From a virus (Duplodnaviria > Heunggongvirae > Uroviricota > Caudoviricetes), in IMG/VR virus record IMGVR_UViG_3300007734_000754, positions 1 to 64,000 of that record: a stretch of DNA of 64,000 nt; one strand, given 5' to 3'. The position numbers and the translations under genes were made by a program. Positions within the stretch are counted from its first letter, which is position 1; the number at the start of each line of letters is the position of its first letter. The notes under the pieces were generated by a model, which saw only the letters and a program-made list of their open reading frames with translations, was not told where the DNA came from and did no database searches. This document shows positions 1 through 64,000 of this stretch, one piece after another.

Positions 1-89
1 TTTTTTTTGTGCTATTTATATCAAAGAGTTACTATAAAATTTTGTTACTATTAATTAGTTGTATTCTAACTAACTTAAAAAAATATTTT

Positions 90-344
90 ATGGGATTTTT
101 CAGTATCTTTAAAAAATCAAATGATTATAACGAAAAAGTTATAATTGGATTCTTATCATTCATGGTAATGGTAGCAGCAATTACAGTAGACCTTATAACA
201 GGTTACATGGGTAAACCATTAGAACTAAACGAATACATCTTTGATTCATTTATGTATATCTGTCTTGGTTCATTCCTTCCAGACGTCTTAGAGAAGTTTG
301 CAGGATTTAAAAATGGCAAAAAAGAAAACAATAACGAAGAATAA
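90..344 (+). CDS. small membrane protein, holin candidate (ORF-track start at 9 is GTG; first ATG is at 90)
   Basis: 84 aa with one or two hydrophobic segments (VIIGFLSFMVMVAAITVDLITGY) and a charged C-terminus. Sits immediately upstream of the endolysin. Confidence 0.4.
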   Translation: MGFFSIFKKSNDYNEKVIIGFLSFMVMVAAITVDLITGYMGKPLELNEYIFDSFMYICLGSFLPDVLEKFAGFKNGKKENNNEE

Positions 345-354
345 AAATTAGATT

Positions 355-966
355 ATGAGTTTAAAAAGTTTACAAGAAAAGATTGGAGTAACAGCAGATG
401 GTGCTTTTGGTCCAGGGACAATGAAAAAAGCAATGGAGTTTTATAAATTAACTCCAGTAAGAGCAGCACACTTCTTTGCTCAAACAGCACACGAAACAGG
501 AGGGTTTAAAGCATTTGCAGAGAACTTAAACTATTCAGCAGACGGACTAAAAGGTATCTTTGGAAAATACTTTCCAGGTACATTAGCAGAATCGTATGCT
601 AGAAATCCTGAAAAGATTGCTAATAGAGTATATGGAGCAAGAATGGGTAACGGAGCAGAGGCTACAGGAGATGGATTCAAATTCAGAGGAAGAGGAGCTC
701 TTCAATTAACTGGAAAAGAAAACTACAAAGCATTCTCAGACTATTTGAAAAAACCTGAAATCATGACTAATCCAGATTTAGTAGCAACTACGTTCTCATT
801 CGAATCAGCGATGTTCTTTTTTGATAAAAACAAATTGTGGTCAATTTGTGATCAAGGAGTTAATGATGCCTCAATTTTAGCTCTTACAAAAAGAATTAAC
901 GGTGGTACTCATGGTTTGGCTGACCGTTCAGAAAAAACTAAAAAGTATTACGAATACGTTAAATAA
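355..966 (+). CDS. endolysin, glycoside hydrolase family 19 (chitinase-like lysozyme)
   Basis: AAHFFAQTAHETGGF matches the GH19 catalytic signature (FLAQTSHETTGG). Size of 203 aa is typical of phage GH19 endolysins. Confidence 0.85.
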   Translation: MSLKSLQEKIGVTADGAFGPGTMKKAMEFYKLTPVRAAHFFAQTAHETGGFKAFAENLNYSADGLKGIFGKYFPGTLAESYARNPEKIANRVYGARMGNGAEATGDGFKFRGRGALQLTGKENYKAFSDYLKKPEIMTNPDLVATTFSFESAMFFFDKNKLWSICDQGVNDASILALTKRINGGTHGLADRSEKTKKYYEYVK

Positions 967-973
967 ATTTGTT

Positions 974-1213
974 ATGGCTAATTTTGATTTAAAAACTTTT
1001 TTAATTGAGAATAAATTAACAGTCAATTCTAGACTACTATCAGAAGAGGTAGAGGAAACTGGATGGGAGAATTACCCTGACGATGCACTGCTTAATAAGT
1101 ATAGAGATTATGAAAGAAGGAAGTACGATCTAGGAGCACAAGCGGCTAAAGATTTTATTTATTTAAAAAAAGAATTAGCTAAAAGAGATCTTAACATATC
1201 AGAAAATAATTAA
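974..1213 (+). CDS. hypothetical protein; N-terminal motif shared with ORF 26140..27417
   Basis: Internal ATG start chosen to avoid out-of-frame overlap with the endolysin. FDLKTFLIENKLTVNSRLL is about 70% identical to the N-terminus of the 425-aa protein at 26140. Confidence 0.45.
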   Translation: MANFDLKTFLIENKLTVNSRLLSEEVEETGWENYPDDALLNKYRDYERRKYDLGAQAAKDFIYLKKELAKRDLNISENN

Positions 1214-1220
1214 GTATAAG

Positions 1221-1646
1221 ATGAAAACATCACTTTTAATTACATTATCATTGACAACAGCATTCGCATTTATAGGTTCGTATTTTATGCACCTAACAGC
1301 AGATAACATCGAGCAGTTCCTAGCAGTAGGGTTGGTCGTATTCGCTGATGGTTTCTTTGGCATATGGGCAGGAGTTAAAAGAGAAGGTTTTCAAACTTGT
1401 AAAGCCTTAAGCGTATTAAAAACATTTGGTTTTTGGACAATAATGCTAGCAGCTATCTTATCAATAGAAAAAGGATTTACTGGAACATCATGGTTAAGTG
1501 AAACTATTATGGCTCCGTTCCTGGTATTCCAGTTAATCTCTATTCTAAAGAATGCCTCAATGGTAGGCATAGTAAAAAATGAACTAGTAACTCAAATACT
1601 AGACAGACTAGATAAACATAAAGGAGACAGAGATGTTACAGAATAA
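1221..1646 (+). CDS. multi-pass membrane protein (3-4 TM), alternative holin candidate
   Basis: 141 aa with four hydrophobic helices. Located in the lysis cassette. Confidence 0.45.
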   Translation: MKTSLLITLSLTTAFAFIGSYFMHLTADNIEQFLAVGLVVFADGFFGIWAGVKREGFQTCKALSVLKTFGFWTIMLAAILSIEKGFTGTSWLSETIMAPFLVFQLISILKNASMVGIVKNELVTQILDRLDKHKGDRDVTE

Positions 1647-1986
1647 ACAAAACATTTTACTTATTATTGTAGTTGTATTAATTGGTTACAGTATTTTCAA
1701 TACAAACAGCATCAGAACAGATGTGAAAGGGTATAAGGCTGAGATAGAACAACTACAAACCAAAGTAGATTCAGCTAAAGTAGTAAACCAACAAATTGAT
1801 ACTAAAATTGATTCAGTAAAAGAGAATGTAATTTCTATCACGAAAGAAATACATCACATAGATAATACCATAACAATTGTAAAAAAACAAACAGATGAAA
1901 AAATTAATACTGTTGATAAGTTTTCTAATGCTGAGCTTGAATTCTTTTTCACAAACAGATACAACGAAGGTAACACTACCAACTAA
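1633..1986 (+). CDS. i-spanin-like protein (N-terminal TM anchor plus coiled coil)
   Basis: N-terminal TM (ILLIIVVVLIGYSIF) followed by heptad-like, charged, coiled-coil-rich sequence. Overlapped by the next ORF in the +1 frame, the Rz/Rz1 arrangement. Confidence 0.4.
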   Translation: MLQNKQNILLIIVVVLIGYSIFNTNSIRTDVKGYKAEIEQLQTKVDSAKVVNQQIDTKIDSVKENVISITKEIHHIDNTITIVKKQTDEKINTVDKFSNAELEFFFTNRYNEGNTTN

Positions 1987-2293
1987 AGTAGTAAGACTAG
2001 CAGCTAAAGATTTAGTTCGCTACGATGGATGTAAAGAAGAGCTAAAACTTACTCAACTAAAAGTTACAAAACTAGAAGAAAGAGAAGTACAGAAAGATAC
2101 TATCATTAAACTTCTAAATGATAAAGATGATAATAACAAATTTATAATTCATCAACAAGAATTACAAATCGGACAGTATGAACATATGACTGACGATTTA
2201 CAGAAAGAACTAAAAGGTCAGAGGAATAAGACATTTTGGTACAAAGTACTTTCTTTTGCAAGTTTAGCAACCTCATTATTCCTTATAAAGTAA
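1895..2293 (+). CDS. secreted/anchored protein overlapping the i-spanin-like gene (o-spanin-like or unimolecular-spanin-like)
   Basis: Signal peptide MKKLILLISFLMLSLNSFSQ, coiled-coil middle, C-terminal hydrophobic segment. Start is embedded within the previous ORF. Confidence 0.35.
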   Translation: MKKLILLISFLMLSLNSFSQTDTTKVTLPTKVVRLAAKDLVRYDGCKEELKLTQLKVTKLEEREVQKDTIIKLLNDKDDNNKFIIHQQELQIGQYEHMTDDLQKELKGQRNKTFWYKVLSFASLATSLFLIK

Positions 2294-2300
2294 ATCAATC

Positions 2301-2339
2301 AAGGCTTGTTTTTTCAAGCCTTTTTTCTTATATTATAGT
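2301..2339 (+). terminator. intrinsic terminator hairpin (aaggcttg-ttttttc-aagcc + T-run) followed by a promoter-like TATATTATAG box
   Basis: Perfect 7-bp stem plus U-tract. An identical 39-nt element recurs at 61894..61932. Confidence 0.6.
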
Positions 2340-2356
2340 TATATAAAAATGTTATT

Positions 2357-2626
2357 ATGAATGATAGAGAAGGAACCTTTACCATTGATGAAGGAAAGTC
2401 GAAGAAAGAATTAGTAAATCACCCAAACCATTACGGAGGAAAAGATAATCCCTACGAAGCAATTAAAGTTATTGAAGCTTGGGAGTTAGGTTTCTGTTTA
2501 GGGAATACAGTAAAGTATATTTCAAGAGCCGGAAAGAAAGATGATATAGTACAGGAGCTTGAAAAAGCTTTATGGTATTTAAAAAGAGAAATCAAAAACT
2601 TAAAAGATGGCAAAGAAAATTCTTAA
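2357..2626 (+). CDS. DUF3310-like phage protein
   Basis: HPNHY ... GNTVKYISRAGKK ... LEKALWYLKREI resembles the DUF3310 signature seen in many phages. Confidence 0.45.
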   Translation: MNDREGTFTIDEGKSKKELVNHPNHYGGKDNPYEAIKVIEAWELGFCLGNTVKYISRAGKKDDIVQELEKALWYLKREIKNLKDGKENS

Positions 2627-3548
2627 ACAGGTAAGCCTGGTAAGAGACTTCTGTAAGCCAGTTATAGATTACAACATCAGCAAATCAATATCGTATAGTC
2701 AAACTCTAGCATATAATACTTGTCCGCATCAATGGGCATTGAAGTATGTTAAGGGATTGCAAGAGTATAAGCCTTCCATTCATACAGTTTTTGGTACAGC
2801 AGTACACGAAGTTATGCAGGAATGGTTAACAGAACTTTACGAAGGAACTGTAAAGAAGTCAAATGAAATGGATTTAAGTACCCTACTGTTGGAGAAGATG
2901 CAAACAATTTATGCTCATGAAAAAGATAAGTACGGAAAACATTTCTCTACCTCTCAAGAGTTATCTGAGTTTCATAATGATGGGGTTGAAATCTTAGAGT
3001 ACGTTCGTAAGAAACGCTCTGTTTACTTCGGAACCAAGTACTATAAGCTTGTTGGAGTAGAAATTCCCTTAGTACATAAAATAGCCGAGAATGTTTTCTT
3101 TAAAGGATATATTGATATTGTTCTCTACGATGAGCAGGATAACAAGTATATCATTCTAGATATTAAAACATCAACCTCAGGATGGAATGATTGGGCTAAA
3201 AAGGATGATAAGAAGCTAGCACAATTACTTTTATATAAAGAATTCTTAGCAAGACAGTTTGATATAGATGTCGATAAGGTAGATGTAAAGTATTTTATCG
3301 TTAAAAGAAAAGTACCTGCCAATCCAGAATTTCCTGCAATGGGTAGAAGAGTTCAAGAGTTTGTACCACCTTCAGGAAAGATTAAAAGAGGACAAGCAAC
3401 TACAGCTCTTGCAAAATTTATTGATGATGCTTTTGATTCACATGGAAAATATATTGACAAGGAGTATGATAAGACACCTTCTAAGGTTAATTGTATGTTT
3501 TGTGAATTTAAAGGAACAGAACACTGTCATGCAGGTGTTTTAGGATAG
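2607..3548 (+). CDS. PD-(D/E)XK nuclease, Cas4/RecB-like with Cys cluster
   Basis: GYIDIVLYDE...ILDIKTS (D..D-x-K), QLLLY (QhxxY motif), N-terminal Cys (NTCPHQW) plus C-terminal CMFCEF...HC cluster typical of Cas4-like Fe-S exonucleases. Confidence 0.6.
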   Translation: MAKKILKQVSLVRDFCKPVIDYNISKSISYSQTLAYNTCPHQWALKYVKGLQEYKPSIHTVFGTAVHEVMQEWLTELYEGTVKKSNEMDLSTLLLEKMQTIYAHEKDKYGKHFSTSQELSEFHNDGVEILEYVRKKRSVYFGTKYYKLVGVEIPLVHKIAENVFFKGYIDIVLYDEQDNKYIILDIKTSTSGWNDWAKKDDKKLAQLLLYKEFLARQFDIDVDKVDVKYFIVKRKVPANPEFPAMGRRVQEFVPPSGKIKRGQATTALAKFIDDAFDSHGKYIDKEYDKTPSKVNCMFCEFKGTEHCHAGVLG

Positions 3549-3583
3549 GGGTATATTTATATATAAATATAATTATATAAACT

Positions 3584-3766
3584 ATGAACACTAAAAAACT
3601 AACATCAGTTAAGGTAGAGGAGGATCTTCTACAAGAATTTAAAGAGCAATGCGTAAGGCATAAATTTTCGCTACAGAAGCTTGTAGACAGAGCAATTTTT
3701 TTGTATATTACAGAAGAGGGGTTTAAACAAAGACTTCACACACAAACAAATATTAAATTAAAATAG
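3584..3766 (+). CDS. ribbon-helix-helix (CopG/Arc-like) DNA-binding protein
   Basis: 60 aa with a beta-strand (TSVKVEEDL) followed by two helices. Preceded by a TATAAATA-containing box at about 3556-3566. Confidence 0.4.
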   Translation: MNTKKLTSVKVEEDLLQEFKEQCVRHKFSLQKLVDRAIFLYITEEGFKQRLHTQTNIKLK

Positions 3767-3770
3767 TTAC

Positions 3771-5216
3771 ATGAAAGAAAAATTTCGTTATGTTAAGAAA
3801 GAGGATCGTAAGAAGATTCTTTTGTTATGCGATGATATTAGGATGCATTCCGGTATCGCAACTATGGCTAGAGAGATTGTTGTAGGAACAGCACATCACT
3901 TCAATTGGCTGAATGTAGGAGCAGCAATTAATCATCCTGAAGTAGGAAAAGGGTTTGATATCTCTCCCGAAGTAAATACTATTGCAGGATTAGATGATTC
4001 ATGGGTAAGAGTACTACCTAGTAATGGTTACGGAGATGCAATGCTTGTTAGAAATTTAATCGCTCAAGAAAAGCCAGATGCAATTTTTATCTTCACTGAT
4101 CCAAGATATTGGACTTGGTTATTTGAAATTGAAAGAGAAATTAGAAGTCAAATTCCAATCCACTATTTAAACATTTGGGATGATCTTCCAACACCTCTTT
4201 ATAATAAATCATACTATGAATCATGTGATTTATTGATGGCTATCTCAAAACAAACTAAAAATATTAATGAAATAGTTTTAGGAGAAACAGCTAAAGATAA
4301 AATTATCAAGTATGTTCCTCATGGAATAAATCATGAGCACTTCTTTCCTATTAGACAAGGTCATGAACATTACGATGTACTACAAGAGTTTAAAAAGAAT
4401 ATGTTTGGTGGAAAAGAGATTGACTTTATAGTTTTATTTAATTCAAGAAACATCAGAAGAAAATCACCAGGGGATGTAATTCTTTCTTATAAAATGTTTT
4501 GTGATTTAATTGGAGAAGAAAAATCAAAACGATGTGCTCTTGTAATGCATACACAACCTGTAGATGAGAATGGTACAGATCTTTATGCAGTAAGAGAAGC
4601 TCTATGTGATGAAAATTACGTAAATGTATTTTTCTCTCAGGATAAATTAGAAACTCCGCAGATGAACTTGCTTTACAATATAGCAGATGTAGGATTACTT
4701 ATTACTTCAAACGAAGGATGGGGATTATCTTTAACTGAAACTATGATGGCTGGTAGAATGATTATTGCAAACGTTACTGGGGGTATGCAAGATCAAATGA
4801 GATTTACAGATAAAGATGGTGAGTGGATTGACTTTAGTTCAGACTTCCCTTCTAATCACAGAGGAACTTATACAGATTGTGGAGAGTGGGCAGTACCGGT
4901 ATTCCCTTCAAACATATCCTTAGTTGGATCAGTTCCTACACCTTATATCTTTGATGATAGATGTGCCCCGGAAGATGTAGCAAAGGCTATTGAGCAGGTA
5001 TATAACATGCCTAAAGAAGAGAGAGATGCTAAAGGACTAAAAGCAAGAGAATGGGTAACATCGGATGAATCAGGAATGTCAGCAAGACAAATGTGTGAGA
5101 ATGTAATAGATGCAATGGATGAATCATTTGAAAAGTTCACACCAAGAGCAAGATTTGAATTATATAAAATAGAAGATAGACCAAAGAAACGTATAACACA
5201 TAAATTATTATACTAA
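3771..5216 (+). CDS. glycosyltransferase family 4 (GT-B fold)
   Basis: EGWGLSLTETMMAG matches the GT4 E-x7-E donor-binding motif. Confidence 0.7.
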   Translation: MKEKFRYVKKEDRKKILLLCDDIRMHSGIATMAREIVVGTAHHFNWLNVGAAINHPEVGKGFDISPEVNTIAGLDDSWVRVLPSNGYGDAMLVRNLIAQEKPDAIFIFTDPRYWTWLFEIEREIRSQIPIHYLNIWDDLPTPLYNKSYYESCDLLMAISKQTKNINEIVLGETAKDKIIKYVPHGINHEHFFPIRQGHEHYDVLQEFKKNMFGGKEIDFIVLFNSRNIRRKSPGDVILSYKMFCDLIGEEKSKRCALVMHTQPVDENGTDLYAVREALCDENYVNVFFSQDKLETPQMNLLYNIADVGLLITSNEGWGLSLTETMMAGRMIIANVTGGMQDQMRFTDKDGEWIDFSSDFPSNHRGTYTDCGEWAVPVFPSNISLVGSVPTPYIFDDRCAPEDVAKAIEQVYNMPKEERDAKGLKAREWVTSDESGMSARQMCENVIDAMDESFEKFTPRARFELYKIEDRPKKRITHKLLY

Positions 5217-5219
5217 GTT

Positions 5220-6512
5220 ATGAATAAACCAACAGTAGTAGTAAGTTGTCCAATTGACACTTACTCAGGATATGGAGCAAGAGCAAGAGATTTCGTACAA
5301 TCAATTATCGATTTAGATAAGTACGATGTAAAAATATTAGGACAAAGATGGGGAGGAACCAGATTTGGATACTTAAAAGATCACAACAACGAATCTTTAG
5401 CATCTAGAATTATTCCGCAAATGACACAGCAACCAGATATCTGGATCCAAATTACAGTACCAAATGAATTTCAAAAGGTTGGTAAATATAACATTGGAGT
5501 AACAGCAGGAATTGAAACAACACTTTGTGACGGTTCTTGGATTGAAGGTTGTAATAGAATGGACTTAGTTCTAGTATCAGCACAACATGCTAAAAAGGTA
5601 TTTGAAGAAAGTAAATTCAATTTACAAGATAATCAAACAGGACAAATTACAGGTCACCTAGCATTAACAACAAAAGTTGAAGTTGTATTTGAAGGAGCTG
5701 ACATAGAGAAATATACACCATTAGCTTTTCCAACTAAAATAGATCTTTCAGATATAGATGAACAGTTTTGCTTTCTAACAGTAGGTCACTGGCTTCCAGG
5801 AGAGGTAGGAGAGGATAGAAAGAATATAGGATACACTATTAAAGCATTCTTAGAAACATTTAAGAATAAACCTAAAGGAAAACGTCCAGCACTTATCTTA
5901 AAAGTACAAGCAGGAATTGGAACTTCTATTATGGATAGAGAGGAAGTATTAAATAAAATTGATACAATAAGACAGACTGTAAAAGGTGATCTACCAAACA
6001 TTTACCTACTACATGGCGATATAACTGATGCTGAAGTAAATGAATTATATAATCACGGTAGGGTAAAAGCAATGATTTCTCTTACAAAAGGAGAAGGATT
6101 TGGTAGACCTTTACTGGAGTTTAGTTTAGTAAATAAGCCAATTATAGCTTCTTTCTGGTCAGGACATACAGACTTTTTAGATGCTGAATTTGTAAAGTAT
6201 GTAGGAGGTAAACTTACAAACGTACATCCTTCTGCAGCAGTCGATAAAATGTTATTAAGAGAAAGTCAATGGTTTTCACCGGATCCTATCGAAGTAGGTA
6301 GAGCATTTAAAGACATTTACGAAGATTACGATAAATGGAAGACTGCAGCAAAAAGACAAGGACATAAGAGCAGAACTAACTTCTCTTATGAAAAGATGAG
6401 AGAGACGGTAGATACCCTGTTAACACAACATATTCCCGAGTTTCCTAAGCAAGTTCAATTAAAATTACCACAATTGAAAAAAATAGAGTTACCTAAATTA
6501 AATAAAGTATAA
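5220..6512 (+). CDS. glycosyltransferase, GT4-like
   Basis: GEGFGRPLLEFSLVNKPIIAS resembles the GT4 E-x7-E region. N-terminal Rossmann-like half. Confidence 0.5.
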   Translation: MNKPTVVVSCPIDTYSGYGARARDFVQSIIDLDKYDVKILGQRWGGTRFGYLKDHNNESLASRIIPQMTQQPDIWIQITVPNEFQKVGKYNIGVTAGIETTLCDGSWIEGCNRMDLVLVSAQHAKKVFEESKFNLQDNQTGQITGHLALTTKVEVVFEGADIEKYTPLAFPTKIDLSDIDEQFCFLTVGHWLPGEVGEDRKNIGYTIKAFLETFKNKPKGKRPALILKVQAGIGTSIMDREEVLNKIDTIRQTVKGDLPNIYLLHGDITDAEVNELYNHGRVKAMISLTKGEGFGRPLLEFSLVNKPIIASFWSGHTDFLDAEFVKYVGGKLTNVHPSAAVDKMLLRESQWFSPDPIEVGRAFKDIYEDYDKWKTAAKRQGHKSRTNFSYEKMRETVDTLLTQHIPEFPKQVQLKLPQLKKIELPKLNKV

Positions 6513-6970
6513 TGGAAGAAAAAATGATAGACTGTCCACATTGTGGAGGAAATGCCTGCTACCAGCAGGAAGTAACTAAAGAAGTAACAACACAGTTTTG
6601 TTTTGGATGTGGCTTTACAACATCTACTCTAATGGTTGAAGGATCAAAAGTAGTATCAGACTGCTTAGAAACTTCTCCAGAACTTTATAAAGACTTAATG
6701 TTTGTTGACGAAAATAAGCAGGTGTGGTTTCCATCCACTATAACTCTTCCTGAGAAAGGAATGGTATTCTTAGATGGAACTTCTAAAGAAAATTGGAAGT
6801 GGGCAGCAGTAACAGCTACAAAAATCTTAGAAGAAGAAAAATCTAAGTTCCCAAAAGAGCAAACACACAAAATGAACATGAAAGAAATAAAACACTTTGA
6901 ACAAAGAGATTTTATGGATTCATTAGATGTAATAGGATTTTTCGATATAGAAGTTGCTTCTGAAGAATAA
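6512..6970 (+). CDS. hypothetical protein with N-terminal zinc ribbon
   Basis: CPHCGG...C-x17-CFGC four-Cys arrangement. ATGG overlap with the upstream gene. Confidence 0.4.
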   Translation: MEEKMIDCPHCGGNACYQQEVTKEVTTQFCFGCGFTTSTLMVEGSKVVSDCLETSPELYKDLMFVDENKQVWFPSTITLPEKGMVFLDGTSKENWKWAAVTATKILEEEKSKFPKEQTHKMNMKEIKHFEQRDFMDSLDVIGFFDIEVASEE

Positions 6971-6988
6971 ATTTCATATATTAATATA

Positions 6989-7603
6989 ATGAAAATAAGT
7001 TATGCAATAACAGTTTGTAATGAATTGGAGGAAGTGAAAAGACTAGTCAACTTCCTCCTTTCTAACAAACGAAAAGAAGACGAGATAGTAATCTTGTTTG
7101 ATGAGAAGAACGGAACAGATGAAGTATTTGATTATATAGAATCTCAAGTTCATGACTGTGAAGTCTTCTGTGAAAAGTTTCAAGGGCACTTTGCCGATTG
7201 GAAAAACTTACTAACATCACACTGTACAGGAAATTATATCTTCCAAATAGATGCTGATGAAATTCCTCATATCAATTTAATTGAAAACCTACCGGAAATG
7301 CTGAAGACTAATGATGTCGATATGCTTAGAATACCTAGAGTAAATACTGTAGAAGGATTAACAGAGGAGCATATTAGGAAGTGGAGATGGAATGTAAATG
7401 AAAAAGGATGGGTGAATTGGGCCGATTGGCAAATGAGAATTTACAAGAATGCTCCTCACATAAAATGGGTCAATAAAGTACATGAAGTATTACAAGGATT
7501 TAAGATTCATGGGATGCTTCCACCGGAAGAGGAATGGGCCTTATATCATCCAAAGACAATCGACAGACAAGAAAGACAAAATAACTACTATGACACACTC
7601 TAG
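6989..7603 (+). CDS. glycosyltransferase family 2-like (GT-A fold)
   Basis: Weak GT2-type N-terminus (ITVCNE...) with a D-x-D-like acidic stretch. Confidence 0.4.
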   Translation: MKISYAITVCNELEEVKRLVNFLLSNKRKEDEIVILFDEKNGTDEVFDYIESQVHDCEVFCEKFQGHFADWKNLLTSHCTGNYIFQIDADEIPHINLIENLPEMLKTNDVDMLRIPRVNTVEGLTEEHIRKWRWNVNEKGWVNWADWQMRIYKNAPHIKWVNKVHEVLQGFKIHGMLPPEEEWALYHPKTIDRQERQNNYYDTL

Positions 7604-8441
7604 TCCGTTAACACATTGTATATCAACATATAACAACTTGCCGTACCTAAAACTGGCAATAGAGTCTGTAAGAAAGAATTCATATTATAAGGATGCTCCT
7701 TTTATTATACATGCTGAAAATTGTACAGATGGAACAAATGCATGGTTAGTAGAGAATGCTGAGAGGTATAATCTACAATACTATGTGGATGTTCATAACG
7801 AATCTCCAAAAGGTATTGGAGGTGGAATGAATTTCTGTGCTGAAAAAGTAGAAACAGAATACATAAACTTTCTTCATTCAGACTTCTATGTTACTAAGGA
7901 TTGGGATATAGAATTACTAAAGATACATCAAGCACATTCAGAAGAAAAATTATGGGTTAATTCCTATAGAGTAGAACCTAATATGTTTGACTCTCCTCAA
8001 AGGTACGGTACCTTACTAATAGGTAAAGATATTTTTGGAGGCTACCATGATAACTTCTTAGCTCAAGCATTTGAGAATTGGGTTGAAGAGTTGAAAGGAA
8101 TGAATGACTACTTTGAAATCCCTAAAGGAGAAGGAGTATCAGGATTAGTAAAAAAATCTGTATGGGATGAAGTTGGAGGTAATGATCCAAGATTTGCTCC
8201 AACCTCTTGGGATGATATGGATTTGTTTTTAAGAATGTTACAACACGGAGTTCGATTTATATTACCGTTTAGTTCGATTGTATGGCACTTTGGAGCAAGA
8301 GGTTCTCATAGATTAGAAGAAAATGAAGGACAGTCCTCTCAAAGACAAAAACAGGCAGAGCAAAAAAATATCTCTAAATGGTTGGAGAAATGGAAAAAAA
8401 TGCCTATCTTTGATGAATACGGAATGATAAAACAGTTTTAG
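7590..8441 (+). CDS. glycosyltransferase family 2-like
   Basis: Internal ATG start chosen (track ORF 7482..8441 overlaps the previous gene out of frame). LTHCISTYNNLPYLKLAIESV and ENCTDGT resemble the GT2 signature and DxD region. Confidence 0.5.
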   Translation: MTHSSPLTHCISTYNNLPYLKLAIESVRKNSYYKDAPFIIHAENCTDGTNAWLVENAERYNLQYYVDVHNESPKGIGGGMNFCAEKVETEYINFLHSDFYVTKDWDIELLKIHQAHSEEKLWVNSYRVEPNMFDSPQRYGTLLIGKDIFGGYHDNFLAQAFENWVEELKGMNDYFEIPKGEGVSGLVKKSVWDEVGGNDPRFAPTSWDDMDLFLRMLQHGVRFILPFSSIVWHFGARGSHRLEENEGQSSQRQKQAEQKNISKWLEKWKKMPIFDEYGMIKQF

Positions 8442-8442
8442 T

Positions 8443-9639
8443 TTGAAAAAAAATATATTAATATTTGCATCTGATGAACGAGCTACTTTAGAACTAGTAA
8501 ATGTAGTAAAAGAGTTAGCAAAGCAAGAAGAAATAAACTACTTCTTTCTATATAGTAATGCGGTAAGTACACAGCATCCTAAGTATAATCTAGATGCATT
8601 TAACTACGACAGTAATATTGAATCTACTGTTCCTAAATATTCATTTCCATCATTAGGATGTGCATTACCTTTCATACCAGACCTAGTACTTATTACTAGA
8701 GAAAACTGGTTACCGGAGAAAGAAATACTATTAGAGTGTAAACAGGCAGGGAGTATTATAGTTAATCTAGAAAATTCAAGCTGGTTATACAACAACATTA
8801 AAACAAAATTAGAACTATTAAGTAGAAAATCTTTTCCAACTAACTTAATAGACGTATATCTAGACCACAGTAAGTGGGTATTAGAAACAAAAGAATTAGC
8901 TGATTGGCCTACATATAAGTCAAAAGTAATAGGAGTTCCTAAATTTGATAACTTAAAAGATATCGAACCTGTACATAAGGATAAGCCTATCATTATTGTA
9001 TATGGATCAATGGAAGTAAATATTCGACCAAGTATTATAAATAAGTTAGACTCAATCGAAAAAAATCTTACTGATAAATTTCAAATTTACTATAGACCAC
9101 ACCCAAAAGAGTTTGAAGATTTCTCTTCTGATTTTGAGAATAATTACCTAAAGGAATACCCCACTGTTACGGTAATACATAACGAGCAGGATTTACCTGC
9201 AATAGTAAAAGCATCTGATATCAATATAGGAATATACTCCTCAGTAATGTTCTATGCACTTTTACTTGATAAAAAAATAGTATATATTGATTCAGATATC
9301 TCAGGAGTATCTTCTGATCTAAATATAGAAAGTTTTAAAGGTCATGAATATAATTTCTGGGCACCTATTATTAACGTTAGTTCTTTTGAAGAATTTGTAG
9401 ATAAAATAGGGGTGGACTTTATAGAAGCATCTAAACAAAGAAATACATATTTAGAAAATAAAATACAAAAATGCTTAATAAAGTATACAGATAATTTTAG
9501 TTGGATAGAGAATAATATATTATCTAATAATAAAGAACTGCTTTCATTCTACGATGAATTTGCAGATTTTAAAGCATCACAAAGAGTAGTACAATTAATA
9601 AAAACAATCATAAATAATGAAAGAGAATTTTTACAGTAA
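8443..9639 (+). CDS. hypothetical polysaccharide-biosynthesis protein (possible GT-B-like)
   Basis: 398 aa within the glycan island. No decisive motif; lacks the PseG IGxGH signature. Confidence 0.35.
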   Translation: MKKNILIFASDERATLELVNVVKELAKQEEINYFFLYSNAVSTQHPKYNLDAFNYDSNIESTVPKYSFPSLGCALPFIPDLVLITRENWLPEKEILLECKQAGSIIVNLENSSWLYNNIKTKLELLSRKSFPTNLIDVYLDHSKWVLETKELADWPTYKSKVIGVPKFDNLKDIEPVHKDKPIIIVYGSMEVNIRPSIINKLDSIEKNLTDKFQIYYRPHPKEFEDFSSDFENNYLKEYPTVTVIHNEQDLPAIVKASDINIGIYSSVMFYALLLDKKIVYIDSDISGVSSDLNIESFKGHEYNFWAPIINVSSFEEFVDKIGVDFIEASKQRNTYLENKIQKCLIKYTDNFSWIENNILSNNKELLSFYDEFADFKASQRVVQLIKTIINNEREFLQ

Positions 9640-10630
9640 TAAAACAATACTTATTACAGGAGGAACTGGGTCTTTAGGTAGAGCCTTAATTCAAAGATTA
9701 AAACAGTTTAACTGTAAACTTATAGTATACAGTAGAGATGAAGGTAAACAAGCTCTTTATTTTGGACAAGATAAAAGTATTGTAAGAGTTATTGGCGATA
9801 TAAGAGACTATCCTCAATTAGTTAAAACTTTAAATATACATAAGCCGGACTATATTATTCATGCAGCTGCTCTAAAGAGAATAGATGACATGGAATACTA
9901 TCCAGAAGAGTGTGTTAAAACAAATATACAGGGATCAATCAATGTAGCTAATGCAGCAATGGAGGCTGGTGTTGAAAAATGTATACTAGTATCTACAGAT
10001 AAAGCATGTATACCGATTAATGTATACGGAGCTTCTAAATTTACAGCAGAAAGAATTTTCACAAATTCAGATTATAATTCCCCTAGGACAGTCTTTAGTT
10101 CAGTAAGATATGGAAATGTAATTGCAAGTAGAGGATCTTTTTTACCTCTATGGTTAGAACTCTTAGAGGAAGGTAAAGACATAAATGTAACTTCTTTAGA
10201 TTGTACTAGATTTTTATTTACACTAGAAGATGCAGTAAATACGGTACTATCTTCATTAGCTAATAGTATAGGAGGAGAAGTTTTTATTCCATACTTTGAT
10301 TCTTTCGACATGGATACAACAATAAAAGCATTATCAGAAATAACAGGTAAGGATGTAAATTATAACATAGTCGGAATGAGACCAGGAGAAAAGTTTCACG
10401 AAGATATGATAGCAAAGACTGAATTACCTTTTACATACTATTCAAAAATGCTTGATAGGTTTTCAACAGAACACTGTAAAGAACTTCTCTGTGTAATACC
10501 TCAATATACTCACAAAGAGTATCCATTAAATAAATACGAAGGACAAGAATTTAACTCAGGAATATTTTTAAATAGTAATATAGAATACCTAAAAGAATTA
10601 ATAGTAAAAGGATTAGAAGATGCAAATTAG
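9617..10630 (+). CDS. pseB: UDP-GlcNAc 4,6-dehydratase (PseB/FlaA1/CapD-like SDR)
   Basis: TILITGGTGSLG, IVYSRDEGKQ, GDIRD, IHAAALKRI, STDKACIPINVYGASK, VRYGNVIASRGS align motif-for-motif with Helicobacter PseB. Confidence 0.8.
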   Translation: MKENFYSNKTILITGGTGSLGRALIQRLKQFNCKLIVYSRDEGKQALYFGQDKSIVRVIGDIRDYPQLVKTLNIHKPDYIIHAAALKRIDDMEYYPEECVKTNIQGSINVANAAMEAGVEKCILVSTDKACIPINVYGASKFTAERIFTNSDYNSPRTVFSSVRYGNVIASRGSFLPLWLELLEEGKDINVTSLDCTRFLFTLEDAVNTVLSSLANSIGGEVFIPYFDSFDMDTTIKALSEITGKDVNYNIVGMRPGEKFHEDMIAKTELPFTYYSKMLDRFSTEHCKELLCVIPQYTHKEYPLNKYEGQEFNSGIFLNSNIEYLKELIVKGLEDAN

Positions 10631-11894
10631 AAAACAGATAAACGAACAGGAGTTATGGGATAATGCTATTAGACTAATGCCTAGAGGAACTCAAACAATG
10701 AGTAAATGTCCTGATCAATTTGTAGATGGAGTCTACCCTAAGTTTGTTAAATCAGCTAAAGGAGCTTATATAAAAACTATAAACGGTAAAAAGTATTTAG
10801 ATTTTATGTGTGCATTAGGTCCTATTATACTAGGATATAATCACAGAAAAACTAATAGGGCTATAAGAAATCAATTAAAAAAAGGTATTATATTCTCGCT
10901 ACCTACAGTACTAGAGCAGGAGTTAGCACAGTTAATCAGCGACTGTGTACCTTCTGCTGAACAGGTTAGGTTCTGTAAGAACGGAAGTGATGCAGATTTA
11001 GCTGCTGTTAGAATTGCTAGAGCCTATACAAGTAAAGAAAAGATTATTAAACCTATTGGAGGATACCATGGGTGGGGGGACTGGCATGCAATCTCTATGA
11101 GACCGTATGGAGTACCTTCTTGCTTAAAAGAACTAATTGATGAATTTGAATATAACAATTTAGATAGTCTTGAACAGTTATTACTAAAAGGAGATGTTGC
11201 TGGGGTAATAATTGAACCACAAGCATTAACAAGACCAGCACCAGGATTTTTAGAAGGCGTAAGGGAGTTATGTACAAAGTATAATGCAGTATTAATCTTT
11301 GATGAAGTTGTTACAGGCTTTAGATGGAGCTTAGGAGGTGCACAAGAATACTTTGGAGTTACTCCAGACTTAACATGTATGGGTAAAGCTATAGCAAATG
11401 GAATGCCTTTAGGAGTGATTGCAGGTAAGAAAGAGTACATGAAAGAATTAGATCATGCATTTTATTCTATGACTTTTGGAGGAGAGTGTTTATCTATCGC
11501 AGCAGCAATAGCAACTATTAAAGAATTACAAACAAAGGATTATTCATATCTTTGGGATTTAGGTAATATGTTAGACAATGGAATTAAGGTAGCTGCAGAA
11601 ATAAACGGATTAAAAGTTAACTTTGCTGGAGATGCTCTTCGCCATAATTTATCTTTTGATAACTCCTACAAAGATGCTTCTGGAATGAAAGCTTTATTTT
11701 ACCAGGAGATGGTAAAGCAAGGTATATTATTTCCAAATGTAATTTATATTCAATTTTCACATACAAAAAAAGATATTGAAAAAACTATAAAAGCAGCTAA
11801 AAATGCTTTTAAGATAGTTAAAGATAATTTAGAAAATCTAGATGCTGTTTTGGAAGGTAAGAGGAGTACAGAAATTTTTAGAAAAAATAGTTAA
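10620..11894 (+). CDS. class-III PLP-dependent aminotransferase (glutamate-1-semialdehyde aminomutase-like)
   Basis: LIFDEVVTGFRW and CMGKAIANGMPLG (PLP-Lys) are class-III aminotransferase hallmarks. Sits where a sugar aminotransferase is expected in the pathway. Confidence 0.7.
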   Translation: MQIRKQINEQELWDNAIRLMPRGTQTMSKCPDQFVDGVYPKFVKSAKGAYIKTINGKKYLDFMCALGPIILGYNHRKTNRAIRNQLKKGIIFSLPTVLEQELAQLISDCVPSAEQVRFCKNGSDADLAAVRIARAYTSKEKIIKPIGGYHGWGDWHAISMRPYGVPSCLKELIDEFEYNNLDSLEQLLLKGDVAGVIIEPQALTRPAPGFLEGVRELCTKYNAVLIFDEVVTGFRWSLGGAQEYFGVTPDLTCMGKAIANGMPLGVIAGKKEYMKELDHAFYSMTFGGECLSIAAAIATIKELQTKDYSYLWDLGNMLDNGIKVAAEINGLKVNFAGDALRHNLSFDNSYKDASGMKALFYQEMVKQGILFPNVIYIQFSHTKKDIEKTIKAAKNAFKIVKDNLENLDAVLEGKRSTEIFRKNS

Positions 11895-12466
11895 TGAAAC
11901 ATACAACAGTAAATAACTATAGCTATCCTGCATTTTTCAACCACTATTATAGTAATGATGAAGAATGGTTAAATCGATACGAAGCACCGCTATTAGATTA
12001 CGTAAAAGATAACTTACCTGAATATGTAGATACTGTAATAAACTTTGGATGTGCAAATGGAAGAGATTTTCTCCCTTTTCAAGATAAATATAACTGTCTT
12101 GGATTTGATTTAGCTAAACCAGAGGACATTAAATGGGCTTGTAGTCAAAATAATTTACACTACTTCCAGTGCAGTATTGAAGATTATTTAGACTTAGTTG
12201 ACCATAATGAAACTAATTTAGGAACATCACTTGTATATACCCAAGGAACCTTGATGTACTTAACTCCGGAAAATCAAAATAGGTTTATTAAACACTTAAT
12301 AGAAAAAGAATGTAAGAATATCGTTATACACGAATACCCGCCAGACTACTTAGGCCCTCACGGTAAGTTTAGTCCTAGTGAAGACTTACTAAAGCTGTTT
12401 AAAAGACAGCACTTTAGAGAAATAGTAGATGGGCAACCAACAGGATTTTTATACCTAAATAAATAA
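11894..12466 (+). CDS. hypothetical protein, possible SAM-methyltransferase-like
   Basis: VINFGCANGRD loosely resembles methyltransferase motif I. Confidence 0.25.
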   Translation: MKHTTVNNYSYPAFFNHYYSNDEEWLNRYEAPLLDYVKDNLPEYVDTVINFGCANGRDFLPFQDKYNCLGFDLAKPEDIKWACSQNNLHYFQCSIEDYLDLVDHNETNLGTSLVYTQGTLMYLTPENQNRFIKHLIEKECKNIVIHEYPPDYLGPHGKFSPSEDLLKLFKRQHFREIVDGQPTGFLYLNK

Positions 12467-12467
12467 T

Positions 12468-13157
12468 ATGAAAGATATTAAAGATACAGTTTTTATTATA
12501 CAAGCCCGAACACAATCAACTCGAGTACCGAATAAAATGCTTAAACCATTTGCTGATTCAAACTTATTTGAAATAGCTATTCAGAAGGTATTAAAATCAG
12601 CTATCATACCAAAAGAGAACTTTTACCTTTCGATAATGGACCAAGAGCTTATTGACATTGCTGAAAAGTACGGGGTTAATTATTTTGTAAGAAGTGAAGA
12701 GTCTACACAGGAACCTGTAACATTACAAAAAGCTTTAGAATGGTATAGCCATTTACCGTTTCTAAACTTTGTTATCATAAATGCTTGTAATCCTTTACTC
12801 AAGGTTGAAACAATTGATAACTTTGTTAAAAAGTTTTTAGAAGTTGAATCAAACGGATTGTTTGGAGTATTTGAAAAAAAGACATTTTTATTTGGAAATG
12901 ATGGTAGAATGTTAAATCAATTTAATGGCGAGGATAAATACCTAGCAACACTAGAAACCAAATTTGTTGAGACTTGTTACGAAGCAGCACATTCCCTTTA
13001 TGCAGGAACTACAGAAGATATAGGTAACGGTATTTACATGGGAACATTTAAGGAAAGTAACAATCCAAGTTTCTTTGTAATGGATGAAATTGAATGCTTT
13101 GACATCGATTGGCCATGGCAATTTGAAGTAGCAGAAAAACTTTATAAGACATTATGA
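12468..13157 (+). CDS. CMP-nonulosonic acid synthetase (acylneuraminate cytidylyltransferase family, PseF/NeuA-like)
   Basis: VFIIQARTQSTRVPNKML matches the cytidylyltransferase N-terminal signature (AIIPAR.GSKR.P.KN). Confidence 0.65.
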   Translation: MKDIKDTVFIIQARTQSTRVPNKMLKPFADSNLFEIAIQKVLKSAIIPKENFYLSIMDQELIDIAEKYGVNYFVRSEESTQEPVTLQKALEWYSHLPFLNFVIINACNPLLKVETIDNFVKKFLEVESNGLFGVFEKKTFLFGNDGRMLNQFNGEDKYLATLETKFVETCYEAAHSLYAGTTEDIGNGIYMGTFKESNNPSFFVMDEIECFDIDWPWQFEVAEKLYKTL

Positions 13158-13963
13158 AAGCAATCATAATAGGTGGTGGATCAATAGGGCAGAGACATTC
13201 TAGAAATCTTAATGAATTAGGAATTACTACCCGTATTGTAGATGTTGATGAAATTGATAACATAGATATTATATTAACAGAAGGATTTAATATAGGCCTT
13301 ATTTGTACACCTAACATTTTTCATATTGAGCATTGTAAAAAACTTGCAGAAAATAATGTACATATCTTCTGTGAAAAACCTTTCTATACAGATTATAAAG
13401 GAGTTGAAGAATTATTAGAAATTATATCTGCAAATAGTATTACGACTATGGTAGGATGTAATCTAAGATTTACTCCTGAGGTAGAGGCAATAAGCCAAGG
13501 TACTAAATATATAAGTGTATATTTTGGATATAACCTTAAACAGTGGAGACCTGGGACTGATCATTTAAAATCCTATAGTGCTAACAAACATTTAGGAGGA
13601 GGCATACTATTAGATGCAATTCATGAATTAGATTATCTTTATTATAAGTTTGGAGATATCAAAAATATTTCTTATATTAAGAATAAGATAACAGATAATA
13701 CAAATGATACAGAAGATCTTGTAGTAGGTAGAGTAGAGTTTGAAAATGGTACTATAGCTGATTTTCATTTGAATTATCTCTCTGAAACATATCAACGTTA
13801 CTATGATATATTAGAATCAGATTCTCTGAAGAGAGTAGATTTTATTATTAATAATGAAATGTACGTTAAGGAATTAACCTATTTTGTAGATTGTATAAAA
13901 AATAATAAACGTTGTATGAATAGCTTCGAAGAAGCTGCTTATCTGTTAAAAAAATTAATATAG
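13154..13963 (+). CDS. Gfo/Idh/MocA-family NAD(P)-dependent oxidoreductase
   Basis: N-terminal Rossmann IIGGGSIGQRH and the conserved EKP motif. ATGA overlap with the upstream gene. Confidence 0.65.
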   Translation: MKAIIIGGGSIGQRHSRNLNELGITTRIVDVDEIDNIDIILTEGFNIGLICTPNIFHIEHCKKLAENNVHIFCEKPFYTDYKGVEELLEIISANSITTMVGCNLRFTPEVEAISQGTKYISVYFGYNLKQWRPGTDHLKSYSANKHLGGGILLDAIHELDYLYYKFGDIKNISYIKNKITDNTNDTEDLVVGRVEFENGTIADFHLNYLSETYQRYYDILESDSLKRVDFIINNEMYVKELTYFVDCIKNNKRCMNSFEEAAYLLKKLI

Positions 13964-13964
13964 T

Positions 13965-14831
13965 ATGAAAAGGTATATTGATAGTAGTTGGAAAGGTATA
14001 GCTAAAGGTCATACAGCATTTTGTATACTGGGAGGTCCGTCCGTGAAGCAAGTCACAGATATACAGAACATAATTCAGAATAACTTTACAATTACAGTAA
14101 ATCATAATATAAAACTTTTTCCAAATGCTGACCTATATCTTACAGCAGATAATTCAATAGCTAGAGAATACTTAGAGGATAAGTCATTCTTCTTACATAA
14201 ATTCAGAGGAGGTAAATTAAATAAGTATTCATCAAACTTTCAATACGATGAAGAGCCTATGTGGATAGACGGTAAGAGAGAAGTATTATTGCAGAATAAA
14301 GATTTAATAAAAATTGTAGCTTGTAATGAATTTCCAAGTTACAATTATTCAATGACTACAGGGCAGTTATACAAAGGGTATGGTGAAGAGTACTGTAACT
14401 ATATCGATAACTTACACCTTTGTCTAGAATATAGAAATGAATTAGGAGAGTCTTGGCCAGTACTAAGTCCGGAGATAGAGGAGACAATTAGTAGGTATGG
14501 TACAAATCCATCAAAGCTCTATCCTGGAGGTAATATAGCAGGTACTCTATTTCAACTTCTTTACTATATGGATTTCGATAACGTAATAGTAGTAGGGTAT
14601 GGAGATAAAGGAGAGTCAGCTGGATATACACCAGGAACTCAATTTGAATGGAGTAGTGAAGAGATTCATGCTATAGTTGTTCACAGTATGAAATGGGGAG
14701 ATAGATTAAAATCTCTGCATGGATCAGAACTTTGTAAAGAATATGTTGACTTTAAAACAGCTTCGTATGACGAATTCGAAACAACACCTAATAAGAAAAA
14801 TCAATTAGTACAAAAATTATTACAGATATGA
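13965..14831 (+). CDS. possible DUF115/Maf-like (MptE-like) nonulosonic-acid transferase
   Basis: GHTAFCILGGPSV...ITVNHN...PNADLYLTAD follows the G.TAFIVG.GPS...I.CD...PD pattern of motility-accessory-factor (Maf) domains. Confidence 0.3.
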   Translation: MKRYIDSSWKGIAKGHTAFCILGGPSVKQVTDIQNIIQNNFTITVNHNIKLFPNADLYLTADNSIAREYLEDKSFFLHKFRGGKLNKYSSNFQYDEEPMWIDGKREVLLQNKDLIKIVACNEFPSYNYSMTTGQLYKGYGEEYCNYIDNLHLCLEYRNELGESWPVLSPEIEETISRYGTNPSKLYPGGNIAGTLFQLLYYMDFDNVIVVGYGDKGESAGYTPGTQFEWSSEEIHAIVVHSMKWGDRLKSLHGSELCKEYVDFKTASYDEFETTPNKKNQLVQKLLQI

Positions 14832-15808
14832 GTACATTTATAATAGCAGAAGCAGGAGCTAATCACAATAGAGAGTTTAAAAAAGCTATAGAGTTAATCG
14901 ATGTAGCAAATCAAGCAGGAGCCGATGCTATAAAGTTTCAGACTTACTCTTCGGAAACTTTATATAGTAAATTTACACCAGACTTTGCAGGATATACTAA
15001 TATTAATAAATTAATAAAAGATATTGAATTACCTAGAGAGTGGCAAAAAGACTTAAAGCAGTACTGTGATGAGATTGGTATTGAGTTTATGTCAACTCCT
15101 TTTGATGAAAAAGCAGTTGATGAGTTAGTTGGATTAGGAGTTAAGAGATTAAAGATAGCAGGATTCGAATCAACAGACTTTAGATTTGTTGACATGGTAG
15201 CTTCTTCAAAGTTACCACTTATTATTTCATTAGGTATAGGTTTCCAAATGCGATGGATAGGTAAGCTTTTTGATATTACAAATAAGTACGGTAATGATTT
15301 AACATTATTACACTGTAACAATGCCTACCCAACTCCATTAGAAGACATAGACTTAAATGTTATTAAAGCTCTTTCTCTAGATAGTAGGTATAAGACAGGA
15401 CTTTCAGATCATACAGTATCAACACTAACACCAGCTCTAGCAGTAGCTGCAGGAGCTACGGTTATTGAAAAACATTTTACATTAGATAAAACATTACCAG
15501 GACCTGATCATCCGTTTGCATTAGAACCTAATCAGTTAGTTGAAATGGTACAATTTGTCAGACAAGCAGAACTTTGTCTTATCCCACAGAGAGGTGAATA
15601 CAGTAAGTCAGAAGAAGCTTTTAAACAAGCAAGAAGATCTGTAGTAGCTAAGTCTGCAATCAAAAAAGGAGAAATATTAACAATTGATAACATTACAACA
15701 AAGAGGCCTTTCCTTGATAATTCAATACCTGCTAATAAATTTGAAAATATGTTAGGGAGTATTTCAAATAAGGACTATAACGAAGATGAATTTATATGTA
15801 TAAAGTAG
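14828..15808 (+). CDS. pseI: nonulosonic acid synthase (NeuB/PseI family) with C-terminal SAF domain
   Basis: FIIAEAGANHNREFKKAIELIDVANQAGADAIKFQTY is the NeuB N-terminal signature. C-terminal VVAKSAIKKGEILTIDNITTKRP matches the SAF domain. Confidence 0.85.
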   Translation: MSTFIIAEAGANHNREFKKAIELIDVANQAGADAIKFQTYSSETLYSKFTPDFAGYTNINKLIKDIELPREWQKDLKQYCDEIGIEFMSTPFDEKAVDELVGLGVKRLKIAGFESTDFRFVDMVASSKLPLIISLGIGFQMRWIGKLFDITNKYGNDLTLLHCNNAYPTPLEDIDLNVIKALSLDSRYKTGLSDHTVSTLTPALAVAAGATVIEKHFTLDKTLPGPDHPFALEPNQLVEMVQFVRQAELCLIPQRGEYSKSEEAFKQARRSVVAKSAIKKGEILTIDNITTKRPFLDNSIPANKFENMLGSISNKDYNEDEFICIK

Positions 15809-16437
15809 AAAAAGCATTAAGAAGAGCAACAATGGAGGATTGGAAAATTCTACTTGACTGGAGAAATGAACCATTAACAAGGCAGAATTCGTTTCAATCG
15901 GAAATAATTAATGAAGATGATCATAAAGAATGGCTTAGTAAAAGCCTTGCAAATCCGGATAGAGAAATTTATATACTTGAAGGAGATAATGGACCTTTAG
16001 GTACCATTAGAAGTGATAAGGTTAGAAACGGCAGTAAAGACTGTAAACTCTCTTGGTCAACCTCGCCAGAGTTTAGAGGAAAAGGGTACGGTACATTAAT
16101 GTTAAAAATGTTCTTACAATTTAGAAAAGGAAAATATTTAGCATGTATTAAAGCAGATAACTTAGCTTCAATTTCAATGGTAGAAAAAAATCATTTTACA
16201 TTAATTACTAGTGATTCTTCAGACCAACATGTTTACTATAGAGATAATACTATTTCAGATTTTGAAATTATTGATGAGATAGAGAAAGTAAGAAGTCGTA
16301 ATAATGTTAATTGGATGGATATCTTACGTATCGGTTTTACGTATGCTCCTGAAGAGACTAGAGAGGTATTTAAAAAAATAACAAGTGATGATAATTTAAT
16401 TAACGAGCTATCAAAACAATTAGCGAATAATGGATAA
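15796..16437 (+). CDS. pseH: GNAT N-acetyltransferase, PseH-like
   Basis: LLDWRNEPLTRQNSF ... WLSKSL ... EIYILEGDNGPLGTIRSD matches the PseH pattern (W-R-N motif, acetyl-CoA fold). Confidence 0.55.
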   Translation: MYKVEKALRRATMEDWKILLDWRNEPLTRQNSFQSEIINEDDHKEWLSKSLANPDREIYILEGDNGPLGTIRSDKVRNGSKDCKLSWSTSPEFRGKGYGTLMLKMFLQFRKGKYLACIKADNLASISMVEKNHFTLITSDSSDQHVYYRDNTISDFEIIDEIEKVRSRNNVNWMDILRIGFTYAPEETREVFKKITSDDNLINELSKQLANNG

Positions 16438-17290
16438 TAGAATACAAATACTATTACATATCTTTCCTAGAGAAATTGATGATCTAGATAATGTAGTAAC
16501 TCAATTAAAAGTTTGTTCAAAATATATTGAAAATCTTTCAGTTGATATGAATATCACTTTAAATCTAAACCCAGAAATAATAAACTGGGAGGAAAGTTTA
16601 GTACCTAAACAGTTTATTATAGATAAGTTTAACCATATAGTTACTAAGCTTGATTGGACCAATAAAAATATTACTAACATCGTAGAGGATACCTCAGTAT
16701 ATGGATACCTTGAACTAAGAGCAAAACTTACACAAGATCATCCAGACTATACCGGATACATTTTCTTAGACCCAGATATGATATTAGATGATAGAGTTTT
16801 TTATTTTCTAGAACACTCTCTTAAACAAATACCATCCGGAAGCTTTATAGTATCACCGCAGATGTATAGATTTTGGGATAGTAGCTGGGATGTAATAAGC
16901 TATGACAAATCTAATAGCCCTGGATTTGATGTGAATACTTTTGATCCGTATGATGTTAAGGTACTAAATAACAGTAATATTGAATTAATTACTAACTACA
17001 ATGTAAAATTTGCTGGTGGGTGGTTTACTTATTTGAGTAAAGAACTTTTAGAACAAGTACCTTTCCCAGAAGGAGTAAAGGGTTACGGACCAGAGGATAC
17101 ATTTATTTCAATATTTGCTAGAAAGAAAGGATTTCCTCAGTACATAATAAAAGGAGTTGTAGTACAGGAAAATAGAAAGTATCTTAATAATTACATATAT
17201 ACTCCGTATATAAAATACTATTCAGAAAAACTAAAAGAAATTTCAGAGGCAACTAAAGAACTTTTTAATAAAGCAATCAATACACTATAA
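16430..17290 (+). CDS. hypothetical glycan-island protein
   Basis: Coding-quality ORF with ATGG overlap. No clear motif. Confidence 0.4.
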   Translation: MDNRIQILLHIFPREIDDLDNVVTQLKVCSKYIENLSVDMNITLNLNPEIINWEESLVPKQFIIDKFNHIVTKLDWTNKNITNIVEDTSVYGYLELRAKLTQDHPDYTGYIFLDPDMILDDRVFYFLEHSLKQIPSGSFIVSPQMYRFWDSSWDVISYDKSNSPGFDVNTFDPYDVKVLNNSNIELITNYNVKFAGGWFTYLSKELLEQVPFPEGVKGYGPEDTFISIFARKKGFPQYIIKGVVVQENRKYLNNYIYTPYIKYYSEKLKEISEATKELFNKAINTL

Positions 17291-18480
17291 TGGAAAAAAT
17301 AACATTCTGCATACCCAGTAAATCCAACTTAAGATATTTAAAGACATGTATACCTTCGATTAGAAAGAATGCATTTAGACCGGATCATGATATTATCATC
17401 TTTGTCGATTCAGATGAAGACGGTACTATTGAATGGTTAGAAGAAGTTAAAGATGAATATAATTTAACTTACTATGTTAATCCTGATTTAGGTAATACTT
17501 TATTTGGAATTGGTAAAGCCTATGACTACTGTATTGAAAAGTCGACTACAGATATATTTATGATCTTTCATGCAGATATGATGTTAGGTAAAGATGCAGA
17601 TGTTAAAGCTTTCAATCAGTTGAAACCTAAGACAGTAGTTTGTGCAACTCGTATTGAACCGCCACTTCATCCAAATAATGGAGAGAAGATTTTATTTGAT
17701 TTTGGAATGTGGCCTGAAGAGTTTAAAGAGAACGAATTTAATAAGTATGTTGAAGAACATCTTCAAGATGAAAAAATTACTAATGGTATTTTTGCTCCTT
17801 GGATGATGTACAGACAAGAGTTTTTAGAGATTGGAGGCCATGATGCTATTATGCATTCATGTAGAGAGGACTCGGATGTATTTAATAGAATGAAACTAAA
17901 AGGATTTACTTTTATACAACCTTGGAATTCACTAGTATATCACTTAACGGGAAGAGGAGCAGGAAGTTTTGGAGGTGATGAGGTAAGACATATACAGTGG
18001 CAGAAAGATATGAATAACTCAACTAAAGAGTTTATCCGTAAGTGGGGTTCAAATGTAAACCATACAGCTTTAATGGAGCCGATTATATCTCCAAAATATA
18101 ACATAGCATATGTAGTTAAAAATTGTAACTTACAACTACTAGAAGTTTTAGAGCCTTGGTGTGATAGAATATATGTTAATGAACGATTTGAGGTAATTGG
18201 CAGGATGTGGGACTATATTGAACTAGAGCAGGAGAATACTTCATTTGATCTATCAAAAAGAGTTCTTACTATAGAAAATAATGATCCAATATTAGAGAAT
18301 GATATCGTTGTAGAGTTTGATGCTCATAAATTTACAAATGCAGACTTTGCTTTCTTGCAAAGGTTTCCTGAGGTAGTAAAAGATAATGGGGACATAGGGG
18401 AGTTTGAATTTGATATATTTAAAATAACAATCACCTCAATGACCGAGTATCAGGAAGACTTGGTAGTATGTAAAAATTAA
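17290..18480 (+). CDS. glycosyltransferase family 2-like
   Basis: FCIPSKSNLRYLKTCIPSIRKN and IIIFVDSDEDGT (DxD) are GT-A-type features. Confidence 0.45.
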   Translation: MEKITFCIPSKSNLRYLKTCIPSIRKNAFRPDHDIIIFVDSDEDGTIEWLEEVKDEYNLTYYVNPDLGNTLFGIGKAYDYCIEKSTTDIFMIFHADMMLGKDADVKAFNQLKPKTVVCATRIEPPLHPNNGEKILFDFGMWPEEFKENEFNKYVEEHLQDEKITNGIFAPWMMYRQEFLEIGGHDAIMHSCREDSDVFNRMKLKGFTFIQPWNSLVYHLTGRGAGSFGGDEVRHIQWQKDMNNSTKEFIRKWGSNVNHTALMEPIISPKYNIAYVVKNCNLQLLEVLEPWCDRIYVNERFEVIGRMWDYIELEQENTSFDLSKRVLTIENNDPILENDIVVEFDAHKFTNADFAFLQRFPEVVKDNGDIGEFEFDIFKITITSMTEYQEDLVVCKN

Positions 18481-18502
18481 ACTATTTATAACAAAACATA
18501 AT

Positions 18503-18859
18503 ATGTCAATACTAAACGAAATCAAACAGGTACTATCTGAAATAACAACAGTCAACTTCAAAGGACAAAAATTTATACTAAAGGTAGACGTAAATGAAGA
18601 TCCAAACAAAAAAGGAATTAAAGTACAGTTCCTACCAGCCACTACAATGGCAATATCAAAGCAACAACAAGACGATATGGCTATGGAGTTAGCAGCTAAA
18701 CTAAATCAAGGATTAACAGCACTAGGATTAACTGTTGAGAGAGACAGAGAATTAAAGGATAAGACGATTATAGGTTTCTTTATCTATATCGAATATCTAG
18801 ACAAAATTATTATAAATGCTTTATCACAAGCAGCAAAAGAACCAGACACTCAAAATTAA
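18503..18859 (+). CDS. hypothetical protein
   Basis: ORF only. Confidence 0.4.
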   Translation: MSILNEIKQVLSEITTVNFKGQKFILKVDVNEDPNKKGIKVQFLPATTMAISKQQQDDMAMELAAKLNQGLTALGLTVERDRELKDKTIIGFFIYIEYLDKIIINALSQAAKEPDTQN

Positions 18860-18864
18860 TTATT

Positions 18865-19071
18865 ATGGCAAAGTTTTGTTTTTACAGTAAACAGGATCCT
18901 ACACAGGAGGCTATTGGAGCTTGTGAAGCTCTATCAACGCAAGAAGCTATTAAGTTTTTTGCATTATCAAAAATGTTACCGGTTGATCAATTTCAGATAC
19001 TATTTGGAGTAAAACAATTTACATATGAAGAAAGCAATCAGGGGAATAATAGGCAACTTCTTACAGACTAA
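18865..19071 (+). CDS. hypothetical protein
   Basis: ORF only. Confidence 0.35.
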   Translation: MAKFCFYSKQDPTQEAIGACEALSTQEAIKFFALSKMLPVDQFQILFGVKQFTYEESNQGNNRQLLTD

Positions 19072-19108
19072 TTTAAGAATATCAGAAAAAAGTATACCAT
19101 CCGATATT

Positions 19109-19447
19109 ATGGAGAAGAAACTATTCATAGAGTCAATACTATTATTAAAAGAAATTGACGATAGGAGAGACTTTATGGAGTCCGAATTAGGAGTCGATAT
19201 GTCTATCTATGAAGAGAAGTTTCTACAGATAATTGAAAATCTTTTTAAAATTCACTATAGCAAAGAGCAACTAGCTTTAATACAATTTTATCTTTATCAA
19301 GTACCTTTAATAGAAAACTACGATGGTAAGATTGACCTTGAAGACGGTAAAGCTGTAATAACAGTTCAGTTCGAAACACCAGAGGATGTCTATAAAATTG
19401 TAAATTCTTTAAAAAAACCTGAAGTAAAGTTTGGCAGAAAGAAATAA
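19109..19447 (+). CDS. hypothetical protein (internal ATG chosen)
   Basis: Track ORF 19025..19447 overlaps the previous ORF out of frame. ATG at 19109 removes the overlap. Confidence 0.35.
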   Translation: MEKKLFIESILLLKEIDDRRDFMESELGVDMSIYEEKFLQIIENLFKIHYSKEQLALIQFYLYQVPLIENYDGKIDLEDGKAVITVQFETPEDVYKIVNSLKKPEVKFGRKK

Positions 19448-19488
19448 AGTTCTTATCTTTAGGAAGTAATAATAAAAACAAATAAGTT

Positions 19489-19896
19489 ATGGAGTTAGAG
19501 AAAATTAAATGTAGTAGATGTAGTTCCGAGATGCCTAAGTTAAGATTAGACAGTTACGGATATGACTTCTGTATCAATTGTTCTGATGTAAAACCTAAAG
19601 TAGGCCGTATTAGAGTAGTAGGGGAAGGAGATTATACTGCAACAGAACTTGACGTACTAGATCAAGACGTAGCAATCAAGCTTCAAGAGTTAGAAAATAT
19701 CTCTAGAGGAGTTAGAAATGTTCCATTAGAGATCTTAAACTTTGATGAAGACGAATTAGTAGACGATAGTAGAGCAATCTCAGAAGCAGCCGAAAAGATC
19801 TTAGAAGGAGAATTAGAAGTCATAGATGAAGAAGAAGACTTAGAAGATCTAGAGGACGTTGAAGATGTAGAGCTTGAAGACGAAGACGACGAATAG
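19489..19896 (+). CDS. zinc-ribbon protein with polyacidic C-terminal tail
   Basis: CSRC-x16-CINC four-Cys ribbon (DksA/TraR-like spacing) and C-terminal EEEDLEDLEDVEDVELEDEDDE. Confidence 0.5.
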   Translation: MELEKIKCSRCSSEMPKLRLDSYGYDFCINCSDVKPKVGRIRVVGEGDYTATELDVLDQDVAIKLQELENISRGVRNVPLEILNFDEDELVDDSRAISEAAEKILEGELEVIDEEEDLEDLEDVEDVELEDEDDE

Positions 19897-20556
19897 ATGC
19901 CAGCAGCTAAATTTATATCGAAAGATGATTGCTTAAGAGCAATGGCTAATACAAGGAGTAACCGAGGAGCAGCTCGGTTTCTTCGATGTAGCTTTGTGCA
20001 CTATAAGAAGTATGCTAGAACTTATGTAAACGATGAAGGAATAACTCTATGGGAGGTTCATAAGAATCCAGCCGGAATAGGCATTCCTAAATATCTTCCT
20101 AACAAAGGCAAGCAAGCACCTCTTAAGGAATTGATTGAAGGAAAGATATCAGTTGCTTCTTTTGAACCAGCCAAAATCAAACAGAGATTAATCTTTGAAG
20201 GTTACCTGAAAGAGGAATGTAGTCGATGTGGCTTTCATGAAGAGAGAGTAACAGATCATAAGATACCTTTAATACTTCAATTCAAGGATAAGAATAAAGT
20301 TAACTATGAGCTTTCTAATATTGAGCTTATGTGTTACAATTGTTCTTTCCTGTACTCGGTATCACCTATTACCGACAGACAAGTCATTGCAATGGAAGAC
20401 TCTGTTGATAAACAGGTAAGAGATTTTGATTGGGAGGTAGATGATGCAATGAAAGAGCATTTAGAATCATTAGGACTCTGGCAAGAAGACTACAATCCAG
20501 CAGATCCAAAAAATTATATCTCAGAAAATTATAAAGGTAATGAAAAAGACGACTAA
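19897..20556 (+). CDS. HNH endonuclease-like protein
   Basis: CSRCGFHEERVTDHKIPLIL...NYELSNIELMCYNC follows the HNH pattern C-x2-C...DH..P...N...C-x2-C. Confidence 0.45.
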   Translation: MPAAKFISKDDCLRAMANTRSNRGAARFLRCSFVHYKKYARTYVNDEGITLWEVHKNPAGIGIPKYLPNKGKQAPLKELIEGKISVASFEPAKIKQRLIFEGYLKEECSRCGFHEERVTDHKIPLILQFKDKNKVNYELSNIELMCYNCSFLYSVSPITDRQVIAMEDSVDKQVRDFDWEVDDAMKEHLESLGLWQEDYNPADPKNYISENYKGNEKDD

Positions 20557-20666
20557 ACCTTCTAGAGAAAGAATTTTAGCCAATAAGCTTGTAAAGCAAT
20601 CTGAAATGAATGAGAAGCTGAGAGAGAAAACAATTAGCAATTCTTTTTGGAAATTATTTAAGAAAT

Positions 20667-20710
20667 AGTTGCTAGAACGAATCTTTGTTCGTATATTTAG
20701 GTATTAACAA
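20667..20710 (+). promoter_or_regulatory. first copy of the repeated Bacteroidota-type promoter cassette
   Basis: agTTGctag, about 20-nt spacer, then cgTATATTTAGGTAT. ATG 22 nt downstream. Confidence 0.55.
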
Positions 20711-20726
20711 TTAAAACATCTAGATT

Positions 20727-20942
20727 ATGTTACTAAAAAATTTAAAAAAGGCTCTAAAAGGAAGTGGATTAGTTGTATTAGATTGGAGAAAAAATCATTA
20801 CACTATTACTAAAAAAGGTTTTCAAGGAGGAGGTAGTTGTCCTAGTTTAGCACAGGTAGACAAGGAAACAGGTATTGTAAGCTGTATTACAGATGCTGAA
20901 GGAAGATATGAAATTTTATATACTTTACAAAGTTTATTATAG
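20727..20942 (+). CDS. hypothetical small protein (cassette gene)
   Basis: Own promoter. Followed by the gttgcctcttcggaggcaa terminator. Confidence 0.45.
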   Translation: MLLKNLKKALKGSGLVVLDWRKNHYTITKKGFQGGGSCPSLAQVDKETGIVSCITDAEGRYEILYTLQSLL

Positions 20943-21007
20943 AAAAGTTGCCTCTTCGGAGGCAATTTCTTATATTTAGGCATAGTAATCAATTAAATTA
21001 ATCAGTT

Positions 21008-21277
21008 ATGTTTTTATTTATCATTCTTTATTTCGGAATAAATTTCTTGTCAGCAGTTGGATACGGAGGTATCTTTCGTATTAATTCAGATAGAAAGCTT
21101 TTTTGGTATTTCTGGCTTACAGCTTTAATTCCTATCGTATTATTTTTTACAGCTATAAATATAATGGCTGAGCTTATTACAACAGTATTTATTTATCAAG
21201 TAGTAGGAATACTTTTATACTTAGGTGAATGTTTTAAATATAAAAAAGAGCAAGAAACAGAGAGAGAAAGTTGGTAG
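21008..21277 (+). CDS. small membrane protein
   Basis: Three hydrophobic segments. Confidence 0.4.
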   Translation: MFLFIILYFGINFLSAVGYGGIFRINSDRKLFWYFWLTALIPIVLFFTAINIMAELITTVFIYQVVGILLYLGECFKYKKEQETERESW

Positions 21278-21304
21278 ATTGAATCTTTATTCTTATATTT
21301 AGGC

Positions 21305-21619
21305 ATGGAAAAAACAGGACATACAGCAAAAAAATCATATGACTTTAATACTTCAGGAGTATTAGAAGTATGTATCAAAGGTAATTGGTATAGAACTACA
21401 TCAAATGAATTCAGATCATTCGACGGTAGTAGGAGAATAACTGAGCCGGTTAAACAGCCAGGACTAGGAGAGAGCTTTGATGATGTAGAATTTAAAACTT
21501 ATGACTATAATGGTCCAGTTTATATTCTTCAAACAAATCTAGAGGTAACTAGAATGGATACAGAGACAATTGTAACTAATCCAAAAATGCCTACATATAA
21601 AAAAATCATTAGTAAATAG
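21305..21619 (+). CDS. hypothetical protein
   Basis: ATG abuts the -7 box. Start or promoter assignment is uncertain. Confidence 0.35.
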   Translation: MEKTGHTAKKSYDFNTSGVLEVCIKGNWYRTTSNEFRSFDGSRRITEPVKQPGLGESFDDVEFKTYDYNGPVYILQTNLEVTRMDTETIVTNPKMPTYKKIISK

Positions 21620-21628
21620 TAATCACAT

Positions 21629-21931
21629 ATGAAAAAACTACAAATAGAATCTATAGCGGAGTTAGAGACTATCTTTAAAGAGAAGTCGGTAGATATGACA
21701 ACTAATATAAAGAATAGTATTCAAGAAGCTTTTACTAAGAAAAAAAAGACAGCTATACTATTTGAAATAGAAGTTGATGGAATGGATACTTCCTTCGAGA
21801 TATCTATAACAGTTAAAGAATGGATAGTAGCTTTAGAGAATTGTTTAAAACATTTCGAAGAATGGGAGATGGGAGATGATGCTATTGATACTTATTTATT
21901 GATTAAGGAACTAAAAGAGAAAGCACTATGA
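21629..21931 (+). CDS. hypothetical protein
   Basis: ORF in an operon-like run. Confidence 0.4.
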   Translation: MKKLQIESIAELETIFKEKSVDMTTNIKNSIQEAFTKKKKTAILFEIEVDGMDTSFEISITVKEWIVALENCLKHFEEWEMGDDAIDTYLLIKELKEKAL

Positions 21932-22179
21932 ATAAAATGATATCAGTATTTACTTGTGAGCATACTGGAATTGTTACCACATATACCTATAGGGGGAGTA
22001 ATATATCAACAGGTATAGAAAAAGCTGAGTTTGAATATCCTAAAGGATATATAGAGCAGTTTAGTAAAGAACAAAAGAGATCTAGTAACTTACCTAAGAC
22101 AAAACAAATGTTCTTAAATCCTAAGACAGGTAAAGAAGTAAGTTACTATAGAGCTAAAACTTTAGGGTTAGTAAAATAA
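21928..22179 (+). CDS. hypothetical protein
   Basis: ATGA overlap with the upstream gene. Confidence 0.4.
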   Translation: MNKMISVFTCEHTGIVTTYTYRGSNISTGIEKAEFEYPKGYIEQFSKEQKRSSNLPKTKQMFLNPKTGKEVSYYRAKTLGLVK

Positions 22180-22262
22180 ATTAAAAAAAGTTTGTGAATT
22201 AGTTGCTAGTATGAATTATTATTCATATATTTAGGTAAGTTAATCAATTAAAACAATCAGTT

Positions 22263-23087
22263 ATGTTATCAAAATTCAACACAGGTTTAGATTCTTACCT
22301 TACAAAAGATCAAGTTAGAGCTTTAGCACCAGTAGCATTCGCTACAGAGCCAACTAGTAACAAAGTGAGTGACAAGTACTTACATGTTAACACAGAAACA
22401 ATCATCGACGACTTAGCACAGTTAGGATGGTTACCGGTAACAGCCTCTCAAAGAAAGGCTAGAAAGTCTGATAAGACTACAATCTTCTCCAAGCACATGG
22501 TATCATTTCAAAATCCAGATCTTATGATTAAAGGTAAGAATGGTGATGATGCTTTCCCAAGAATCATTCTAACGAACTCTCATGATGGATTTAATTCATT
22601 CCAGTTCAGAGTTGGTATCTACAGATTAGTCTGTTCAAATGGACTTGTAGTAGCTGACGAAGAATTCTCAGCATTTAGAATCCGTCACAAAGGATATACC
22701 TTTGAAGAATTAAGAGGTGTAGTATCTCAAGCAGTAGCTGATCTTCCAAATAAGGTACAGATCTTAAATCAAATGCAGTTAAGAGAATTAACTCCTGTAG
22801 AGCAAAGACAATTAGCTATCGATGCTATGCAATTGAGAACAAATAGAATCGATGCTGAATGGGATGAAGAAACAATCCAAGACGTTTTAACTCCTACAAG
22901 AGATGCTGATAAAGGAAATGACCTTTGGAAAGTATTTAATGTAATCCAAGAGAAGATTACCCAAGGAGGATACTCAGCAGCATTGAATGGTGCTAAAGTA
23001 AGAAAGGTTAGAAAGATTAAATCATTCGAGAAAGATCTAGAAGTTAATCAAAAGCTATTCAAGTTAGCAACAGCATTAATCAACTAA
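22263..23087 (+). CDS. DUF932-like phage/plasmid protein
   Basis: ILTNSHDGFNSFQFRVGIYRLVCSNG resembles the conserved core of the DUF932/TIGR03299 family. Confidence 0.35.
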   Translation: MLSKFNTGLDSYLTKDQVRALAPVAFATEPTSNKVSDKYLHVNTETIIDDLAQLGWLPVTASQRKARKSDKTTIFSKHMVSFQNPDLMIKGKNGDDAFPRIILTNSHDGFNSFQFRVGIYRLVCSNGLVVADEEFSAFRIRHKGYTFEELRGVVSQAVADLPNKVQILNQMQLRELTPVEQRQLAIDAMQLRTNRIDAEWDEETIQDVLTPTRDADKGNDLWKVFNVIQEKITQGGYSAALNGAKVRKVRKIKSFEKDLEVNQKLFKLATALIN

Positions 23088-23326
23088 TGGATAGAGCTAA
23101 ATACATAGAGATGAGAAAACTAGGCCAGTATGATCTGGCCTGGTTCTACCAATACTACCTGGAGCATAAGGATACCAATAGAGATACTTATCCCTTTGAA
23201 GTCTTTCAACAAGCATTCAATATGTACTTTCAATTTGCTGGAAAGTTTATTATAGAGTACCTAGACAAGAAAATGGAAGTAACAAAAATAGAAAATGAAC
23301 AAGGAAACTTATTATACATAAATTAA
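23087..23326 (+). CDS. hypothetical protein
   Basis: ATGG overlap. Confidence 0.4.
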   Translation: MDRAKYIEMRKLGQYDLAWFYQYYLEHKDTNRDTYPFEVFQQAFNMYFQFAGKFIIEYLDKKMEVTKIENEQGNLLYIN

Positions 23327-23328
23327 AC

Positions 23329-23568
23329 ATGGACGGAAAAGTAAAAACACCAAAGGAATTGATGGCAGACTTGAATGGAAATTATATTCAAGTAATTAAA
23401 AAAAATGGAAAGACTCATGACAGGTTATTTAAAGATCCTCAGAGAGCAATCAGAGCAGTTGGAGGAGTAGATAATGTAAAATACCTAAGAGAGGTATTAA
23501 AAGAACAAGTCAATTCGAAGTACACAGAAGTAGATTCATTAACAGGAACACCAGAAAACGAATTATAG
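23329..23568 (+). CDS. hypothetical protein
   Basis: ORF only. Confidence 0.4.
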   Translation: MDGKVKTPKELMADLNGNYIQVIKKNGKTHDRLFKDPQRAIRAVGGVDNVKYLREVLKEQVNSKYTEVDSLTGTPENEL

Positions 23569-23570
23569 TT

Positions 23571-23768
23571 ATGGAAAGATTAGGAGCAGTATTATCAGCA
23601 ATAGTATTACTTGCAATAGCAGCAATTATACTAGCATGGCCAACACAATTACTTTGGAACAATGCTTTAGTAGGAGCAGTGAATGGAATCAATCCAATAG
23701 GATTTTGGCAAGCATTAGGAATTAATCTTTTGTTTGGAATATTATTTAAGAATTCAAATAGCAAGTAA
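23571..23768 (+). CDS. small membrane protein
   Basis: Two TM helices. Confidence 0.4.
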   Translation: MERLGAVLSAIVLLAIAAIILAWPTQLLWNNALVGAVNGINPIGFWQALGINLLFGILFKNSNSK

Positions 23769-23769
23769 G

Positions 23770-23994
23770 ATGAAAGTAGTAATTAAAATTTTAGCAATAT
23801 TCTTGTTAGTAGCAGGATTAGCACAGCTAATAGATTTATCATTCTATTTGATGAATCAATCAGACACATATGTATTCTATTTAGGAATTGTATCATTAGC
23901 AGCAACATTTGTTGCATTTGGATTCTTAGGATTATATGCAACTAAGTTAATAACACCGGAAGACATTAAATCAACTAAAAAAGAAGAATTATGA
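23770..23994 (+). CDS. small membrane protein (internal ATG chosen)
   Basis: Two TM helices. Track ORF 23734..23994 overlaps the previous ORF. Confidence 0.4.
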   Translation: MKVVIKILAIFLLVAGLAQLIDLSFYLMNQSDTYVFYLGIVSLAATFVAFGFLGLYATKLITPEDIKSTKKEEL

Positions 23995-24362
23995 TATTTT
24001 TAATAGTTTTAGTAGCATTTGCAGCATTTGCTTGGGTAATAGCTGAATTATTTTTATTCTGTGAAGAAGGAACACCTCCTAAAGATTCAGATGTATTGGA
24101 AATGCTTGAGAAGTATAGTAATCAGTATAATAGCATTAGAGAGAATTATAGTAATAGCTATTACATTCAAGCTAGATCAAATTACCAGGTTAAAGAGATT
24201 CATAAAACCAAGTATAGTTTATTATTTCCTTATTACATTAGCGGTGTAGGAGTTATTCCAGTATGGTATAAATCAGCATCTCAAATAGAAACTTTATTTA
24301 AGGAATTGATAAAAGGTTCTGAGTTTGAAAATAAAAAGAGAAAAAAATTAGGATTAGATTAA
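23991..24362 (+). CDS. membrane-anchored hypothetical protein
   Basis: N-terminal TM. ATGA overlap. Confidence 0.4.
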   Translation: MIFLIVLVAFAAFAWVIAELFLFCEEGTPPKDSDVLEMLEKYSNQYNSIRENYSNSYYIQARSNYQVKEIHKTKYSLLFPYYISGVGVIPVWYKSASQIETLFKELIKGSEFENKKRKKLGLD

Positions 24363-24410
24363 AAAAGTTCGTATATTAATAAAAACAAAAATAAATTTAA
24401 AAATCAAGTT

Positions 24411-25250
24411 ATGAAGAAAATTTTAGTTATCGTAGCAGTAGTAGTAGGTATTTTCGCAATGTTTAGTTCATGCGATGTAATCAATGCCGGACACGTAGGA
24501 GTAAAAGTTGATATGTATGGCTCAGGTAAAGGAGTACAGAACGTAACAGCATGTACAGGATGGGTATTTTATAACCCTATCACAACAAAGGTTTATGAGT
24601 TTCCAACTTATATCCAGCATAAGGAGTATAAGAAGACAGAAGATGGAGATAATTCATTCACTGTAAATACTAAGGATGGTTCTGAGTTTAGAGTATCGCC
24701 AATACTAAATTACTCTGTTAATCCAGACAAAGCACCTTCAATCTTTGCAAAATATAGAAGAACGTTACCAGAGTTAGAGGAAGGATTCTTAAAGACAGCA
24801 ATATATGATGCATTCAGATTAGCAACAAATAAGTATACAGCAGAGGAATTAATATCTAATAGAGCAGTATTTGAAGTAGAAGTAAGACGATTGTTATCAA
24901 ATCAAATTACTAAAGAAGGATTTCTCGTTAATCAATTTACATCTAATCTAGAATACCCAGCTTCATTTAAGAATGCCATTAACGCTAAGAATAATGCAGT
25001 ACAAGCCGCGTTAACAGCCGAGAATCAGGTACAAACGGCAACAGCACAAGCTAAGATTAAAGTAGCAACTGCCCAAGGTAATGCCGAAGCATTATTGACA
25101 AATGCAAGAGCTGAGGCTGAGTCAAATAAATTAAGACAGTCTACATTAACAGCAATGCTATTGCAACAACAATGGATTGAGAAGTGGGATGGTGCTTTAC
25201 CAAAGACACAATTGGCATCAGGATCTAATACGATGTACGGCTTAAAGTAA
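24411..25250 (+). CDS. SPFH/band-7 (prohibitin-like) lipoprotein
   Basis: Lipoprotein signal MKKILVIVAVVVGIFAMFSSC followed by SPFH-like sequence (GHVGVKV...). C-terminal Ala/Gln-rich coiled coil. Confidence 0.55.
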   Translation: MKKILVIVAVVVGIFAMFSSCDVINAGHVGVKVDMYGSGKGVQNVTACTGWVFYNPITTKVYEFPTYIQHKEYKKTEDGDNSFTVNTKDGSEFRVSPILNYSVNPDKAPSIFAKYRRTLPELEEGFLKTAIYDAFRLATNKYTAEELISNRAVFEVEVRRLLSNQITKEGFLVNQFTSNLEYPASFKNAINAKNNAVQAALTAENQVQTATAQAKIKVATAQGNAEALLTNARAEAESNKLRQSTLTAMLLQQQWIEKWDGALPKTQLASGSNTMYGLK

Positions 25251-25337
25251 AAATAAATTGAAAATAATTGTAAAAAGGCTTGCTTTGGTAGGCCTTTTTT
25301 CATATATTTAGGTATAGAAATTAAAAAGAGAAAGATT

Positions 25338-26072
25338 ATGCCAAAAATATTTAAAGTAGGAGGATGTGTTAGAGATGGACTTCTAGGAGTAAAGACAAAA
25401 GATATCGACTTCACATTTGTATTAGAGGACCTAAACAAAACAGTTGAAGAAGGATTCAAAGAGATGGAACAATGGATGATAGATCAAGGATTTATAATCT
25501 TTCAATCAGTTCCAGAGATGTTTACAATCAGAGCTAAATTTCCAAGTGATCATAAATTTGCTAAATTGGATGCTGACTTTGTAATGGCTAGAAAAGAAGT
25601 CGGATACGTAGAAGGAACAAGACGTCCAATACTAGAATTAGGAACATTGGAAGATGATTTAGTTCGTAGAGACTTCACAGTCAATGCAATGGCTGAAGAT
25701 GAGGATGGAAATCTAATTGATTTATTTGATGGTATGTGGGCTTTAGAAAATAAGATGCTTCTCACACCTCTTGATCCAGCACAGACATTCTTAGATGATC
25801 CTTTAAGAATGCTAAGAGCACTTAGATTTTCAATCACTAAAGGATTTATAATAGCTCCTAAGGTTTGGGCAGCGATGTTTATTCCAACTCTAATTAATAA
25901 ATTGGAGGAGGTAGTAAGCGGAGAGAGAATAAGAGAGGAAGTTATAAAGATGATGAAAGCAGATACTGTAGCAACTCTACGACTATTGGCTGAAATTGAT
26001 AAAATAGAGCCTAGATTTGTAGAGGCTATATTTGGAAAAGAGATGTGGTTAAAACCAACATTCGAAAACTAG
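25338..26072 (+). CDS. CCA-adding/poly(A) polymerase-family nucleotidyltransferase, head-neck only
   Basis: KVGGCVRDGLLGVKTKDIDF matches the GGxVRDxLLG...DxD head motif. RDFTVNAMA...LID and DPLRMLRALRF match the neck motifs. At 244 aa it lacks the tRNA-binding body/tail. Confidence 0.65.
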   Translation: MPKIFKVGGCVRDGLLGVKTKDIDFTFVLEDLNKTVEEGFKEMEQWMIDQGFIIFQSVPEMFTIRAKFPSDHKFAKLDADFVMARKEVGYVEGTRRPILELGTLEDDLVRRDFTVNAMAEDEDGNLIDLFDGMWALENKMLLTPLDPAQTFLDDPLRMLRALRFSITKGFIIAPKVWAAMFIPTLINKLEEVVSGERIREEVIKMMKADTVATLRLLAEIDKIEPRFVEAIFGKEMWLKPTFEN

Positions 26073-26139
26073 GTAGTAATACAGTTGCTCTAAAACTCAG
26101 TACTATTTATAATAAATAATAGAACCACAAAATACATAA

Positions 26140-27417
26140 ATGGAGAATACATTTGATTTAAGAAAATTTTTAGTTGAAAATAAATTAACATATAATTCTA
26201 GACTTGTAGAAGGACAACAACTTACTCCTGAAGAGCAAAAAGCAGTAGATTATGTATTAGGTTTAGATGAAGGAGTAGTAGGTGATATAGTAAGTAGAGC
26301 TAAAGAAATAGCTAGAAAAGGATTACTAAAAGGAGCAGTACTTGCTACCTTACTAGCAACTCCAAATATAGCTCAAGCTCAAAAAACACAAATTCAGCAA
26401 ATAGCTTCTACAACAACAACAACAGCACCTACTCAAAAAGCAACTCCAGCAGCTGCTACATATGCTGCATCACCTAAGACAGTAGTGCCGGGAACAATTA
26501 AAACAGTTAACTTTACTCAAACTTTTGCAAGTGGAGAAGTATATTTAACAAACAAAGATGCATTAGCAAAAGAAATGGGTGAGTTACAAGCCTTTCTAAA
26601 AGGAAAAGATGCTTCTAAATTCAGAGTTGTAATTGTAGCAGGTGAATCTCAAGTAACTAATCCAAAAGGGTACGAAACTAAAGGTTCATTAGCACAAGCA
26701 AGAGCCAAAGCAGTTGAAAATGAAATAAAAGGTTTAAAGTTTAGTAATATCGATATTAAGACTGAAATAGGAACCACTGCTTATAAACCAGGTAATAATA
26801 TAGACGATCCTAAATATCAAGCAGAACAATTTGTTACTATAAACATTATAGCAAATAATGATATTTGTAGTATGCCAGATGTTGATAGAAATGAAGGGCA
26901 GGGAGTAGCTACAAATAACTATGTAACCTACGATGATTACATCAGTGGTGTAGGAGAATTAGTATTAGATACTGGTACAATACCTGATAGAATGGTTGTA
27001 TTGGACGCAAATGGTAATATAAAACAGGATACAGGTTACATAACTACCAAAACAAGTAAATATAAAGATTGGAAATACACACCAGCACATGTTTTAGCAT
27101 TGACAAACGCTTACATAGCCGGAAATGTATCGATGAAAGGTATTGATCCAAAAACTGTAATAACTGTAACTGATTACGATGATTTAGTAAAACAGATATC
27201 AAATACCGCTAAACCGGGAGTTATAGGAGATGAAATAGGGCCGGCATTAAATCAAATGAAAAAAATGATTTTGAATGGGCAGAAAGAATTTGTTATCTAC
27301 AATTTAGGAACTTCCGTAGCTAAATTGAAATTTGATCAAAATAAAGGAGAAGTTCAAGCTAAAGTATATTCACCTGTAGGTAAGACAGGTTACAATATAA
27401 AAGGTAGTTGTAAGTAA
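26140..27417 (+). CDS. secreted/anchored protein with N-terminal FDLRKFLVENKLTYNSRL domain, hydrophobic segment and Thr/Ala-rich linker
   Basis: Internal signal-like segment LLKGAVLATLLATPNIAQA, then TTTTTAPTQKATPAAAT low-complexity linker. N-terminal motif shared with ORF 974..1213. Confidence 0.45.
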   Translation: MENTFDLRKFLVENKLTYNSRLVEGQQLTPEEQKAVDYVLGLDEGVVGDIVSRAKEIARKGLLKGAVLATLLATPNIAQAQKTQIQQIASTTTTTAPTQKATPAAATYAASPKTVVPGTIKTVNFTQTFASGEVYLTNKDALAKEMGELQAFLKGKDASKFRVVIVAGESQVTNPKGYETKGSLAQARAKAVENEIKGLKFSNIDIKTEIGTTAYKPGNNIDDPKYQAEQFVTINIIANNDICSMPDVDRNEGQGVATNNYVTYDDYISGVGELVLDTGTIPDRMVVLDANGNIKQDTGYITTKTSKYKDWKYTPAHVLALTNAYIAGNVSMKGIDPKTVITVTDYDDLVKQISNTAKPGVIGDEIGPALNQMKKMILNGQKEFVIYNLGTSVAKLKFDQNKGEVQAKVYSPVGKTGYNIKGSCK

Positions 27418-27503
27418 AAATAATTTAAAAATAATTAAGAAAAGAGTTGCTAGTTCAACTCTTTTTTATTATCTTTAAGTATTATTAAAAACAAATAAGA
27501 GTT

Positions 27504-27935
27504 ATGAAAAAATTATTAGTACTGCTGTTATTAAGCACAGCAATGTTCTCACAAACAACTACGGTAAAAGGAATTACTTTATCTTATGATAAAGTCAGTC
27601 AAACAATGACATTAAGTATTCCACAAAACTCTATGAAGGTTCATAGTAAAGATGAACAGGTAAGAGTTGTAATCAATAAAGAGTATAGTTTAAAGAAGTA
27701 CATAGGAGGTCTTCCAGTACTAACATCAGCCAATTACTTTACACACGAAGGATACTTCTACTCTAATATGTCTTACTTTCAAACTAGTCGACCTAGTAAC
27801 AGTATAGTAGTAAAGAATAATCTAATCTTTAAGTTTACAGATGTAGAAAAAGGAGAATATGTTTTAGAGGTAAGTGATTTATGTGATTGGAAATGGGAGA
27901 GTAACGTAAATAGTAATTCATTAATAGTAAAATAG
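27504..27935 (+). CDS. secreted protein (cleavable signal peptide)
   Basis: MKKLLVLLLLSTAMFSQT signal peptide. Own promoter and terminator. Confidence 0.45.
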   Translation: MKKLLVLLLLSTAMFSQTTTVKGITLSYDKVSQTMTLSIPQNSMKVHSKDEQVRVVINKEYSLKKYIGGLPVLTSANYFTHEGYFYSNMSYFQTSRPSNSIVVKNNLIFKFTDVEKGEYVLEVSDLCDWKWESNVNSNSLIVK

Positions 27936-28005
27936 TCAACAAAAGAGTTGCTAGTGCAGCTCTTTTTTCGTATCTTTAAGTATTAGAAACAAACAAATAA
28001 AGGTT

Positions 28006-28173
28006 ATGGGAACAATTCTAAAAACATGGGTAGGTAATGAAGTTACGATGGAGCTTTATGCTACAAAGAAAGCAGCAGAGGCTGCAGGAAAGAAATTCAT
28101 AAGAGTACTGAGAGCTAGCAACAAGGAATGGGGTAGTGCAGGATGGGAAACAAAAAACACAAAAGATATATAG
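28006..28173 (+). CDS. small protein (55 aa, absent from the ORF track)
   Basis: Directly downstream of a canonical cassette promoter (variant TATCTTTAAGTAT). Confidence 0.35.
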   Translation: MGTILKTWVGNEVTMELYATKKAAEAAGKKFIRVLRASNKEWGSAGWETKNTKDI

Positions 28174-28174
28174 T

Positions 28175-28291
28175 ATGATACACGCAATAGTAGGATCAAT
28201 AGCATTAGGATGTGTCCTTGGAGGATTTATAATAGGCTTTGGATTGATCATTGAAAGTATAAAAAAGACTAATAAAAAGGGAGGGCGTTAA
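28175..28291 (+). CDS. 38-aa hydrophobic peptide (absent from track)
   Basis: MIHAIVGSIALGCVLGGFIIGFGLIIESIKK... single TM. Start lies 1 nt after the previous stop. Confidence 0.3.
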   Translation: MIHAIVGSIALGCVLGGFIIGFGLIIESIKKTNKKGGR

Positions 28292-28356
28292 TCTAATATT
28301 GTCACGCGCAAATTCTCCCAACCCCGGAGAGGTTGTTGGAGGTAAAATCTAGAAAA

Positions 28357-28557
28357 ATGGAGATGAAAAAGTTTTTAGAAATTTATTTAGGATTCTTTAC
28401 AGCACTACCATTGGCCTTTTGTATATTAGTATACTTAATAGGATGTTTTATATCATGGAGTATTCTCGAAGTAAACATACAATGGCCAATTGTTAGAGTG
28501 TATATGGTGATAGCTTTTATAGTATCAATATTTTTAGCAGCAGACGATCAGTTATGA
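28357..28557 (+). CDS. small membrane protein (ATG start chosen over TTG at 28333)
   Basis: Two TM helices. Confidence 0.35.
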   Translation: MEMKKFLEIYLGFFTALPLAFCILVYLIGCFISWSILEVNIQWPIVRVYMVIAFIVSIFLAADDQL

Positions 28558-28760
28558 AAAAGTTAATAGGAAGATTGTATTGGGAATTATCCAATCGAAT
28601 AGGGTATATAATCACTGTTAGAGACTATTATGATCCACAAACATTCACATTAAAGAAAAAGAATAGCCATTTAATATTATATAAGATCGTAAGTGAAACA
28701 GATAATGCAGGATGGAGAAAGCTAGAGGAAGTATACAGAATTCAAATCAAAAAGATATGA
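28554..28760 (+). CDS. hypothetical protein
   Basis: ATGA overlap. Confidence 0.4.
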   Translation: MKKLIGRLYWELSNRIGYIITVRDYYDPQTFTLKKKNSHLILYKIVSETDNAGWRKLEEVYRIQIKKI

Positions 28761-28984
28761 GTGATCAACCAGTAATGCATAGAGCATCATTTGAATTTTA
28801 CCAGGAAGGTAATACAGATGGAACAACAGACGAGACAGAGGAGTTAAAAATTGAATGTATGGGTATAGGAGATCTTACAGAAGGATGTTACTATGTCTTG
28901 AGAACACAAACAGGATGGTCAATAGATAGTCCAGAAGAACTAAAACAATTGGTTGAAAGAGTAGATAAAATGATGAAGTTATGA
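28757..28984 (+). CDS. hypothetical acidic protein (internal ATG giving ATGA overlap)
   Basis: Track ORF 28712..28984 trimmed. Confidence 0.35.
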   Translation: MSDQPVMHRASFEFYQEGNTDGTTDETEELKIECMGIGDLTEGCYYVLRTQTGWSIDSPEELKQLVERVDKMMKL

Positions 28985-29379
28985 TAATTGAAAATCATGA
29001 ATATATCTTAGATGACACCAAACGAGTAAATGTTGTTTGGAAGAAATACGATAAAGCTAATATTTTAGAAGTTGGTATCGAATACCCAACAGCAATAGTT
29101 GATATTGAAAGATTAACAGGTGTACCATTAAACGAAGAAGAACTTATCAATTTAGGTTTTGAGATTGTAAGATTTAGAGAACCTAAAATGCATGTCGGAA
29201 TAGATAGATTTTGGAAATTAGATTATGCTGTTATGCAAATTAACAAAGGCTCAGGACGTACAGATACCTTTTGTCTCAGATTTAATGATAAAAAGGTTGT
29301 TTTAGATAACTTTTACGGTGTTAGATTTGAATACGTTCATGAAATTAAACTATTATTAACTCTTATAAATAAGGTATGA
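28981..29379 (+). CDS. hypothetical protein
   Basis: ATGA overlap. Confidence 0.4.
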   Translation: MIIENHEYILDDTKRVNVVWKKYDKANILEVGIEYPTAIVDIERLTGVPLNEEELINLGFEIVRFREPKMHVGIDRFWKLDYAVMQINKGSGRTDTFCLRFNDKKVVLDNFYGVRFEYVHEIKLLLTLINKV

Positions 29380-29493
29380 TGATTATTATTTGGTTGATAC
29401 TTTTACTAGGAGTAACAAGACATATAGGCTTAAGAGGAGGAAGACAAATTCCAATGCCTCCAAAAAACAAACCTAAAAACAAAAAGGTATGAA
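29377..29493 (+). CDS. 38-aa membrane peptide, translationally coupled on both sides (absent from track)
   Basis: MMIIIWLILLLGVTRHIGLRGGRQIPMPPKNKPKNKKV. ATGA overlaps at both ends. Confidence 0.3.
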
Positions 29494-29869
29494 GCTAGCA
29501 GTAATAGCACACGATGGTAAGAAAGCAGACATGGTAGCTTTCATAATGAAAAGACTTGAGTTTTTTAGTAGAGTAGATATAATTGCTACAGGTACTACAG
29601 GAAGACATATTGAACATGCAGGACTACAAGTTCAATGTTTAAAATCAGGACCATTAGGAGGAGATGCACAAATTGCTTCTATGATAGCAGATGGGCAAGT
29701 TGATGGTGTTATATTTTTTATTGACCCACTAGATGTTCACCCACACCAGGTGGATGTAAATATGCTATTGAGAATTTGTAATGTATACAATATTCCATTG
29801 GCTACCAATTATAAGACAGCAGTTTATGTTATAAATGGATTACAAACAAAATTGAATAAAAAGATATGA
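29489..29869 (+). CDS. mgsA: methylglyoxal synthase (MgsA)-like protein
   Basis: IAHDGKK, ATGTTG, SGPLGGDAQIASMIADGQVDGVIFFIDPL..HPHQVDVNMLLRICNVYNIPLATN align along the whole MgsA fold, including the catalytic Asp (AHD) and His-rich region. Confidence 0.6.
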   Translation: MKLAVIAHDGKKADMVAFIMKRLEFFSRVDIIATGTTGRHIEHAGLQVQCLKSGPLGGDAQIASMIADGQVDGVIFFIDPLDVHPHQVDVNMLLRICNVYNIPLATNYKTAVYVINGLQTKLNKKI

Positions 29870-30126
29870 CCGTAAGAGAACTAATACAAAGTCTAAGTAA
29901 GATAGAAGACCAAGACATAAGAGTAATGGTAAGAGGCTATGAAGGAGGAGTAGATGATATAGTAATAGGAAATGGTATAGATAATAATACTATAGTAATT
30001 CCAGCAATACAGTATGTAGCCTTAGATGTAAATACGGAATGGTATTACGGTACACATGAAATAGTATATAATATGTACGGGGGTATTAATAGCAATTACC
30101 ATATAGTAAAAGCAATAGTTCTATAG
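29866..30126 (+). CDS. hypothetical protein
   Basis: ATGA overlap. Confidence 0.4.
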   Translation: MTVRELIQSLSKIEDQDIRVMVRGYEGGVDDIVIGNGIDNNTIVIPAIQYVALDVNTEWYYGTHEIVYNMYGGINSNYHIVKAIVL

Positions 30127-30660
30127 GCTAGATACCCGTTTGTAACCCGTTCCGATACCCAATTCGTTACCCATTCCATACCCGTTTCTGTCCCCGTTTT
30201 ATACCCGTTTATACATACGTACGTACCTGGAGAGATACATGGAGAGACATAGAGAGAACTACTGAGAAACATAGTAAAAGGTTAATGACTTTGGCTAAAC
30301 ATAAAGAGTAGTAAAGACCTAGGAAGAGTATAAAGACATATAGTACTTGGTATGAAAAGGTACTGTATATGATATACGATGTGTAGTAAAAGGAATAGGC
30401 TAGGGTAGAATTAGTATAGGAAAAATGAGGGGGATGTGCCTCCCTAATAACTTTTCTCTATAATAGGGGTTGTCTATGACTCTATAGACCCGTTCTAGCT
30501 ACCCATTTGTAACCCGTCCCTATAGACGACAGGGAGAGAGTGTAAGGAGAAACCCGGTTTTGGTACCCATTTGTAACCCGTTGATAGACCCGTTCTAGTG
30601 ACCCGTCCGGCTACCCGTTAGAGACCCGTTCTGTAACCCGGGAAAAAACCCAAAAAAGAG
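30127..30660. repeat. noncoding iteron region: about 18 ACCCGTT-like motifs in two clusters phased at about 11 bp, flanking a purine-rich spacer
   Basis: Motif positions: 30134, 30146, 30158, 30170, 30180, 30192, 30203 and 30487, 30501, 30512, 30552, 30566, 30577, 30588, 30601, 30612, 30623, 30634. No ORF longer than 60 aa. Confidence 0.6.
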
Positions 30661-30709
30661 TTGCTAGACTGAAATAAAGTTCTTATCTTTAGGTATCAAT
30701 AAGAAAGAT

Positions 30710-30925
30710 ATGGAAAAACTGATAGAATTAAACGAGGTAGTTGGAAAGGATTGTTCCTGTAATGGATCCCCTACCCTAAGAGCTAAACTGGTTAGTGTGG
30801 GTGAGGAATGGTGTATCCTAGAAATCACTCCAAGGGTATACTCCAGGGATGAATCCAAGGACGTATTTATTGGTAACAGAGTTAGGGTTAGTACATCCTA
30901 TGCCTATAACCTTTATTATGCCTAA
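30710..30925 (+). CDS. hypothetical protein
   Basis: Canonical cassette promoter upstream. Confidence 0.4.
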   Translation: MEKLIELNEVVGKDCSCNGSPTLRAKLVSVGEEWCILEITPRVYSRDESKDVFIGNRVRVSTSYAYNLYYA

Positions 30926-30926
30926 T

Positions 30927-31070
30927 ATGAAAACAATCCAGGTCACTCTCCAGGAGAGGTGGGCAGCCTCCAGGCACAAGGTCCACAAGTCAAAAAAATC
31001 CTACACCAGGAAAAACAAGCACAAAGAAAAAGGGCCCTCCAGGCCCTCTCTTTTTTTCAAAAAAATTTGA
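30927..31070 (+). CDS. possible 47-aa highly basic peptide; alternatively noncoding structured RNA
   Basis: Lys/Arg/His-rich translation. The region is unusually GC-rich with three CTCCAGG repeats and contains the bidirectional terminator. Confidence 0.2.
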   Translation: MKTIQVTLQERWAASRHKVHKSKKSYTRKNKHKEKGPSRPSLFFKKI

Positions 31071-31135
31071 GTATAAGGTACCGGCCCGTCTACTCTTCCG
31101 ACTCTCTTTCAAAGCCAGGCCCCTTATATATCTCC
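31025..31135 (-). ncRNA. candidate small RNA 1 (about 110 nt), minus strand
   Basis: Minus-strand canonical promoter (AGTTGCC, about 20 nt, CGTATCTTTAGGTAC; plus-strand coordinates 31144..31190) points left. Transcript ends at the bidirectional terminator. No ORF. Confidence 0.45.
31032..31060. terminator. bidirectional intrinsic terminator (GGGCC-CTCCA-GGCCC) with A-run upstream and T-run downstream
   Basis: Perfect 5-bp GC stem flanked by A5 on the left and T7 on the right. Confidence 0.6.
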
Positions 31136-31223
31136 CTCTAACGTACCTAAAGATACGAACTATTCTCCATATAGGCAACTTTTTTACAAACTTTTTTTAT
31201 TTTTTTTTTAGACAGCAGAACAT

Positions 31224-31280
31224 GGTGTACCGGACCGTCTACTCTTCCGACAGTATTGCAGTGCCAGGCCCCCTATCTCT
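31224..31280 (-). ncRNA. candidate small RNA 2, minus strand, paralog of sRNA 1
   Basis: Second copy of the GTACCGGnCCGTCTACTCTTCCGAC...GCCAGGCCCC unit with its own minus-strand promoter (TTTG, then CGTATCTTTAGGTA at 31288..31301). 3' end undefined; may read through into sRNA 1. Confidence 0.35.
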
Positions 31281-31433
31281 TTGATAGTACCTAAAGATAC
31301 GGAGAATAATTCATACTACAAACTTTTTTAGTAACTTTTTTTTAATTTATAATGAGTATAAATAACGAAATAAAGTTGGAGCCTATTATCTTATTTCCTA
31401 TCTTTAGGTATCAATAATTAAAACATAGAAAAT

Positions 31434-31829
31434 ATGATCAACACAATTCAAAGTTTAAACGTAGTAAATATGATTGGAGATAGAAAAGGTATCTTCCAGG
31501 CCATTACAAAAGTACCAGCAGGCTTTATGTCAGCATATGAGATAGGATCTGAATTACCTTCTCTTAATAGATGGAAGAAAGGAGCTCTTCAAACAATTCA
31601 ATTCCAGCCTGAAGGATCTAATGCATGGCTTACAGTATTTGCTAGAAAAGGTACTAAGGTACTTATAATGGATCTTCAGATAGCTGAGCAATTGGAAGTA
31701 GGAACAGTTAATCAATTGTTTTCTAATACAAATCTTTATGATCAGAATCAATATCAATCAATGAAAGCTAAAACATGGGCTGATAAAGTTTTTGTTATTA
31801 ATAAACATAACTTAGAAAAAAGTTGCTAG
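31434..31829 (+). CDS. hypothetical protein (cassette gene)
   Basis: Promoter + leader + ORF + agttgctagttc terminator. Confidence 0.45.
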   Translation: MINTIQSLNVVNMIGDRKGIFQAITKVPAGFMSAYEIGSELPSLNRWKKGALQTIQFQPEGSNAWLTVFARKGTKVLIMDLQIAEQLEVGTVNQLFSNTNLYDQNQYQSMKAKTWADKVFVINKHNLEKSC

Positions 31830-31881
31830 TTCCCTTTCTTTTACTTATCTTTAGGTATTAATAATTAAAACATCAATAAAA

Positions 31882-32058
31882 ATGAAACATCCAAATTATC
31901 CAAAAGCAACAAATCAGTATTTAGGTAGTACAACTACTAAACCTTTAAATCAATCTTCCAAAGAAGCTCTAGATCAAAATCTATTAGAATTTAGAATTAG
32001 GTTAAATGGAATTATTGCTAGAAAAGAAAAGGAAAAATTAGAGAAAAAAAGTTGGTAA
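31882..32058 (+). CDS. 58-aa small protein (absent from track)
   Basis: ATG at canonical distance from the cassette promoter at 31845. Terminator gttgcctcttcggaggcaa follows. Confidence 0.35.
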   Translation: MKHPNYPKATNQYLGSTTTKPLNQSSKEALDQNLLEFRIRLNGIIARKEKEKLEKKSW

Positions 32059-32131
32059 AAAAGTTGCCTCTTCGGAGGCAATTTCTTATCTTTAGGTATC
32101 AAAATAAATTAATAACTAAAAACTTAAAATT

Positions 32132-32416
32132 ATGTCTAGATTAGAATTGATTGCTCAAGTAAAAAGTTTAAATGTTCAAACTGCAAAACCAGCTCACATG
32201 ATGAAGACTGAAGATCTTCAAGCATTAGTTGAGAAGTACATTAAGGGTGCAGAGGTAAAAGAGATTACAATGAAATCCAGAATCTTAGAATTTTCTAAGG
32301 AAGGAAAAACTACAAAAGAAATTAAAGTACTTTTGGAGGAAGAAGGTTGGGCTTCAAAAATGAAGTGTGGAAAAATCCGTCCAATCTACATCAATTTAGT
32401 TGTAAAAAATAACTAA
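32132..32416 (+). CDS. hypothetical protein (cassette gene)
   Basis: Own promoter and terminator. Confidence 0.45.
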   Translation: MSRLELIAQVKSLNVQTAKPAHMMKTEDLQALVEKYIKGAEVKEITMKSRILEFSKEGKTTKEIKVLLEEEGWASKMKCGKIRPIYINLVVKNN

Positions 32417-32491
32417 AAAAAGTTAGGAGATTAGTTGCTAGTCTCCTTTCTTTTACTTATCTTTAGGTATTAGTAATCAAAATATATAATC

Positions 32492-32749
32492 ATGCAAAAA
32501 GGAACAGTTACAGGAGAAGTAAAAAGAATCTTAAAAGATTTAGGGGTTCATTATGATGCTGTATTCTCTGACAAATATGGAGAGGATAGAGTAGGAGCTA
32601 AATTTTGTCAAGTTTATTTAACTGACGAACAAAGACAAGTTGTAAAAGAAAAAATGGAACAACAAGGATTTACATTTCACTTTATTAAAGAAAATGTAAA
32701 TAGTTATTCTTTTTGGAATGGAACAAGGTTTTGTTTTAGTAAAAATTAA
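32492..32749 (+). CDS. hypothetical protein (cassette gene)
   Basis: Own promoter and terminator. Confidence 0.45.
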   Translation: MQKGTVTGEVKRILKDLGVHYDAVFSDKYGEDRVGAKFCQVYLTDEQRQVVKEKMEQQGFTFHFIKENVNSYSFWNGTRFCFSKN

Positions 32750-32830
32750 TTAAAAATAAATGAAGAAAGAGTTGCTAGTTCAATTCTTTCTTCGTATATT
32801 TAGGTATTAATAATTAAAACATATACTATT

Positions 32831-33088
32831 ATGATCGTAGAAAATCTTTTAAAGGAAACTTCAAACAAAAAAATCTTCTCTGTAACTTTTATTAAAAAGG
32901 ATGGAAGTCTTAGAAAAATGAATGCTATGAGAGGGGTTAGAAAAGGAGTAAAGGGAGTTGGACATTCTTTTGATCCATCTGAGAAAAATTTATTAACTGT
33001 ATATGATATGCAGAAATTAGATTTCAGATTTGTTAATCTAAATGAAATTATTTCGTTTAAAGCTAACAGAAAAAGTTTCAAAAAATAA
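32831..33088 (+). CDS. hypothetical basic protein (cassette gene)
   Basis: Own promoter and terminator. Confidence 0.45.
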   Translation: MIVENLLKETSNKKIFSVTFIKKDGSLRKMNAMRGVRKGVKGVGHSFDPSEKNLLTVYDMQKLDFRFVNLNEIISFKANRKSFKK

Positions 33089-33098
33089 TTGTTAAAAA

Positions 33099-33140
33099 AG
33101 TTGGTACCTGAAGATATATTTCGTATCTTTAGGTATCAAT
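33099..33140 (+). promoter_or_regulatory. representative cassette promoter
   Basis: aaGTTGGtacc, 20 nt, TTCGTATCTTTAGGTATC. ATG at 33160. Confidence 0.55.
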
Positions 33141-33159
33141 AATTAAAACATATAACATT

Positions 33160-33366
33160 ATGAAAAATTCATTACAGTCCTTAGTAGGAAAAGAAGTACA
33201 GATCTACCCAGGAGATTCTCAAAAGAAAAAAGGAATCTTATTAGAGATCTCAGAGCAAGGTTTTTTATTTAAAATTACCTTCTATTCAGGAAATGATAGT
33301 CAGTATGAAGTAGGTAAGTTACATTTTATAAGTAAAAATAATTTACTTTCTTTTAAAGAAATTTAA
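33160..33366 (+). CDS. hypothetical protein (cassette gene)
   Basis: Own promoter. Confidence 0.45.
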   Translation: MKNSLQSLVGKEVQIYPGDSQKKKGILLEISEQGFLFKITFYSGNDSQYEVGKLHFISKNNLLSFKEI

Positions 33367-33432
33367 AAAATAGTTGCTCGTTTAAATTATAGTTCGTATA
33401 TTTAGGTATCAATAATTAAAACAATATAAACT

Positions 33433-33726
33433 ATGGGTTATTCAAGTATGTTATTAGGTAAAGGTTTTAACCAACCTTATCGTTCTGTAAATGAAATTGT
33501 CGAATTTTTAATCGATAATCCATTTCGAACAGAATCTGAAATTCAAGAACAAGTTTTTAGCTATTACAGAACTTCAACTTGGGAATCAAACAAGAAATAT
33601 GCCGACATGTTAAGACGAGGTCTTGACAAAGGTCTGTATAAGAGAATTCTATGGAAAACTAAATCCGATAGTAGAAGTCTATACCGTTATTATGTTCCAA
33701 CTTCTGTTAAAAATAATTTAAAATAA
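33433..33726 (+). CDS. hypothetical protein (cassette gene)
   Basis: Own promoter. Confidence 0.45.
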   Translation: MGYSSMLLGKGFNQPYRSVNEIVEFLIDNPFRTESEIQEQVFSYYRTSTWESNKKYADMLRRGLDKGLYKRILWKTKSDSRSLYRYYVPTSVKNNLK

Positions 33727-33787
33727 AGTTGCTCGTTTAAATTATAATTCGTATATTTAGGTATCAATAATTAAAACATATAAAAAC

Positions 33788-34057
33788 ATGAGTTTATTAT
33801 CTACTGCAAAACAAATTTTAATTGACGGGGCTATTGAATTGTATGAAATGAGAAGATCTGATTTAGATTTAGATGTTCTTTCATATCAAAATCATTATTC
33901 AAATTTAGGAGCTATTATTTTTCAAATCGATAAATATGAATCTCTCGGAGATATCATAAACGATATGGAAAAGGATAATCTTCAGGAATTGGGATATTTC
34001 GGAGGAGATGATTTTTTACTTGATGAATTCTTGAAAAAAGTTAGGGAAAATGTTTAA
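33788..34057 (+). CDS. hypothetical acidic protein (cassette gene)
   Basis: Own promoter. Confidence 0.45.
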   Translation: MSLLSTAKQILIDGAIELYEMRRSDLDLDVLSYQNHYSNLGAIIFQIDKYESLGDIINDMEKDNLQELGYFGGDDFLLDEFLKKVRENV

Positions 34058-34122
34058 AAAAAAGTTGCCTCTTCGGAGGCAATTTCTTATCTTTAGGTAT
34101 CGATAATTAAAACATATAAAAG

Positions 34123-34329
34123 ATGAAAGTATTTTTATACAATGCAAAGACGGGAGAGTCTAAACTTTCCGGAGCAGATCAAAATGGTAAAGTTTATCAA
34201 GGTTATTTAGCCGAAGGATTTGAACCCTTAGCTCTTATTCATGGGTTTAGTGTTACTACTTATCCTTATACCAATGAAATGAATAAGGCTTGGTTTGAAG
34301 AAAAAAGTTGTGATTTTATTAAAAAATAG
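34123..34329 (+). CDS. hypothetical protein (cassette gene)
   Basis: Own promoter. Confidence 0.45.
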   Translation: MKVFLYNAKTGESKLSGADQNGKVYQGYLAEGFEPLALIHGFSVTTYPYTNEMNKAWFEEKSCDFIKK

Positions 34330-34388
34330 TTGCTAGTTTAAATTATAATTCGTATATTTAGGTATTAATAATTAAAACATATAAAATC

Positions 34389-34595
34389 ATGAAAAGTCAA
34401 GCAGTACAATTATTAGAGAATACAAATTATCTAGAAACAGTAATCGAAGAATGTAAAGGACAAGAGTCAGAAGAGCAGTTATATACTATCTTTGAGTATC
34501 TAAATGATCTAGACAATTATCAATTAGGAAATTCCTATTCAGCATTGATGAAGCATGCAAAGACAGTTCAAAATTATATTAAAAAGAATTGTTAA
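34389..34595 (+). CDS. hypothetical protein (cassette gene)
   Basis: Own promoter. Confidence 0.45.
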   Translation: MKSQAVQLLENTNYLETVIEECKGQESEEQLYTIFEYLNDLDNYQLGNSYSALMKHAKTVQNYIKKNC

Positions 34596-34659
34596 AAAAG
34601 TTGGTACCTAAGTATAAAGTTCGTATATTTAGGTATCAATAATTAAAACATATAAAATC

Positions 34660-34956
34660 ATGGCTAAAAAAACTTATCAGGACACGGACGGAACGTCATT
34701 TAACGGAGTAACAATTCGAGCAACAGTTGAGCAATTAACAAATGCTTTTGGAGATCCAACTATGGATTCAAATTGGGGAGATGATAAAGTGAATTTCGAA
34801 TGGGAGATGGAAACTGATGAAGGGGAAGTATTTACAATTTACGATTGGAAGGAAGGTCGTCCTTTGAGATTGGATGAATACATTACATGGCATATTGGGG
34901 CAAGGAGTAAATCTGTTGCAAATGATGCTGAGAGAGAAATATTGAAAAAACTTTAA
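34660..34956 (+). CDS. hypothetical protein (cassette gene)
   Basis: Own promoter. Terminator ggccc-ttcg-gggcc follows. Confidence 0.45.
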   Translation: MAKKTYQDTDGTSFNGVTIRATVEQLTNAFGDPTMDSNWGDDKVNFEWEMETDEGEVFTIYDWKEGRPLRLDEYITWHIGARSKSVANDAEREILKKL

Positions 34957-35023
34957 AAAAGGGTTGGCCCTTCGGGGCCTTTTTCTTATCTTTAGGTATC
35001 AATAATTAAAAACAGCAAATAAT

Positions 35024-35167
35024 ATGAAACGTAATTTCACACCAAAAAGAATTTTCAGAGATCATTTTATTATGATACATTCATTCAAAATATTAGGAGT
35101 TTATATTCCTTTATTGATTACTTATTTTAACTTTGGTAAGCGTTACTATTTTAACTTAAAAAAATAA
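35024..35167 (+). CDS. 47-aa small protein (absent from track)
   Basis: ATG at canonical distance from the cassette promoter at 34985. Confidence 0.3.
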   Translation: MKRNFTPKRIFRDHFIMIHSFKILGVYIPLLITYFNFGKRYYFNLKK

Positions 35168-35172
35168 TGTTA

Positions 35173-35298
35173 TGGAAAATCAAGAAAGATTTTACGAGTG
35201 GATGTTAGCGATGGGGAATATTCATTTGGCTAGTAATGAAAAAATGGCTAAAGCATATGAAGCAATTGCTAAGAGTGATGCTAAAATAAATAAAAAAT
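35173..35298 (+). CDS. 41-aa small protein (absent from track)
   Basis: Second short ORF in the same transcription unit. Confidence 0.25.
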
Positions 35299-35371
35299 AA
35301 TTGTTAAAATAGTTGCTAGTTTAAATTAATGTTCGTATATTTAGGTATCAATAATTAAAACATATAACATT

Positions 35372-36154
35372 ATGACAAGATTAAATTTATTAGAGGATCA
35401 AAAAGCAATCCTTACAGCTCAAAAAGAAGTATTAGAAAACAAAAGAGGAGACATCTATGTAAGAGAGCAAAAAGCAATCTCAGATGCTTTGCTTCCTTTC
35501 TTCTCAGATTTTCCTAAAGAAGTAGAAGTTGAAGTAGTAAGAGGGTCTGTTTACTTTAAAATGGATCATCCAGAAGTAAAGTACAAGAAAGAATTATTCA
35601 ATCTTTATTTAAGAGAGGATTATGATTTCGAGAATAGTAAGAAGTCTTATAAGGGAGTTGATTTATCTTACTATACAACTTCAACAAGAGGAGTTGATGA
35701 GTGGGAGTTAAGAAGATTAAGAATGCTAGGAGATTTAGCAGATATTGTTTTGAAAGAACAAGACAATATAGTTGATGCTGCAAATAATGCTGTTGAATCT
35801 TTCAAAGCAGAATATGCTGAGGTGTATAAGGAAATGCAAGAAATTGGAAGTGAGATTAGAGGAGTTGATCAATTGATTGCTTTCTTAGAAAAAGAAAAAA
35901 TTGAATGGGATTTGAAAGATGAAGGAGTAGAGTTTAATACAGGAATGGGTATTCAATTAAAGTATAATTATACTCCAGTTGTAGTATGGGTTAAATTAAC
36001 TGATGTTTCTAAATCAGGAAAGAAAGGTACTGCAGTCTTTAAATGGGCTCATGGAGGAAGTGAATCTAGAGAAGAAAATATAAATGTTAGTTCCATAATT
36101 GATCAAGTTCATGGAAGACGTAAAAGCATTATTCAGCAAACTTTAGCTGAATAG
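35372..36154 (+). CDS. hypothetical protein (largest cassette gene, 260 aa)
   Basis: Own promoter. Terminator gggctcc-gttata-ggggcc follows. Confidence 0.45.
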   Translation: MTRLNLLEDQKAILTAQKEVLENKRGDIYVREQKAISDALLPFFSDFPKEVEVEVVRGSVYFKMDHPEVKYKKELFNLYLREDYDFENSKKSYKGVDLSYYTTSTRGVDEWELRRLRMLGDLADIVLKEQDNIVDAANNAVESFKAEYAEVYKEMQEIGSEIRGVDQLIAFLEKEKIEWDLKDEGVEFNTGMGIQLKYNYTPVVVWVKLTDVSKSGKKGTAVFKWAHGGSESREENINVSSIIDQVHGRRKSIIQQTLAE

Positions 36155-36284
36155 TTTTTAATTATTGATCGAAGAAAGGGCTCCGTTATAGGGGCCTTTT
36201 TGGGTTAAAATAGTTTGTAAAATAGTTGCTAGTTACAATCTTTATTCGTATATTTAGGTATCAATAATTAAAACATATAACATT

Positions 36285-36470
36285 ATGCAAATAGAAGATT
36301 TAAGAGGACAAGAGTTTATTCATTTCAAAGATGATTCAATTATCTACATTGTAGGTAAAAGTAAAGATGGTAGATGTATTATTCATTGGAAGGGTGAAGC
36401 AGATACAGCCGTCTATAGAGATGAGCAAGTAGTTGATTTTTTCGAAAGAGAAATTTGGATCCTATACTAG
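36285..36470 (+). CDS. hypothetical protein (cassette gene)
   Basis: Own promoter. Confidence 0.4.
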   Translation: MQIEDLRGQEFIHFKDDSIIYIVGKSKDGRCIIHWKGEADTAVYRDEQVVDFFEREIWILY

Positions 36471-36564
36471 CCTCAGAAACATTGCTAAAAATAGTTAATA
36501 AAAAAGTTGCTAGTTACAAAGTTAGTTCGTATATTTAGGTATCAATAATTAAAACATATAAAAA

Positions 36565-36810
36565 ATGAAAAATTTAGTAGAAGTTAATTTAAGGGATGTT
36601 AAAGAAGAAGTTACTTATTTAGTTCATGTAAGTGAATATGAACGATATGGAGATAATGAAACTTATTTGTTAAAAGGAAATGGAAAGGAAGTTTTAGAGT
36701 ATATAAAGGATAGGGTTGGATTTGATGATGATGAAGATGAAGATTTATTTACTTGGTTTGATGAGAGTAATGGGGATGGGGATGATTTAATTAGTATTTT
36801 TGAAGTGTAA
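36565..36810 (+). CDS. small highly acidic protein (DNA-mimic candidate)
   Basis: C-terminal half is FDDDEDEDLFTWFDESNGDGDDL. Confidence 0.4.
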   Translation: MKNLVEVNLRDVKEEVTYLVHVSEYERYGDNETYLLKGNGKEVLEYIKDRVGFDDDEDEDLFTWFDESNGDGDDLISIFEV

Positions 36811-36896
36811 AATTAATTAAAAAAAGATTGGGAATTAGTTGTTAGTTCCCTTTCTTTTTACTATCTTTAGGTATCAATAATTAAAACATATACATC

Positions 36897-37193
36897 ATGT
36901 CAAAAGAAAAAACATTTATTATCGAATCAGCTAGATCAGGAGGATTTATGTCTTCAAGACCAACAAGGTATTCTTATGCAGAAGGTACTCTAGAATATCT
37001 TATAGGGTATCATAGTTATACTTTAGAGTGTGGTGCTTCATGGCAGCATGAAAGAGGGAATAAGAAGGTAAATTGTAATCCAAAGACAGCAGCAGGCTTA
37101 GTTAAGAGCTTAAACATTGCTACAAACAACTCTGCTGCTAATGGATATTCAGGAACTTCCTATCAATTAGTTACAGAAAAAAGATCAGAATAA
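36897..37193 (+). CDS. hypothetical protein (cassette gene)
   Basis: Own promoter. Confidence 0.45.
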   Translation: MSKEKTFIIESARSGGFMSSRPTRYSYAEGTLEYLIGYHSYTLECGASWQHERGNKKVNCNPKTAAGLVKSLNIATNNSAANGYSGTSYQLVTEKRSE

Positions 37194-37256
37194 AGTTGCT
37201 CAATTGAATTAAATTTCTTATCTTTAGGTATCAATAATTAAAAATAGTAAATCATT

Positions 37257-37403
37257 ATGAAAAAATTATCACTACAACAAACAGCAAACATCCTTAAAGT
37301 AGTAGTAATTATTGCTTGGATAGTATTAATGAACTCTTTAACTTCATGTGGATCAGCTTGTAGCAGAACACATCGTTATTGGAACACACATAGATGTGTA
37401 TAA
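37257..37403 (+). CDS. 48-aa membrane-anchored Cys-containing peptide (absent from track)
   Basis: MKKLSLQQTANILKVVVIIAWIVLMNSLTSCGSACSRTHRYWNTHRCV. Canonical promoter at 37215. Confidence 0.3.
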   Translation: MKKLSLQQTANILKVVVIIAWIVLMNSLTSCGSACSRTHRYWNTHRCV

Positions 37404-37495
37404 AAAAAAGTTTAAAAAAAAGTTGCTAGTTACAATTATAGTTCGTATATTTAGGTATCAAAATTAATTAATCAATAATTAAAAACAAAAAAATC

Positions 37496-37843
37496 ATGAC
37501 AAAAAATCAAACAGTGGACTTATTAAAAAGTCAAATGCCAGGATTCTATTCTGTAGAACAAGTTATTAATCTTATTGAAAAGATTGAAGAAGGATCAAGT
37601 AGAAAAATTACTACTGATGATATTGAAAGAGCAATTGATAAAACAATCAGTTGGATTGAAAACAATGAAAGAGATATAGTTGATTTAGATTCAGCTGAAT
37701 TTGAATTAAGTTACAATAATCATTTAGAGTGTGTTGGAGTTCCAATTAATACAGATGGAATTAGAGAAGCTTTAGAAAATAACTTCATGGATTTTGGAGA
37801 AGCAGAAGAAGTAGAAGAAGAAAAAGCTGAAAATGAATTGTAA
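37496..37843 (+). CDS. acidic protein (cassette gene)
   Basis: C-terminal EAEEVEEEKAENEL. Confidence 0.45.
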   Translation: MTKNQTVDLLKSQMPGFYSVEQVINLIEKIEEGSSRKITTDDIERAIDKTISWIENNERDIVDLDSAEFELSYNNHLECVGVPINTDGIREALENNFMDFGEAEEVEEEKAENEL

Positions 37844-37910
37844 AGAAAGTTGCCTCTTCGGAGGCTTTTTCTTATCTTTAGGTATCATTAATAATTAAAA
37901 CATCTACATC

Positions 37911-38111
37911 ATGAAAGAGTTTTTCCAAGCACAGTTTAAAATGTTGGACAGAGGATTAGTAGCAACTCCAAACACAAGAGAAGATCTTGAAGCGTTTGCT
38001 AAAGCCAATAATGGTTCAATGGACATCTTACTAATGCAAATGGCTATCAACTATGGTTACAAGATAGCATTAGAGAATGTTCAAGAGGAGTTGGAGAAGG
38101 AGGTAGCATAA
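37911..38111 (+). CDS. hypothetical protein
   Basis: Own promoter. Followed by an overlapping gene. Confidence 0.45.
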   Translation: MKEFFQAQFKMLDRGLVATPNTREDLEAFAKANNGSMDILLMQMAINYGYKIALENVQEELEKEVA

Positions 38112-38338
38112 TGGCAGAGTATGATTTAAGAGGTAGCTGGACAAAGAAGCCCAAAGAGGCTTCTAAGTCCTTCTCTCCAATGATTGGAATGGTCTATGAG
38201 GGTAAGGATAAGTTCTTTGGTAAGATGGTGCTAGGTATCTTAATCGAGATGTTTGATCAGAACGATGAAGCAGTCCTAAGATGTAGAGGAGGAGTATTAG
38301 TCTCAGTCGATAAAAAAAGTTTAAAAATAGTTGCCTAA
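38111..38338 (+). CDS. hypothetical protein
   Basis: ATGG overlap with the upstream gene. Confidence 0.4.
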   Translation: MAEYDLRGSWTKKPKEASKSFSPMIGMVYEGKDKFFGKMVLGILIEMFDQNDEAVLRCRGGVLVSVDKKSLKIVA

Positions 38339-38389
38339 TTGAATAAAGGTTCGTATATTTAGGTATCAATAATTAAAACATATAACATT

Positions 38390-38662
38390 ATGACAAGAGA
38401 ACAATTTTTAAACGGGACAACATTTAGAGTAGGCTTTTTATCCTACAAAGGAGCAGAGACTTATTCGTACAATGCAAAAGACAACTACATGTCTAAACAA
38501 GTAAGGTCTTCTATAGATGAGAAGATAATCTTAGATGATTATGTTTGTAATGTAACAAAGGTAGGTAGATTAGGATTTGAAGGTTTTGTTCACGTAATGA
38601 AAAAGAAAGTAGTTGTTAAGTATAAGTTTGAAGACTTAGTAGAATTTAAAGAGGGGGTTTAA
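38390..38662 (+). CDS. hypothetical protein (last cassette gene)
   Basis: Own promoter. Stop codon embedded in the terminator hairpin. Confidence 0.45.
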   Translation: MTREQFLNGTTFRVGFLSYKGAETYSYNAKDNYMSKQVRSSIDEKIILDDYVCNVTKVGRLGFEGFVHVMKKKVVVKYKFEDLVEFKEGV

Positions 38663-38685
38663 GCCCCCTTCTTTTTTAATAGGCA
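38649..38685 (+). terminator. intrinsic terminator (ggggg-tttaa-gccccc + T-run)
   Basis: GC stem followed by TTCTTTTTT. Confidence 0.55.
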
Positions 38686-38699
38686 ACTTGTCTAGGAAC

Positions 38700-38850
38700 T
38701 TTTTTTTTCTTATCTTTAGGCCGAGGTCAAGGTGATGTCAAGGTGACAGAAAGTTGACAGTTAATTTCCCTCACGGTGACCGGTATCGGGTTTCGCTGGT
38801 TTGTATGAGAAATCTATTTCTGACGATTTTTGAGGTATAGTAATATATAT
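38700..38850 (+). ncRNA. promoter-driven ORF-less transcript with direct repeats (candidate sRNA or antisense RNA)
   Basis: Canonical -7 box CTTATCTTTAGG is followed not by the usual leader and ATG but by GTCAAGGTGA x2, GTTGACAG, GGTGACCGG. Longest ORF is 11 aa. Convergent with the minus-strand gene. Confidence 0.35.
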
Positions 38851-38861
38851 TTATATACTGA

Positions 38862-39080
38862 TCAACCATACCTCTTATCAACGTATTTTTTTATATAAGT
38901 ATTCAACCCCAATCCCCTCTGTGCTAGTCTTTTCATCATCTCTACATGATTTCTACCCGCCCTTGCATATGTGTATTTATACACCATTCCATTTGTCTTA
39001 AACTGTACAGATATAAAGTCCAGTCCTATTACAAAGGCATAGACAGATGATCTTCGACTTATATTTTTATATACTTCCAT
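38862..39080 (-). CDS. KTSC-domain-like protein (only clear minus-strand gene)
   Basis: LDFISVQFKTNGMVYKYTYARAG...LGLNTYIKKYV resembles the KTSC consensus (TLEVEFKNGSVYRY...YFN.NIRGKY). Confidence 0.4.
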   Translation of the reverse strand: MEVYKNISRRSSVYAFVIGLDFISVQFKTNGMVYKYTYARAGRNHVEMMKRLAQRGLGLNTYIKKYVDKRYG

Positions 39081-39192
39081 ATTAATAAATAATTGCCAGA
39101 CTACTTTTTGTGATATTTATCAGAAAAACCGTAATTTTTTTTCCGGCAAATTTTTACTATATTAAGGTTATATATTTATATAAAAAAGTAAT

Positions 39193-39621
39193 ATGAAAGT
39201 TCTTGATAGCGGATCATTGTTCTCTATATTTGAACAAGCAGATGAGGAGGTCTTTAAAGAGGGTGGAGTAGATACTGTTCTTGATAATGACTTTATACTA
39301 CTAGGTACCGTTATAAAAGGGGTAGAGAATTACTACATTATTGATCAGCTATATTCTTTCAGGTATGGAGAACAGTATCTCTCCACAAGGGAATCTATAA
39401 AGTTAAAGTACTTTACCGGACTCTTAAGATATATGGAGAGAATTGATGAGATACAGTCAGATACGCTTTTAGCACTTAAAGAAGAGTTAGGTATTCAATC
39501 TATAAATTATGCATTACAGGAACTACTATCTTTTTTTGAAGAAGTAGAACAGTACGAGCATTGTGCTAGAATTTTCAAATATATTGAACTTTTTTCACTA
39601 AAAGAGTTGGTAGTTCGCTAA
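39193..39621 (+). CDS. hypothetical protein
   Basis: Preceded by TATATTTATATAAAA. Confidence 0.4.
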   Translation: MKVLDSGSLFSIFEQADEEVFKEGGVDTVLDNDFILLGTVIKGVENYYIIDQLYSFRYGEQYLSTRESIKLKYFTGLLRYMERIDEIQSDTLLALKEELGIQSINYALQELLSFFEEVEQYEHCARIFKYIELFSLKELVVR

Positions 39622-39666
39622 ATATTTCTTATATTTAGGTATATAAATTTTTAAAACTAAGACTAT

Positions 39667-39867
39667 ATGTTATCATATATTTGGCATTCAAACTTTTTAG
39701 CATGGTATTTCAGTCTTGGCTTTCTTATAGCCATACTATCAGACACTAGCATTCGTAAACTTAATTCAAGTAAACCATTTACCTCTGGCGAGATGTGGGC
39801 TTGTATACTAGTCTGGCCTATAGTCTTAATTATTTTTCTAAAAGGTTTTTTTGGAGATCAAGATTAA
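39667..39867 (+). CDS. small membrane protein
   Basis: Two TM helices. Confidence 0.4.
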   Translation: MLSYIWHSNFLAWYFSLGFLIAILSDTSIRKLNSSKPFTSGEMWACILVWPIVLIIFLKGFFGDQD

Positions 39868-39884
39868 TTTAAAAAAAATAGGTT

Positions 39885-40241
39885 ATGTATAAAGACAAAA
39901 TAAGTCTATCGGAGGCCATGTCCTACGAATTATTAGGGGATATTACAATTGTTGATGCTTCACCAGAATCACTTCCACCTTTCGGAGAAAACGGAAAGAG
40001 ATGGAAAGAGGCTTTTATTAGACTTCAATCCAAACATAGACATATATCTCCAGATAAACTCCTTACCTTTCTATCGGCCAAATACCTTGTAGAGATTCCT
40101 GAAGGATTAGTAAATGAAGAAACAAATACATATTCCTGGAGATTCCTACATGGGGTGGAGAATAAGCAAATAAAGCAAAAGACTATAGATAATATTGAAT
40201 ATGTATATGTTATGGTGAATCCCGGGTATCCCTCCTTGTGA
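39885..40241 (+). CDS. hypothetical protein
   Basis: ORF only. Confidence 0.4.
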   Translation: MYKDKISLSEAMSYELLGDITIVDASPESLPPFGENGKRWKEAFIRLQSKHRHISPDKLLTFLSAKYLVEIPEGLVNEETNTYSWRFLHGVENKQIKQKTIDNIEYVYVMVNPGYPSL

Positions 40242-40516
40242 AGATAGGAATGACCATTAAGGATGTTCATAGGAGAGCTACATCAATAAACGCTACTGCG
40301 ACAGTTGAGGAGTGGGTTCCAAAGTTTGCTCTTCCTTTGGAAAAAGCTACGGCTTTTTATGTCGAACAGGCCGTACATACTTTTTTTGCTTCCAAGAGGG
40401 TTGATTCTGATTTAGGCAATTCTAGAGAGTTTTTTACCCTCGATCCTTTAACAGCTTTTGATAAAATTCGAGAGGTAGGAGCAGTATTTCAAGTGGGAGA
40501 TCCTATAGTTTACTAA
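40238..40516 (+). CDS. hypothetical protein
   Basis: GTGA/ATGA-type overlap. Confidence 0.4.
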   Translation: MKIGMTIKDVHRRATSINATATVEEWVPKFALPLEKATAFYVEQAVHTFFASKRVDSDLGNSREFFTLDPLTAFDKIREVGAVFQVGDPIVY

Positions 40517-40710
40517 AATTATCTTAAAAAAACTGTAGAGGCTTGGTGGGATTAGTTGAAAATCTGCGGCGATCGTTCGCGTTTTTCCTCCCCCTTACTC
40601 ACAAGAGTTGCCTTTCTGCAAAAAATTTCATAACTTCTTCCTATATAAAAAATATTAACAAAAAGGTTAATAAAAATAAAAGATTTAAAAATTAATAAAA
40701 ATAAACAAAA

Positions 40711-40883
40711 ATGAGAAACAAAGAATTGTTTGAAAGAAAATTAGAGGCTTTTGAAACAGAAGTTAGACTAGTAGGGTACCATGTACGTAGAAATGAATCC
40801 GATGCTGCTTTTGATAAAGTAGCGGAAATATTAGAAAAAATTGGGGATTTAAGAACTTTGTTAAATACCGAATCTCAAGACTA
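40711..40883 (+). CDS. 57-aa small protein (absent from track)
   Basis: Stop overlaps the next ATG (TAATG). Confidence 0.3.
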
Positions 40884-41621
40884 ATGAATCTTTCGGCAGA
40901 ACAAATAGAGAAAAATTGGAATAAGTATCTTAAAATTGTAGATACTTTTATAACAGGTGAGCGTAAAGAGAAGTTAAAATCTCTTTATCTCGACCTAGCT
41001 GATGAAATGGTTATGGCTCCTGCTTCCTCTAAACCTTCTTTTCATAATGCATTTGCTGGAGGATATGTTGACCATATTAACCGTGTGGTACACTGTGCTC
41101 TAAAGACTAAGGCTTTATGGGAGGAAATGGGAGCAGATATTGACTTTACTGATGAAGAATTAGTATTTGCTGCTCTTAATCATGACTTAGGTAAAATTGG
41201 AGCAAAAGGATCACCAGGATATCTTCCACAGACTGATGCCTGGAGGAAAGATAAGCTAGGAGAACTTTATACTATTAATAGAGACCTTTCTTTTATGCTT
41301 ATCCAAGACCGTTCACTATTTACTCTTCAGCAGTATGGAATCTCCATGTCGGAGAAAGAGTATTTAGCGATTAAATTACACGACGGACTATATGATGATG
41401 TTAACAAACCTTATTATATATCCTTCAATCCAGACTCTAAATTTAGAACAAATATCGTATATATTTTACATCAAGCTGATTTTTTAGCTTCTAAAATAGA
41501 ATATGATAGATGGAAAAATGAAGGAGGAACTACTCAACCGCAAGTACAGAAGACAAAATCTACAACCGGTAAGACGGTTAACGCTTCGGAAGGATTAATG
41601 AATTTAGTAAAAAATATATAA
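40884..41621 (+). CDS. HD-domain phosphohydrolase
   Basis: H..H (GGYVDHINRVVH), HD (LNHDLGK), further His/Asp (LHDGLYDD, HQADFL). Confidence 0.6.
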   Translation: MNLSAEQIEKNWNKYLKIVDTFITGERKEKLKSLYLDLADEMVMAPASSKPSFHNAFAGGYVDHINRVVHCALKTKALWEEMGADIDFTDEELVFAALNHDLGKIGAKGSPGYLPQTDAWRKDKLGELYTINRDLSFMLIQDRSLFTLQQYGISMSEKEYLAIKLHDGLYDDVNKPYYISFNPDSKFRTNIVYILHQADFLASKIEYDRWKNEGGTTQPQVQKTKSTTGKTVNASEGLMNLVKNI

Positions 41622-41622
41622 C

Positions 41623-41916
41623 ATGATAGCATTTTTAGTTATTTTTATAATAGCAGCCATAGTATTCGGCTACACTACTTGGAACTTACACCATAAGGTT
41701 GTTAGGCAAGAAGATATAATAGAATACCAAGTAGATTATTTAAGAAAGGTTTCGTTGATTATTAGTGAATCAAAAGTATATGTTGAACAATTAGACGAAA
41801 AGGGAACTTTTAGATCCGACGATGAAGTTGGAACCTTCTTTAACTTTATGAAAGAAATACAAGAAGAAATAAATGCCTACCGTCTCCCAGATGATTATGG
41901 CAAAGGAAACAAGTAA
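41623..41916 (+). CDS. membrane-anchored hypothetical protein
   Basis: N-terminal TM. Confidence 0.4.
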   Translation: MIAFLVIFIIAAIVFGYTTWNLHHKVVRQEDIIEYQVDYLRKVSLIISESKVYVEQLDEKGTFRSDDEVGTFFNFMKEIQEEINAYRLPDDYGKGNK

Positions 41917-42592
41917 CACGAACTATTTTACACAGGAAACAGAGGATGCTATTGTTGAATACAATACAACCTCTGACCCTGTTTTACGTAATAAGCTCTT
42001 TAAAGAAAAGATATATCAACCTCTTTATAAGCTATCAGAAAATATTATACATACTTTTAAGTTTTACTATACTGATGTTGAGGACATAGAAGATTTAAAA
42101 TTAGAAGTAATATCGATGTTAGTGGAAGAAAAACTTCATAGGTTTAATCCTGCTGTAGGTGCAAAAGCTTATTCATACTTTGGAACAATTATTAAAAGAT
42201 GGTTAATCAATTATAATAACCGTAACTATAAGAAGTTAAAGCAAGTTGGGTCTTTCGATGAAATGCATGACTCTTATGAAACAGACTTAGATACTCAAAA
42301 TTCAAGACAAATACCTTTAGCAATGGTAGTGAATAAATTTGTAGAATTATCATACGATAATCTTTCGGAAAATTTTAGTAAAGTACAAGAACAGAATGTT
42401 GCAGATGCAATACTAACTCTTTTTAAAACTAGACATGATTTAGAAATTTTTAAGAAAAAAGCATTATACATTTATATTAGAGAGATGACAGATTGTGAAA
42501 CACCTGTCTTAACTAAGGTAGTATCGAGACTTAAGGAAGAGTTTTATAAAGTATATAGTACGTATCAAAATGCAGGGTATACAATCCAATAA
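41891..42592 (+). CDS. late-transcription sigma factor, T4 gp55-like
   Basis: Internal ATG chosen. FKEKIYQPLYKLSENIIHTFKF...LKLEVISMLVEEKLHRFNP...AYSYFGTIIKRW parallels the gp55/sigma region-2 core. Confidence 0.45.
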   Translation: MIMAKETSNTNYFTQETEDAIVEYNTTSDPVLRNKLFKEKIYQPLYKLSENIIHTFKFYYTDVEDIEDLKLEVISMLVEEKLHRFNPAVGAKAYSYFGTIIKRWLINYNNRNYKKLKQVGSFDEMHDSYETDLDTQNSRQIPLAMVVNKFVELSYDNLSENFSKVQEQNVADAILTLFKTRHDLEIFKKKALYIYIREMTDCETPVLTKVVSRLKEEFYKVYSTYQNAGYTIQ

Positions 42593-42625
42593 TGGATATG
42601 TAGCTATTTATATAATAAATAGAGT

Positions 42626-42970
42626 ATGGGATTAGACACAACGATTTTTGGGAACAAAACAGTTTCTGATGTACTGAAAGAGATTTACGATAATTCAAGA
42701 AGCAAATCTAAACAAGTTAACGCTCTTATTGGGGAATTAAAACCTCTTGTTGAAAATGTAGGAGATGCAACCCTTGTTGTTCCTATGATAAAGGAATACT
42801 TAGAGGTAGGGGTAAAGAATGATGAACATCTTATTAAGATGGTAGCACTTGTTCAAAGATTTGACAATGGAAGTAAAGATTCTGCAGACTTCTTCGACCC
42901 AGAAGAACTTGCAAAATTAATGGAGCAGAGCCAGGAGATAGGTAAAGATTTAGATAAAAAAGAAGAGTAA
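42626..42970 (+). CDS. hypothetical protein
   Basis: Preceded by a TATATAATAAATA box. Confidence 0.4.
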   Translation: MGLDTTIFGNKTVSDVLKEIYDNSRSKSKQVNALIGELKPLVENVGDATLVVPMIKEYLEVGVKNDEHLIKMVALVQRFDNGSKDSADFFDPEELAKLMEQSQEIGKDLDKKEE

Positions 42971-44130
42971 TGTCAAGTTTAGGTACTAGTTATAATATGA
43001 CGAGTAAGGTGTATAGTTCACCTGTTCGTTTTAAAAATACCGTAGCAGCTGGGTCTAAGTTTGGCAGAGTTGTTGATATACTATTGGACGATAATAGGGA
43101 GTGGAATAACGAAGCTACAAAAGAAAAGTATCCAATCGGTACAGTAAAGTATACTCAATTAAATACAGATCCGACAGCCGCTAATGCTATTAGTTATGCA
43201 CTACCTTCAAATACAGGAACTTCATTTATACCAAATGTAAATGAACTTATAGAACTAGTACATAAACCAACACCCGATCTTCAATTTCTACCTAGTATGG
43301 AGATTCTATATTACTCTGGGCCGGTTAATATCTGGGGATCACCTACTAACAATTCACTTCCAGCAAGCTCTTATGACGGACAAAATCCACAAGCTAATGA
43401 TGTACTTGAGTTAACTGATATTAATCCATTATATCCATTTCCTGGAGATATTCTTACAGAAGGACGACAAGGTCAATCAATAAGAATTGGAGGATATAAA
43501 TCTGCTATGAATCCACTAGTAGATGTTAGTAACAATGGACAGCCGTATATTATAATAAGTAATGGACAGATAAAAACAGATAACGGAGTAGACCATATTG
43601 TAGAAGATATTAATAAAGATCCTAACTCTATATATTTCCTCTCTAATCATAAAGTACCGTTAATAGCAGCAAATAGTAAAAGAGATGCTTATACACAAGT
43701 ACCTCTTACATCAGATAAGTATAAGGGAAACCAGGTTGTAGTAAATGGAGGGAGACTTTATTTCAATGCAAAAGAAGAAAGCGTACTTATCTCAGCAAAA
43801 GAATCAATAGGGCTAAACGCTAATACTTTAAATTTTGATGGAAAAGAATATGCATGTCTAGATGCAACTAAAATATACTTAGGAGCTAAATCAAGAACAT
43901 CGCCAGAAGGTATAGCCGAGCCAGCAGTATTAGGAAATCAATTAGATAACTTTCTTAGTGTAATGTTAGACGCTTTACAAAATATAGGAGAAGCAATGAA
44001 AGTAGCAGAAGCACAGACAGGAGGTCCTATAGCATCTTTGAATACAGAAGGATATTGTGTAACAGATACTTGTGTTGCACTAAAGACTTTAATGAATCAG
44101 ATGAAATCTAAAAAAGTATTTATTGAATAA
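42970..44130 (+). CDS. baseplate protein (hub/spike candidate)
   Basis: Position upstream of the gp25-like and gp6-like genes. ATGA-type overlap. Confidence 0.35.
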   Translation: MSSLGTSYNMTSKVYSSPVRFKNTVAAGSKFGRVVDILLDDNREWNNEATKEKYPIGTVKYTQLNTDPTAANAISYALPSNTGTSFIPNVNELIELVHKPTPDLQFLPSMEILYYSGPVNIWGSPTNNSLPASSYDGQNPQANDVLELTDINPLYPFPGDILTEGRQGQSIRIGGYKSAMNPLVDVSNNGQPYIIISNGQIKTDNGVDHIVEDINKDPNSIYFLSNHKVPLIAANSKRDAYTQVPLTSDKYKGNQVVVNGGRLYFNAKEESVLISAKESIGLNANTLNFDGKEYACLDATKIYLGAKSRTSPEGIAEPAVLGNQLDNFLSVMLDALQNIGEAMKVAEAQTGGPIASLNTEGYCVTDTCVALKTLMNQMKSKKVFIE

Positions 44131-44909
44131 TGGCTATAAAATCAAAAATAAGTAAAATAGTATCAAGTCAGATAGGGCCACTACAGGGAAAATTAAGATC
44201 TGAAGTTCAAAAGAAAGTTTTACAGCTTTTAAAAGAATTTGCAAATGGATGCCCTAATGTAGAGGCAATGAAGCGTATTATAGCAATTAGAAATAACTTA
44301 TTAAACGCTATAAATCTTTTTCAGCAAAGAGTAGACGCTATAAAGCCTGTAGTAAACAATCTTACACCAGTTATAAGTACTGCTAAAGTAGCCTTAGAGG
44401 TAATAATTAATTTACCAACTCCTACAGCAATTATACCACCACAAACTGGAGGAATAGGTGTTCCTATGTCAGTCTTAAATAGATATAGTAAAACAATAGG
44501 TATACTAACAAAAACAATTGATGTACTTGAAGCAGATGTAGAAGCAGTTAATTCAATAACAAAGTCAGTATCAATACCTATAAGTACATTAAGAGATAAG
44601 CTACAATCTATTGATTTAAAGATAGCAGAATGTTCAAAAAACAACCCAGGAATAGCTAGCATACTTGCAGCAGCACAGCCAAAAGGGAATACAGGGTCAG
44701 AAGGGACACCAGATGCTAGTTACGAATATAAAGGGTATAAGTTAGAAATAGTGCAGGATCCTAATTCACCTAAAATTGCACCAAAAAGGTACGCAATTGC
44801 AAAAAATAAAGTAGGACTAGTGGTACTGTACGGAGAATCCTCATTTAGTTCAGATACGAAAGTACTACTAGATGAAATAAAATTTAGAATAGATAATCAA
44901 TTACCATAA
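44130..44909 (+). CDS. structural/baseplate protein
   Basis: Position. Coding-quality ORF. Confidence 0.35.
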   Translation: MAIKSKISKIVSSQIGPLQGKLRSEVQKKVLQLLKEFANGCPNVEAMKRIIAIRNNLLNAINLFQQRVDAIKPVVNNLTPVISTAKVALEVIINLPTPTAIIPPQTGGIGVPMSVLNRYSKTIGILTKTIDVLEADVEAVNSITKSVSIPISTLRDKLQSIDLKIAECSKNNPGIASILAAAQPKGNTGSEGTPDASYEYKGYKLEIVQDPNSPKIAPKRYAIAKNKVGLVVLYGESSFSSDTKVLLDEIKFRIDNQLP

Positions 44910-44926
44910 CACAACTATTTATTAAT

Positions 44927-45385
44927 ATGAAGTTAGATCTATTAAAGAAATTAATTAAAGAAGCTGTAAAAGAAGCAGTTCGAGAAGAGTTAGAAGTAAT
45001 CCTTTCAGAAGGAGCAAATTCAGATAAAGTACCTACAAAGATGGTATCTGAATATAGAGAAGCAAAACCTGCTGTAACAAAGTACGAAAAATATACCCCT
45101 ACAGTAGGTAAACCTGCTATAAAAGAGTATGTTTCTACAGGAGATCCACTTGCAGATCTCTTAAATGAAACTAGAGCTGCAATGATATCAGCTCCAGATT
45201 CTGGGTATAGGCCGGATGTATCATCAATGGTATCAGCTCCGGGATTAGGAATGCAAACAGCAATGGAAGATCATTTTGCAAGACCAGAAATAGGGGTTGA
45301 CCTGTCTCAGTTAGATTTTGTAAAAAATGCAGGAGCGATATTTAAAGCATCACAGGAAAAAGATAAACAAAGACTTGGAGCATAA
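44927..45385 (+). CDS. hypothetical structural protein
   Basis: Position. Confidence 0.35.
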   Translation: MKLDLLKKLIKEAVKEAVREELEVILSEGANSDKVPTKMVSEYREAKPAVTKYEKYTPTVGKPAIKEYVSTGDPLADLLNETRAAMISAPDSGYRPDVSSMVSAPGLGMQTAMEDHFARPEIGVDLSQLDFVKNAGAIFKASQEKDKQRLGA

Positions 45386-45795
45386 TGGCATTTAACGTAC
45401 AACAAATAAACCCTATAGATTTTCAGCCAAGTGTAGCGGTTGGTGTTGGACTACCTTTTTCTGCTACCAACGTATTTAAGTCTACATTTACAAGTCAAGA
45501 TGCATTGAAAGCAAATTTAGTTAATTTTCTATTAACGGATACTGGGGAGAGATTTTTAAATCCAAATTTAGGAGCTGGGTTGAGACCTTTACTTTTTGAC
45601 CAGATGGTAACTAGTAATACAGATGCTATTGAATCAGCAATATCAGTAGGTATTGCAAATTGGTTTCCAGAAATTTCGTTAACAAGTGTATCGACAGATA
45701 TGGCAGAAGATATTAATACAGTTACAATATACATAACGTATAAGATAAAACAAACAAATGTTCAAGATAAACTTGCAATAAACTTTCAACAATAA
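45385..45795 (+). CDS. baseplate wedge protein, gp25/GPW-like
   Basis: 136 aa. FSATNVFKSTFTSQDALKANLVNFLLTDTGERFLNPNLGAGLRPLLFDQ matches the GPW/gp25 family core. Confidence 0.6.
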   Translation: MAFNVQQINPIDFQPSVAVGVGLPFSATNVFKSTFTSQDALKANLVNFLLTDTGERFLNPNLGAGLRPLLFDQMVTSNTDAIESAISVGIANWFPEISLTSVSTDMAEDINTVTIYITYKIKQTNVQDKLAINFQQ

Positions 45796-47618
45796 TGGCT
45801 CAAGATAGAGATATAAAATACGTAAATAAGGACTTTAGTGACTATAAAAACCAGTTAATAGAATTTAGTAAAAACTATTTCCCAGATACTTATAACGACT
45901 TCTCACCTACATCACCAGGTATGATGTTTATTGAGATGGCTGCTTATGTAGGAGACGTTCTATCTTTTTACCAAGATATGCAACTTCAAGAAACATATCT
46001 TCAATATGCTAAGAATCCTGCAAACTTATATACATTAGCCTACATGATGGGTTATCGTCCTAAAGTTACTGCAGCTTCTGAGGTAGATGTAGAACTTACT
46101 CAGATAGTAGGAGCATCTGGTGGAAATCCAAACTGGACTCAAGCATTAAAACTGGGGGTTAATACAAGATTATCTTCAACAACAGGAGGTAATACTAAAT
46201 TTATTATTAATAGACCGGTAGATTTCTCATTTTCTAGTTCATACGATCCTACATATGTTACAGTAGAAACACTATCAGGAGGGCCAAGCCCAACACCTGC
46301 TACGTTTATGCTAACAAAAACCGTAAAAGCTACATCAGGAGAATTAAAAACTCAAACAGAGGTTATTACTTCTGTAGAAAAGTATAAGACGATTACTATT
46401 GCAGATACAGATATAATAGGAATTGTATCAATAACTGATAGTAGTGGAAATACGTGGTATGAAGTTCCATTTTTAGGACAAGACACTATATTTAAAGATG
46501 GTACAAATTCATCTTCAGATAGTGCACAAGTACCGTATCTATTATCACTTCAAAAAGTACCAAGAAGATTTGTAACAAGATTTGATTCTCAAGGTAATTT
46601 ATCAATTCAATTTGGATCAGGAGTTACAGGACAAGATGATGCAGCTATAACACCAGACCCAACAAATGTAGGTTTCGGATCAGTACAGGGAATTTCTAGG
46701 ATAGATTACGCATTTGATCCATCTAACTTTCTATATACACAGACATATGGATTAGCTCCTTCTAATACAACTTTATATATTAACTACTTAGTAGGAGGAG
46801 GTATTGCATCAAATGTACCAGCTAACTCAATTACAAATATAGATATAGTAAGCATAACAGGAACTGATTTAACTTATCAAACAAGTCTGCAAAGCAATAA
46901 CCCACAAGCTGCAACAGGAGGAAAATCTGGAGATTCAATAGAAGAACTTCGTCAGAATTCAATGAGAGCTTTTAATGAACAAGGAAGAGCTGTAACACTA
47001 CAGGATTACACGGTAAGAGCTTTATCACTACCTTCAAAGTATGGATCAATTGCAAAAGTATATGTAGCACAAGATCAACTAACAAATCCAAACTCAGCAT
47101 TAGATAGTATAATTGATAGTAATCCATTATCATTATCAATGTATACATTAGCTTACGATAATAATACGAATTTAATAAATACATCTACTAATTTACAGAA
47201 TAATTTAAAACAGTACCTATCACAGTATATGGTGCTTACTGATGCATTAAACATAAAAGATGCTTTTATAATTAATATCGGTGTAAATTTTGATATTATA
47301 GTACAACCTAATTATGTAGGAAGAGATGTACTTACGACTTGTGTAAGTAGCTTAAGAGATTATTTTAATATAGTTAACTGGAGTATAAATCAACCTATAA
47401 ATACATCAAATTTATATACCCTATTAGATCAAGTAAAAGGTGTACAGACAGTGCAAAAGATAGAAGTAGTTAATTTAACAGGAGGTAACTATTCACAATA
47501 TGAATACGATATTAAAGGAGCTACAAGAAATAACGTGGTATATCCTTCATACGATCCTATGATCTTTGAAGTAAAATTTCCAGATACAGATATTAAAGGC
47601 AGAATAACAACACTATAA
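45795..47618 (+). CDS. baseplate wedge protein, gp6/Baseplate-J-like
   Basis: 607 aa immediately after the gp25-like gene (conserved W-J synteny). N-terminal region consistent with the J family. Confidence 0.5.
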   Translation: MAQDRDIKYVNKDFSDYKNQLIEFSKNYFPDTYNDFSPTSPGMMFIEMAAYVGDVLSFYQDMQLQETYLQYAKNPANLYTLAYMMGYRPKVTAASEVDVELTQIVGASGGNPNWTQALKLGVNTRLSSTTGGNTKFIINRPVDFSFSSSYDPTYVTVETLSGGPSPTPATFMLTKTVKATSGELKTQTEVITSVEKYKTITIADTDIIGIVSITDSSGNTWYEVPFLGQDTIFKDGTNSSSDSAQVPYLLSLQKVPRRFVTRFDSQGNLSIQFGSGVTGQDDAAITPDPTNVGFGSVQGISRIDYAFDPSNFLYTQTYGLAPSNTTLYINYLVGGGIASNVPANSITNIDIVSITGTDLTYQTSLQSNNPQAATGGKSGDSIEELRQNSMRAFNEQGRAVTLQDYTVRALSLPSKYGSIAKVYVAQDQLTNPNSALDSIIDSNPLSLSMYTLAYDNNTNLINTSTNLQNNLKQYLSQYMVLTDALNIKDAFIINIGVNFDIIVQPNYVGRDVLTTCVSSLRDYFNIVNWSINQPINTSNLYTLLDQVKGVQTVQKIEVVNLTGGNYSQYEYDIKGATRNNVVYPSYDPMIFEVKFPDTDIKGRITTL

Positions 47619-47619
47619 C

Positions 47620-48732
47620 ATGGCAGTATACAGAATATTTCCTGAAAAGGATACGTTTATATCATCAGAAATTCCAACAGGAAATGCTGGTAGAGATGAA
47701 ATACTTGAAATAGGTGGGTATAGGGATACCGCAAATACAGGTCAAACACATCGACTATTAGTACAATACAGTGATGCTGATATGCAAGATGTGATTGCAA
47801 ATAAAATCGGATCATCAAACTATAGTGCTAGTCTGCATATTTACCTAGCAGATGCCTACCAGGTACCTGTAACTTATACGATATATGGGTATCCAATCTA
47901 TGGAGCATGGGATAACGGAGTAGGTAAGTTTAACGATACACCGGTTAATACCTCAGGAGTTTCTTGGCAATATAGAAAAGCAGGTTTAGCAAGTCCGTGG
48001 ACAACAACAGGATTTGCAGCAAATACTACCGGTTCCTACCTACCAGGATCAACAGCAGGAGGAGGTAACTGGTATACAAGTGTATCAGGTATCAGTCAAG
48101 AGTATACACAATCACATGCATTTAATTCAGTTAATGATATATCATTAGATGTAACAAAAGGAGTTAAACTATTTAATGCAGGAACTATTACTAATAGTGG
48201 CTTTATATTAAAACTATCAAGCAGTTTAGAATATAATACAACATCGTCAGTTATCTTCAAATATTACGGAGTAGATACTAATACAATATACCCACCCTGC
48301 TTAGAGTTTAAATGGGATGATAGTTCCTATAATATAGGATCTCTAGCAGTACTTTCAAATAGTATATCAACAATAGATATAATAAATAATAAAGGAGAAT
48401 ATGCAGACGCAGGAAAGCAGAGATTTAGAATTTCAGCAAAACCTAAATACCCAGTTAAAACTTTTTCAATAACATCTCCATATCTTACAAATTACGCTCT
48501 ACCTACAACATCTTACTGGGGATTAAGAGATGAAAATACAGAAGAAATGGTAGTACCTTTCGATACCGACTTTACTAAAATAAGTTGTGATTCAACAGGA
48601 CCTTATTTTGATGTGTATATGGACGGGTTGGAGCCTGAAAGATATTATCGTATATTAGTAAAGACGACTTTAGATGGAAGCACTACAGTAGTAGATAATC
48701 GAAACATATTTAAAGTAGTAAGAAATGGCTAA
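47620..48732 (+). CDS. baseplate/tail protein
   Basis: Synteny. Confidence 0.4.
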   Translation: MAVYRIFPEKDTFISSEIPTGNAGRDEILEIGGYRDTANTGQTHRLLVQYSDADMQDVIANKIGSSNYSASLHIYLADAYQVPVTYTIYGYPIYGAWDNGVGKFNDTPVNTSGVSWQYRKAGLASPWTTTGFAANTTGSYLPGSTAGGGNWYTSVSGISQEYTQSHAFNSVNDISLDVTKGVKLFNAGTITNSGFILKLSSSLEYNTTSSVIFKYYGVDTNTIYPPCLEFKWDDSSYNIGSLAVLSNSISTIDIINNKGEYADAGKQRFRISAKPKYPVKTFSITSPYLTNYALPTTSYWGLRDENTEEMVVPFDTDFTKISCDSTGPYFDVYMDGLEPERYYRILVKTTLDGSTTVVDNRNIFKVVRNG

Positions 48733-49060
48733 TGATATAAGGATAGAGAAGACAGTATTTAATAATACTGAATTTATAAAAGTAGTAGATACAGCCTTTA
48801 GCACTTATATGCAACCTACAACAGGGTCTGCAGTAGATAATGTAGATGACTTCTTTAGAATGTATGAAGATCTATACTATGTTATAGATATAATGGGCGC
48901 TACAAATTCACATGAGTACTTAGTAAAAAAAAGTTCGGAATTACTAAACTTTGATGCTACTACGCAAAATATACAACCGCTATTAGACGAAATAGCACAG
49001 TTAAGACAAGAAAATTTAGGATTAAATCAACAGCTACTAGACCTACAGACTCAAGTATAA
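48725..49060 (+). CDS. structural protein with C-terminal coiled coil
   Basis: IAQLRQENLGLNQQLLDLQTQV. Confidence 0.4.
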   Translation: MANDIRIEKTVFNNTEFIKVVDTAFSTYMQPTTGSAVDNVDDFFRMYEDLYYVIDIMGATNSHEYLVKKSSELLNFDATTQNIQPLLDEIAQLRQENLGLNQQLLDLQTQV

Positions 49061-49062
49061 AA

Positions 49063-52000
49063 ATGGCAGAAATAACTTACGTACTTAATCAAGAGACACC
49101 GGAAAATATACCAGGTTTTGAACAATATCAAGATTCTGATAAATATTTAATTCCTTCCTACCAGCTAAATAACTTATTTGATTCAACTAAGAATTATGTA
49201 CAGTTACATATAGTTGATTTTGCAGATAATTTACTGAGTAGTAAGTATAACTATAGACAATATACACTATCCTTAAATGCTGCATCAGCAGGAAAAGAAG
49301 GAGCCTCTATCATAACTATAGATCCTATTAAAGATAGTCTATACTACGGGTACAATACCGGAGGTATTAAACTACTATACCACTTCTTAAGTGATCTATA
49401 TACAGATACCTTTGAGACTTTAGAATTTTACATAGACAGTATTTCTGCAGATAGGACAGAACTAAGCCTTCTTACACACAATCTAACACCAGAACAAATT
49501 GTTAGCTATACAGAAGCTATAAAAACTAAACTAAAATCACAATCATACTTTAGTGAATTTAGGTTAGATTTAAAGAATAATAATTTAATAATAGGGGTTA
49601 ATATAGATACTCTAGATACTGTAAACGGAAAATCAGTAATAGTAAAACTATATGAACCTCTACCTGAAAATTTTAAAGTAAAAAATACTTTAAATATAGT
49701 TGAATCTATATCAGATTCGGTAGCTTATGAGGTAGATTACCAGGCAAAAGATGTAGCAGAACCGACAGTAGTTTTAAGATCTCCAAATTTTAATATAGAT
49801 ATACAAGACCATAGTGTAGTCCCTTCACAATACTTTACCTACGATGATCTACTAGGTTACCAAGTAGGTAATACTAATAGTGAGATATACTCTATGATAA
49901 ATGAAAAAGGAGTAGAACTAAGCGTAGATTACTCAGACTTTAGCAATTTTGTTCATTTTTCATCTGCTCAAGAAAGATTAATTAACTTTAAGTATAAAGT
50001 AGACTTACTAACCAGCTATTCTGCAAGTTTAAGCACTACATCAACAGTAACAGGAGGAGCACAGGGTGTTAGTGGAAGTACAGCATACTACCAAGGACTT
50101 TACCAAGGTATTATAAATAATTTTGATCATTACGAAAGATTTTTATACTACGAATCAGGGAGTTATTCATGGCCAAAATCTAATTCATCAAAACCGTATA
50201 TAAACATACCGAGTAAAGACCCGGTAACTCAAATAGCTAATACTACAGTAACTGCTTGGTATACTAACGCACTTACAAATGCAGTAGCTTATGATAGTTC
50301 AAATTACAATGCACTAACAGAAACAGTACCTACATATTTAAGAGACGATGCTAATAATGAAAAGTATCTAACTTTTGTATACATGGTAGGTCAGCATTTT
50401 GATAATCTATGGATATATGGAAAAGCTGTAACAGATAAATACAATAATGATAATAGGATTAATTATGGTATATCAAAAGACTTAGTAGGAGAAGCTTTAA
50501 AGAATTTTGGAGTTAAGCTGTATACCTCTAACAAGTCTATAGAAGACCTATTTACTACCTTTATTGGACAAGCTTATCAATCTGGAAGTGAAAAAATTAA
50601 TCATTATGTAACAGGTTCATTGACAGGATCGAATACACCTATTCAACCTACCTCTTATGATGATTACCAAAAACAAGTTCAAAAACGTATTTATCACAAC
50701 CTTCCTTTACTATTAAAATCTAAGGGAACAGAAAGAGGATTAAGAGCTTTAATTAACTGTCTTGGTATACCTTCAGATATCCTTAAGATAAAATTATATG
50801 GCGGAAGAAATACAAATGAAAGACCGTTTTTTGGTGACTATGACTATTATACAGGTTCTTTAGATAAGATACGTTTAGACAATACCGGTAGCATAGTACC
50901 GGGAAATACCCTATCTAACTACACATCTATCATTAAAAGAGATGATAAATATACAGATGATTTACATATCGTAGAAGTAGGTTTTGCACCTGTAGATAAC
51001 GTTGATAATTATATTAAATCACATATTACAGGATCTTTCGATATAGACGATTATATTGGAAATCCAGACGACTTAACATCAGGATCCTACTCAGCACTAC
51101 AATCCTTAGCAACTAATCTACTTACCGGCTCACTAGGAACTGATAGTCACTATAATTTGCAAGATTATGTAAAACTTATTAAATTTTACGATAATACTAT
51201 TTTTAAAATGGTTAAAGATTTTATTCCTGCTAGAGCATTAGCTGATACAGGTATTATAATAAAACCAAATTTATTAAATAGGTCTAAAGCTAAATCAGTA
51301 ATAGCATCAGGTTCAAGACCAGAATACAGCGGTTCAATTGATACAGCATTTATAGTAGGAGGAAATGCAGGAATTTTTAACGGAACTCAAAATGGAACAG
51401 CAACAGAGTACAGTACTGCATATACAGATACTATTCAAACTCCAACAGGACTGCAATACCCTGATACCCTACACGGACAAGAGCAACCAAAAATTAACGG
51501 TGAATTCTTAGGAAGTGAAGTAGTAGTTACAGGCGGTAACTTGACGGTTAATAATCCATATTTGCAAAATATAGCAGATACACTACCATATCAAGTATCT
51601 ATAATAACAACAGCAGCAGACATTTGCTTACTTACCGCATCAATTGTACCATATATAATATCAGATATAACACTAGGGACACCGGTATATGTAGTAAACG
51701 ATTTTTTTACTTTTACAGGAGGATGTAACTTTACTATAACAGCACCCAGTATAGGTACGATTCCTATTACCTTTCCACATGCTTTTGGTAATGATGGATT
51801 AGGTCAATATGAAAACATAACTATAACAGCAACTAACCCGAATTTACCGGGGTGTAGTGATGCTGTAAGAACTACGTACGGAATATGTTATGTTGGTATT
51901 CAAGACCATCCTCAAGCTGTAGTACCAAATTTAGTAGCTCCGTATAATATAACAAATTGGTTTAACACTACAAACATACCTACCAGTAATCTAGAGTATA

Positions 52001-53136
52001 CTATAACTTGGAGTAGCAGTACAGTAACATTAACATATACACAAGCACAAAGTTATACATTTACTCAACCACTGGGAGAAGTATTAACAATTCAAGTTAG
52101 AGATACAGGACTAGGGCAGACATGTAAAACATCAATACAAGTACTAACAGCTTCAAATACACTAGGAGTAATAAGTGCAGATACCTGCGATGGATTACAG
52201 TTCCAGTATAAATGGGAAGTAACACCAGGAGATAACCCAGATGATCCATACGGATATGGTGGTGTGACTACATACTCTGATGCAACAGTAGGAGCAGTTA
52301 ATAGCGATAATTACAATATACCATGGCTTCCTCGTATAGTTGCTCCAAATCTAAAAGGAAAAGGAATTGCAGGATTTTTTACACCTTTTAACGACCCAGT
52401 AGGTAGTATAGGAGTAGGGTCAACAACAAGATTTACAATATATAACTTAACAAATCTTACACCAAATACAGGGGGATGGAAAATAGAAGTTTTTGATTCT
52501 TCTTATAGAGATATAAATCCATACGGACCGCCTGGAAATCTTGACTTAGTTGAGCATAATATAAGCAACTATCCTTTCGGCAATTATGTACTAGTACCGC
52601 AGCTAGAAGTATTAAGCCCAACTATAACAGTAAAGCCTCCGTATACAGATAATCAATACCAGTACCCATTAGCAGTAGACCTAGAATCACCATATGCAAA
52701 TATGGGTCAAATTGTAAACGGCCAATACATACTACTACCAGTAGGTCAAGAAACATTCGTAAGAGCCCATGTTATACAGGCATACTCAACATTTTTTCCA
52801 GAAACACCACAACAGGTAACGGTATATGGACAGAAGGAGATGTTAGCCCCGCTAGAAGGACTACCAAGATACCCAGCAACCGGTCCAACAGTGAATAATA
52901 CATGCCCAGGGTTTATAGATGTATGGTTAAAAGAAGGCTTCCAGTACGGATCAGGCCCAGGACAATTTGGTAGAGAACCTTCACAGATTAGTATATATTC
53001 AAAAGGTACCTCACCAGATAGTACTGGAAAGTGGATTAAAGTACCAATACGATACTACTCAGCAGATCAATCACAGACAAGTATTAACCAAGCTATAACC
53101 GCTGTAGTAGGGTTTACATACCCACCAGGACCATAA
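49063..53136 (+). CDS. large baseplate/tail-fibre protein (1357 aa)
   Basis: Size, position, Thr/Ser/Gly/Asn-rich composition. Confidence 0.5.
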   Translation: MAEITYVLNQETPENIPGFEQYQDSDKYLIPSYQLNNLFDSTKNYVQLHIVDFADNLLSSKYNYRQYTLSLNAASAGKEGASIITIDPIKDSLYYGYNTGGIKLLYHFLSDLYTDTFETLEFYIDSISADRTELSLLTHNLTPEQIVSYTEAIKTKLKSQSYFSEFRLDLKNNNLIIGVNIDTLDTVNGKSVIVKLYEPLPENFKVKNTLNIVESISDSVAYEVDYQAKDVAEPTVVLRSPNFNIDIQDHSVVPSQYFTYDDLLGYQVGNTNSEIYSMINEKGVELSVDYSDFSNFVHFSSAQERLINFKYKVDLLTSYSASLSTTSTVTGGAQGVSGSTAYYQGLYQGIINNFDHYERFLYYESGSYSWPKSNSSKPYINIPSKDPVTQIANTTVTAWYTNALTNAVAYDSSNYNALTETVPTYLRDDANNEKYLTFVYMVGQHFDNLWIYGKAVTDKYNNDNRINYGISKDLVGEALKNFGVKLYTSNKSIEDLFTTFIGQAYQSGSEKINHYVTGSLTGSNTPIQPTSYDDYQKQVQKRIYHNLPLLLKSKGTERGLRALINCLGIPSDILKIKLYGGRNTNERPFFGDYDYYTGSLDKIRLDNTGSIVPGNTLSNYTSIIKRDDKYTDDLHIVEVGFAPVDNVDNYIKSHITGSFDIDDYIGNPDDLTSGSYSALQSLATNLLTGSLGTDSHYNLQDYVKLIKFYDNTIFKMVKDFIPARALADTGIIIKPNLLNRSKAKSVIASGSRPEYSGSIDTAFIVGGNAGIFNGTQNGTATEYSTAYTDTIQTPTGLQYPDTLHGQEQPKINGEFLGSEVVVTGGNLTVNNPYLQNIADTLPYQVSIITTAADICLLTASIVPYIISDITLGTPVYVVNDFFTFTGGCNFTITAPSIGTIPITFPHAFGNDGLGQYENITITATNPNLPGCSDAVRTTYGICYVGIQDHPQAVVPNLVAPYNITNWFNTTNIPTSNLEYTITWSSSTVTLTYTQAQSYTFTQPLGEVLTIQVRDTGLGQTCKTSIQVLTASNTLGVISADTCDGLQFQYKWEVTPGDNPDDPYGYGGVTTYSDATVGAVNSDNYNIPWLPRIVAPNLKGKGIAGFFTPFNDPVGSIGVGSTTRFTIYNLTNLTPNTGGWKIEVFDSSYRDINPYGPPGNLDLVEHNISNYPFGNYVLVPQLEVLSPTITVKPPYTDNQYQYPLAVDLESPYANMGQIVNGQYILLPVGQETFVRAHVIQAYSTFFPETPQQVTVYGQKEMLAPLEGLPRYPATGPTVNNTCPGFIDVWLKEGFQYGSGPGQFGREPSQISIYSKGTSPDSTGKWIKVPIRYYSADQSQTSINQAITAVVGFTYPPGP

Positions 53137-53150
53137 TTAATAAGTAAGAA

Positions 53151-54296
53151 ATGACACAGCAAGAATTTAGAGCAATTGCTTCAATATACCCTAATCGAGT
53201 AAATATTTGGTGTGGAGATACAGGGCCGCCGTATGCAATCTACGCAATAACAATACCTGTAATTAACAGTGTAGGACAAAACGCATTACCCTATCTACAA
53301 CTAGCACAACAGTTAGCAATACCGTTAGTAAATAACTTAAAGGTAGTATTAAATATAGTATCTAGAGAGTACGTAAATAATCAGTATTACTATTTCTCAG
53401 TAGAGACTGCCTATGTTCAAAGCTTAAGTGATGTAATACAGAACTTATCATACATAGAATTTCTACCAGCGATAGATAGTGCAGAATTTTACGATAGTCC
53501 GTACAACGTACTGAACGGATCAATTGAAGAACAGCGAAAATCAAGCTATATCATGCAAAGTGATAGGTATAAGATAGGTACACTGGCAAATCCAACCTAT
53601 ACCGGTCCTCTAAACATAGCACAACTCCTATCAGGTTCTGCATCATTAGCAAACGTAAAAGACAGTAATTATACAGATACAGGGTGGACAAGAGGTAGAT
53701 ACGAAGGAACTAAGACAAGTGCAACGGATTACTATACAGTTCCAGCAATAGGTGGAACAGTATTCGAAGGATCAGAATTTCCTGCAAGTAATACTCCATC
53801 GCAGATAAGTTACCTACTGTCAAGTAATCAAATATTCTATAAAAATTTCTTTTTTGCAGGAACAGGAGATACCCCAGGATTTGTATCTAACCTGACAACA
53901 TACCTACTTACAGGCTCACTCGTAGGAATAACAGCGGAAACAAACCCAATATACATATACCCTCAAGCACAAGATACAACAGGAATACCGGTACCTACAA
54001 CAGGAACTATTTACAGATTAGATAATGAACTAGTTAAAGTAGTGCAAGCAGGGTACCTAGAAGGAACACCGCCTAGATATATAATGAACGTAATAAGAGG
54101 TTACAACAGCGTCTCAGCATCTCACTTCAATCTTATAAATGTATATCAAGTAGAGCCAGTACAGATATATAATATAACAGGTAATAAGCTATCAGGAGTA
54201 CCTAAGGGTCAAGTATTAGTAAGGCAGACTGGAGTGGTAAATAAGTTAGATTCATTAGGATATATAGTAACCTCTAGTAAAATACCTAGCTGGTAA
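53151..54296 (+). CDS. tail-fibre/baseplate protein
   Basis: Position and composition. Confidence 0.4.
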   Translation: MTQQEFRAIASIYPNRVNIWCGDTGPPYAIYAITIPVINSVGQNALPYLQLAQQLAIPLVNNLKVVLNIVSREYVNNQYYYFSVETAYVQSLSDVIQNLSYIEFLPAIDSAEFYDSPYNVLNGSIEEQRKSSYIMQSDRYKIGTLANPTYTGPLNIAQLLSGSASLANVKDSNYTDTGWTRGRYEGTKTSATDYYTVPAIGGTVFEGSEFPASNTPSQISYLLSSNQIFYKNFFFAGTGDTPGFVSNLTTYLLTGSLVGITAETNPIYIYPQAQDTTGIPVPTTGTIYRLDNELVKVVQAGYLEGTPPRYIMNVIRGYNSVSASHFNLINVYQVEPVQIYNITGNKLSGVPKGQVLVRQTGVVNKLDSLGYIVTSSKIPSW

Positions 54297-54367
54297 GATG
54301 TAGACAGTAAACTATAGTTTATAACTAAAAATAAAATACATATATTTATTAATAAAAACAAATTAAA

Positions 54368-55027
54368 ATGGGATATTTAAGTAATCAAGTAGTAACAGTT
54401 GATGCTATTTTAACTAAAAAAGGAAGAGAGTTGCTTGCAAGAGGTGATGGATCATTTAAGATTACACAATTTGCTTTAGCAGATGATGAAATCGACTATA
54501 CATTGTATAATCCAGATCATCCAAATGGATCTGCTTATTACGGGGAAGCTATTGAAGCTATGCCTCTACTAGAAGCGTTTCCTGATGAAAATCAAATCAT
54601 GAAATATAAATTAACAACTCTTCCAAGAGGTACAGCTAAACTACCAGTTCTTGACTTAGGATTCGCAGCTATTAGATTAAAACAAGGAGCATCACTAGCA
54701 ATTACTCCACAGACTCTAAACTATTTAGGATCTTCTCATACTTTCGAAGCAGGAGGATATGTAGCAACTATTGCAGATGCTAGAGTATTAAATACATACA
54801 ATGGAGTAGGTGTTAATACACCAGAAGCAACAGCTTTAAATTCTACAACTACTCTAGGAACAAACGTTTCTAAAACAGTAATTGGAACTTCAATCAACCT
54901 AACTGCAACAACAGTTAATACTTTATTTGGAGGTAATACATCACTACAAACCACAATTACAGTAATAGGTAGAGATTCAGGAGCTAGGTTAACAATACCA
55001 GTAACAATTATTAAAGTAACACAATAA
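54368..55027 (+). CDS. structural protein
   Basis: Position and composition. Preceded by an AT-rich TATATTTATTA box. Confidence 0.4.
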   Translation: MGYLSNQVVTVDAILTKKGRELLARGDGSFKITQFALADDEIDYTLYNPDHPNGSAYYGEAIEAMPLLEAFPDENQIMKYKLTTLPRGTAKLPVLDLGFAAIRLKQGASLAITPQTLNYLGSSHTFEAGGYVATIADARVLNTYNGVGVNTPEATALNSTTTLGTNVSKTVIGTSINLTATTVNTLFGGNTSLQTTITVIGRDSGARLTIPVTIIKVTQ

Positions 55028-55033
55028 TAAAAT

Positions 55034-56059
55034 ATGTCATTTAAAAGATTAGATCAGGAAGATATTGCAATATCAGCAGAATCAGTAGTAGCACCAGCTT
55101 GGACTGGACAGCTTACTACACTAGGTGGCACAAACTTCTTTACCGCTTCAGGTCAAGTAGGAGTAGGCTCAGGTAACTATTATTACGATATATATCAACT
55201 AGCACCGACAGCAGTAGGTTCTGCAGTTCAATTTTCAATAGGGTATGGTAACCTATACGGAAGTGGCTCAACTCCAATTAATTTAGCAGTAAGTGGAGCA
55301 TCTCCATCTTCTGTTGTATATGGACAGTACAGAACACTTATAAACGGAGATGAGAATACAGATTTTACATTTGGAAATACAACACCAAACTCTATTTTTG
55401 TAATATCAGTAAATAGATCTAGGTATAAAGAAAAATTACTACCAGGAAGTTTTAACCTAACACTTTCAGGGTCAGGAGGAGTACTAAATTTAACTGATAA
55501 CTCTCAAGCATTAACAACAATATCATACGTTGACGCAGGTAGGGTATTTGATATCGTATCAGGTTCAGATGGAATACCATACACAGGGTTAACCACAACA
55601 GGTTTTTCATTTGCATCAGGATCTTACGGTAAATTTCTACCAGATGTAGGTACTATAATATTAAATGCAGCTGCATTAAGTGGATCTGTAATAGGAGGAG
55701 GAATGGCATTACCGGTAAACGAAGGTTCAAGCGTTTTACCAACAGTTAACTTAAATACTTTTTATAGTGCATTAGCACTAGGAGGTAACTTTAAATTACA
55801 GTCTGAAGAAACAATTACATCAAACTATGTATTTGTTAGAGTTCGAAACAACGAATTTAACTACTCTACAAATCCATCAATTATATCCGGTTCAGGAGAA
55901 TTAAGATATAATATACTTGTTAACACTCCTCAAGCATATATGACAACAGTAGGTTTGTATAACGATAATAATGACCTTTTAGGAGTAGCTAAACTATCAA
56001 AACCATTATTAAAAGATTTTACAAAAGAAGCGTTAATAAGAATCAAGCTTGATTATTAA
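55034..56059 (+). CDS. tail-fibre-like protein, paralog A
   Basis: C-terminal TTVGLYNDNNDLLGVAKLSKP...IRIKLDY is shared with the next ORF. Confidence 0.45.
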   Translation: MSFKRLDQEDIAISAESVVAPAWTGQLTTLGGTNFFTASGQVGVGSGNYYYDIYQLAPTAVGSAVQFSIGYGNLYGSGSTPINLAVSGASPSSVVYGQYRTLINGDENTDFTFGNTTPNSIFVISVNRSRYKEKLLPGSFNLTLSGSGGVLNLTDNSQALTTISYVDAGRVFDIVSGSDGIPYTGLTTTGFSFASGSYGKFLPDVGTIILNAAALSGSVIGGGMALPVNEGSSVLPTVNLNTFYSALALGGNFKLQSEETITSNYVFVRVRNNEFNYSTNPSIISGSGELRYNILVNTPQAYMTTVGLYNDNNDLLGVAKLSKPLLKDFTKEALIRIKLDY

Positions 56060-56062
56060 TGA

Positions 56063-57013
56063 ATGAGCACTTACAAAAAATTAAACAAACAAGATGCCTT
56101 TATAACTACCTATACTGCCTACAAACATTGGGTAGTATCAGGTAGTCAATTTAGTGATTATAATATTGAGGTAATCCCTGGAACTACAGGAGTTTACTCA
56201 CACAGTATATCACAATTGTACTATCCTCAAAAAATATCAGGAAGTATAGTTTCACATTCATTTGACTACTATACAGATACAACACTAGATAACCCAGAGC
56301 TTAGAAACTATAATACAAGCTCTTTCGTTATTTCAATTCCAAGGTCAATGACGGGAGTTGAATTAAAACCAGGAGCTAACCTAAGTTTTTATGTAAACAA
56401 CGTACAGCAGTCAAGGTATGTAGATGTAGGGTATTGGAATAGCGGATATACAAACGATCCGTCAATAGTTACAGGTGTAAGTATAATAGGATTAGTAGAT
56501 GACGGAGAAGGAGGATTATACACCAGTGGTAGTAGCCCAAGAAATTATGTAGGAGATATTATCTACCCGCATGGTATGATAATTATTACAGATCAGAACT
56601 ATATTGACTTATTAAACATTATGTGGGTTCCATCTGCGGTAGGTCCTAAAGATACAACTTTACAAAACCGTAAAAACTTAAAACTATCTTGGCAATCAAG
56701 TCAGCCAATATTTACACATAATTATCATTGTAGAATAAGAGAATCTGAATATAATTTTACATATAACCCTACAAATCTAAGTGGATCTATAGGGACAGTT
56801 TATGATAGTAATAAAGATATTTATAGCACTTCTGGAAGTATAATTAAAGGAGATAAAAATATAAACGTAACAGGAAGTGCTTTCCAACCATATATAACAA
56901 CAGTAGGATTATATAACGATGCAAATCAACTAATAGCAGTAGGGAAAATGTCACAACCAGTTCCTAAACCAGCAAATACAGAAATGACAATAATAGTTAA
57001 AATAGATATATAA
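56063..57013 (+). CDS. tail-fibre-like protein, paralog B
   Basis: C-terminal TTVGLYNDANQLIAVGKMSQP...IVKIDI. Confidence 0.45.
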   Translation: MSTYKKLNKQDAFITTYTAYKHWVVSGSQFSDYNIEVIPGTTGVYSHSISQLYYPQKISGSIVSHSFDYYTDTTLDNPELRNYNTSSFVISIPRSMTGVELKPGANLSFYVNNVQQSRYVDVGYWNSGYTNDPSIVTGVSIIGLVDDGEGGLYTSGSSPRNYVGDIIYPHGMIIITDQNYIDLLNIMWVPSAVGPKDTTLQNRKNLKLSWQSSQPIFTHNYHCRIRESEYNFTYNPTNLSGSIGTVYDSNKDIYSTSGSIIKGDKNINVTGSAFQPYITTVGLYNDANQLIAVGKMSQPVPKPANTEMTIIVKIDI

Positions 57014-58680
57014 TGGCAATTACATTAAGAACTGACTCAGGATCAGCATTAACCTATACACAAGTAGATACTAACTTTACATCGATGTTCTACTCATCAT
57101 CACTTTCAGGAAGTACAATAACCCTGTACAGAACCGGAAGTACTGCATTAGGTATACCAAGCACAAGTGCATCATTTAATTTAACGGCAGATACACTTTG
57201 GACATCAAGTATAGACAGAATTAGTAGATTAGGGCAGGTAGACGTAACAGGTTCATTTATAAATGGATTCAAAATCTCAGCAACAGGTCTATACTCACAT
57301 GCTGAAGGATCAGGATCAACATCATCAGGAACAGGATCACACGCTGAAGGATTCGGTACACAAGCTACTACAAAGTACTCACACGCAGAAGGGTATAATA
57401 CAATAGCACAGGGCCCTTATTCTCATGCAGAAGGAAATGCTGCTATTGCGTCAGGTTGGTACTCACACGCAGAAGGAGGTGGAACAGCCAATGGAACAGG
57501 GTCACATGCAGAAGGAAGAGGAGGAATTGCATATGGAAGCTACTCACATGCTGAAGGAGATACTACCTCTGCATATGGATATGGATCACATGCAGAAGGA
57601 ACACTTACATTAGCATCAGGATCTTACTCACATGCAGAAGGGCAATACACATCAGCATCAGGAGACTACTCACATGCAGAAGGTCAAGTAACGGTAGCTA
57701 GCGGTACTTATTCACATGCTGAAGGTACTACCACTAAAGCAGGAGGTTATAGCAGTCATGCTGAAGGAAGATATGCAACAGCATCAGGACAATACTCACA
57801 TGCAGAAGGACATTATACACAAGCAGTAGGAAATTACTCACATGCTGAAGGATACTTTACAACAGCATCAGGTGATTGGTCACATGCTGAAGGATTATCT
57901 ACAAATCCAACAGGTCAGGCCTCGCATGCAGAAGGTAGAGAGACTGTAGCACAAGGTAATCAAGCACATGCTGAAGGACTTAGAACATTAGCTTTAGCAG
58001 ATTTTTCACATGCAGAAGGGTATTATACAACTGCATCAGGGCAATACTCACATGCAGAAGGAGCATTTACATTAGCATCAGGGCAATACTCACATGCAGA
58101 AGGGCAATATACAACAGCATCAGGAATGTTATCGCATGCGGAAGGTAGCACTACACACGCAAAAGGGTACATTTCGCATACTGAAGGAGCATTCACATTC
58201 GCAACAGGATCTTACTCACATGCTGAAGGGTATTATACAACAGCATCAGGAGACTACTCACACGCACAGGGCTACAGTACTGTAGCGTCAGGATCATATC
58301 AATCAGTAACAGGTCAATTTAACATATCATCATCTCAAGCAGGAGCTTTTATAATAGGAGGCGGTACATCAGATACTACTAGAAGAAATTTAGTATTTGC
58401 AGCCGGTACCTTATTCCAAGTATCGGGATCACTTTTAGTAACAGGTTCTAAAACTATTATAGGCGATAATATAATAACAGGATCACTTTTAGTAACAGGA
58501 TCTACAACACTAAATAACTTATTAATACTACAACCAAGAACAACAACACCAACAGCAGGAACTGCAACCACAGGTAGTATAATGATATCAGGAAGTTCAG
58601 GAACAAGCTTAAACTTGTATGTATATACCGGAGGAGTTACAGCAGCAGGAAACGGTTGGGGTAAAATAACTATTACATAA
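57013..58680 (+). CDS. tail fibre/adhesin with about 24 tandem 14-residue SHAEG repeats (YadA-head-like)
   Basis: Residues about 95-430 repeat (Y)SHAEGxxTxASGx with a 14-aa period. S-x-A-x-G spacing mirrors the Hep_Hag/YadA head repeat (NSVAIGxxAxAxGx). Confidence 0.55.
   Translation: MAITLRTDSGSALTYTQVDTNFTSMFYSSSLSGSTITLYRTGSTALGIPSTSASFNLTADTLWTSSIDRISRLGQVDVTGSFINGFKISATGLYSHAEGSGSTSSGTGSHAEGFGTQATTKYSHAEGYNTIAQGPYSHAEGNAAIASGWYSHAEGGGTANGTGSHAEGRGGIAYGSYSHAEGDTTSAYGYGSHAEGTLTLASGSYSHAEGQYTSASGDYSHAEGQVTVASGTYSHAEGTTTKAGGYSSHAEGRYATASGQYSHAEGHYTQAVGNYSHAEGYFTTASGDWSHAEGLSTNPTGQASHAEGRETVAQGNQAHAEGLRTLALADFSHAEGYYTTASGQYSHAEGAFTLASGQYSHAEGQYTTASGMLSHAEGSTTHAKGYISHTEGAFTFATGSYSHAEGYYTTASGDYSHAQGYSTVASGSYQSVTGQFNISSSQAGAFIIGGGTSDTTRRNLVFAAGTLFQVSGSLLVTGSKTIIGDNIITGSLLVTGSTTLNNLLILQPRTTTPTAGTATTGSIMISGSSGTSLNLYVYTGGVTAAGNGWGKITIT
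57295..58300 (+). repeat. 42-bp tandem coding repeat array
   Basis: Direct DNA repeats encoding the SHAEG units. Confidence 0.6.
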
Positions 58681-58693
58681 AACAAAATAAAAA

Positions 58694-59131
58694 ATGTGGT
58701 TATATCAAAATAAAGAAATAAGAGAATTAGAAGATATGCCCGAAGGAAGCTTCGGGTTTATCTATGAAGTAACACACCTACCAAGTGGTAGAAAATACTT
58801 AGGAAAGAAACAACTTATTTCTGTTACAAAAAAAGCTTTAGGTAAAAAAGAACTAGCTTTAATAACAGATAAAAGAGCTAGTAAATCTAAAATTGTTAAA
58901 AAAGAATCTGATTGGAAGACATATTATGGATCTCATTCAGAAATAAAACAATTACTAAAAGAAGGTAAACAGTCGGAATTTTCAAGAGAAATTCTTATAT
59001 TTACTCCAAATAAAAAATTGCATACCTATTACGAGAATAAAATGCTATTTATAAAAGGAGTAATAGAACCAGATTCTAACTATATAAATGATAATATAGA
59101 AGGAAGATATTTTAGAAAAGATTTCATATGA
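58694..59131 (+). CDS. hypothetical protein
   Basis: ORF only. Confidence 0.4.
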   Translation: MWLYQNKEIRELEDMPEGSFGFIYEVTHLPSGRKYLGKKQLISVTKKALGKKELALITDKRASKSKIVKKESDWKTYYGSHSEIKQLLKEGKQSEFSREILIFTPNKKLHTYYENKMLFIKGVIEPDSNYINDNIEGRYFRKDFI

Positions 59132-59691
59132 TTAAATTACAAGAGATAGTAGGATTACCAACCCTACAATACCATTTAGATAACGAACTGACATTATCAG
59201 AATGTGTCTATCGTTATTCTTCTGACTCCTTTGTACAATTATTTAATGAAGCAAGACAAGCATGGAGAGACGGTAAAATCGTATTATCTACTGAAGATGT
59301 ACAACTACTAGAAAGTACAGATATTGGAGAGTATGGTTTGTTTGAAGGAGCAAAAGTTCCTTTAGATTTACCAATGTTAAATGAACAAGAACTTAATGAA
59401 GCAGAGTATCATGGTAAGAAAGTTAAATTAGGGAAACCTAAAAGAGGAGGACCTAAGAAGTTCTATGTTTATGTAAGAGATCCAAAAAGTAAAAAGATAA
59501 AAAAAGTTAACTTTGGAGGTACGACAGGACTATCAGTTAAGATAGATGATCCAAAAGCAAGACATTCTTTTGCAGCTAGACATAAATGTGCTACAGAAAA
59601 AAATAGATTATCACCAAATTATTGGGGATGTCATATTGGAAGATATTGGAAAACATTAGGAGGAGCTAAGAACTTCTCAGGATATTGGTAA
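59128..59691 (+). CDS. conserved-looking basic phage protein
   Basis: GKPKRGGPKKFYVYV...VNFGGTTGLSVKIDDPKARHSFAARHKC...YWGC looks like a conserved phage family; the family name is not recalled with confidence. Confidence 0.35.
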   Translation: MIKLQEIVGLPTLQYHLDNELTLSECVYRYSSDSFVQLFNEARQAWRDGKIVLSTEDVQLLESTDIGEYGLFEGAKVPLDLPMLNEQELNEAEYHGKKVKLGKPKRGGPKKFYVYVRDPKSKKIKKVNFGGTTGLSVKIDDPKARHSFAARHKCATEKNRLSPNYWGCHIGRYWKTLGGAKNFSGYW

Positions 59692-59705
59692 AATAGAAAA
59701 ATAAA

Positions 59706-60218
59706 ATGGATATTACACAACAAATTTTAAAACCACAGACTCTTTCAGGAGATGTTATTAGCTTATTAAATGAAAGATTAGGAGATGAGTACACAGCTCA
59801 CTACTTCTACAGAAATGCATCTAACTGGTGTGAGGAGAAAGGATACTTAAAAGCAGCAGCATTCTTTGCAACAGAAGCATCTACCGAATTAGAGCATGCT
59901 CAGAAAGTACAAAAATACCTAGTAGACTGGAATACAGTTCCAACTATTCCGGCTGTCAACATACAACCTGGCTTTAATTCATTAATTGACATTGTAAATA
60001 AAGCATACCAGTTAGAGTATAACCTATTCTTACAATACAACGCAAATTCAGCAGAGATATTTCCAGGAGATATGGCTACCTTTGATTTCTTACAAGAACT
60101 AAGACAAATTCAAAATGCATCTGTAGCAGAGTACGCAACTCTTTTAAATGGAGCAGAATTAGTAGATATCAATAATAAGTTAGATGTTCTTTATTACGAA
60201 AATCAATACTTCGGATAA
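59706..60218 (+). CDS. ferritin-like protein
   Basis: LNERLGDEYTAHYFYRNASNWC...AAAFFATEASTELEHAQKV...AYQLEYNLF aligns with the ferritin four-helix bundle and its ferroxidase Glu/His positions (E17, E50-x-x-H53, E94 by FtnA numbering). Confidence 0.55.
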   Translation: MDITQQILKPQTLSGDVISLLNERLGDEYTAHYFYRNASNWCEEKGYLKAAAFFATEASTELEHAQKVQKYLVDWNTVPTIPAVNIQPGFNSLIDIVNKAYQLEYNLFLQYNANSAEIFPGDMATFDFLQELRQIQNASVAEYATLLNGAELVDINNKLDVLYYENQYFG

Positions 60219-60484
60219 TGATTAAGTTAAAGGATCTACTAAGAGAAGAATATGGAGGAGGTACATATGAAGTACCAGAAAACCATAAAGCCGGGTTAAG
60301 AGTTCCTAAAGGAGGTTCTTGCTGTGCGACTTGTACGTATTGGAATAAGGAAGAGGAAATATGTACTAATACATACTACGAGACATGGGCCGGAACAAAT
60401 AAAATTCCATTTGCAGCTAACGAATATTGTACAGACTGGTATGAACCAACAAAAGAATCCCTACAGTCAGAGGAGGGAGAATAA
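60218..60484 (+). CDS. Cys-rich small protein
   Basis: GGSCCATCTYW...C...C. Confidence 0.4.
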   Translation: MIKLKDLLREEYGGGTYEVPENHKAGLRVPKGGSCCATCTYWNKEEEICTNTYYETWAGTNKIPFAANEYCTDWYEPTKESLQSEEGE

Positions 60485-60485
60485 C

Positions 60486-60710
60486 TTGGTAGTAAGAACA
60501 TTCTCACAAGATATTGATGAGGATGAATTGGTTTGGCATAGAGATAAAAAAGACAGAGAGATAAAAGTATTAGAAGAAACAGATTGGATGTTTCAATTCG
60601 ATAACGAATTACCTCAGATTATAAAAGATGTAATATTTATACCAAAGAACACATACCACAGAGTAATAAAAGGAACAAATAACTTAAACATAACCATCTT
60701 AGAATACTAA
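60486..60710 (+). CDS. hypothetical protein, probable TTG start with AGGAGG Shine-Dalgarno
   Basis: N-terminal 54 codons of track ORF 60324..60710 are an out-of-frame read of the previous gene. AGGAGGGAGAA sits 8 nt upstream of TTG at 60486. Confidence 0.3.
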   Translation: MVVRTFSQDIDEDELVWHRDKKDREIKVLEETDWMFQFDNELPQIIKDVIFIPKNTYHRVIKGTNNLNITILEY

Positions 60711-60802
60711 TGGACGGAGGACCTACAGCTAGTTACTTATTAATACTATTACTGGTATTGGGTGTAGCTTTGATCTTAGTAGAATTAAAGAAAAAATAAA
60801 TA

Positions 60803-61336
60803 ATGAAAAAATCAAACATTACAAGTATTCTTAAACAAATAATATTAGAAGATGCTGATAAAGCAAGAGCGGAACACTTAGGTACTTTAAGAGGGTATTT
60901 AGAAGGTAATCTAATTCCTAAAATTAACATGGCAGTTAAAAGAGATGGAATCTCTCAAGCCTTTGCAAGTGAGTTAGTATCAGATATTCAAAAGAGACTT
61001 GATACGATTCAATCTAGTGATAGCCTTAATAAAGTAGGGCCTGGTATGAAAGAGTCTAGCCTATCACCAGCATATCTTACAAACATATACTCAAGCAGTG
61101 AAGCATTAGAAGCTACTATATATACGACTGGAGATGTATCTATTACACTAAGAAGCGGTGGTAAAAAACTTAAAATGACTGCTAGTATTCCTTTATCAGA
61201 ATTAAATGCAGAGTATTTAAAAGGTATTATTGAAGAAACTGGATTTGAATTTGATGAGAGTTTTCAAAAAGAAGTTGATGATTTTCTTGTAAAAATAAAA
61301 AGTAATCCAAAAGTACAATCAATAGAGAATACTTAA
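60803..61336 (+). CDS. hypothetical protein
   Basis: ORF only. Confidence 0.4.
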   Translation: MKKSNITSILKQIILEDADKARAEHLGTLRGYLEGNLIPKINMAVKRDGISQAFASELVSDIQKRLDTIQSSDSLNKVGPGMKESSLSPAYLTNIYSSSEALEATIYTTGDVSITLRSGGKKLKMTASIPLSELNAEYLKGIIEETGFEFDESFQKEVDDFLVKIKSNPKVQSIENT

Positions 61337-61776
61337 TGATTAGTCTTTACAGCATACTAAAAGAAGTTGTGCAGTCAACACCTGAATACGAACAACAAGT
61401 TGAAAAAATAAAACAACAAGGAGGTAAGTTTTTAGGATCAGGTGATTATGGTGCAGCTTTTTCTTTAGGAGGTAAGGTAGTAAAGATAACTACTGATTCA
61501 GAAGAATTAGAAGATGCTCAGAAAATAAAAGGAGTTAAGACTAAATACTTTGTATACATCTATGACGTAGAAGTTATAAGTGAAAAACTGGGAATTATTA
61601 CAATGGAAGACCTAGAACAATATACAGCAGATCCAGACGAAATTCCAATTGAAGATATCCACGATGAAGCAGACAGTTTAGGTATTTATCCTGATTTAGA
61701 AGGCCCAGGAGGTTCAATCAAAATGGATAATGTAATGCAAGACAAAAACGGAAATGTTAAAATAATAGATGTATAA
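61336..61776 (+). CDS. miniature protein-kinase-like protein (RIO/Kdo-kinase-like motifs)
   Basis: Gly-loop plus Lys (LGSGDYGAAFSLGGKVVKIT), Glu-rich helix (SEELEDAQ), catalytic-loop-like DLEGPGGSIKMDNVM and metal-binding-loop-like NGNVKIIDV. Only 146 aa. Confidence 0.4.
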   Translation: MISLYSILKEVVQSTPEYEQQVEKIKQQGGKFLGSGDYGAAFSLGGKVVKITTDSEELEDAQKIKGVKTKYFVYIYDVEVISEKLGIITMEDLEQYTADPDEIPIEDIHDEADSLGIYPDLEGPGGSIKMDNVMQDKNGNVKIIDV

Positions 61777-61893
61777 TGGCAAGAGGAAAGCATAGTTCAC
61801 CACAAAGAACTAAGACAGGAAAAAGCAGAAAATCAGCAGTAAAGACATTTAAGCTGATAAAGCAAAACGAATTAATATTAAATAAATTAAAAT

Positions 61894-61932
61894 AAGGCTT
61901 GTTTTTTCAAGCCTTTTTTCTTATATTATAGT
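61894..61932 (+). terminator. intrinsic terminator plus promoter-like box, second copy of the 39-nt element at 2301..2339
   Basis: Exact match of aaggcttgttttttcaagccttttttcttatattatagt. Confidence 0.6.
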
Positions 61933-61948
61933 CTAAAATCAGTTATGT

Positions 61949-62869
61949 ATGAATAATTCTATCCTTTTAGGTTATCTGGAAAACATATTGGGCAAGTCTA
62001 GCAAAAGAGCAAGAGAGAATTATGCATTTATATGTCCAAAATGTAACCATAGAAAACCGAAACTGGAAATAAATACCAGTACCAATGAGAAAGGAGAGAA
62101 TCCTTTCGAATGCTGGGTATGTGGATTTAAGGGGCGTACAGTTAAGTCACTACTAAAACAGTTACAAATACCAGCTGAACAAGCATACGAAATACTAAAA
62201 TACGTAAGAAAAGGTGATGAGATTGGTTATGCACCTACAACAGTAGTGGAATTACCAAAAGAGTTTCAAGCACTTTATACAGCATCAACTACATCTATTA
62301 TAGCAAATAAAGTAAGGAAATACCTTTATAGAAGGGGTTTTACTGATAGAGATTTTCTAAAATACAATATAGGATACTGTACATCAGGAGAATACACAGG
62401 TAGGGTTATTATTCCATCATATAACGAGAATAATCAATTAAACTTCTTTGTAGGGAGAACATACGAAGATGCCTACCACAAATATAGAAATCCGGAGTGC
62501 TCTAAAGATATAATAGGGTTTGAAAACCTGATTAACTGGTCACAGCCTATAATACTTGTAGAAGGGGTATTTGATGCAATAGCAGTAAAGAGAAATGCAA
62601 TTCCAATCTTAGGGAAAACATTAACTAAATCTCTACTAAGAAAGCTAGTAGACAGTAAGGTAGAAGATATTTACATAGCACTAGATAACGATGCTTTTAA
62701 GAAAGCATTAGAATATACAGAAAAATTCTTAAACATGGGTAAAAGGGTCTACCTAGTTGATATGGAAGATAAAGACCCAAGTGAGATGGGATTTGAGAAT
62801 TTTACTCATCATATACAACAAGCAGAAGAGATGAACTTAGGTAAACTTCTTCGCTATAAACTATCATAA
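61949..62869 (+). CDS. DNA primase (zinc-ribbon plus TOPRIM; DnaG/T7 gp4 primase-like)
   Basis: CPKCNH...x21...CWVCGF zinc-binding domain. TOPRIM IILVEGVFDAIAV (E..D) and IALDNDAFKKA (DxD). Confidence 0.6.
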   Translation: MNNSILLGYLENILGKSSKRARENYAFICPKCNHRKPKLEINTSTNEKGENPFECWVCGFKGRTVKSLLKQLQIPAEQAYEILKYVRKGDEIGYAPTTVVELPKEFQALYTASTTSIIANKVRKYLYRRGFTDRDFLKYNIGYCTSGEYTGRVIIPSYNENNQLNFFVGRTYEDAYHKYRNPECSKDIIGFENLINWSQPIILVEGVFDAIAVKRNAIPILGKTLTKSLLRKLVDSKVEDIYIALDNDAFKKALEYTEKFLNMGKRVYLVDMEDKDPSEMGFENFTHHIQQAEEMNLGKLLRYKLS

Positions 62870-62870
62870 A

Positions 62871-63659
62871 ATGGTAAATAAAGGAACAAACATTCTAGCA
62901 GAAAATGCTAAAAAGAGATTAAAATTCAATCCAGAATTAAAAAGGATAGACTTTGATGACCGAAGAGTATATCAAAGATCAGAAGGAGTATACTATCCAT
63001 CAGTAACAACCGTTTTAGGTTATATGCCAAAGAATAAGTTCTTTGAAAGCTGGTTGAAAGATGTAGGACATAACGCTGACCTTATTATGAGAAAAGCCGG
63101 AGATGAAGGTACACAAGTTCATAATGCAATCGAAGAGTTACTAGAAGGTAAAGAAGTACAGTGGATGGATGATTACGGCAATGCCCGTTACAGTGAACTA
63201 GTATGGGGTATGATTTTAAAGTTTGTTGATTTTTGGGATCAAGCTAAACCAAAATTAATATATACAGAAGAGTTTATCTACTCAGATACACATCAATATG
63301 CAGGAACAACAGATGTTGTTGTAGAGATAGGTGGTGAGATTTGGTTAATTGACTTTAAAACGTCTAATTCTTTACACAAAACAATGGATTTGCAATTAGC
63401 AGCATATGTTAAAGCTATTGAAGAAGTAAGAGATATTAAGATAGCTAGGACTGGAATCTTGTGGTTCAAATCAGCTAAAAGAGGTCCTAGTAAGAAAGAA
63501 GGAGAATTTCAAGGAAAAGGGTGGGAATTGAAAGAGGTAGGAGAGGTAGACTATAACTTCGACTTATTTCAAACAATATATAAATTATATAGATTAGAGA
63601 ATCCAGAAACAAAGCCAATTTATAGTTCATACCCAACAACAGTTTCGATATCAATATAA
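62871..63659 (+). CDS. PD-(D/E)XK nuclease (RecB-family-like)
   Basis: GTTDVVVEIGGEIWLIDFKTS (D...D-x-K) and LQLAAY (QhxxY). Confidence 0.5.
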   Translation: MVNKGTNILAENAKKRLKFNPELKRIDFDDRRVYQRSEGVYYPSVTTVLGYMPKNKFFESWLKDVGHNADLIMRKAGDEGTQVHNAIEELLEGKEVQWMDDYGNARYSELVWGMILKFVDFWDQAKPKLIYTEEFIYSDTHQYAGTTDVVVEIGGEIWLIDFKTSNSLHKTMDLQLAAYVKAIEEVRDIKIARTGILWFKSAKRGPSKKEGEFQGKGWELKEVGEVDYNFDLFQTIYKLYRLENPETKPIYSSYPTTVSISI

Positions 63660-63691
63660 ATCACTATTTATAATTAAATTATTGAAATTAT

Positions 63692-64000
63692 ATGAAAGAG
63701 TTAGATAAAGATATGCTAGGCATAGTAGACGGTATTCTTGCTGATGTATTTAGTACTGAAAAATTAACTGAACTAAAAGCTAGTGTAAAAAAAGCAGCTA
63801 AAGAAGTAGAAGAAAACGTATCAGGAGTACCGGTAAGTGCTCAATCAGCAATCTCTTCTAAAGATAGAGCAGATTTAGTAAACCTATATGACCAGTTAAG
63901 AAAGAGTGTAGATACTTCTCTTTTTAATATTGACTTTCAACAAGATAGAATCTACATTACTAGAATAATGGATTCTCAGAAAGGATTTGATTATACTCCA
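63692..64000 (+). CDS. hypothetical protein, 3'-truncated by window end
   Basis: Open frame from ATG 63692 to the window edge. Confidence 0.35.
   Translation, partial: MKELDKDMLGIVDGILADVFSTEKLTELKASVKKAAKEVEENVSGVPVSAQSAISSKDRADLVNLYDQLRKSVDTSLFNIDFQQDRIYITRIMDSQKGFDYTP

What the first reader, a model, noticed from the sequence alone, without database searches (positions are those of the whole stretch)
3771..18480. Phage-borne nonulosonic (pseudaminic-type) acid pathway inside a 15-kb glycan island
Adjacent, co-oriented genes encode a PseB-like UDP-GlcNAc 4,6-dehydratase, an aminotransferase, a CMP-sugar cytidylyltransferase, a Gfo/Idh/MocA oxidoreductase, a NeuB/PseI-type synthase with SAF domain and a PseH-like GNAT. 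They are flanked by two GT4, at least three GT2-like transferases and several unknowns. Together these cover essentially every chemical step from UDP-GlcNAc to a CMP-activated 5,7-diacetamido nonulosonate, plus transfer. A lytic-looking tailed phage of a Bacteroidota-type host carrying its own Pse/Leg-like pathway is unusual. Possible roles are virion glycosylation (the YadA-like fibre at 57013..58680 or other fibres) or remodelling host surface glycans to block superinfection.
Basis: partly seen in the sequence, partly recalled or inferred. Interest (0 to 1): 0.8.

Follow-up and report, generated by a model that had tools for sequence, protein, structure and literature searches.

The report
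Phage-encoded pseudaminic-like sugar pathway island
A large Flavobacterium-type phage carries genes to make and attach a nine-carbon, sialic-acid-like bacterial sugar, in a swappable cassette inside a sugar-coating gene island that hundreds of uncultured phages share, so these phages may have sugar "serotypes" as bacteria do.

Summary
Window 3771-18480 is 16 tightly packed, co-oriented, soluble-protein genes in a relative of Flavobacterium myophage immuto.

The biosynthetic genes:
- a PseB-type UDP-GlcNAc 4,6-dehydratase (TDK + YxxxK motif)
- a class-III (HemL-like) aminotransferase
- a methyltransferase-like protein
- a CMP-sugar synthetase
- a Gfo/Idh/MocA oxidoreductase
- a NeuB+SAF synthase
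- a PseH-like GNAT

Corrections:
- The aminotransferase is not PseC-type.
- No PseG or NeuC-type step was found.
- No enzyme reaches an equivalog cut-off, so "complete" and "pseudaminic" are only partly supported.

The wider context is new. The pathway is one swappable cassette inside a conserved frame found on at least 592 IMG/VR contigs. Close NeuB homologues sit on many 40-165 kb phage contigs. NeuB is nearly absent from 50,697 deposited phage genomes and from PHROGs.

The most likely function is cytoplasmic glycosylation of a phage component, probably virion proteins. Host-envelope remodelling is the main rival. I rate it a new variant of a known kind, interest about 0.7.

The parts
2301..2322 (+). 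Terminator-like hairpin upstream of the transcription unit that holds the island
   Evidence: 8-bp stem with 4 GC pairs followed by a T-run. It is one of the two strongest + strand sites in 2000-21500.
3771..5216 (+). GT4-like GT-B glycosyltransferase 'GT4a' (481 aa), part of the conserved frame
   Evidence: Pfam Glycos_transf_1 at 29.4 bits (cut-off 26.4) and PHROG 2170 at 9e-14. It is 84% identical to the immuto protein and conserved in related islands.
5220..6512 (+). GT4-like GT-B glycosyltransferase 'GT4b' (430 aa), the frame anchor
   Evidence: PHROG 2170 at 2e-14. Pfam Glycos_transf_1 is below cut-off. Relatives are found on at least 592 IMG/VR contigs. It is 41% identical to a protein of Microcystis phage Mel-JY01 and about 19% identical to structural-module GTs of Arthrobacter phages. 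The best PDB match of its profile is chlorovirus GT B736L, E 5e-4.
6512..6970 (+). Conserved 152-aa protein with an N-terminal CxxC...CxxC zinc ribbon, part of the frame
   Evidence: It is present after GT4b in every island examined. It has only faint Zn-ribbon Pfam hits. Function unknown.
6989..7603 (+). Short GT2 glycosyltransferase (204 aa), the last gene of the conserved island head
   Evidence: Pfam Glycos_transf_2 at 43.7 bits. The order GT4b, Zn152, GT2s recurs in nearly all sampled islands. The two exceptions place another gene before this GT2.
7590..8441 (+). GT2 glycosyltransferase (283 aa from the likely start; the mechanical ORF starts at 7482)
   Evidence: Pfam Glycos_transf_2 at 46.8 bits and Glyco_tranf_2_2. 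The Logan gene call gives 283 aa. It is present in only some islands.
8443..9639 (+). TagB-like GT-B protein (398 aa), candidate CMP-NulO transferase
   Evidence: Pfam Glyphos_transf at 23.2 bits (cut-off 22.1). NCBIfam BFO_1060 family at 31 bits (cut-off 200). BFO_1060 is the Tannerella forsythia Pse/Leg-derivative transferase family (PMC5420450). Six of 12 phage homologues hit Glyphos_transf, and one fragment hits GT52 weakly. It carries a PHPxE motif. It accompanies every PseB-type NulO cassette. In the GT4b-anchored sample it appeared only in the one island with such a cassette.
9617..10630 (+). PseB-like UDP-GlcNAc 4,6-dehydratase (337 aa)
   Evidence: Polysacc_synt_2 at 258 bits. TIGR03589 PseB at 267 bits (cut-off 408), against FnlA 197 and LegB 53. 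The best PDB match is H. pylori PseB/FlaA1 (2gn4, 1e-60). It has STDKA...YGASK, with Tyr as in PseB rather than the Met of CapE/FnlA.
10620..11894 (+). Class-III (HemL-like) PLP aminotransferase (424 aa) in the slot that DegT/PseC occupies in type-B cassettes
   Evidence: Aminotran_3 at 171 bits and PRK06209 at 319 bits (cut-off 486). PDB matches are GSA aminomutases at 5e-68, and also aminoglycoside C-6' aminotransferases. In L022 and L018 a DegT gene (best model PseC) sits in this position.
11894..12466 (+). 190-aa class-I methyltransferase-like protein in the variable 'tailoring slot'
   Evidence: Faint Methyltransf_23/25 hits. It has conserved FGCxxGRDF and GFDLA motifs. In relatives the slot holds a 315-aa methyltransferase or an Acetyltransf_6 protein.
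12468..13157 (+). CMP-sugar synthetase (CTP_transf_3, 229 aa)
   Evidence: Pfam at 59.6 bits. The best NCBIfam model is PseF at 48.8 bits (cut-off 205.7). It is 82-87% identical in type-A relatives.
13154..13963 (+). Short Gfo/Idh/MocA NAD(P) oxidoreductase (269 aa)
   Evidence: Pfam N- and C-terminal domains. It has an N-terminal GGGSIG motif. The best PDB relatives are YjhC (6o15, 2.5e-10) and 6z3b/6z3c (2.4e-8). It is found in type-A cassettes only.
13965..14831 (+). Minimal Maf-like / sialyltransferase-fold protein (288 aa), candidate CMP-NulO transferase
14828..15808 (+). Nonulosonic acid synthase (NeuB + SAF, 326 aa)
   Evidence: NeuB at 235 bits and SAF at 28.6 bits. TIGR03569 scores 298 (cut-off 400) and PseI 253 (cut-off 340). 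PDB matches are PseI 8h2c (4e-48), SpsE (4e-45) and NmNeuB (5e-42). Homologues at 67-79% identity lie on phage contigs.
15796..16437 (+). PseH-like GNAT N-acetyltransferase fused to a ~61-aa C-terminal module (213 aa)
   Evidence: Acetyltransf_3 at 50.7 bits. The only NCBIfam hit is PseH at 52.7 bits (cut-off 93.1). The module is a separate ORF in relatives, or is fused to a PseJ-like formyltransferase.
16430..17290 (+). GT-A-fold glycosyltransferase (286 aa) with a conserved DxD
   Evidence: The AF2 model has pLDDT 92. Foldseek against the PDB gives E about 1e-6 to mimivirus R699, TarS and hyaluronan synthase. D114 is nearly invariant and D116 invariant.
17290..18480 (+). GT2 glycosyltransferase (396 aa), closing gene of the island frame
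   Evidence: Glycos_transf_2 at 39.2 bits. It is 49% identical to the immuto WcaA-like GT and is present at the island end in most relatives.
20945..20968 (+). Terminator-like hairpin downstream of the unit (after the small ORFs, the DksA-like gene and the HNH gene)
   Evidence: 10-bp stem with 4 GC pairs, the strongest site in the scan.

Best explanation
Window 3771-18480 is the glycan island of an Immutovirus-like Flavobacterium myophage. It has two layers.

The frame. GT4a, GT4b, a zinc-ribbon protein and a short GT2 open the island, and a GT2 closes it. This lineage of aquatic myophages shares the frame. (Shown.)

The middle cassette. It is interchangeable between phages. In this phage it encodes synthesis and transfer of a CMP-activated 5,7-diamino-tetradeoxy-nonulosonic acid, most likely of the pseudaminic (L-altro-derived) series.

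Inferred route:
1. The PseB-like dehydratase (9617) converts UDP-GlcNAc to the UDP-4-keto-6-deoxy sugar.
2. The class-III aminotransferase (10620) adds the 4-amino group, standing in for PseC.
3. The PseH-like GNAT (15796) N-acetylates it.
4. UDP is removed by an enzyme not identified here. It could be a host enzyme, an unrecognised phage enzyme, or one encoded outside the window.
5. The NeuB-type synthase (14828) condenses the sugar with PEP.
6. The cytidylyltransferase (12468) activates the product with CMP.
7. The Gfo/Idh/MocA oxidoreductase (13154) and the methyltransferase-like protein (11894) tailor the sugar.

Transfer. The TagB-like (8443) and/or Maf-like (13965) proteins transfer the nonulosonate. 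The six other glycosyltransferases build the underlying oligosaccharide.

Likely acceptor. All 16 proteins lack a hydrophobic stretch long enough for a membrane helix, and no lipid-carrier machinery is encoded. I therefore propose that glycosylation takes place in the cytoplasm on a phage-encoded acceptor, most probably virion structural proteins. This is how Maf enzymes glycosylate flagellin and how mycobacteriophages and chloroviruses glycosylate their capsids.

Confidence by sub-claim:
- makes a CMP-nonulosonate: about 0.85
- pseudaminic series: about 0.55
- acceptor is a virion protein: about 0.45
For: Gene content:
- Family assignments for the biosynthetic genes.
- PseB-type catalytic motif, with H. 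pylori PseB as the best solved relative.
- NeuB+SAF architecture, with PseI as the best solved relative.
- PseH and PseF are the best NCBIfam models for the GNAT and the cytidylyltransferase.

Pseudaminic series:
- Sister type-B cassettes in the same island frame carry PseB-like, DegT (PseC 118 bits against LegC 79) and a PseJ-like formyltransferase (PDB 6ci2, 6e-42), next to a NeuB that is 67-75% identical to the window's.
- The HemL-like gene occupies exactly the DegT slot.
- The L. pneumophila Sg6/12 O-antigen NulO locus also has such an aminotransferase next to PseG and the CMP-synthetase (PMC3694923).

Transferases:
- Maf fold for ORF 13965.
- TagB/BFO_1060 relationship for ORF 8443, which co-occurs with PseB-type NulO cassettes.
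- GT-A fold for ORF 16430.

The genes are functional in phages:
- The gene order recurs on 40-165 kb viral contigs.
- dN/dS is 0.05-0.28 with saturated dS.
- GC is uniform.

A cytoplasmic, phage-encoded acceptor:
- No protein has a hydrophobic 19-mer above 1.6 on the Kyte-Doolittle scale.
- The frame GTs are shared, at 41% identity, with a Microcystis phage whose host envelope is unrelated.
- They are distantly related to an Arthrobacter-phage GT that sits between the tail terminator and the tail chaperones.
- Mycobacteriophage virion glycosylation is established (Freeman 2023, as cited in PMC12619734).
Against: - No PseG and no NeuC/LegG equivalent was found, so one step is unaccounted for.
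- Every enzyme scores below its equivalog cut-off.
- The synthase scores higher on the NeuB/NnaB model than on PseI. JGI annotates homologues as legionaminate synthase.
- A class-III aminotransferase acting on a UDP-4-keto sugar has no characterised precedent that I know of.
- The roles of the GFO and the methyltransferase-like protein are guesses.
- Nothing here shows glycans on virions.
- The island lies next to lysis and replication genes, not among structural genes.
- Scans of the window's structural proteins for Ser/Thr-rich tails or D(S/T)(A/I/L/V/M/T) motifs were uninformative.
- Peripheral, TM-less GTs also serve lipid-linked pathways, so the lack of TM segments does not exclude host-envelope targets.
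Confidence: 0.5

Rival explanations
1. Host-envelope remodelling. The phage GTs and the CMP-nonulosonate act at the inner membrane on the host's undecaprenyl-linked O-antigen, capsule or general O-glycan intermediates. Host flippase and ligase or oligosaccharyltransferase then export the altered glycan. The modified surface blocks superinfection or stops progeny adsorbing to infected cells and debris.
For: [quoted passage not shown]
- The TagB-like protein's nearest named family is the Tannerella transferase, which adds Pse/Leg to a lipid-assembled protein O-glycan.
- Hypervariable cassettes between conserved flanks resemble bacterial O-antigen and capsule loci, as would be expected if they track host surface chemistry.
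- Most bacterial O-antigen GTs are also TM-less.
Against: - The island has no initiating phosphoglycosyltransferase, flippase, polymerase, ligase or Gtr-type membrane protein.
- The phage looks virulent, with no integrase in the window or in the immuto annotation seen, so lasting seroconversion is not available.
- The frame GTs are conserved between phages of Flavobacterium and Microcystis, whose envelope acceptors differ.
- Eight transferases is more than a simple modification needs.
Confidence: 0.25
2. The chemistry differs from pseudaminic acid. The cassette makes a legionaminic-series or other nonulosonate, for example a 4- or 8-epimer or an extra-amino derivative produced by the GFO and class-III aminotransferase acting as an oxidise-then-transaminate pair. 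This rival concerns the product, not the target.
For: - The synthase scores higher on TIGR03569 (298 bits) than on PseI (253 bits), and JGI labels homologues legionaminate synthase.
- B. subtilis SpsE, a PDB hit nearly as strong as PseI, belongs to a locus reported to make legionaminic acid (my knowledge of Dubois et al. 2020, not checked here).
- The nearest solved relatives of the GFO are YjhC and 6z3b/6z3c. To my knowledge these are sialic-acid oxidoreductases that work through a 4-keto intermediate.
- Class-III aminotransferases act on oxidised sugar positions in aminoglycoside pathways (C-6' aminotransferase hits).
- The L. pneumophila locus with a HemL-like gene comes from serogroups whose LPS that paper's reference list (Knirel 2001) describes as a D-glycero-D-talo nonulosonate homopolymer.
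Against: - The dehydratase is clearly of the PseB/inverting group (PseB 267 bits, LegB 53 bits; 2gn4 209 bits against PglF about 110 bits) and has the PseB Tyr.
- No NeuC-type 2-epimerase, which Leg routes need, was found.
- The type-B sister cassettes have PseC-like and PseJ-like enzymes.
Confidence: 0.35
3. DNA hypermodification. The island glycosylates modified bases in phage DNA to evade restriction, as in T-even phages and the phage DNA-glycan systems described recently.
For: - Phage GT clusters can hypermodify DNA with diverse glycans (bioRxiv 10.1101/2023.12.21.572611; NAR 2026, listed).
- Hypervariability fits an arms race with nucleases.
- A PD-(D/E)XK nuclease gene sits directly upstream of the island in this window, in immuto and in Mel-JY01.
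- immuto carries a 7-deazaguanine (DpdA/QueCDEF) system.
Against: - No hydroxymethylase or TET/5mYOX-type enzyme is in the window.
- immuto's ThyA homologue reaches the thymidylate-synthase equivalog cut-offs.
- The DNA-glycan paper mentions no nonulosonate, sialic acid or NeuB.
- Mel-JY01 has the island frame but not the immuto-type DpdA.
- Maf-like and TagB-like enzymes are known to act on protein or glycan acceptors.
Confidence: 0.04
4. The genes are a recently captured, non-functional passenger block of host DNA, or an assembly chimera.
For: The enzymes are of bacterial type. The island middle differs from that of the cultured relative immuto.
Against: - The identical sequence is in two independent assemblies.
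- The same cassette is found at 45-85% amino-acid identity in many phage contigs with conserved flanks.
- dN/dS is far below 1.
- GC matches the phage.
- No close NeuB relative was found in 185,579 GTDB species genomes by the peptide-pattern scan.
Confidence: 0.02

Closest known systems
Bacterial CMP-pseudaminic acid pathway (PseB, PseC, PseH, PseG, PseI, PseF of H. pylori / C. jejuni) and its PseJ formyl variant
   Same: - A PseB-type dehydratase with TDK/YxxxK.
- A GNAT whose best model is PseH.
- A NeuB+SAF synthase whose best solved relative is PseI.
- A CTP_transf_3 activator whose best model is PseF.
- Sister cassettes with PseC-like and PseJ-like enzymes.
   Different: - A class-III HemL-like aminotransferase replaces PseC.
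- There is no PseG.
- There are an extra Gfo/Idh/MocA oxidoreductase and a methyltransferase-like gene.
- All scores are below the equivalog cut-offs.
- The pathway is encoded by a virulent-looking phage, not a cell.
Maf (motility-associated factor) flagellin nonulosonic-acid glycosyltransferases, e.g. Magnetospirillum Maf (PDB 5mu5)
   Different: - It is only 288 aa against about 630 aa and lacks the flanking domains.
- The direct sequence match to PF01973 is faint.
- The family is tiny (34 representatives).
- Flavobacteria are not flagellated (my knowledge), so the acceptor cannot be flagellin.
- It is absent from some type-A relatives and from type-B cassettes.
Tannerella forsythia Pse/Leg-derivative transferases Tanf_01245 / TFUB4_00887 (NCBIfam BFO_1060 family; TagB-like)
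   Same: ORF 8443 has a Bacteroidota-type, TM-less GT-B with a TagB/Glyphos_transf domain and an HP-type motif. It is linked to a NulO pathway.
   Different: - It scores 31 bits against a cut-off of 200, so it is not a member.
- The His of the HP motif is Tyr in the type-B homologues.
- The Tannerella enzymes cap a lipid-assembled O-glycan, and no such machinery is encoded here.
Virus-encoded virion glycosylation (mycobacteriophage Che8-type capsid/tail-tube glycosylation; chlorovirus and mimivirus autonomous glycosylation)
   Same: - The virus carries its own GTs and sugar-nucleotide enzymes.
- The GTs are soluble.
- There are weak similarities to chlorovirus B736L and mimivirus R699 and to a GT in the structural module of Arthrobacter phages.
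   Different: - The searches run here found no report of nonulosonic acid synthesis in those systems. The giant-virus glycan review contains none of the terms.
- The locus here is far larger and cassette-variable.
- Virion glycans are not demonstrated.
Flavobacterium phage vB_FspM_immuto (Immutovirus), glycosyltransferase region gp181-gp169
   Same: - The same island frame and flanks: PD-(D/E)XK nuclease, GT4a (84%), GT4b (81%), Zn152 (74%), GT2 (63%), terminal GT2 (49%), DksA-like, HNH (88%).
   Different: immuto's middle cassette is a DegT aminotransferase, methyltransferase, mannosyltransferase, PglB-like acetyltransferase and epimerase set (a bacillosamine-like 6-deoxy-amino-hexose route). 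It has no NeuB and no CMP-synthetase.
Prophage-borne epaA/epaB of Acinetobacter baumannii
   Same: These are phage-carried nonulosonate enzymes. A CTP_transf_3 domain is coupled to oxidoreductases that tailor the nonulosonate. This parallels the adjacent 12468 and 13154 genes here.
   Different: They are two tailoring genes in temperate phages and depend on the host psaA-F genes. Here the core synthesis is phage-encoded and the oxidoreductase family differs (Gfo/Idh/MocA against aldo-keto reductase/SDR).

Membership tests
CMP-pseudaminic acid pathway | PseB: inverting UDP-GlcNAc 4,6-dehydratase of the Polysacc_synt_2 family with TDK and YxxxK catalytic residues | tested here: met
   The best NCBIfam model is PseB and the best PDB match is 2gn4. 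STDKA...YGASK is present. Caveat: 267 bits is below the equivalog cut-off of 408.
CMP-pseudaminic acid pathway | PseC: DegT/DnrJ/EryC1-type aminotransferase | tested here: not met
   No DegT protein is in the window island. The only aminotransferase is class III, HemL-like. The type-B relatives do have one.
CMP-pseudaminic acid pathway | PseH: GNAT N-acetyltransferase | tested here: inconclusive
   PseH is the only NCBIfam hit, but 52.7 bits is below the cut-off of 93.1.
CMP-pseudaminic acid pathway | PseG: UDP-sugar hydrolase | tested here: not met
   No island protein matches a PseG model. Two unknowns fold as Maf-like and GT-A proteins, and the third looks like a methyltransferase. The part of the genome outside the window was not visible.
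CMP-pseudaminic acid pathway | PseI: NeuB-family synthase specific for 6-deoxy-AltdiNAc | tested here: inconclusive
   The NeuB+SAF architecture is met. PseI scores 253 bits (cut-off 340) and NeuB_NnaB 298 bits (cut-off 400). The best PDB match is PseI.
CMP-pseudaminic acid pathway | PseF: CMP-Pse synthetase | tested here: inconclusive
   The CTP_transf_3 domain is met. PseF is the best model but scores only 48.8 bits against a cut-off of 205.7.
CMP-pseudaminic acid pathway | Product is 5,7-diacylamido-3,5,7,9-tetradeoxy-L-glycero-L-manno-nonulosonate | not testable with these tools
   Needs chemistry (NMR / LC-MS).
CMP-legionaminic acid pathway | Retaining 4,6-dehydratase (LegB or PglF type) | tested here: not met
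   LegB scores 53 bits and PglF (5bjy) 111 bits, against PseB at 267 and 209 bits.
CMP-legionaminic acid pathway | Hydrolysing 2-epimerase (LegG/NeuC, Epimerase_2) | tested here: not met
   No such match among the island proteins.
Maf flagellin NulO glycosyltransferases (PF01973 core) | Central MAF_flag10 / MptE-like catalytic domain | tested here: met
Maf flagellin NulO glycosyltransferases (PF01973 core) | N- and C-terminal flanking domains, about 600 aa in all, and flagellin as acceptor | tested here: not met
   The protein is 288 aa and only the core aligns. The acceptor is unknown.
BFO_1060 (Tannerella Pse/Leg transferase) family | Whole-protein score at or above the NF046086 cut-off | tested here: not met
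   31 bits against 200. Only residues 212-343 align.
BFO_1060 (Tannerella Pse/Leg transferase) family | TagB/Glyphos_transf domain with DXD, D/E-D/E-G and HP motifs (PMC5420450) | tested here: inconclusive
   Glyphos_transf is just above cut-off. The motif is PHPxE in type A but PYPGE in type B. The other two motifs are not clearly conserved.
Phage DNA glycosyl-hypermodification systems | An enzyme that creates a hydroxyl-bearing base (dNMP hydroxymethylase or TET/5mYOX) next to, or together with, the GTs | tested here: not met
   None was found among the window ORFs scanned. The immuto ThyA homologue is a bona fide thymidylate synthase.
Seroconverting phage O-antigen modification (GtrABC, Oac, Wzy-type) | Integral-membrane flippase, bactoprenol GT, polymerase or acetyltransferase | tested here: not met
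   No island protein has a 19-residue window above 1.6 on the Kyte-Doolittle scale, and there are no such Pfam families.
Virus-encoded virion glycosylation | Virus-encoded GTs plus glycans covalently attached to virion proteins | not testable with these tools
   The GTs are present. Virion glycans need glycoproteomics.

The most novel reading that the evidence does not exclude
These aquatic myophages carry a "glycan serotype" locus: a conserved glycosyltransferase frame with swappable sugar-pathway cassettes (pseudaminic-like, other NeuB-type, bacillosamine-like, or little more than the frame). The phage uses it to coat its own virion proteins with strain-variable, bacterial-type glycans. In this phage the glycans would be capped with a nonulosonic acid added in the cytoplasm by a new minimal Maf-like transferase. 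Virion glycan diversity would then be under diversifying selection, as bacterial O-antigens are.
Probability: 0.35. Interest if true: 0.85.

Novelty: new variant of a known kind. Interest (0 to 1): 0.7.

Why it matters
Nonulosonic acids (sialic, pseudaminic, legionaminic) are treated as cell-surface sugars of animals and bacteria. In phage biology they figure as receptors or as depolymerase targets.

Here the core of a Pse-like pathway and two candidate transferases are encoded by a whole lineage of abundant uncultured aquatic phages. They sit in a locus built like a bacterial O-antigen locus, with conserved flanks and a hypervariable middle.

If the acceptor is the virion, three things follow:
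- Phage particles in natural waters would carry strain-specific acidic glycan coats. These could affect adsorption, stickiness to particles and mucus, grazing, and recognition by host defences.
- Phage "serotypes" would become a measurable trait.
- Virus-autonomous glycosylation, known from giant viruses and mycobacteriophages, would extend to a new sugar class and a new host phylum.

The locus also offers testable enzymology:
- a class-III aminotransferase that seems to replace PseC
- a pathway with no recognisable PseG
- a 288-aa minimal Maf-like fold
- a set of N-acyl tailoring enzymes (formyl, deacetylase, FemAB-like, methyl) for making CMP-nonulosonate variants

A cultured relative (immuto on Flavobacterium sp. 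LMO8) gives an experimental entry point to the island frame.

Tried and rejected
1. Looking for the missing hydrolase or epimerase.
- Pfam at E up to 10, NCBIfam and PHROGs on the unknowns gave nothing PseG- or NeuC-like.
- Structure prediction and fold search showed that ORFs 13965 and 16430 are transferase folds, not PseG.
- The 190-aa ORF looks like a methyltransferase.
- Unknown ORFs of the type-B cassettes gave no PDB match. An all-against-all BLAST of the unknowns linked nothing useful.

3. A profile of the 8443 family against the PDB found nothing meaningful.

4. Searching for a bacterial donor locus. The GTDB scan with NeuB returned only a 37%-identical hit. The scan depends on exact 8-residue patterns, so this is weak negative evidence.

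5. Literature. Seven searches for phage- or virus-encoded nonulosonate pathways and for immuto found no precedent. Candidate papers checked by text search had none either:
- SugarBase
- the DNA-glycan paper
- the moraphage paper
- the NulO synthase phylogeny
- the Oceanospirillum phage paper
- the Bacillus jumbo phage paper
- the Prymnesium Kdn paper
The library lacks many subscription papers.

6. Acceptor hunting by composition of the window's structural proteins (Ser/Thr-rich tails, Bacteroidota D(S/T)(A/I/L/V/M/T) motifs) was uninformative.

7. Sigma-70 promoter scan: the number of sites equals the shuffled expectation, and Bacteroidota promoters are not covered by the scan.

8. Provenance look-up gave no names.

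9. DNA-modification rival, rejected as unlikely: there is no hydroxymethylase, immuto's ThyA is a true thymidylate synthase, and Mel-JY01 lacks the DpdA.

10. Artefact or passenger DNA, rejected.

Full report
**What is there.**
The region 3771-18480 holds 16 co-oriented ORFs that abut or overlap. Its base composition is indistinguishable from the rest of the window (GC 0.30-0.34). Two strong terminator-like hairpins, at 2301-2322 and 20945-20968, bracket a unit made of:
- a PD-(D/E)XK nuclease
- the island
- a few small ORFs
- a DksA-like gene
- an HNH gene

The window is phage DNA. It has about 80-82% nucleotide identity, in patches, to Flavobacterium myophage vB_FspM_immuto (160 kb, Immutovirus). 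It also encodes a GH19 endolysin, a holin, a baseplate wedge protein, a YadA-head fibre and a primase. The island sequence is identical in an independent Logan assembly and lies on a 114-kb JGI contig.

Profile searches reproduce each assignment:
- 9617: Polysacc_synt_2 / PseB-like
- 10620: Aminotran_3
- 12468: CTP_transf_3
- 13154: Gfo/Idh/MocA
- 14828: NeuB + SAF
- 15796: GNAT with PseH as its only NCBIfam hit
- two GT4-like and three GT2 genes

The dehydratase belongs to the PseB/CapE/FnlA group, not the LegB or PglF group. It scores 267 bits on PseB against 53 on LegB. Against solved structures, H. pylori PseB (2gn4) scores 209 bits and PglF about 110. It has STDKA...YGASK, with the Tyr of PseB rather than the Met of CapE/FnlA. 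No enzyme reaches its NCBIfam equivalog cut-off. The synthase scores 298 bits on NeuB/NnaB and 253 on PseI, although PseI (8h2c) is its best solved relative.

**The aminotransferase and the missing step.**
The aminotransferase is a glutamate-1-semialdehyde-aminomutase-like class-III enzyme, not a DegT/PseC protein. No PseG-type hydrolase and no NeuC/LegG-type epimerase was detected among the island proteins or the other window ORFs scanned.

**Resolving the unknowns.**
- A profile of this family finds only 34 representatives among 1.84 billion proteins. The most distant of them are genuine PF01973 (MptE-like) proteins, and several closer members show weak PF01973 hits. I therefore treat it as a minimal Maf-like, sialyltransferase-fold protein.
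- ORF 16430 (286 aa, pLDDT 92) is a GT-A glycosyltransferase with a conserved DxD.
- ORF 8443 just passes Pfam Glyphos_transf. It weakly matches NCBIfam BFO_1060, the family of the Tannerella forsythia Pse/Leg-derivative transferases shown by knock-out and complementation. Six of 12 phage homologues hit Glyphos_transf.
- ORF 11894 has class-I methyltransferase motifs.
- ORF 6512 is a conserved zinc-ribbon protein of unknown role.
- None of the 16 proteins has a hydrophobic stretch long enough for a membrane helix.

**Related loci change the picture.**
NeuB homologues at 67-79% identity are abundant in metagenomes. Where context is available they sit on 40-165 kb contigs with the same phage gene order. 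The peptide-pattern scan of 185,579 GTDB species genomes found no close relative. NeuB matches no PHROG family. It gives only three weak hits in 50,697 deposited phage records.

The island has a conserved frame:
- GT4a, GT4b, Zn152 and a short GT2 at the head
- a GT2 at the tail
- then the small ORFs, the DksA-like gene and the HNH gene

immuto has the same frame around a different, bacillosamine-like cassette. GT4b relatives occur on at least 592 IMG/VR contigs. Of 40 sampled islands with at least 9.9 kb downstream of GT4b:
- 7 contain a NeuB-family gene
- 22 contain a DegT-type aminotransferase
- the measurable gaps between the short GT2 and the first conserved downstream gene run from 2.9 to 7.7 kb

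The window's cassette, at 9.7 kb, is longer than any of those.

**Cassette types.**
- Type A, as in the window: PseB-like, HemL-like, CTP_transf_3, GFO and NeuB. A variable tailoring slot holds a methyltransferase, a FemAB-like Acetyltransf_6, or a formyltransferase with a PIG-L deacetylase.
- Type B: PseB-like, DegT (PseC 118 bits against LegC 79), NeuB and a PseJ-like formyltransferase (PDB 6ci2, 6e-42).
- Type C: a distant NeuB-like gene with CTP_transf_3 and no PseB.

All island genes compared between the window and L023 show dN/dS of 0.05-0.28 with saturated dS.

**How it most likely works.**
Shown: the gene families, the folds, the synteny and the conservation.

Inferred: the route from UDP-GlcNAc through a 4-keto-6-deoxy sugar, amination, N-acetylation, UDP removal, PEP condensation and CMP activation.

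Three points support the pseudaminic series:
- the dehydratase is of the PseB type
- PseH and PseF are the best models for the GNAT and the cytidylyltransferase
- the sister cassettes carry PseC-like and PseJ-like enzymes next to a 67-75% identical synthase

The HemL-like gene occupies exactly the DegT slot, which suggests non-orthologous replacement. A bacterial parallel exists in the L. pneumophila Sg6/12 O-antigen locus, where such a gene lies between PseG and the CMP-synthetase.

The nearest solved relatives of the GFO are YjhC and 6z3b/6z3c. To my knowledge these are sialic-acid oxidoreductases. Prophage EpaA/EpaB couple a cytidylyltransferase with oxidoreductases to epimerise Pse. I therefore assign the GFO a redox tailoring role, with low confidence.

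The step with no candidate enzyme is UDP removal.

**Which acceptor?**
Four points favour a phage-encoded acceptor, most plausibly virion proteins:
- There is no lipid-carrier, flippase, polymerase or Gtr-type machinery, and every protein is soluble.
- A Maf-like enzyme is present, and that enzyme family glycosylates a protein directly in the cytoplasm.
- The frame GTs are shared with Microcystis phage Mel-JY01 (41% identity, same nuclease-first layout), whose host envelope is unrelated.
- There are weak links to a structural-module GT of Arthrobacter phages and to chlorovirus and mimivirus GTs.

Against this, the island is not in the structural module, nothing shows glycans on particles, and TM-less GTs also work on lipid-linked intermediates. 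Host-envelope remodelling therefore stays a serious rival (about 0.25).

DNA glycosylation is unlikely (about 0.04):
- the window has no hydroxymethylase or TET-type gene
- immuto's ThyA homologue is a true thymidylate synthase
- Mel-JY01 lacks the immuto-type DpdA
- the phage DNA-glycan paper mentions no nonulosonate

**Comparison with what is known, and novelty.**
The components are known kinds: a Pse-type pathway, Maf-like and TagB-like transferases, and virus-encoded glycosylation. The following appears to be new:
- a phage lineage encoding the core of a nonulosonate pathway
- variant enzymology (a class-III aminotransferase, no PseG, an added GFO)
- a tiny, mostly uncharacterised family with a minimal Maf fold
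- a cassette-swapping "serotype-like" architecture of the phage glycan island

Literature searches found no report of a phage- or virus-encoded nonulosonate synthesis pathway. The nearest is prophage epaA/epaB, which tailor host-made Pse. The library does not cover all journals.

I rate this a new variant of a known kind, with interest 0.7.

Noticed in passing
window 15796-16437 (C-terminal ~61 aa); L006:2780-2965, L008:11390-11575, L018:6814-7563, L012:10966-11694: The last ~61 residues of the window's GNAT form a mobile module. In relatives the module is a separate 61-aa ORF right after a 139-aa GNAT. In type-B cassettes it is fused to the C-terminus of a PseJ-like formyltransferase. It accompanies whichever enzyme acylates the 4-amino sugar. 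Its function is unknown.
   Followed up: partly
window 2301-2322 and 20945-20968: Two strong terminator-like hairpins (each also reads as a hairpin on the - strand) bracket a roughly 18.6-kb unit: a DUF3310-like ORF, the PD-(D/E)XK nuclease, the island, small ORFs, the DksA-like gene and the HNH gene.
   Followed up: partly
window 2607-3548; L001:14837-15778; L107:8441-9337: A PD-(D/E)XK nuclease gene lies just upstream of the glycan island in this phage, in immuto and in Microcystis phage Mel-JY01. The linkage holds across distant phages and is unexplained.
   Followed up: no
L047, L051, L068, L104 (IMG/VR); L022:12361-14111: Other islands of the same frame carry a distant NeuB-like gene (25-30% identity; some are 283 aa, too short for a SAF domain) with a CTP_transf_3 gene but no PseB-like dehydratase. 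L022 has two NeuB and two cytidylyltransferase genes. This suggests further, different ulosonic-acid cassettes.
   Followed up: partly
L006:8685-9212, L007:9782-10309, L015:8620-9147, L016:9782-10309: A paralogue (37% identity) of the island's 190-aa methyltransferase-like protein lies about 1.2 kb downstream of the HNH gene, outside the island, in several relatives.
   Followed up: no
L105:26884-28155 (immuto, outside the window): immuto's thymidylate synthase homologue is 423 aa. It matches the TS models in two or three separate stretches, which implies a large insertion, yet it still reaches the equivalog cut-offs.
   Followed up: partly
window 28000-40000: This stretch has mostly short ORFs and shifting composition. 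GC is 0.365 with zero skew at 30-32 kb, then GC 0.27-0.30 with skew 0.21-0.30 at 32-38 kb. The window has no tRNA genes, although it encodes a CCA-adding/poly(A) polymerase-like protein (25338-26072).
   Followed up: no
window 24411-25250 and 25338-26072: An SPFH/Band-7 protein and a PolyA_pol head-domain nucleotidyltransferase are encoded between the island and the structural genes.
   Followed up: no
window 57013-58680: The fibre protein with YadA-head repeats (PHROG 25468, 3e-86) is 28% Ser+Thr, the richest of the structural proteins scanned. It is a conceivable glycan acceptor, but nothing here tests that.
   Followed up: partly
L003:3183-3899 and 4156-4308 compared with L005:3188-4309: In one metagenomic variant (L003) the TagB-like gene is broken into fragments, while near-identical contigs (L004, L005) keep it intact. 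This may be a natural loss-of-function variant or an assembly error.
   Followed up: no

What the first reader, a model, noticed from the sequence alone, without database searches (positions are those of the whole stretch)
20667..38720. About 18-kb array of around 30 monocistronic terminator-promoter-leader-small-ORF cassettes
A conserved element of about 60 nt recurs before nearly every gene in this segment: terminator hairpin, AGTTGC, about 20 nt, TTCGTATnTTTAGGTATCAATAATTAAAACATATAAnATnATG. Both the promoter and the 25-nt leader between the -7 box and the ATG are conserved. That implies a common translational signal or a binding site for a phage RNA- or DNA-binding regulator, beyond the -33 TTG / -7 TAnnTTTG architecture of Bacteroidota sigma-A itself. 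Almost every cassette encodes one 40-130-aa protein of unknown function, several of them membrane peptides or acidic proteins. This is the expected layout for a host-takeover/anti-defence arsenal. Several ORFs under 60 aa with perfect cassettes (28006, 28175, 31882, 35024, 35173, 37257) are absent from the ORF track.
Basis: seen in the sequence. Interest (0 to 1): 0.7.

Follow-up and report, generated by a model that had tools for sequence, protein, structure and literature searches.

The report
Shuffling promoter-leader cassettes in Flavobacterium phage
A large Flavobacterium phage puts the same ~60-base promoter-plus-leader switch in front of about thirty unrelated small genes, and comparison with sister phages shows these repeated switches are also the seams at which genes are swapped in and out, a Bacteroidota counterpart of the "PeSL" cassettes known from T4-like phages.

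Summary
The repeat is real. A 66-nt matrix finds 30 copies, all between 19,458 and 39,634, 29 of them on the + strand, and none in shuffles. Only 21 canonical copies (30,688-38,358) give roughly one promoter per small ORF. The 20.7-30.1 kb part has about 7 degenerate copies heading operons. Only 11 of 30 copies carry a terminator hairpin.

The window is a relative of Flavobacterium phage immuto, a 160-kb myovirus with T4-like head genes. The invariant 22-mer occurs in about 40 viral contigs and in essentially no bacterial genome.

Anatomy:
- A-tract
- GTTG
- rigid 20-nt spacer
- TAT[A/C]TTTAGG
- 5'UTR core TATCAATAATTAAAAC
- 8-11 variable nt
- ATG

The leader is G-free and unstructured, with A at -3 and -12 to -14, matching published Flavobacterium translation determinants. 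It tracks the ATG rather than the promoter, and two antisense non-coding units use the promoter without it.

A 95-98% identical relative differs by nine indels or replacements. Ten of 16 breakpoints lie inside cassettes (P = 5e-6), at variable positions, and one cassette is a clear chimera.

Verdict: PeSL-like promoter(-terminator)-leader cassettes that both express and shuffle ORFan genes. This is a new variant of a known kind. The "anti-defence arsenal" reading is untested.

The parts
19429..20668 (+). Unit 1. Variant cassette (TTTAGG at 19458, non-canonical leader), DksA-like ORF 19489-19896, then HNH ORF 19897-20556 and 42-aa ORF 20540-20668.
   Evidence: PWM 32.8 bits. Orthologues are annotated in immuto as DnaK suppressor protein and HNH endonuclease. 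The 42-aa ORF is conserved at 78-88% in relatives.
20667..20942 (+). Unit 2. Near-canonical cassette (TTTAGG 20696) and 71-aa ORF 20727-20942.
   Evidence: PWM 67.6 bits. The unit is absent at this place in L063, where the crossover falls in the -7 box. An 82% identical copy sits elsewhere in L063.
20946..21277 (+). Unit 3. Cassette with GCCTCTTCGGAGGC hairpin overlapping the -33 box (TTTAGG 20975), class-2 leader, and 89-aa ORF 21008-21277.
   Evidence: PWM 30.7 bits. Hairpin dG -15.0 kcal/mol.
21269..22179 (+). Unit 4. Promoter-only cassette (TTTAGG 21298) abutting the ATG at 21305, then three ORFs: 21305-21619, 21629-21931 and 21928-22179.
   Evidence: PWM 16.2 bits. Sequence shown. The ORFs are conserved in immuto.
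22201..25250 (+). Unit 5. Class-2-leader cassette (TTTAGG 22230) heading an operon-like run: DUF932 ORF 22263-23087, several small ORFs, and SPFH/Band-7 ORF 24411-25250.
   Evidence: PWM 20.1 bits. Pfam hits to DUF932 and Band_7. 23778-26102 is missing from L063 and is not cassette-bounded.
25278..27417 (+). Unit 6. Hairpin plus promoter (TTTAGG 25307), nucleotidyltransferase-like ORF 25338-26072 and 425-aa ORF 26140-27417.
   Evidence: Hairpin dG -16.6 kcal/mol. Pfam PolyA_pol and a PHROG tRNA nucleotidyltransferase family.
27445..27935 (+). Unit 7. Hairpin cassette with TTTAAG (27474) and 143-aa ORF 27504-27935.
   Evidence: PWM 36.6 bits. Hairpin dG -12.3 kcal/mol.
27946..30126 (+). Unit 8. 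Hairpin cassette with TTTAAG (27975), 55-aa ORF 28006-28173, then about 8 tightly packed or overlapping ORFs up to 30126. These include a conserved membrane peptide starting at 28176 and MGS-like ORF 29489-29869.
   Evidence: PWM 34.3 bits. Hairpin dG -14.5 kcal/mol. The peptide MIHAIVG... is conserved in 4 relatives. Pfam MGS.
30659..30925 (+). Unit 9. Cassette with truncated leader (TTTAGG 30688, ATG 22 nt later) and 71-aa ORF 30710-30925.
   Evidence: PWM 61.8 bits. The ORF family has 6 members in relatives.
31374..31829 (+). Unit 10. Canonical cassette (TTTAGG 31403) and 131-aa ORF 31434-31829.
   Evidence: PWM 62.3 bits. The whole unit is absent from L063, whose cassette is a chimera of this cassette's 5' part and the next cassette's 3' part.
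31821..32058 (+). Unit 11. Canonical cassette (TTTAGG 31850), whose hairpin has lost its 5' arm, and 58-aa ORF 31882-32058.
   Evidence: PWM 72.5 bits. The ORF is conserved at 49-54% aa in L018 and L036.
32062..32416 (+). Unit 12. Hairpin cassette (GCCTCTTCGGAGGC, TTTAGG 32091), long variant leader, and 94-aa ORF 32132-32416.
   Evidence: PWM 53.5 bits. Hairpin dG -16.0 kcal/mol.
32433..32749 (+). Unit 13. Cassette with the -33 box in the loop of a GGAGA/TCTCC hairpin (TTTAGG 32462) and 85-aa ORF 32492-32749.
   Evidence: PWM 57.3 bits. Hairpin dG -17.3 kcal/mol.
32770..33088 (+). Unit 14. Hairpin cassette (TTTAGG 32799) and 85-aa ORF 32831-33088.
   Evidence: PWM 73.2 bits. Hairpin dG -18.2 kcal/mol. 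One WYL_2 hit was found among the 28 ORFs; the L063 orthologue of this ORF carries PF10902.
33099..33366 (+). Unit 15. Canonical cassette (TTTAGG 33128) and 68-aa ORF 33160-33366.
   Evidence: PWM 73.4 bits. Together with unit 16 it is replaced in L063 by another gene. The left junction is at the -33/spacer boundary.
33372..33726 (+). Unit 16. Canonical cassette (TTTAGG 33401) and 97-aa ORF 33433-33726.
   Evidence: PWM 74.6 bits. Orthologue in immuto at 73% aa.
33727..34057 (+). Unit 17. Canonical cassette (TTTAGG 33756) and 89-aa acidic ORF 33788-34057.
   Evidence: PWM 79.0 bits. The right junction of the L063 replacement falls in its -7 box. The gene sits at a different place in L009.
34063..34329 (+). 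Unit 18. Hairpin cassette (TTTAGG 34092) and 68-aa ORF 34123-34329.
   Evidence: PWM 78.0 bits. Hairpin dG -14.3 kcal/mol. 34115-35157 is absent from L063, with the junction inside this leader after AAAAC.
34328..34595 (+). Unit 19. Canonical cassette (TTTAGG 34357) and 68-aa ORF 34389-34595.
   Evidence: PWM 78.4 bits.
34599..34956 (+). Unit 20. Canonical cassette (TTTAGG 34628) and 98-aa ORF 34660-34956.
   Evidence: PWM 72.3 bits. The ORF family has 14 members. Homology blocks with immuto start and end at cassettes.
34962..35300 (+). Unit 21. Hairpin cassette (GGCCCTTCGGGGCC, TTTAGG 34991), 47-aa orphan ORF 35024-35167 and coupled 42-aa ORF 35172-35300.
   Evidence: PWM 65.7 bits. Hairpin dG -14.3 kcal/mol. 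The 42-aa ORF is conserved in >=10 relatives at 52-81% aa. 35024 has no homologue, and its 3' end overlaps a leader remnant.
35311..36154 (+). Unit 22. Canonical cassette (TTTAGG 35340) and 260-aa ORF 35372-36154, followed by a separate terminator-like hairpin at about 36178-36200.
   Evidence: PWM 80.4 bits. Orthologues at 39-74% aa keep the leader exactly while the spacer diverges. 604 metagenomic homologues and no known fold.
36224..36470 (+). Unit 23. Canonical cassette (TTTAGG 36253) and 61-aa ORF 36285-36470.
   Evidence: PWM 79.6 bits. Units 23-24 are replaced by other genes in L063, with the left junction in this leader.
36505..36810 (+). Unit 24. Canonical cassette (TTTAGG 36534) and 81-aa acidic ORF 36565-36810.
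   Evidence: PWM 79.7 bits. The gene occupies different positions in L045, L055 and L057.
36837..37193 (+). Unit 25. Cassette with the -33 box in the loop of a GGGAA/TTCCC hairpin (TTTAGG 36866) and 98-aa ORF 36897-37193.
   Evidence: PWM 67.8 bits. Hairpin dG -16.5 kcal/mol. The right junction of the L063 replacement is in its -7 box.
37194..37403 (+). Unit 26. Canonical cassette (TTTAGG 37223) and 48-aa membrane or lipoprotein-like ORF 37257-37403.
   Evidence: PWM 65.7 bits. Homologue in L020 at 53% aa. KD19 hydropathy maximum 2.07.
37421..37843 (+). Unit 27. Cassette with a 14-nt insertion in the leader (TTTAGG 37450, ATG 46 nt later) and 115-aa acidic ORF 37496-37843.
   Evidence: PWM 59.0 bits. 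The AATTAAAA element is still at -17 to -19 from the ATG in 11 orthologues.
37848..38338 (+). Unit 28. Hairpin cassette (GCCTCTTCGGAGGC, TTTAGG 37877), 66-aa ORF 37911-38111 and coupled 75-aa ORF 38111-38338.
   Evidence: PWM 57.2 bits. Hairpin dG -13.6 kcal/mol. Both ORFs are conserved in immuto.
38329..38670 (+). Unit 29. Canonical cassette (TTTAGG 38358), 90-aa ORF 38390-38662 and the closing terminator 38651-38670.
   Evidence: PWM 69.2 bits. This is the largest ORF family, with 34 members. Terminator-like site.
38686..38720 (+). Degraded half-cassette: TTCTTATCTTTAGG with no leader and no ORF.
   Evidence: Sequence shown. It is comparable to the 'degraded PeSLs' described in PMC4122927.
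39605..39867 (+). Last variant cassette (TTTAGG 39634) and 66-aa ORF 39667-39867.
   Evidence: PWM 30.6 bits.
31025..31345 (-). Two tandem antisense units. Each has a cassette-type promoter (TTTAGG at 31295 and at 31151, minus strand) but no leader and no ORF. Candidate small RNAs lie at about 31286-31205 and 31142-31025; the second ends in terminator 31051-31027.
   Evidence: PWM hit at 31151(-), 19.1 bits. Sequence. Terminator. The core GGGGCCUGG-hairpin-CGGAAGAGUAGAC is conserved in 26 relatives, with 3 compensatory pairs.

Best explanation
The segment is the hyperplastic accessory-gene region of an Immutovirus-like Flavobacterium myovirus with T4-like head genes. Each small gene, or short gene group, is headed by a standard composite cassette with these parts in order:
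- an A-rich tract
- a -33 box (A)GTTG(C)
- a rigid 20-nt spacer, which in about 40% of copies is itself, or is overlapped by, an intrinsic-terminator hairpin plus T-run
- a -7 box TAT[A/C]TTTAGG
- a ~25-nt 5'UTR whose first 16-18 nt (GGTATCAATAATTAAAAC) are nearly invariant

Inferred mechanism, in three steps:
1. Host RNA polymerase with the Bacteroidota primary sigma factor starts a few bases after the -7 box, most likely early in infection.
2. The G-free, unstructured, A-rich leader places an A-run 12-15 nt and an A 3 nt before the AUG. It acts as a standard Shine-Dalgarno-independent ribosome-loading region, so any ORF dropped behind it is expressed.
3. The ~30-40 nt conserved core is repeated about 30 times in one orientation. 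It therefore serves as a homology tract for the phage recombination system. Crossovers between cassettes delete, insert, replace and move whole promoter-ORF units without breaking their neighbours.

Step 3 is shown by comparative data. Steps 1 and 2 are inferred from sequence and published host rules.
For: Reality and specificity:
- 30 copies in the window against 0 in shuffles, confined to 19.5-39.6 kb.
- In the complete immuto genome, 24 of 28 copies lie in 15 kb, 9.5% of the genome.
- The exact 22-mer occurs in 56 stretches of about 40 viral contigs, but in only one contig among 185,579 species genomes. That contig aligns with this phage region.

Promoter:
- GTTG sits at a fixed position in 336 of 337 copies and TAT[AC]TTTAGG is present in 88%.
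- The layout matches the -33/-7 architecture, and the predicted 5'UTR length matches the host median of 24 nt.

Leader and translation:
- A-3 is 95%, A-12 to -14 is 90-95%, and there is almost no G.
- TIR minimum free energy is -1.4 against -6.3 kcal/mol for random windows.
- These are the positive determinants measured in F. johnsoniae.
- The leader element stays at -17 to -19 from the ATG despite a 14-nt insertion.
- Antisense non-coding units share the promoter through TTTAGGTA but lack the leader.

Selection:
- Orthologous genes at 39-74% aa identity keep the 18-mer with <=1 mismatch while the spacer diverges.

Shuffling:
- The flanked ORFs are unrelated.
- 401 cassette-led ORFs fall into 111 families, 53 of them singletons, with a loose backbone order plus insertions and translocations.
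- Homology blocks against immuto and about 40 relatives begin and end at cassettes.
- Against a 95-98% identical relative there are nine events. Ten of 16 breakpoints lie within 45 nt of a cassette core (P = 5e-6). One cassette is an explicit chimera, and junctions fall in the spacer, the -7 box or the leader.
- Immuto encodes a RecA/UvsX-type recombinase.

Precedent: PeSL elements.
Against: - There is no expression data: neither the transcription start nor the timing is shown.
- The -7 box carries A instead of the near-invariant host G at -5, with the G shifted one base. Recognition by unmodified host sigma-A is therefore not certain.
- A-richness and lack of structure do not by themselves explain why 16 of 18 leader positions are fixed.
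- The 'tracks the ATG' argument rests on a single insertion event inherited by 11 orthologues.
- Spacer similarity does not clearly follow either the upstream or the downstream gene: 0.54 versus 0.50, against a 0.44 background. Crossover preference therefore could not be localised statistically.
- BLAST block ends are naturally drawn towards shared repeats.
- Three W-L063 differences (six of the 16 breakpoints) have at least one end outside any cassette. The 2.3-kb block 23778-26102 and the 28761-29859 indel have neither end in a cassette, and the 27935-28545 replacement has only its left end in one.
Confidence: 0.72

Rival explanations
1. The invariant leader is mainly a recognition site for a dedicated trans-acting regulator, not a generic ribosome-loading sequence. 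Candidates are a phage- or host-encoded RNA-binding protein or nuclease, analogous to T4 RegA or RegB, or a DNA-binding repressor overlapping +1. Such a factor could switch the whole set of cassette genes on or off together. This is compatible with the shuffling role.
For: - 16 of 18 leader positions are >=88% conserved over 339 copies. They stay fixed between orthologues whose proteins are only 39-74% identical. This is more than A/U-richness requires.
- The 22-mer is absent from bacterial genomes, so it is not copied from a host 5'UTR.
- A second leader class shares the sub-motif TCAAT..TTAAAA.
Against: - No candidate regulator was identified. The small ORFs have no informative family hits.
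- The leader has no clear dyad symmetry (read from the sequence).
- All its compositional features are those known to favour translation in Flavobacterium.
- The conservation may be partly maintained by recombination between copies.
Confidence: 0.25
2. The cassette promoter is not read by the unmodified host sigma-A holoenzyme. Instead it needs a phage-specified factor, either a phage sigma-like or appropriator protein or a modified RNA polymerase, which recognises the phage-specific TTTAGG(TA) version of the -7 box.
For: - All copies have A at -5 and G at -4. In F. johnsoniae promoters G-5 is nearly invariant.
- The motif is phage-family specific.
- A DksA-like protein heads the region.
Against: - The -33 TTG, the 20-nt spacing, T-12, A-11 and T-8 to T-6 all fit sigma-A.
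- No RNA polymerase or sigma factor is credibly annotated in the immuto genome.
- T4-type PeSL promoters also deviate systematically from host consensus yet use host sigma-70.
Confidence: 0.15
3. The cassettes are simply strong promoters and leaders kept similar by selection for expression. They play no causal part in rearrangements, and indels merely survive best in intergenic DNA, which here happens to consist of cassettes.
For: - Intergenic space in 30.7-38.7 kb is almost entirely cassette sequence. Any viable breakpoint would therefore map there.
- Spacer co-segregation was inconclusive.
Against: - The L063 cassette upstream of the 31882 homologue is an exact 5'/3' chimera of two window cassettes.
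- Junctions of several events fall precisely inside the shared -7 box or leader core, with perfect flanking identity. This is the signature of homologous exchange.
- The same gene occurs behind the same core at different array positions in different phages.
- Recombination between PeSLs was demonstrated experimentally in T4-type phages.
Confidence: 0.12
4. The repeats are a selfish mobile element (MITE-like) or integron-type attachment sites served by a site-specific recombinase.
For: The sequence is repeated, is about 60 nt long, and flanks variable gene cassettes. The authors of the PeSL work drew a formal analogy to integrons.
Against: - All copies are in one orientation and at a fixed distance upstream of an ATG.
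- There are no terminal inverted repeats or target duplications visible in the sequence.
- Crossover points vary between events (spacer, -7 box, leader) rather than falling at one fixed site.
- No integrase or transposase is annotated in the region or in immuto.
Confidence: 0.04

Closest known systems
PeSL (promoter-early stem-loop) regulatory cassettes of T4-type phages (Arbiol, Comeau & Krisch 2010, PMC2839356; Comeau et al. 2014, PMC4122927)
   Same: - Repeated intergenic composite of A/T-rich tract, host-type promoter, stem-loop terminator, ribosome-binding leader and ATG.
- The stem-loop can lie between the two promoter boxes or overlap the upstream box.
- The copies are concentrated in a hyperplastic region full of small ORFans.
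- They are found at insertion, deletion and replacement junctions between sister phages.
- Degraded half-copies occur.
- The phage has T4-like head genes and a RecA/UvsX-type recombinase.
   Different: - The promoter is the Bacteroidota -33/-7 type (GTTG-N20-TAnnTTTAGG) instead of sigma-70 -35/-10.
- There is no Shine-Dalgarno sequence; an 18-nt nearly invariant A/U-rich 5'UTR takes its place.
- Only 23-40% of copies have a stem-loop.
- The host phylum and the phage lineage (Immutovirus, not placed in any family in its taxonomy line) differ.
- Promoter and terminator activity and mini-circles have not been tested here.
Bacteroidota primary-sigma (sigma-A/ABfr) promoters, -33 TTTG / -7 TAnnTTTG (PMC6847099, PMC9723704)
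   Same: - TTG at -33.
- Spacing of about 20 nt.
- T-12, A-11, T-8, T-7 and T-6.
- A predicted 5'UTR of about 25 nt, close to the host median of 24 nt.
   Different: - A replaces the near-invariant G at -5, with GG following: TTTAGG in 88% of 337 copies.
- Conservation continues 16-18 nt into the transcript, which is not a feature of host promoters.
Shine-Dalgarno-independent, 'Kozak-like' translation initiation regions of Flavobacterium (Baez et al. 2019, PMC6847099)
   Same: A at -3, -6, -12 and -13, low secondary structure around the start, and no extra AUG nearby.
   Different: Host TIRs share only a compositional bias. Here a specific sequence is fixed across hundreds of unrelated genes and dozens of phages.
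Clusters of strong early promoters in front of small host-takeover genes (T4 early regions, SPO1 host-takeover module); recalled from general knowledge, not tested here
   Same: Many small genes of unknown function, each or nearly each with its own strong host-type promoter, in one orientation.
   Different: For those systems, early timing and host shut-off functions were shown experimentally. Here neither timing nor function is known.

Membership tests
PeSL-type regulatory cassette | Repeated, conserved intergenic composite containing a host-type promoter and ending in the translation start of the downstream ORF | tested here: met
   30 copies in the window and 337 unique copies in relatives. 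The -33 and -7 boxes are at fixed spacing and the ATG lies 30-33 nt after TTTAGG.
PeSL-type regulatory cassette | Stem-loop (terminator/attenuator) within or overlapping the promoter | tested here: inconclusive
   Present in 11 of 30 window copies (dG <= -12, followed by a T-run, overlapping the -33 box or spacer) and in 23% of copies family-wide. The majority have none.
PeSL-type regulatory cassette | Concentrated in hyperplastic regions rich in small ORFans | tested here: met
   All window copies lie in 19.5-39.6 kb. In immuto, 24 of 28 lie in 15 kb of the 160-kb genome. 25 of 28 ORFs have no PHROG match, and 53 of 111 ORF families are singletons.
PeSL-type regulatory cassette | Located at insertion, deletion or replacement junctions between closely related phages, with chimeric elements | tested here: met
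   Ten of 16 breakpoints against L063 lie within 45 nt of a cassette core (P = 5e-6). There is an explicit chimeric cassette. Junctions fall in the spacer, the -7 box or the leader.
PeSL-type regulatory cassette | Demonstrated promoter and terminator activity, and formation of mini-circles by recombination between neighbouring elements | not testable with these tools
   Needs reporter assays and inverse PCR on infected cells, as in PMC2839356.
PeSL-type regulatory cassette | Carried by a T4-type myovirus | tested here: inconclusive
   The nearest cultured relative has T4-like gp20, gp23, prohead protease and baseplate wedge genes. Its taxonomy line reads Caudoviricetes; Immutovirus, with no family.
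Bacteroidota sigma-A promoter | -33 TTG/TTTG and -7 TAnnTTTG separated by about 19-21 nt | tested here: inconclusive
   TTG, the 20-nt spacing and TAnnTTT are met in essentially all copies. The near-invariant G-5 is replaced by A, with G at -4 and -3.
Bacteroidota sigma-A promoter | Transcription start 4-5 nt downstream of the -7 element | not testable with these tools
   No transcriptome data are available. The predicted start is in GGTAT, giving a 5'UTR of about 25 nt.
Flavobacterium SD-less translation initiation region | A at -3, -6, -12 and -13, no SD, low structure from -20 to +20, and no nearby extra AUG | tested here: met
   A-3 is 95%, A-5/-6 is 71-81%, A-12 to -14 is 90-95%, and G is <=5% at nearly every position from -25 to -1. 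Mean MFE is -1.4 against -6.3 kcal/mol. The canonical leader contains no ATG.
Integron-like cassette array / MITE | Site-specific recombinase with a fixed crossover site, or terminal inverted repeats with target-site duplications and variable orientation | tested here: not met
   Crossover positions vary between events. All copies are co-oriented and ATG-linked. No integrase or transposase is annotated.

The most novel reading that the evidence does not exclude
The 18-nt invariant 5'UTR (GGTATCAATAATTAAAAC) may be more than an A-rich spacer. It could be a dedicated cis-element read by a specific factor. One candidate is ribosomal protein bS1 acting as a high-affinity enhancer in a phylum without Shine-Dalgarno pairing. 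Another is a phage-encoded RegA/RegB-like protein. Either would give the phage one handle to co-regulate its whole exchangeable accessory-gene set. The phage-specific TTTAGG -7 variant could likewise mark a promoter class tuned to an infection-modified polymerase.
Probability: 0.22. Interest if true: 0.72.

Novelty: new variant of a known kind. Interest (0 to 1): 0.5.

Why it matters
- It extends the PeSL idea, in which regulatory cassettes double as recombination linkers, from Proteobacteria-infecting T4-type phages to a Bacteroidota phage group that is widespread in aquatic metagenomes. The mechanism may therefore be general for large lytic phages rather than a T4 peculiarity.
- It gives a natural set of hundreds of unrelated genes behind one fixed 5'UTR in a phylum that lacks Shine-Dalgarno pairing. 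This is a ready-made test bed for how ribosomes choose start sites there.
- It offers a compact strong promoter/5'UTR part for Flavobacteriia genetics.
- It defines 111 ORF families as an exchangeable accessory pool worth screening for host-takeover or anti-defence activity.

Tried and rejected
1. tRNA and Rfam scans of the window found nothing.
2. The sigma-70 promoter scan was uninformative, as expected for Bacteroidota: 84 found against 96 expected.
3. Pfam and PHROG searches on 28 small ORFs gave one credible domain (WYL_2) and three uncharacterised PHROGs. The 'anti-defence' reading therefore has no support.
4. The 260-aa core protein has 604 homologues, all hypothetical. Its AlphaFold model is confident (pLDDT 89) but has no PDB fold match, and only one uncharacterised phage protein matches in BFVD.
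5. I tested whether the variable spacer travels with the upstream or the downstream gene, to localise crossovers. The result was inconclusive: 0.54 versus 0.50, against a 0.44 background.
6. Folding the antisense candidate RNAs alone gave weak z-scores of -1.7 and -0.3. Only the alignment gave covariation.
7. I considered complementarity between the antisense RNAs and the common leader. None is visible on reading the sequences.
8. A MITE or integron reading was rejected on orientation, ATG linkage, variable crossover points and the lack of a recombinase.
9. Literature searches for Bacteroidota or Flavobacterium phage promoter arrays returned nothing relevant in the held library. The immuto phages appear only in passing mentions.

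Full report
**What the window is.** The 20-40 kb part of the window matches only Flavobacterium phage vB_FspM_immuto (160 kb, genus Immutovirus) in the phage collection. The match is patchy, at about 83% identity. Immuto carries T4-like gp20, gp23, prohead protease and baseplate wedge genes and a RecA-type recombinase, and has no credibly annotated RNA polymerase or sigma factor. In the window, the finding lies between a glycosyltransferase block and baseplate/tail genes.

**Checking the observation.**
- The 20-mer TAGGTATCAATAATTAAAAC occurs 17 times at <=3 mismatches, against 0.02 expected, and always on the + strand.
- A 66-nt matrix built from 22 copies finds 30 sites above 15 bits. All lie between 19,458 and 39,634, 29 are on the + strand, and 20 shuffles gave none.
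- A strict pattern, GTTG-N17-21-TAnnTTTA[GA], hits 28 times on the + strand in 20.6-39.6 kb and nowhere else on that strand.

The repeat is therefore real. Its distribution is uneven:
- 21 canonical copies lie between 30,688 and 38,358 and serve 23 ORFs.
- 20.7-30.1 kb holds about 7 degenerate copies with other leaders. These head runs of 2-9 packed ORFs, including DUF932, SPFH/Band-7, a nucleotidyltransferase and an MGS-like protein.

Terminator-like hairpins (dG <= -12 kcal/mol plus a T-run) occur in 11 of 30 copies. They either use the -33 box as part of the 5' arm (GTTGCCTCTTCGGAGGCAA) or hold it in the loop (GGGAATTAGTTGTTAGTTCCC). Family-wide the figure is 23% of 337 copies.

- 31882, 35024 and 37257 have canonical cassettes.
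- 28006 has a variant cassette.
- 28175 and 35172 have none and are directly coupled to the preceding ORF.
- Four of the six (31882, the peptide starting at 28176, 35172 and 37257) are conserved as proteins in diverged relatives and so are real genes. 28006 and 35024 are orphans.

**Anatomy.** The consensus reads: A-rich tract, (A)GTTG(C), a 20-nt variable spacer, TAT[A/C]TTTAGG, TAT[C/T]AATAATTAAAAC, 8-11 variable A-rich nt, ATG.
- GTTG is at a fixed position in 336 of 337 unique copies from the window's relatives.
- The ATG is 30-33 nt (mode 32) after TTTAGG.
- The flanked ORFs are unrelated to one another, with 9% mean column identity.
- Two are membrane-like and about eight are acidic.

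**Distribution.** The exact 22-mer TTTAGGTATCAATAATTAAAAC is present in 56 stretches of about 40 IMG/VR contigs, several of 150-167 kb. Copies are always co-oriented within a locus. Among one genome for each of 185,579 bacterial and archaeal species it occurs in a single 3.3-kb metagenome-bin contig, and that contig aligns with this phage region. It is therefore a signature of a phage lineage, not a borrowed host sequence. In the complete immuto genome, 24 of 28 matrix hits lie in 60.9-76.2 kb.

**Promoter.** The published Flavobacterium promoter has -33 TTG/TTTG and -7 TAnnTTTG at -12 to -5. Starts lie 4-5 nt downstream and the median 5'UTR is 24 nt (PMC9723704; PMC6847099). The cassette fits in its -33 TTG, its spacing, T-12, A-11, T-8 to T-6 and its predicted UTR length. 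Every copy, however, has A where the host has the near-invariant G-5, followed by GG. I rate host sigma-A recognition as likely, since T4-type PeSL promoters also deviate systematically from sigma-70 consensus, but it is unproven.

**Leader.** Relative to the ATG:
- A is 95% at -3, 71-81% at -5/-6, and 90-95% at -12 to -14.
- G is <=5% at nearly every position from -25 to -1.
- The region from -26 to +30 folds at -1.4 kcal/mol on average, against -6.3 for random 56-nt windows.

These are the positive determinants measured by ribosome profiling and reporters in F. johnsoniae, which lacks Shine-Dalgarno pairing.

Two natural controls tie the leader to translation rather than to transcription initiation:
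- Two tandem antisense units at 31,025-31,345 use the same promoter through TTTAGGTA and then diverge into a conserved non-coding sequence with no leader.
- In a gene family whose leader carries a 14-nt insertion, AATTAAAA moves from +13 to +27 relative to TTTAGG but stays at -17 to -19 from the ATG in all 11 orthologues. This is one event, stably inherited.

Purifying selection is evident. Orthologues of the 260-aa ORF with only 39-74% protein identity keep the 18-mer with <=1 mismatch in 14 of 16 cases and <=2 in the rest, while the spacer diverges freely. Over all orthologue sets, 113 of 180 copies have <=1 mismatch. Why a specific sequence is fixed, rather than mere A/U-richness, remains open. 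A dedicated binding factor is the main rival.

**Shuffling.**
- Against immuto, the shared genes are collinear but interrupted by window-only and immuto-only cassettes, and nucleotide homology blocks begin and end at cassettes.
- Across 57 related loci, 401 cassette-led ORFs (median 87 aa) form 111 families, 53 of them singletons.
- Gene-order strings show a loose backbone with insertions and replacements, and the same gene at different array positions in different phages.
- The most informative comparison is with contig L063, which is 95-98% identical in shared blocks. Nine differences lie within 20 kb.

Junction alignments against L063 show the following:
- *Gene 20727 indel:* the crossover is in the -7 box.
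- *Gene 31434 indel:* the L063 cassette is an exact chimera of the 5' part of window cassette 31403 and the 3' part of cassette 31850.
- *Replacement of 33163-33747:* junctions are at the -33/spacer boundary and in the -7 box.
- *Four-cassette indel 34115-35157:* the junction is inside the leader after AAAAC.
- *Replacement of 36298-36853:* junctions are in the leader and in the -7 box.

Ten of 16 breakpoints lie within 45 nt of a cassette core, against 13% expected (binomial P = 5e-6). Variable crossover positions point to homologous exchange, not a site-specific recombinase. Other differences, including the 2.3-kb block 23778-26102, are not cassette-bounded. Whether the spacer travels with the upstream or the downstream gene could not be resolved.

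**Comparison with what is known.** This is the behaviour described for PeSL elements of T4-type phages. Those are composite early promoter plus stem-loop terminator plus RBS motifs. Their stem-loops lie between or overlap the promoter boxes. They are concentrated in hyperplastic ORFan regions and sit at indel and replacement junctions. Degraded half-copies occur, and recombination between neighbours has been demonstrated experimentally (PMC2839356; PMC4122927). The present elements differ in four ways:
- the promoter type (-33/-7, with a TTTAGG variant)
- a fixed SD-less 5'UTR in place of a Shine-Dalgarno site
- the low fraction of copies with stem-loops
- host phylum and phage lineage

Searches of the held literature found no description of such arrays in Bacteroidota phages. 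That library is incomplete, so this is weak evidence of novelty.

**Gene functions.** Nothing supports or refutes the 'host-takeover/anti-defence' label. 25 of 28 ORFs match no PHROG and one has a WYL_2 Sm-like domain. The most conserved protein has 604 metagenomic homologues and a confident model, but no known fold. High turnover is compatible with accessory or arms-race functions, but that is inference.

**Verdict.** The best explanation is a set of PeSL-like promoter(-terminator)-leader cassettes that both express and exchange small accessory genes, with confidence about 0.7. This is a new variant of a known kind, of moderate interest.

Noticed in passing
window 31025-31345, minus strand: Two tandem antisense units, each with a cassette-type promoter but no leader and no ORF. 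Their conserved core is GGGGCCUGG, a hairpin, then CGGAAGAGUAGAC. It is present in 26 relatives, and 3 hairpin pairs show compensatory changes. The second unit ends in a strong terminator. Most relatives have one copy; the window and L018 have two. There is no Rfam match. These are candidate phage small RNAs of unknown role.
   Followed up: partly
window 30127-30660: A non-coding stretch with 11 of the window's 14 ACCCGT motifs, arranged as ~22-30-nt imperfect direct repeats (CTAG.TACCC.TTTGTAACCCGT). Further GAGAGA and TCCAGG short repeats extend to about 31050, and GC content is higher here. The stretch is conserved in relatives (L002, L040, L044, L058). It looks like an iteron array, perhaps a replication origin or other protein-binding site.
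   Followed up: partly
window 21269-21307: The promoter copy at 21298 is followed directly by the start codon (TTTAGGCATGG). The predicted transcription start falls on or next to the A of the ATG, making this a candidate leaderless mRNA. The immuto orthologue has a normal leader.
   Followed up: no
window 23778-26102: A 2.3-kb block present in the window but absent from the 97% identical relative L063. It carries an SPFH/Band-7 protein, a CCA-adding/poly(A)-polymerase-type nucleotidyltransferase and small ORFs. Its junctions are not at cassettes. The right junction lies by a different motif, TACTATTTATAATAAATAATAG.
   Followed up: partly
window ~2294-2356 and ~61890-61948: A second terminator-promoter-like composite occurs twice outside the array, in front of genes: GGCTTGTTTTTTCAAGCCTTTTTTCTTATATTATAG. 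It may represent a different (middle or late?) promoter class.
   Followed up: no
window 19489-19896: The first cassette-led gene of the region encodes a DksA-like protein, annotated 'DnaK suppressor protein' in immuto. It is a possible RNA-polymerase secondary-channel binder and so may be relevant to how the phage handles host transcription.
   Followed up: no
window 35024-35171: The 47-aa orphan ORF behind a perfect cassette ends in a sequence resembling a decayed leader (AACTTAAAAAAATAATGTT-ATG), directly before the conserved 42-aa gene. In L063 that gene has its own intact cassette. The orphan ORF may be a by-product of an insertion into a leader rather than a real gene.
   Followed up: partly
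window 38686-39190: A half-cassette (-7 box only, no leader) closes the array. It is followed by about 470 nt of GC-richer sequence, conserved in relatives, that contains a 72-aa minus-strand ORF (38862-39080). L063 also calls a 72-aa minus-strand gene there.
   Followed up: no
L059 (immuto 18.6-37 kb), outside the window: The cultured relative carries a full 7-deazaguanine DNA-modification set (QueC, QueD, QueE, QueF, FolE, DpdA), plus GroES/GroEL and four tRNAs. Four weaker cassette-like promoters lie around the tRNA region at 19.8-25.9 kb.
   Followed up: no

Follow-up and report, generated by a model that had tools for sequence, protein, structure and literature searches.

A phage-encoded class II CCA-adding/poly(A)-polymerase-family nucleotidyltransferase cut to head and neck domains

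Introduction

Short nucleotidyltransferases of the class II CCA-adding/poly(A)-polymerase family have already been named in phages. They are grouped as PHROG 24229 ("tRNA nucleotidyltransferase"), occur in Microbacterium, Arthrobacter, Synechococcus and Lak phages, and include gp032 of Cellulophaga phage phi4:1 (YP_008240620.1), the product of a 735-nt CDS annotated as tRNA nucleotidyltransferase. Full-length phage enzymes (PHROG 2244, 392 positions), known from jumbo phages, employ the same catalytic core and have the same presumed role in tRNA maturation or repair. Full-text literature searching retrieved neither biochemical nor genetic work on a class II enzyme that is truncated or comes from a phage.

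To our knowledge, the body and tail domains hold the tRNA in every characterised class II CCA-adding enzyme. The flexible loop is needed for A addition and is deleted in CC-adding enzymes. In work attributed to Tretbar et al. in 2011, the ability to add CCA is reportedly intrinsic to class II cores whose loop is intact, while the specificity of A-adding enzymes reportedly depends on the C-terminal region. The functional meaning of the flexible loop in A addition is treated in PMC2910056. The C-terminal part of the class II enzyme has been described as its tRNA-binding region, and CCA addition persists at unmeasurably weak tRNA binding in the human enzyme and in RcuCCA deltaC14 (PMC12013499).

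Here we describe a further member of the short family, encoded in the window, i.e., the whole 64-kb stretch of viral DNA that was analysed. All coordinates are those of the window, and all features lie on its + strand.

Identification of the gene and its family

The gene is a single ORF with an ATG start (25338..26072, stop codon included), and its 244-aa product was identified as a class II nucleotidyltransferase consisting of head and neck only by means of the ORF list, Pfam, PHROG 24229, an AF2 model and dN/dS. Residues 5–141 match the poly(A) polymerase/CCA head (PF01743; E value 6.2e-19; 69 bits against a cut-off of 23), a comparison which the initial annotation had proposed as a check, and residues 169–219 match the neck (PF12627) with 22.4 bits, barely over the cut-off of 22. 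Based on comparison with PHROG 24229, residues 3–233 align with positions 5–233 of 245 (E value 8.9e-67), which amounts to an end-to-end match. The PDB sequence matches are class II tRNA nucleotidyltransferases or PcnB, each over its N-terminal ~200–260 residues (best E value 2e-24). The assignment of the 244-aa protein to the CCA-adding/poly(A)-polymerase family is thus fully supported, and so is its phage origin, the window being related to Flavobacterium phage vB_FspM_immuto.

The closest cultured-phage homologue is phi4:1 gp032, with 51% amino acid identity. Like the protein in the window, the members of PHROG 24229, phi4:1 gp032 among them, have 244–245 aa, comprise a head and a neck, and terminate at the same point. 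In contrast, phi4:1 belongs to another phage lineage than the window, which comes from a relative of the immuto-like Flavobacterium myovirus, and the phi4:1 gene is located by those of a PARP-like protein and a DNA ligase, whereas the gene in the window is located by those of SPFH and OmpA-like proteins. The gene had initially been taken to be unusual; since the phage family in question is large and had been annotated before (PHROG 24229; phi4:1 gp032), it is better described as one additional member. The match to PHROG 2244 is restricted to positions 4–208 of 392, as both the body and the tail are retained in those enzymes.

The NCBIfam equivalogs all remained under their cut-offs, those for CCA-adding enzymes (TIGR02692, 111.9 vs 438.8; NF009814, 106.6 vs 290; NF008137, 92.4 vs 451) as well as those for PcnB (TIGR01942, 83.7 vs 305.65 bits; NF008634, 59.7 vs 702), and the matches to the CCA tRNA nucleotidyltransferase, PcnB and A-adding enzyme models span only the first ~190–280 profile positions. 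The best matches of the family profile were the CCA-adding enzymes of Planococcus (PDB: 6ibp; E value 2.4e-44) and B. stearothermophilus (PDB: 1miv; E value 6.3e-43), and the E. coli-type poly(A) polymerases ranked lower (about 1e-30 to 1e-31). PcnB belongs to the same superfamily and has the same head/neck fold, but its match is weaker (profile E value about 1e-31 vs 1e-44 for CCA enzymes), and neither its C-terminal RNA-binding regions nor its C-terminal PAP-specific region are found in the 244-aa protein.

Conserved motifs

Conservation was assessed in an alignment of 69 diverse members of the short family. The residues G8, G9, R12, D22, D80, D107, R111, D112, N116, D128, G132, D154, R157, R160, R163, and E201 are invariant, and D13, D24, R85, G102, R110, F113, T114, A117, A119, R197, and L238 are conserved in at least 90% of the sequences. 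Motif A (25359..25409) includes the glycine-rich turn G8-G9-C-V-R12-D13 (GGCVRD, residues 8–13) and the two catalytic carboxylates of D22-I-D24 (DID, residues 22–24). By analogy with class II structures, the invariant D80 (25575..25577) is probably the third metal-binding carboxylate, so that the GGxxRD and DxD elements together with D80 would provide the carboxylate set of a class II core.

The region 5' of motif B, A84–T103 (ARKEVGYVEGTRRPILELGT; 25587..25646), corresponds to the flexible loop. Residues ~84–109 align without gaps with 6ibp and 1miv, R85 and G102 both being at least 90% conserved, and the predicted loop between motifs A and B is therefore of full length, as in CCA-adding enzymes. 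Motif B (25665..25694), with the sequence R110-R111-D112-F-T-V-N116-A-M-A (RRDFTVNAMA, residues 110–119), contains the invariant R111, D112, and N116 and is associated with ribose/NTP recognition, its RRD element presumably with ribose discrimination. In motif C, D128 ... G132 (25719..25733), both residues are invariant, which again agrees with what is predicted for a class II core. Motif D (DDPLRMLRALRF, residues 153–164; 25794..25829) reads D153-D154-P-L-R157-M-L-R160-A-L-R163-F164, with D154, R157, R160, and R163 invariant, and its D153-D154-P-L-R157 portion would represent the (E/D)DxxR amino-acid template for CTP and ATP that typifies the neck of CCA enzymes. The motif E region, R197 ... 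E201 (25926..25940), falls within the PF12627 match, E201 being invariant and R197 at least 90% conserved. Motifs A–E, the loop length, the head/neck fold and the (E/D)DxxR template are therefore common to this protein and the canonical class II CCA enzymes (PDB: 1MIV, 6IBP; 450–550 aa in Bacteroidota).

The initial annotation had named GGCVRD and DxD as head motifs and RDFTVNAMA and DPLRMLRALRF as neck motifs. All of them are present, and the similarity goes far past what chance would produce, but RRDFT, i.e., motif B, belongs to the head, and DDPLR alone marks the neck. An additional motif, W237-L238-K-P240-T241 (26046..26060; consensus WLxPT), is specific to the family and follows the last helix as a C-terminal tail motif. 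Its L238 is at least 90% conserved, the motif is kept in all seven close relatives, and it forms a coil in the AF2 model (pLDDT about 78–86).

Structure and domain content

The AF2 model has a pLDDT of 96 and a pTM of 0.89. In a Foldseek search of the PDB, this model matched nothing other than PcnB and class II tRNA nucleotidyltransferases of the A-, CC-, and CCA-adding types. The TM-scores were 0.66–0.72 when normalised to the query vs 0.36–0.49 when normalised to the target, and the low target-normalised values imply that it spans about half of each class II enzyme, namely the head and neck alone. Among the best matches by structure and by sequence were A- and CC-adding enzymes from Aquifex aeolicus (PDB: 1VFG/4WC2, 3WFO) and S. 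pombe cca2 (PDB: 9NS4), with E values of 4e-16 for 4wc2 and 2e-24 for 9ns4. Unlike the A-adding enzymes, the protein in the window is without the C-terminal region on which A specificity is said to depend, and unlike the CC-adding enzymes, in which the flexible loop is reportedly absent, it retains this loop.

The protein ends directly after the neck, and the body and tail which bind the T-loop/elbow of tRNA are absent. This agrees with the initial reading of the sequence, since full-length enzymes were matched over their first ~200–260 residues only and 77 Bacteroidota homologues run at least 223 residues longer. In comparison with the canonical enzymes, ~220–255 C-terminal residues are lacking (body and tail; in Bacteroidota, the HD region), and the protein is phage-borne and acidic, with a pI of 4.87 and a net charge of -10 (family median pI 5.6).

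The absence of the body and tail and the acidic character would also suit an untethered RNA-tailing enzyme that adds C/A-rich or poly(A) tails to RNAs other than tRNA, such as host mRNAs or sRNAs. The fold is common to the bacterial poly(A) polymerase PcnB, and the gene in the window is a solitary one, located in an accessory region with no tRNA genes near. However, the profile is clearly nearer to CCA-adding enzymes than to PcnB, as the TIGR01942 score illustrates, strict conservation extends to the CTP/ATP template of motif D and to the flexible loop, and the family is accompanied by tRNA/RNA-repair genes rather than RNA-decay genes. We consequently consider a tailing enzyme of this type improbable. 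Tails of this kind could mark RNAs for decay, resulting in host shut-off, or could regulate phage transcripts. The modification of proteins, which had also been raised as an alternative role, found no support.

Cellular relatives

Relatives in cellular organisms were sought across 185,579 species genomes by a scan limited by its search pattern, and the figures that follow apply among the matches listed. The relatives were mostly from Bacteroidota (Flavobacterium, Chitinophaga, and Bacteroidales), with 35–42% identity. The 77 complete Bacteroidota ORFs were all 450–550 aa long and contained at least 223 (median 255) residues past the end of the alignment, and no short form was found among the bacterial matches listed in this pattern-limited scan, which is suggestive of a form confined to phages. 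Flavobacterium enzymes share about 40% identity with the protein over residues 5–206. One of these, the CCA enzyme of Flavobacterium succinicans, is 475 aa long and carries an HD-type motif in the C-terminal half, and the stretch TPLDPxxTFxDDPLRMLR is common to this enzyme and the protein in the window. CCA was encoded in none of six sampled Bacteroidota tRNA genes, and the host would thus depend on its own full-length CCA enzyme.

Length conservation and selection

In 80 viral loci sharing 47–95% identity with the query, the stop codon is located 0–4 codons past the position of the query C-terminus, the sole deviations in this survey being two frame-disrupted loci and naive start-codon calls. 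Likewise, in a collection of 5.8 billion proteins clustered at 90% identity, the 120 best clusters (67–97% identity) have lengths of 239–250 aa, with the exception of one 184-aa fragment. Among representatives at 50% identity, 177 proteins were found at E<1e-30, and the best 150 of these 177 are nearly all 225–265 aa long. The family comprises thousands of proteins, which form no fewer than about 150 clusters when grouped at 50% identity. Relative to seven close relatives, dN/dS was 0.06–0.15 for the whole gene and 0.13–0.39 for the last 35 codons. Taken together, the dN/dS values, the shared end point and the conserved length indicate an intact gene under purifying selection and not a fragment.

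A protein of half the length of its cellular homologues that fails the NCBIfam equivalog cut-offs might be expected of a decaying fragment or inactive remnant of a host-derived CCA enzyme. The strength of purifying selection, the invariant catalytic residues, an end point that is maintained across 47–95% identity, a compact and very confident model, and the sheer size of the family all speak against such an origin of the short form, which we consider extremely unlikely; a pseudogene is ruled out by dN/dS and conservation. A few long fusions of the type GNAT-nucleotidyltransferase-GNAT-topoisomerase I (1433–2190 aa) were also encountered among the representatives; they look like read-through in gene calling and were not accepted as true architectures.

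Proposed activity

We propose, as the reading that is on balance the likeliest, that the protein is an active minimal CTP/ATP:tRNA nucleotidyltransferase which, while the phage infects its host, supplies or renews the CCA end of tRNAs and thereby supplements the host enzyme. The head domain would carry a two-metal active site, and the (E/D)DxxR protein template of the neck would select CTP, then ATP, with the full-length flexible loop allowing the switch from C to A addition. In this way C74-C75-A76 would be added to, or restored on, tRNA 3' ends in the infected cell. The substrates may include phage tRNAs, in which CCA is almost never encoded in related phages, as well as host tRNAs with trimmed tails, and the phage enzyme would act in addition to the host's own enzyme of the 475-aa type. 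With its acidic character and without a body or tail to anchor the tRNA elbow, the protein is expected to bind tRNA weakly and mainly at the acceptor end, or else to depend on a partner. A head-and-neck enzyme of this kind is plausible, since a core with an intact loop is reportedly able to add CCA and addition has been observed under weak binding (PMC12013499). The data establish the integrity of the gene, its fold, the conservation of the catalytic and templating residues, the loop length, the shared truncation and purifying selection, whereas activity, CCA specificity, the tRNA substrate and the physiological role are inferred.

Several features count against this proposal, namely the loss of body and tail, the acidic protein, the lack of a tRNA gene or RNA-repair partner in the window, the presence of a full-length host enzyme, the occurrence of tRNAs in immuto without this gene, and the failed equivalog cut-offs. 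As an annotation, the gene is a routine case of a phage auxiliary tRNA-metabolism gene of a named family. The mechanistic interest lies in a family that is without the tRNA-anchoring body and tail yet is under strong purifying selection. If the 244-aa core makes CCA, it would define the minimal needs of template-independent CCA synthesis and might serve as a compact tool enzyme.

Genomic context across the family

Neighbours within 10 kb were clustered in 83 loci, which represent 24 lineages after dereplication at 80% identity. The most frequent is phrog_14949, a ~200-aa protein with no Pfam match (58/83 loci; 9/24 lineages), followed by an RNA ligase composed of PF09414 and a PHA02142 OB domain (42/83; 10/24), HAD_SAK_2, a "Swiss-army-knife" RNA-repair HAD phosphatase (29/83; 6/24), an SPFH protein (28/83; 5/24), a metallophosphoesterase (25/83; 7/24), T4-type Pnkp with an AAA_33 kinase and a HAD_PNKP phosphatase (23/83; 3/24), and a DNA ligase (23/83; 6/24). 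The RNA ligase gene directly adjoins the nucleotidyltransferase gene in loci L017, L023, and L026, and Pnkp is found at a distance of one to three genes from it in L060, L078, and L023. The neighbourhood in L005, a 317-kb contig, also includes PTH2, SmpB, and an AAA_33 kinase. Clusters of tRNA genes are located no more than 10 kb from the gene in 10 of 84 loci, and among the 64 unique tRNA genes in its vicinity in phage loci, no more than 4 encode CCA. The presence of RNA-repair neighbours and tRNA clusters across the family is good guilt-by-association evidence that its members work on tRNA and in RNA repair. In the clade to which the window belongs (8 loci, within 10 kb), an SPFH gene is present in all eight, phrog_14949 in six, the window being an exception, and the RNA ligase in none. 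The role in tRNA 3'-end repair suggested by the initial annotation is thus supported by the family context, with its RNA ligase, Pnkp, HAD_SAK_2, metallophosphoesterase and clusters of CCA-less tRNAs, but by none of these elements in the window itself.

A special case of the proposed CCA-adding activity would be a dedicated counter-defence function, in which the enzyme, as part of a phage RNA-repair toolkit of kinase-phosphatase, ligase and phosphoesterase, renews 3' tails that host immunity has cut from tRNAs or blocked, for instance by Cas12a3-type cleavage or by toxins that act on the CCA end. Several phage lineages that have diverged from one another have the gene beside those of RNA ligase, Pnkp, HAD_SAK_2 and metallophosphoesterase, which is consistent with this possibility, and in the jumbo-phage survey of Iyer et al. 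a CCA-adding enzyme is counted among the phage RNA-repair functions (PMC7824862). Moreover, Cas12a3 nucleases, one of them from a Bacteroidetes bacterium, defend against phages by cleaving the CCA tails of tRNAs, and viral counter-measures are unknown according to the authors (PMC12851939). With tail cleavage newly recognised among anti-phage strategies, phage CCA enzymes are obvious candidates for a counter-measure. However, the product of Cas12a3 cleavage is ACCA (PMC12851939), i.e., the discriminator base is removed too, and CCA addition by itself should not suffice to rebuild a correct acceptor end. Furthermore, the repair partners are absent from the window and, within 10 kb, from the 8-member clade, tails should already be repaired by the host CCA enzyme, and the gene has neither a PADLOC match nor a known anti-defence annotation. 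A dedicated counter-defence role therefore appears possible but unlikely. More improbable still is the broader proposal that the phage-restricted head-and-neck clade is a self-sufficient CCA machine acting on the acceptor end only, perhaps with phrog_14949, that rebuilds tails attacked by Cas12a3-like immunity.

The targets initially put forward for such a role were toxins of the PrrC, RloC and colicin D type. PrrC, RloC, and colicin D cut anticodon loops, and this damage is mended by a kinase-phosphatase and a ligase and not by CCA addition. Only 3'-tail damage or a missing CCA would provide a substrate.

The partner dependence envisaged above would take its strictest form in a split enzyme or obligate heteromer, with tRNA bound in trans by a body/tail-like protein, the host CCA enzyme or phrog_14949. 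The frequency of phrog_14949 within 10 kb of the gene and its position, often immediately downstream (e.g., L005, L006, and L011), would favour such an arrangement. For the window, the split enzyme was set aside, as a six-frame search with an HMM of the C-terminal half of 77 Bacteroidota CCA enzymes gave no match there, and we regard the arrangement as very unlikely. Across more than 80 phage loci the same HMM gave one significant match, in L005 (E value 1.6e-6), for a profile half which includes the HD region. A conserved downstream partner was likewise sought for the gene in the window and discarded, the downstream genes of L003 and L005 being unrelated to one another and to anything in the window.

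Neighbourhood in the window

Flavobacterium phage vB_FspM_immuto, a 160-kb myovirus, is related to the window, with 84% identity at the nucleotide level across 30% of a 12-kb query. In the equivalent immuto region, glycosyltransferases are followed by numerous small accessory ORFs and then by baseplate and tail genes. No homologue of the nucleotidyltransferase gene was found in immuto, and every phage match in the tblastn search had less than 60% identity. In the 64-kb window, ARAGORN found no tRNA genes, no Rfam match reached the gathering threshold, and no homologue of RNA ligase, Pnkp, HAD_SAK_2, metallophosphoesterase or phrog_14949 was detected by tblastn; a co-located RNA-repair cassette (Pnkp, RNA ligase or phosphoesterase) is accordingly lacking from the window. 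Immuto has 3–4 tRNA genes at 20–21 kb, and encoded CCA is absent in two of the three that were re-detected. Since these tRNA genes are located outside of the part equivalent to the window, the phage from which the window derives may carry tRNAs elsewhere. At the same time, immuto has tRNAs without the nucleotidyltransferase gene, which implies that tRNA maturation by phages of the immuto/window lineage does not require the enzyme.

The upstream neighbour of the gene is an SPFH/Band 7 gene (24411–25250), and the downstream neighbour is a 425-aa ORF with weak similarity to OmpA. A scan for sigma-70 promoters gave 14 sites vs 13.9 expected, with a consensus that does not cover Bacteroidota promoters. 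A consensus scan for terminator-like sites found 4 in the region vs 0.8 expected. One of these is a hairpin with a 12-pair stem followed by a T run (25272..25299), located between the SPFH gene and the nucleotidyltransferase gene, and another hairpin (27438..27467) follows the downstream 425-aa ORF. From their positions, these two hairpins possibly bracket a two-gene transcription unit made up of the nucleotidyltransferase gene and the 425-aa ORF.

Genomic context of the nucleotidyltransferase gene

In the window, the nucleotidyltransferase gene is directly preceded by a gene for an SPFH/Band 7 membrane protein (PF01145, E value 7e-23; positions 24411–25250, forward strand). The two genes occur together at all eight loci of the window's clade and at 28 of the 83 loci overall. 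Downstream, on the same strand, the window encodes a 425-residue protein (26140–27417), for which only a sub-threshold OmpA-like match was obtained, and a 143-residue protein (27504–27935) that has a hydrophobic N-terminal segment resembling a signal peptide or lipoprotein signal, and for which no family match was found. These two open reading frames occupy the slot held in close relatives by phrog_14949, a protein of about 200 residues, and the pair is therefore a swapped accessory cassette. Terminator-like hairpins are located at 25272–25299 and 27438–27467.

The relationship of the window to the Flavobacterium phage vB_FspM_immuto (MW353175.1) is mosaic, with 84% identity in a patchy distribution. 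The comparison involved the loci L001 and L086–L088, and the shared gene order runs from a glycosyltransferase cluster through a DUF932 gene (22263–23087) to the baseplate and tail genes. When the whole window was compared with MW353175.1, the block comprising the SPFH, nucleotidyltransferase and OmpA-like genes was not present in immuto.

Sequence around motif D

The sequence TPLDPxxTFxDDPLRMLR around motif D (25794–25829) is common to the window protein, the enzymes of Bacteroidota hosts such as Flavobacterium succinicans (L122), and the eukaryotic enzymes from S. pombe (cca2) and Arabidopsis. In contrast, the consensus of the short family at this position is LRxVGDP..R..EDPLR. Because the window protein shares this stretch with the eukaryotic enzymes, its best PDB sequence matches are eukaryotic.

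Neighbourhoods in other lineages

Four predicted proteins of the representative library (P0196, P0239, P0243 and P0255; 1433–2190 residues) combine GNAT, nucleotidyltransferase, GNAT and topoisomerase I in a single chain. They are probably read-through gene calls, but their make-up suggests that the nucleotidyltransferase gene of one lineage has a GNAT acetyltransferase gene as its neighbour. After its short nucleotidyltransferase gene, Cellulophaga phage phi4:1 has, in order, gp031 (L002:6728–7879), whose annotation includes a PARP catalytic domain (PF00644), one small hypothetical gene, and an ATP-dependent DNA ligase gene. This neighbourhood differs from the RNA-repair cassettes at other loci. 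In the 317-kb contig L005, ARAGORN predicted a tRNA with the anticodon CTA (7842–7914; labelled tRNA-Pyl), adjoining the genes for PTH2, SmpB, RNA ligase and the nucleotidyltransferase. Judging from its anticodon, this tRNA would be of the TAG-suppressor type, a hint that stop-codon reassignment or suppression may occur in this jumbo phage.
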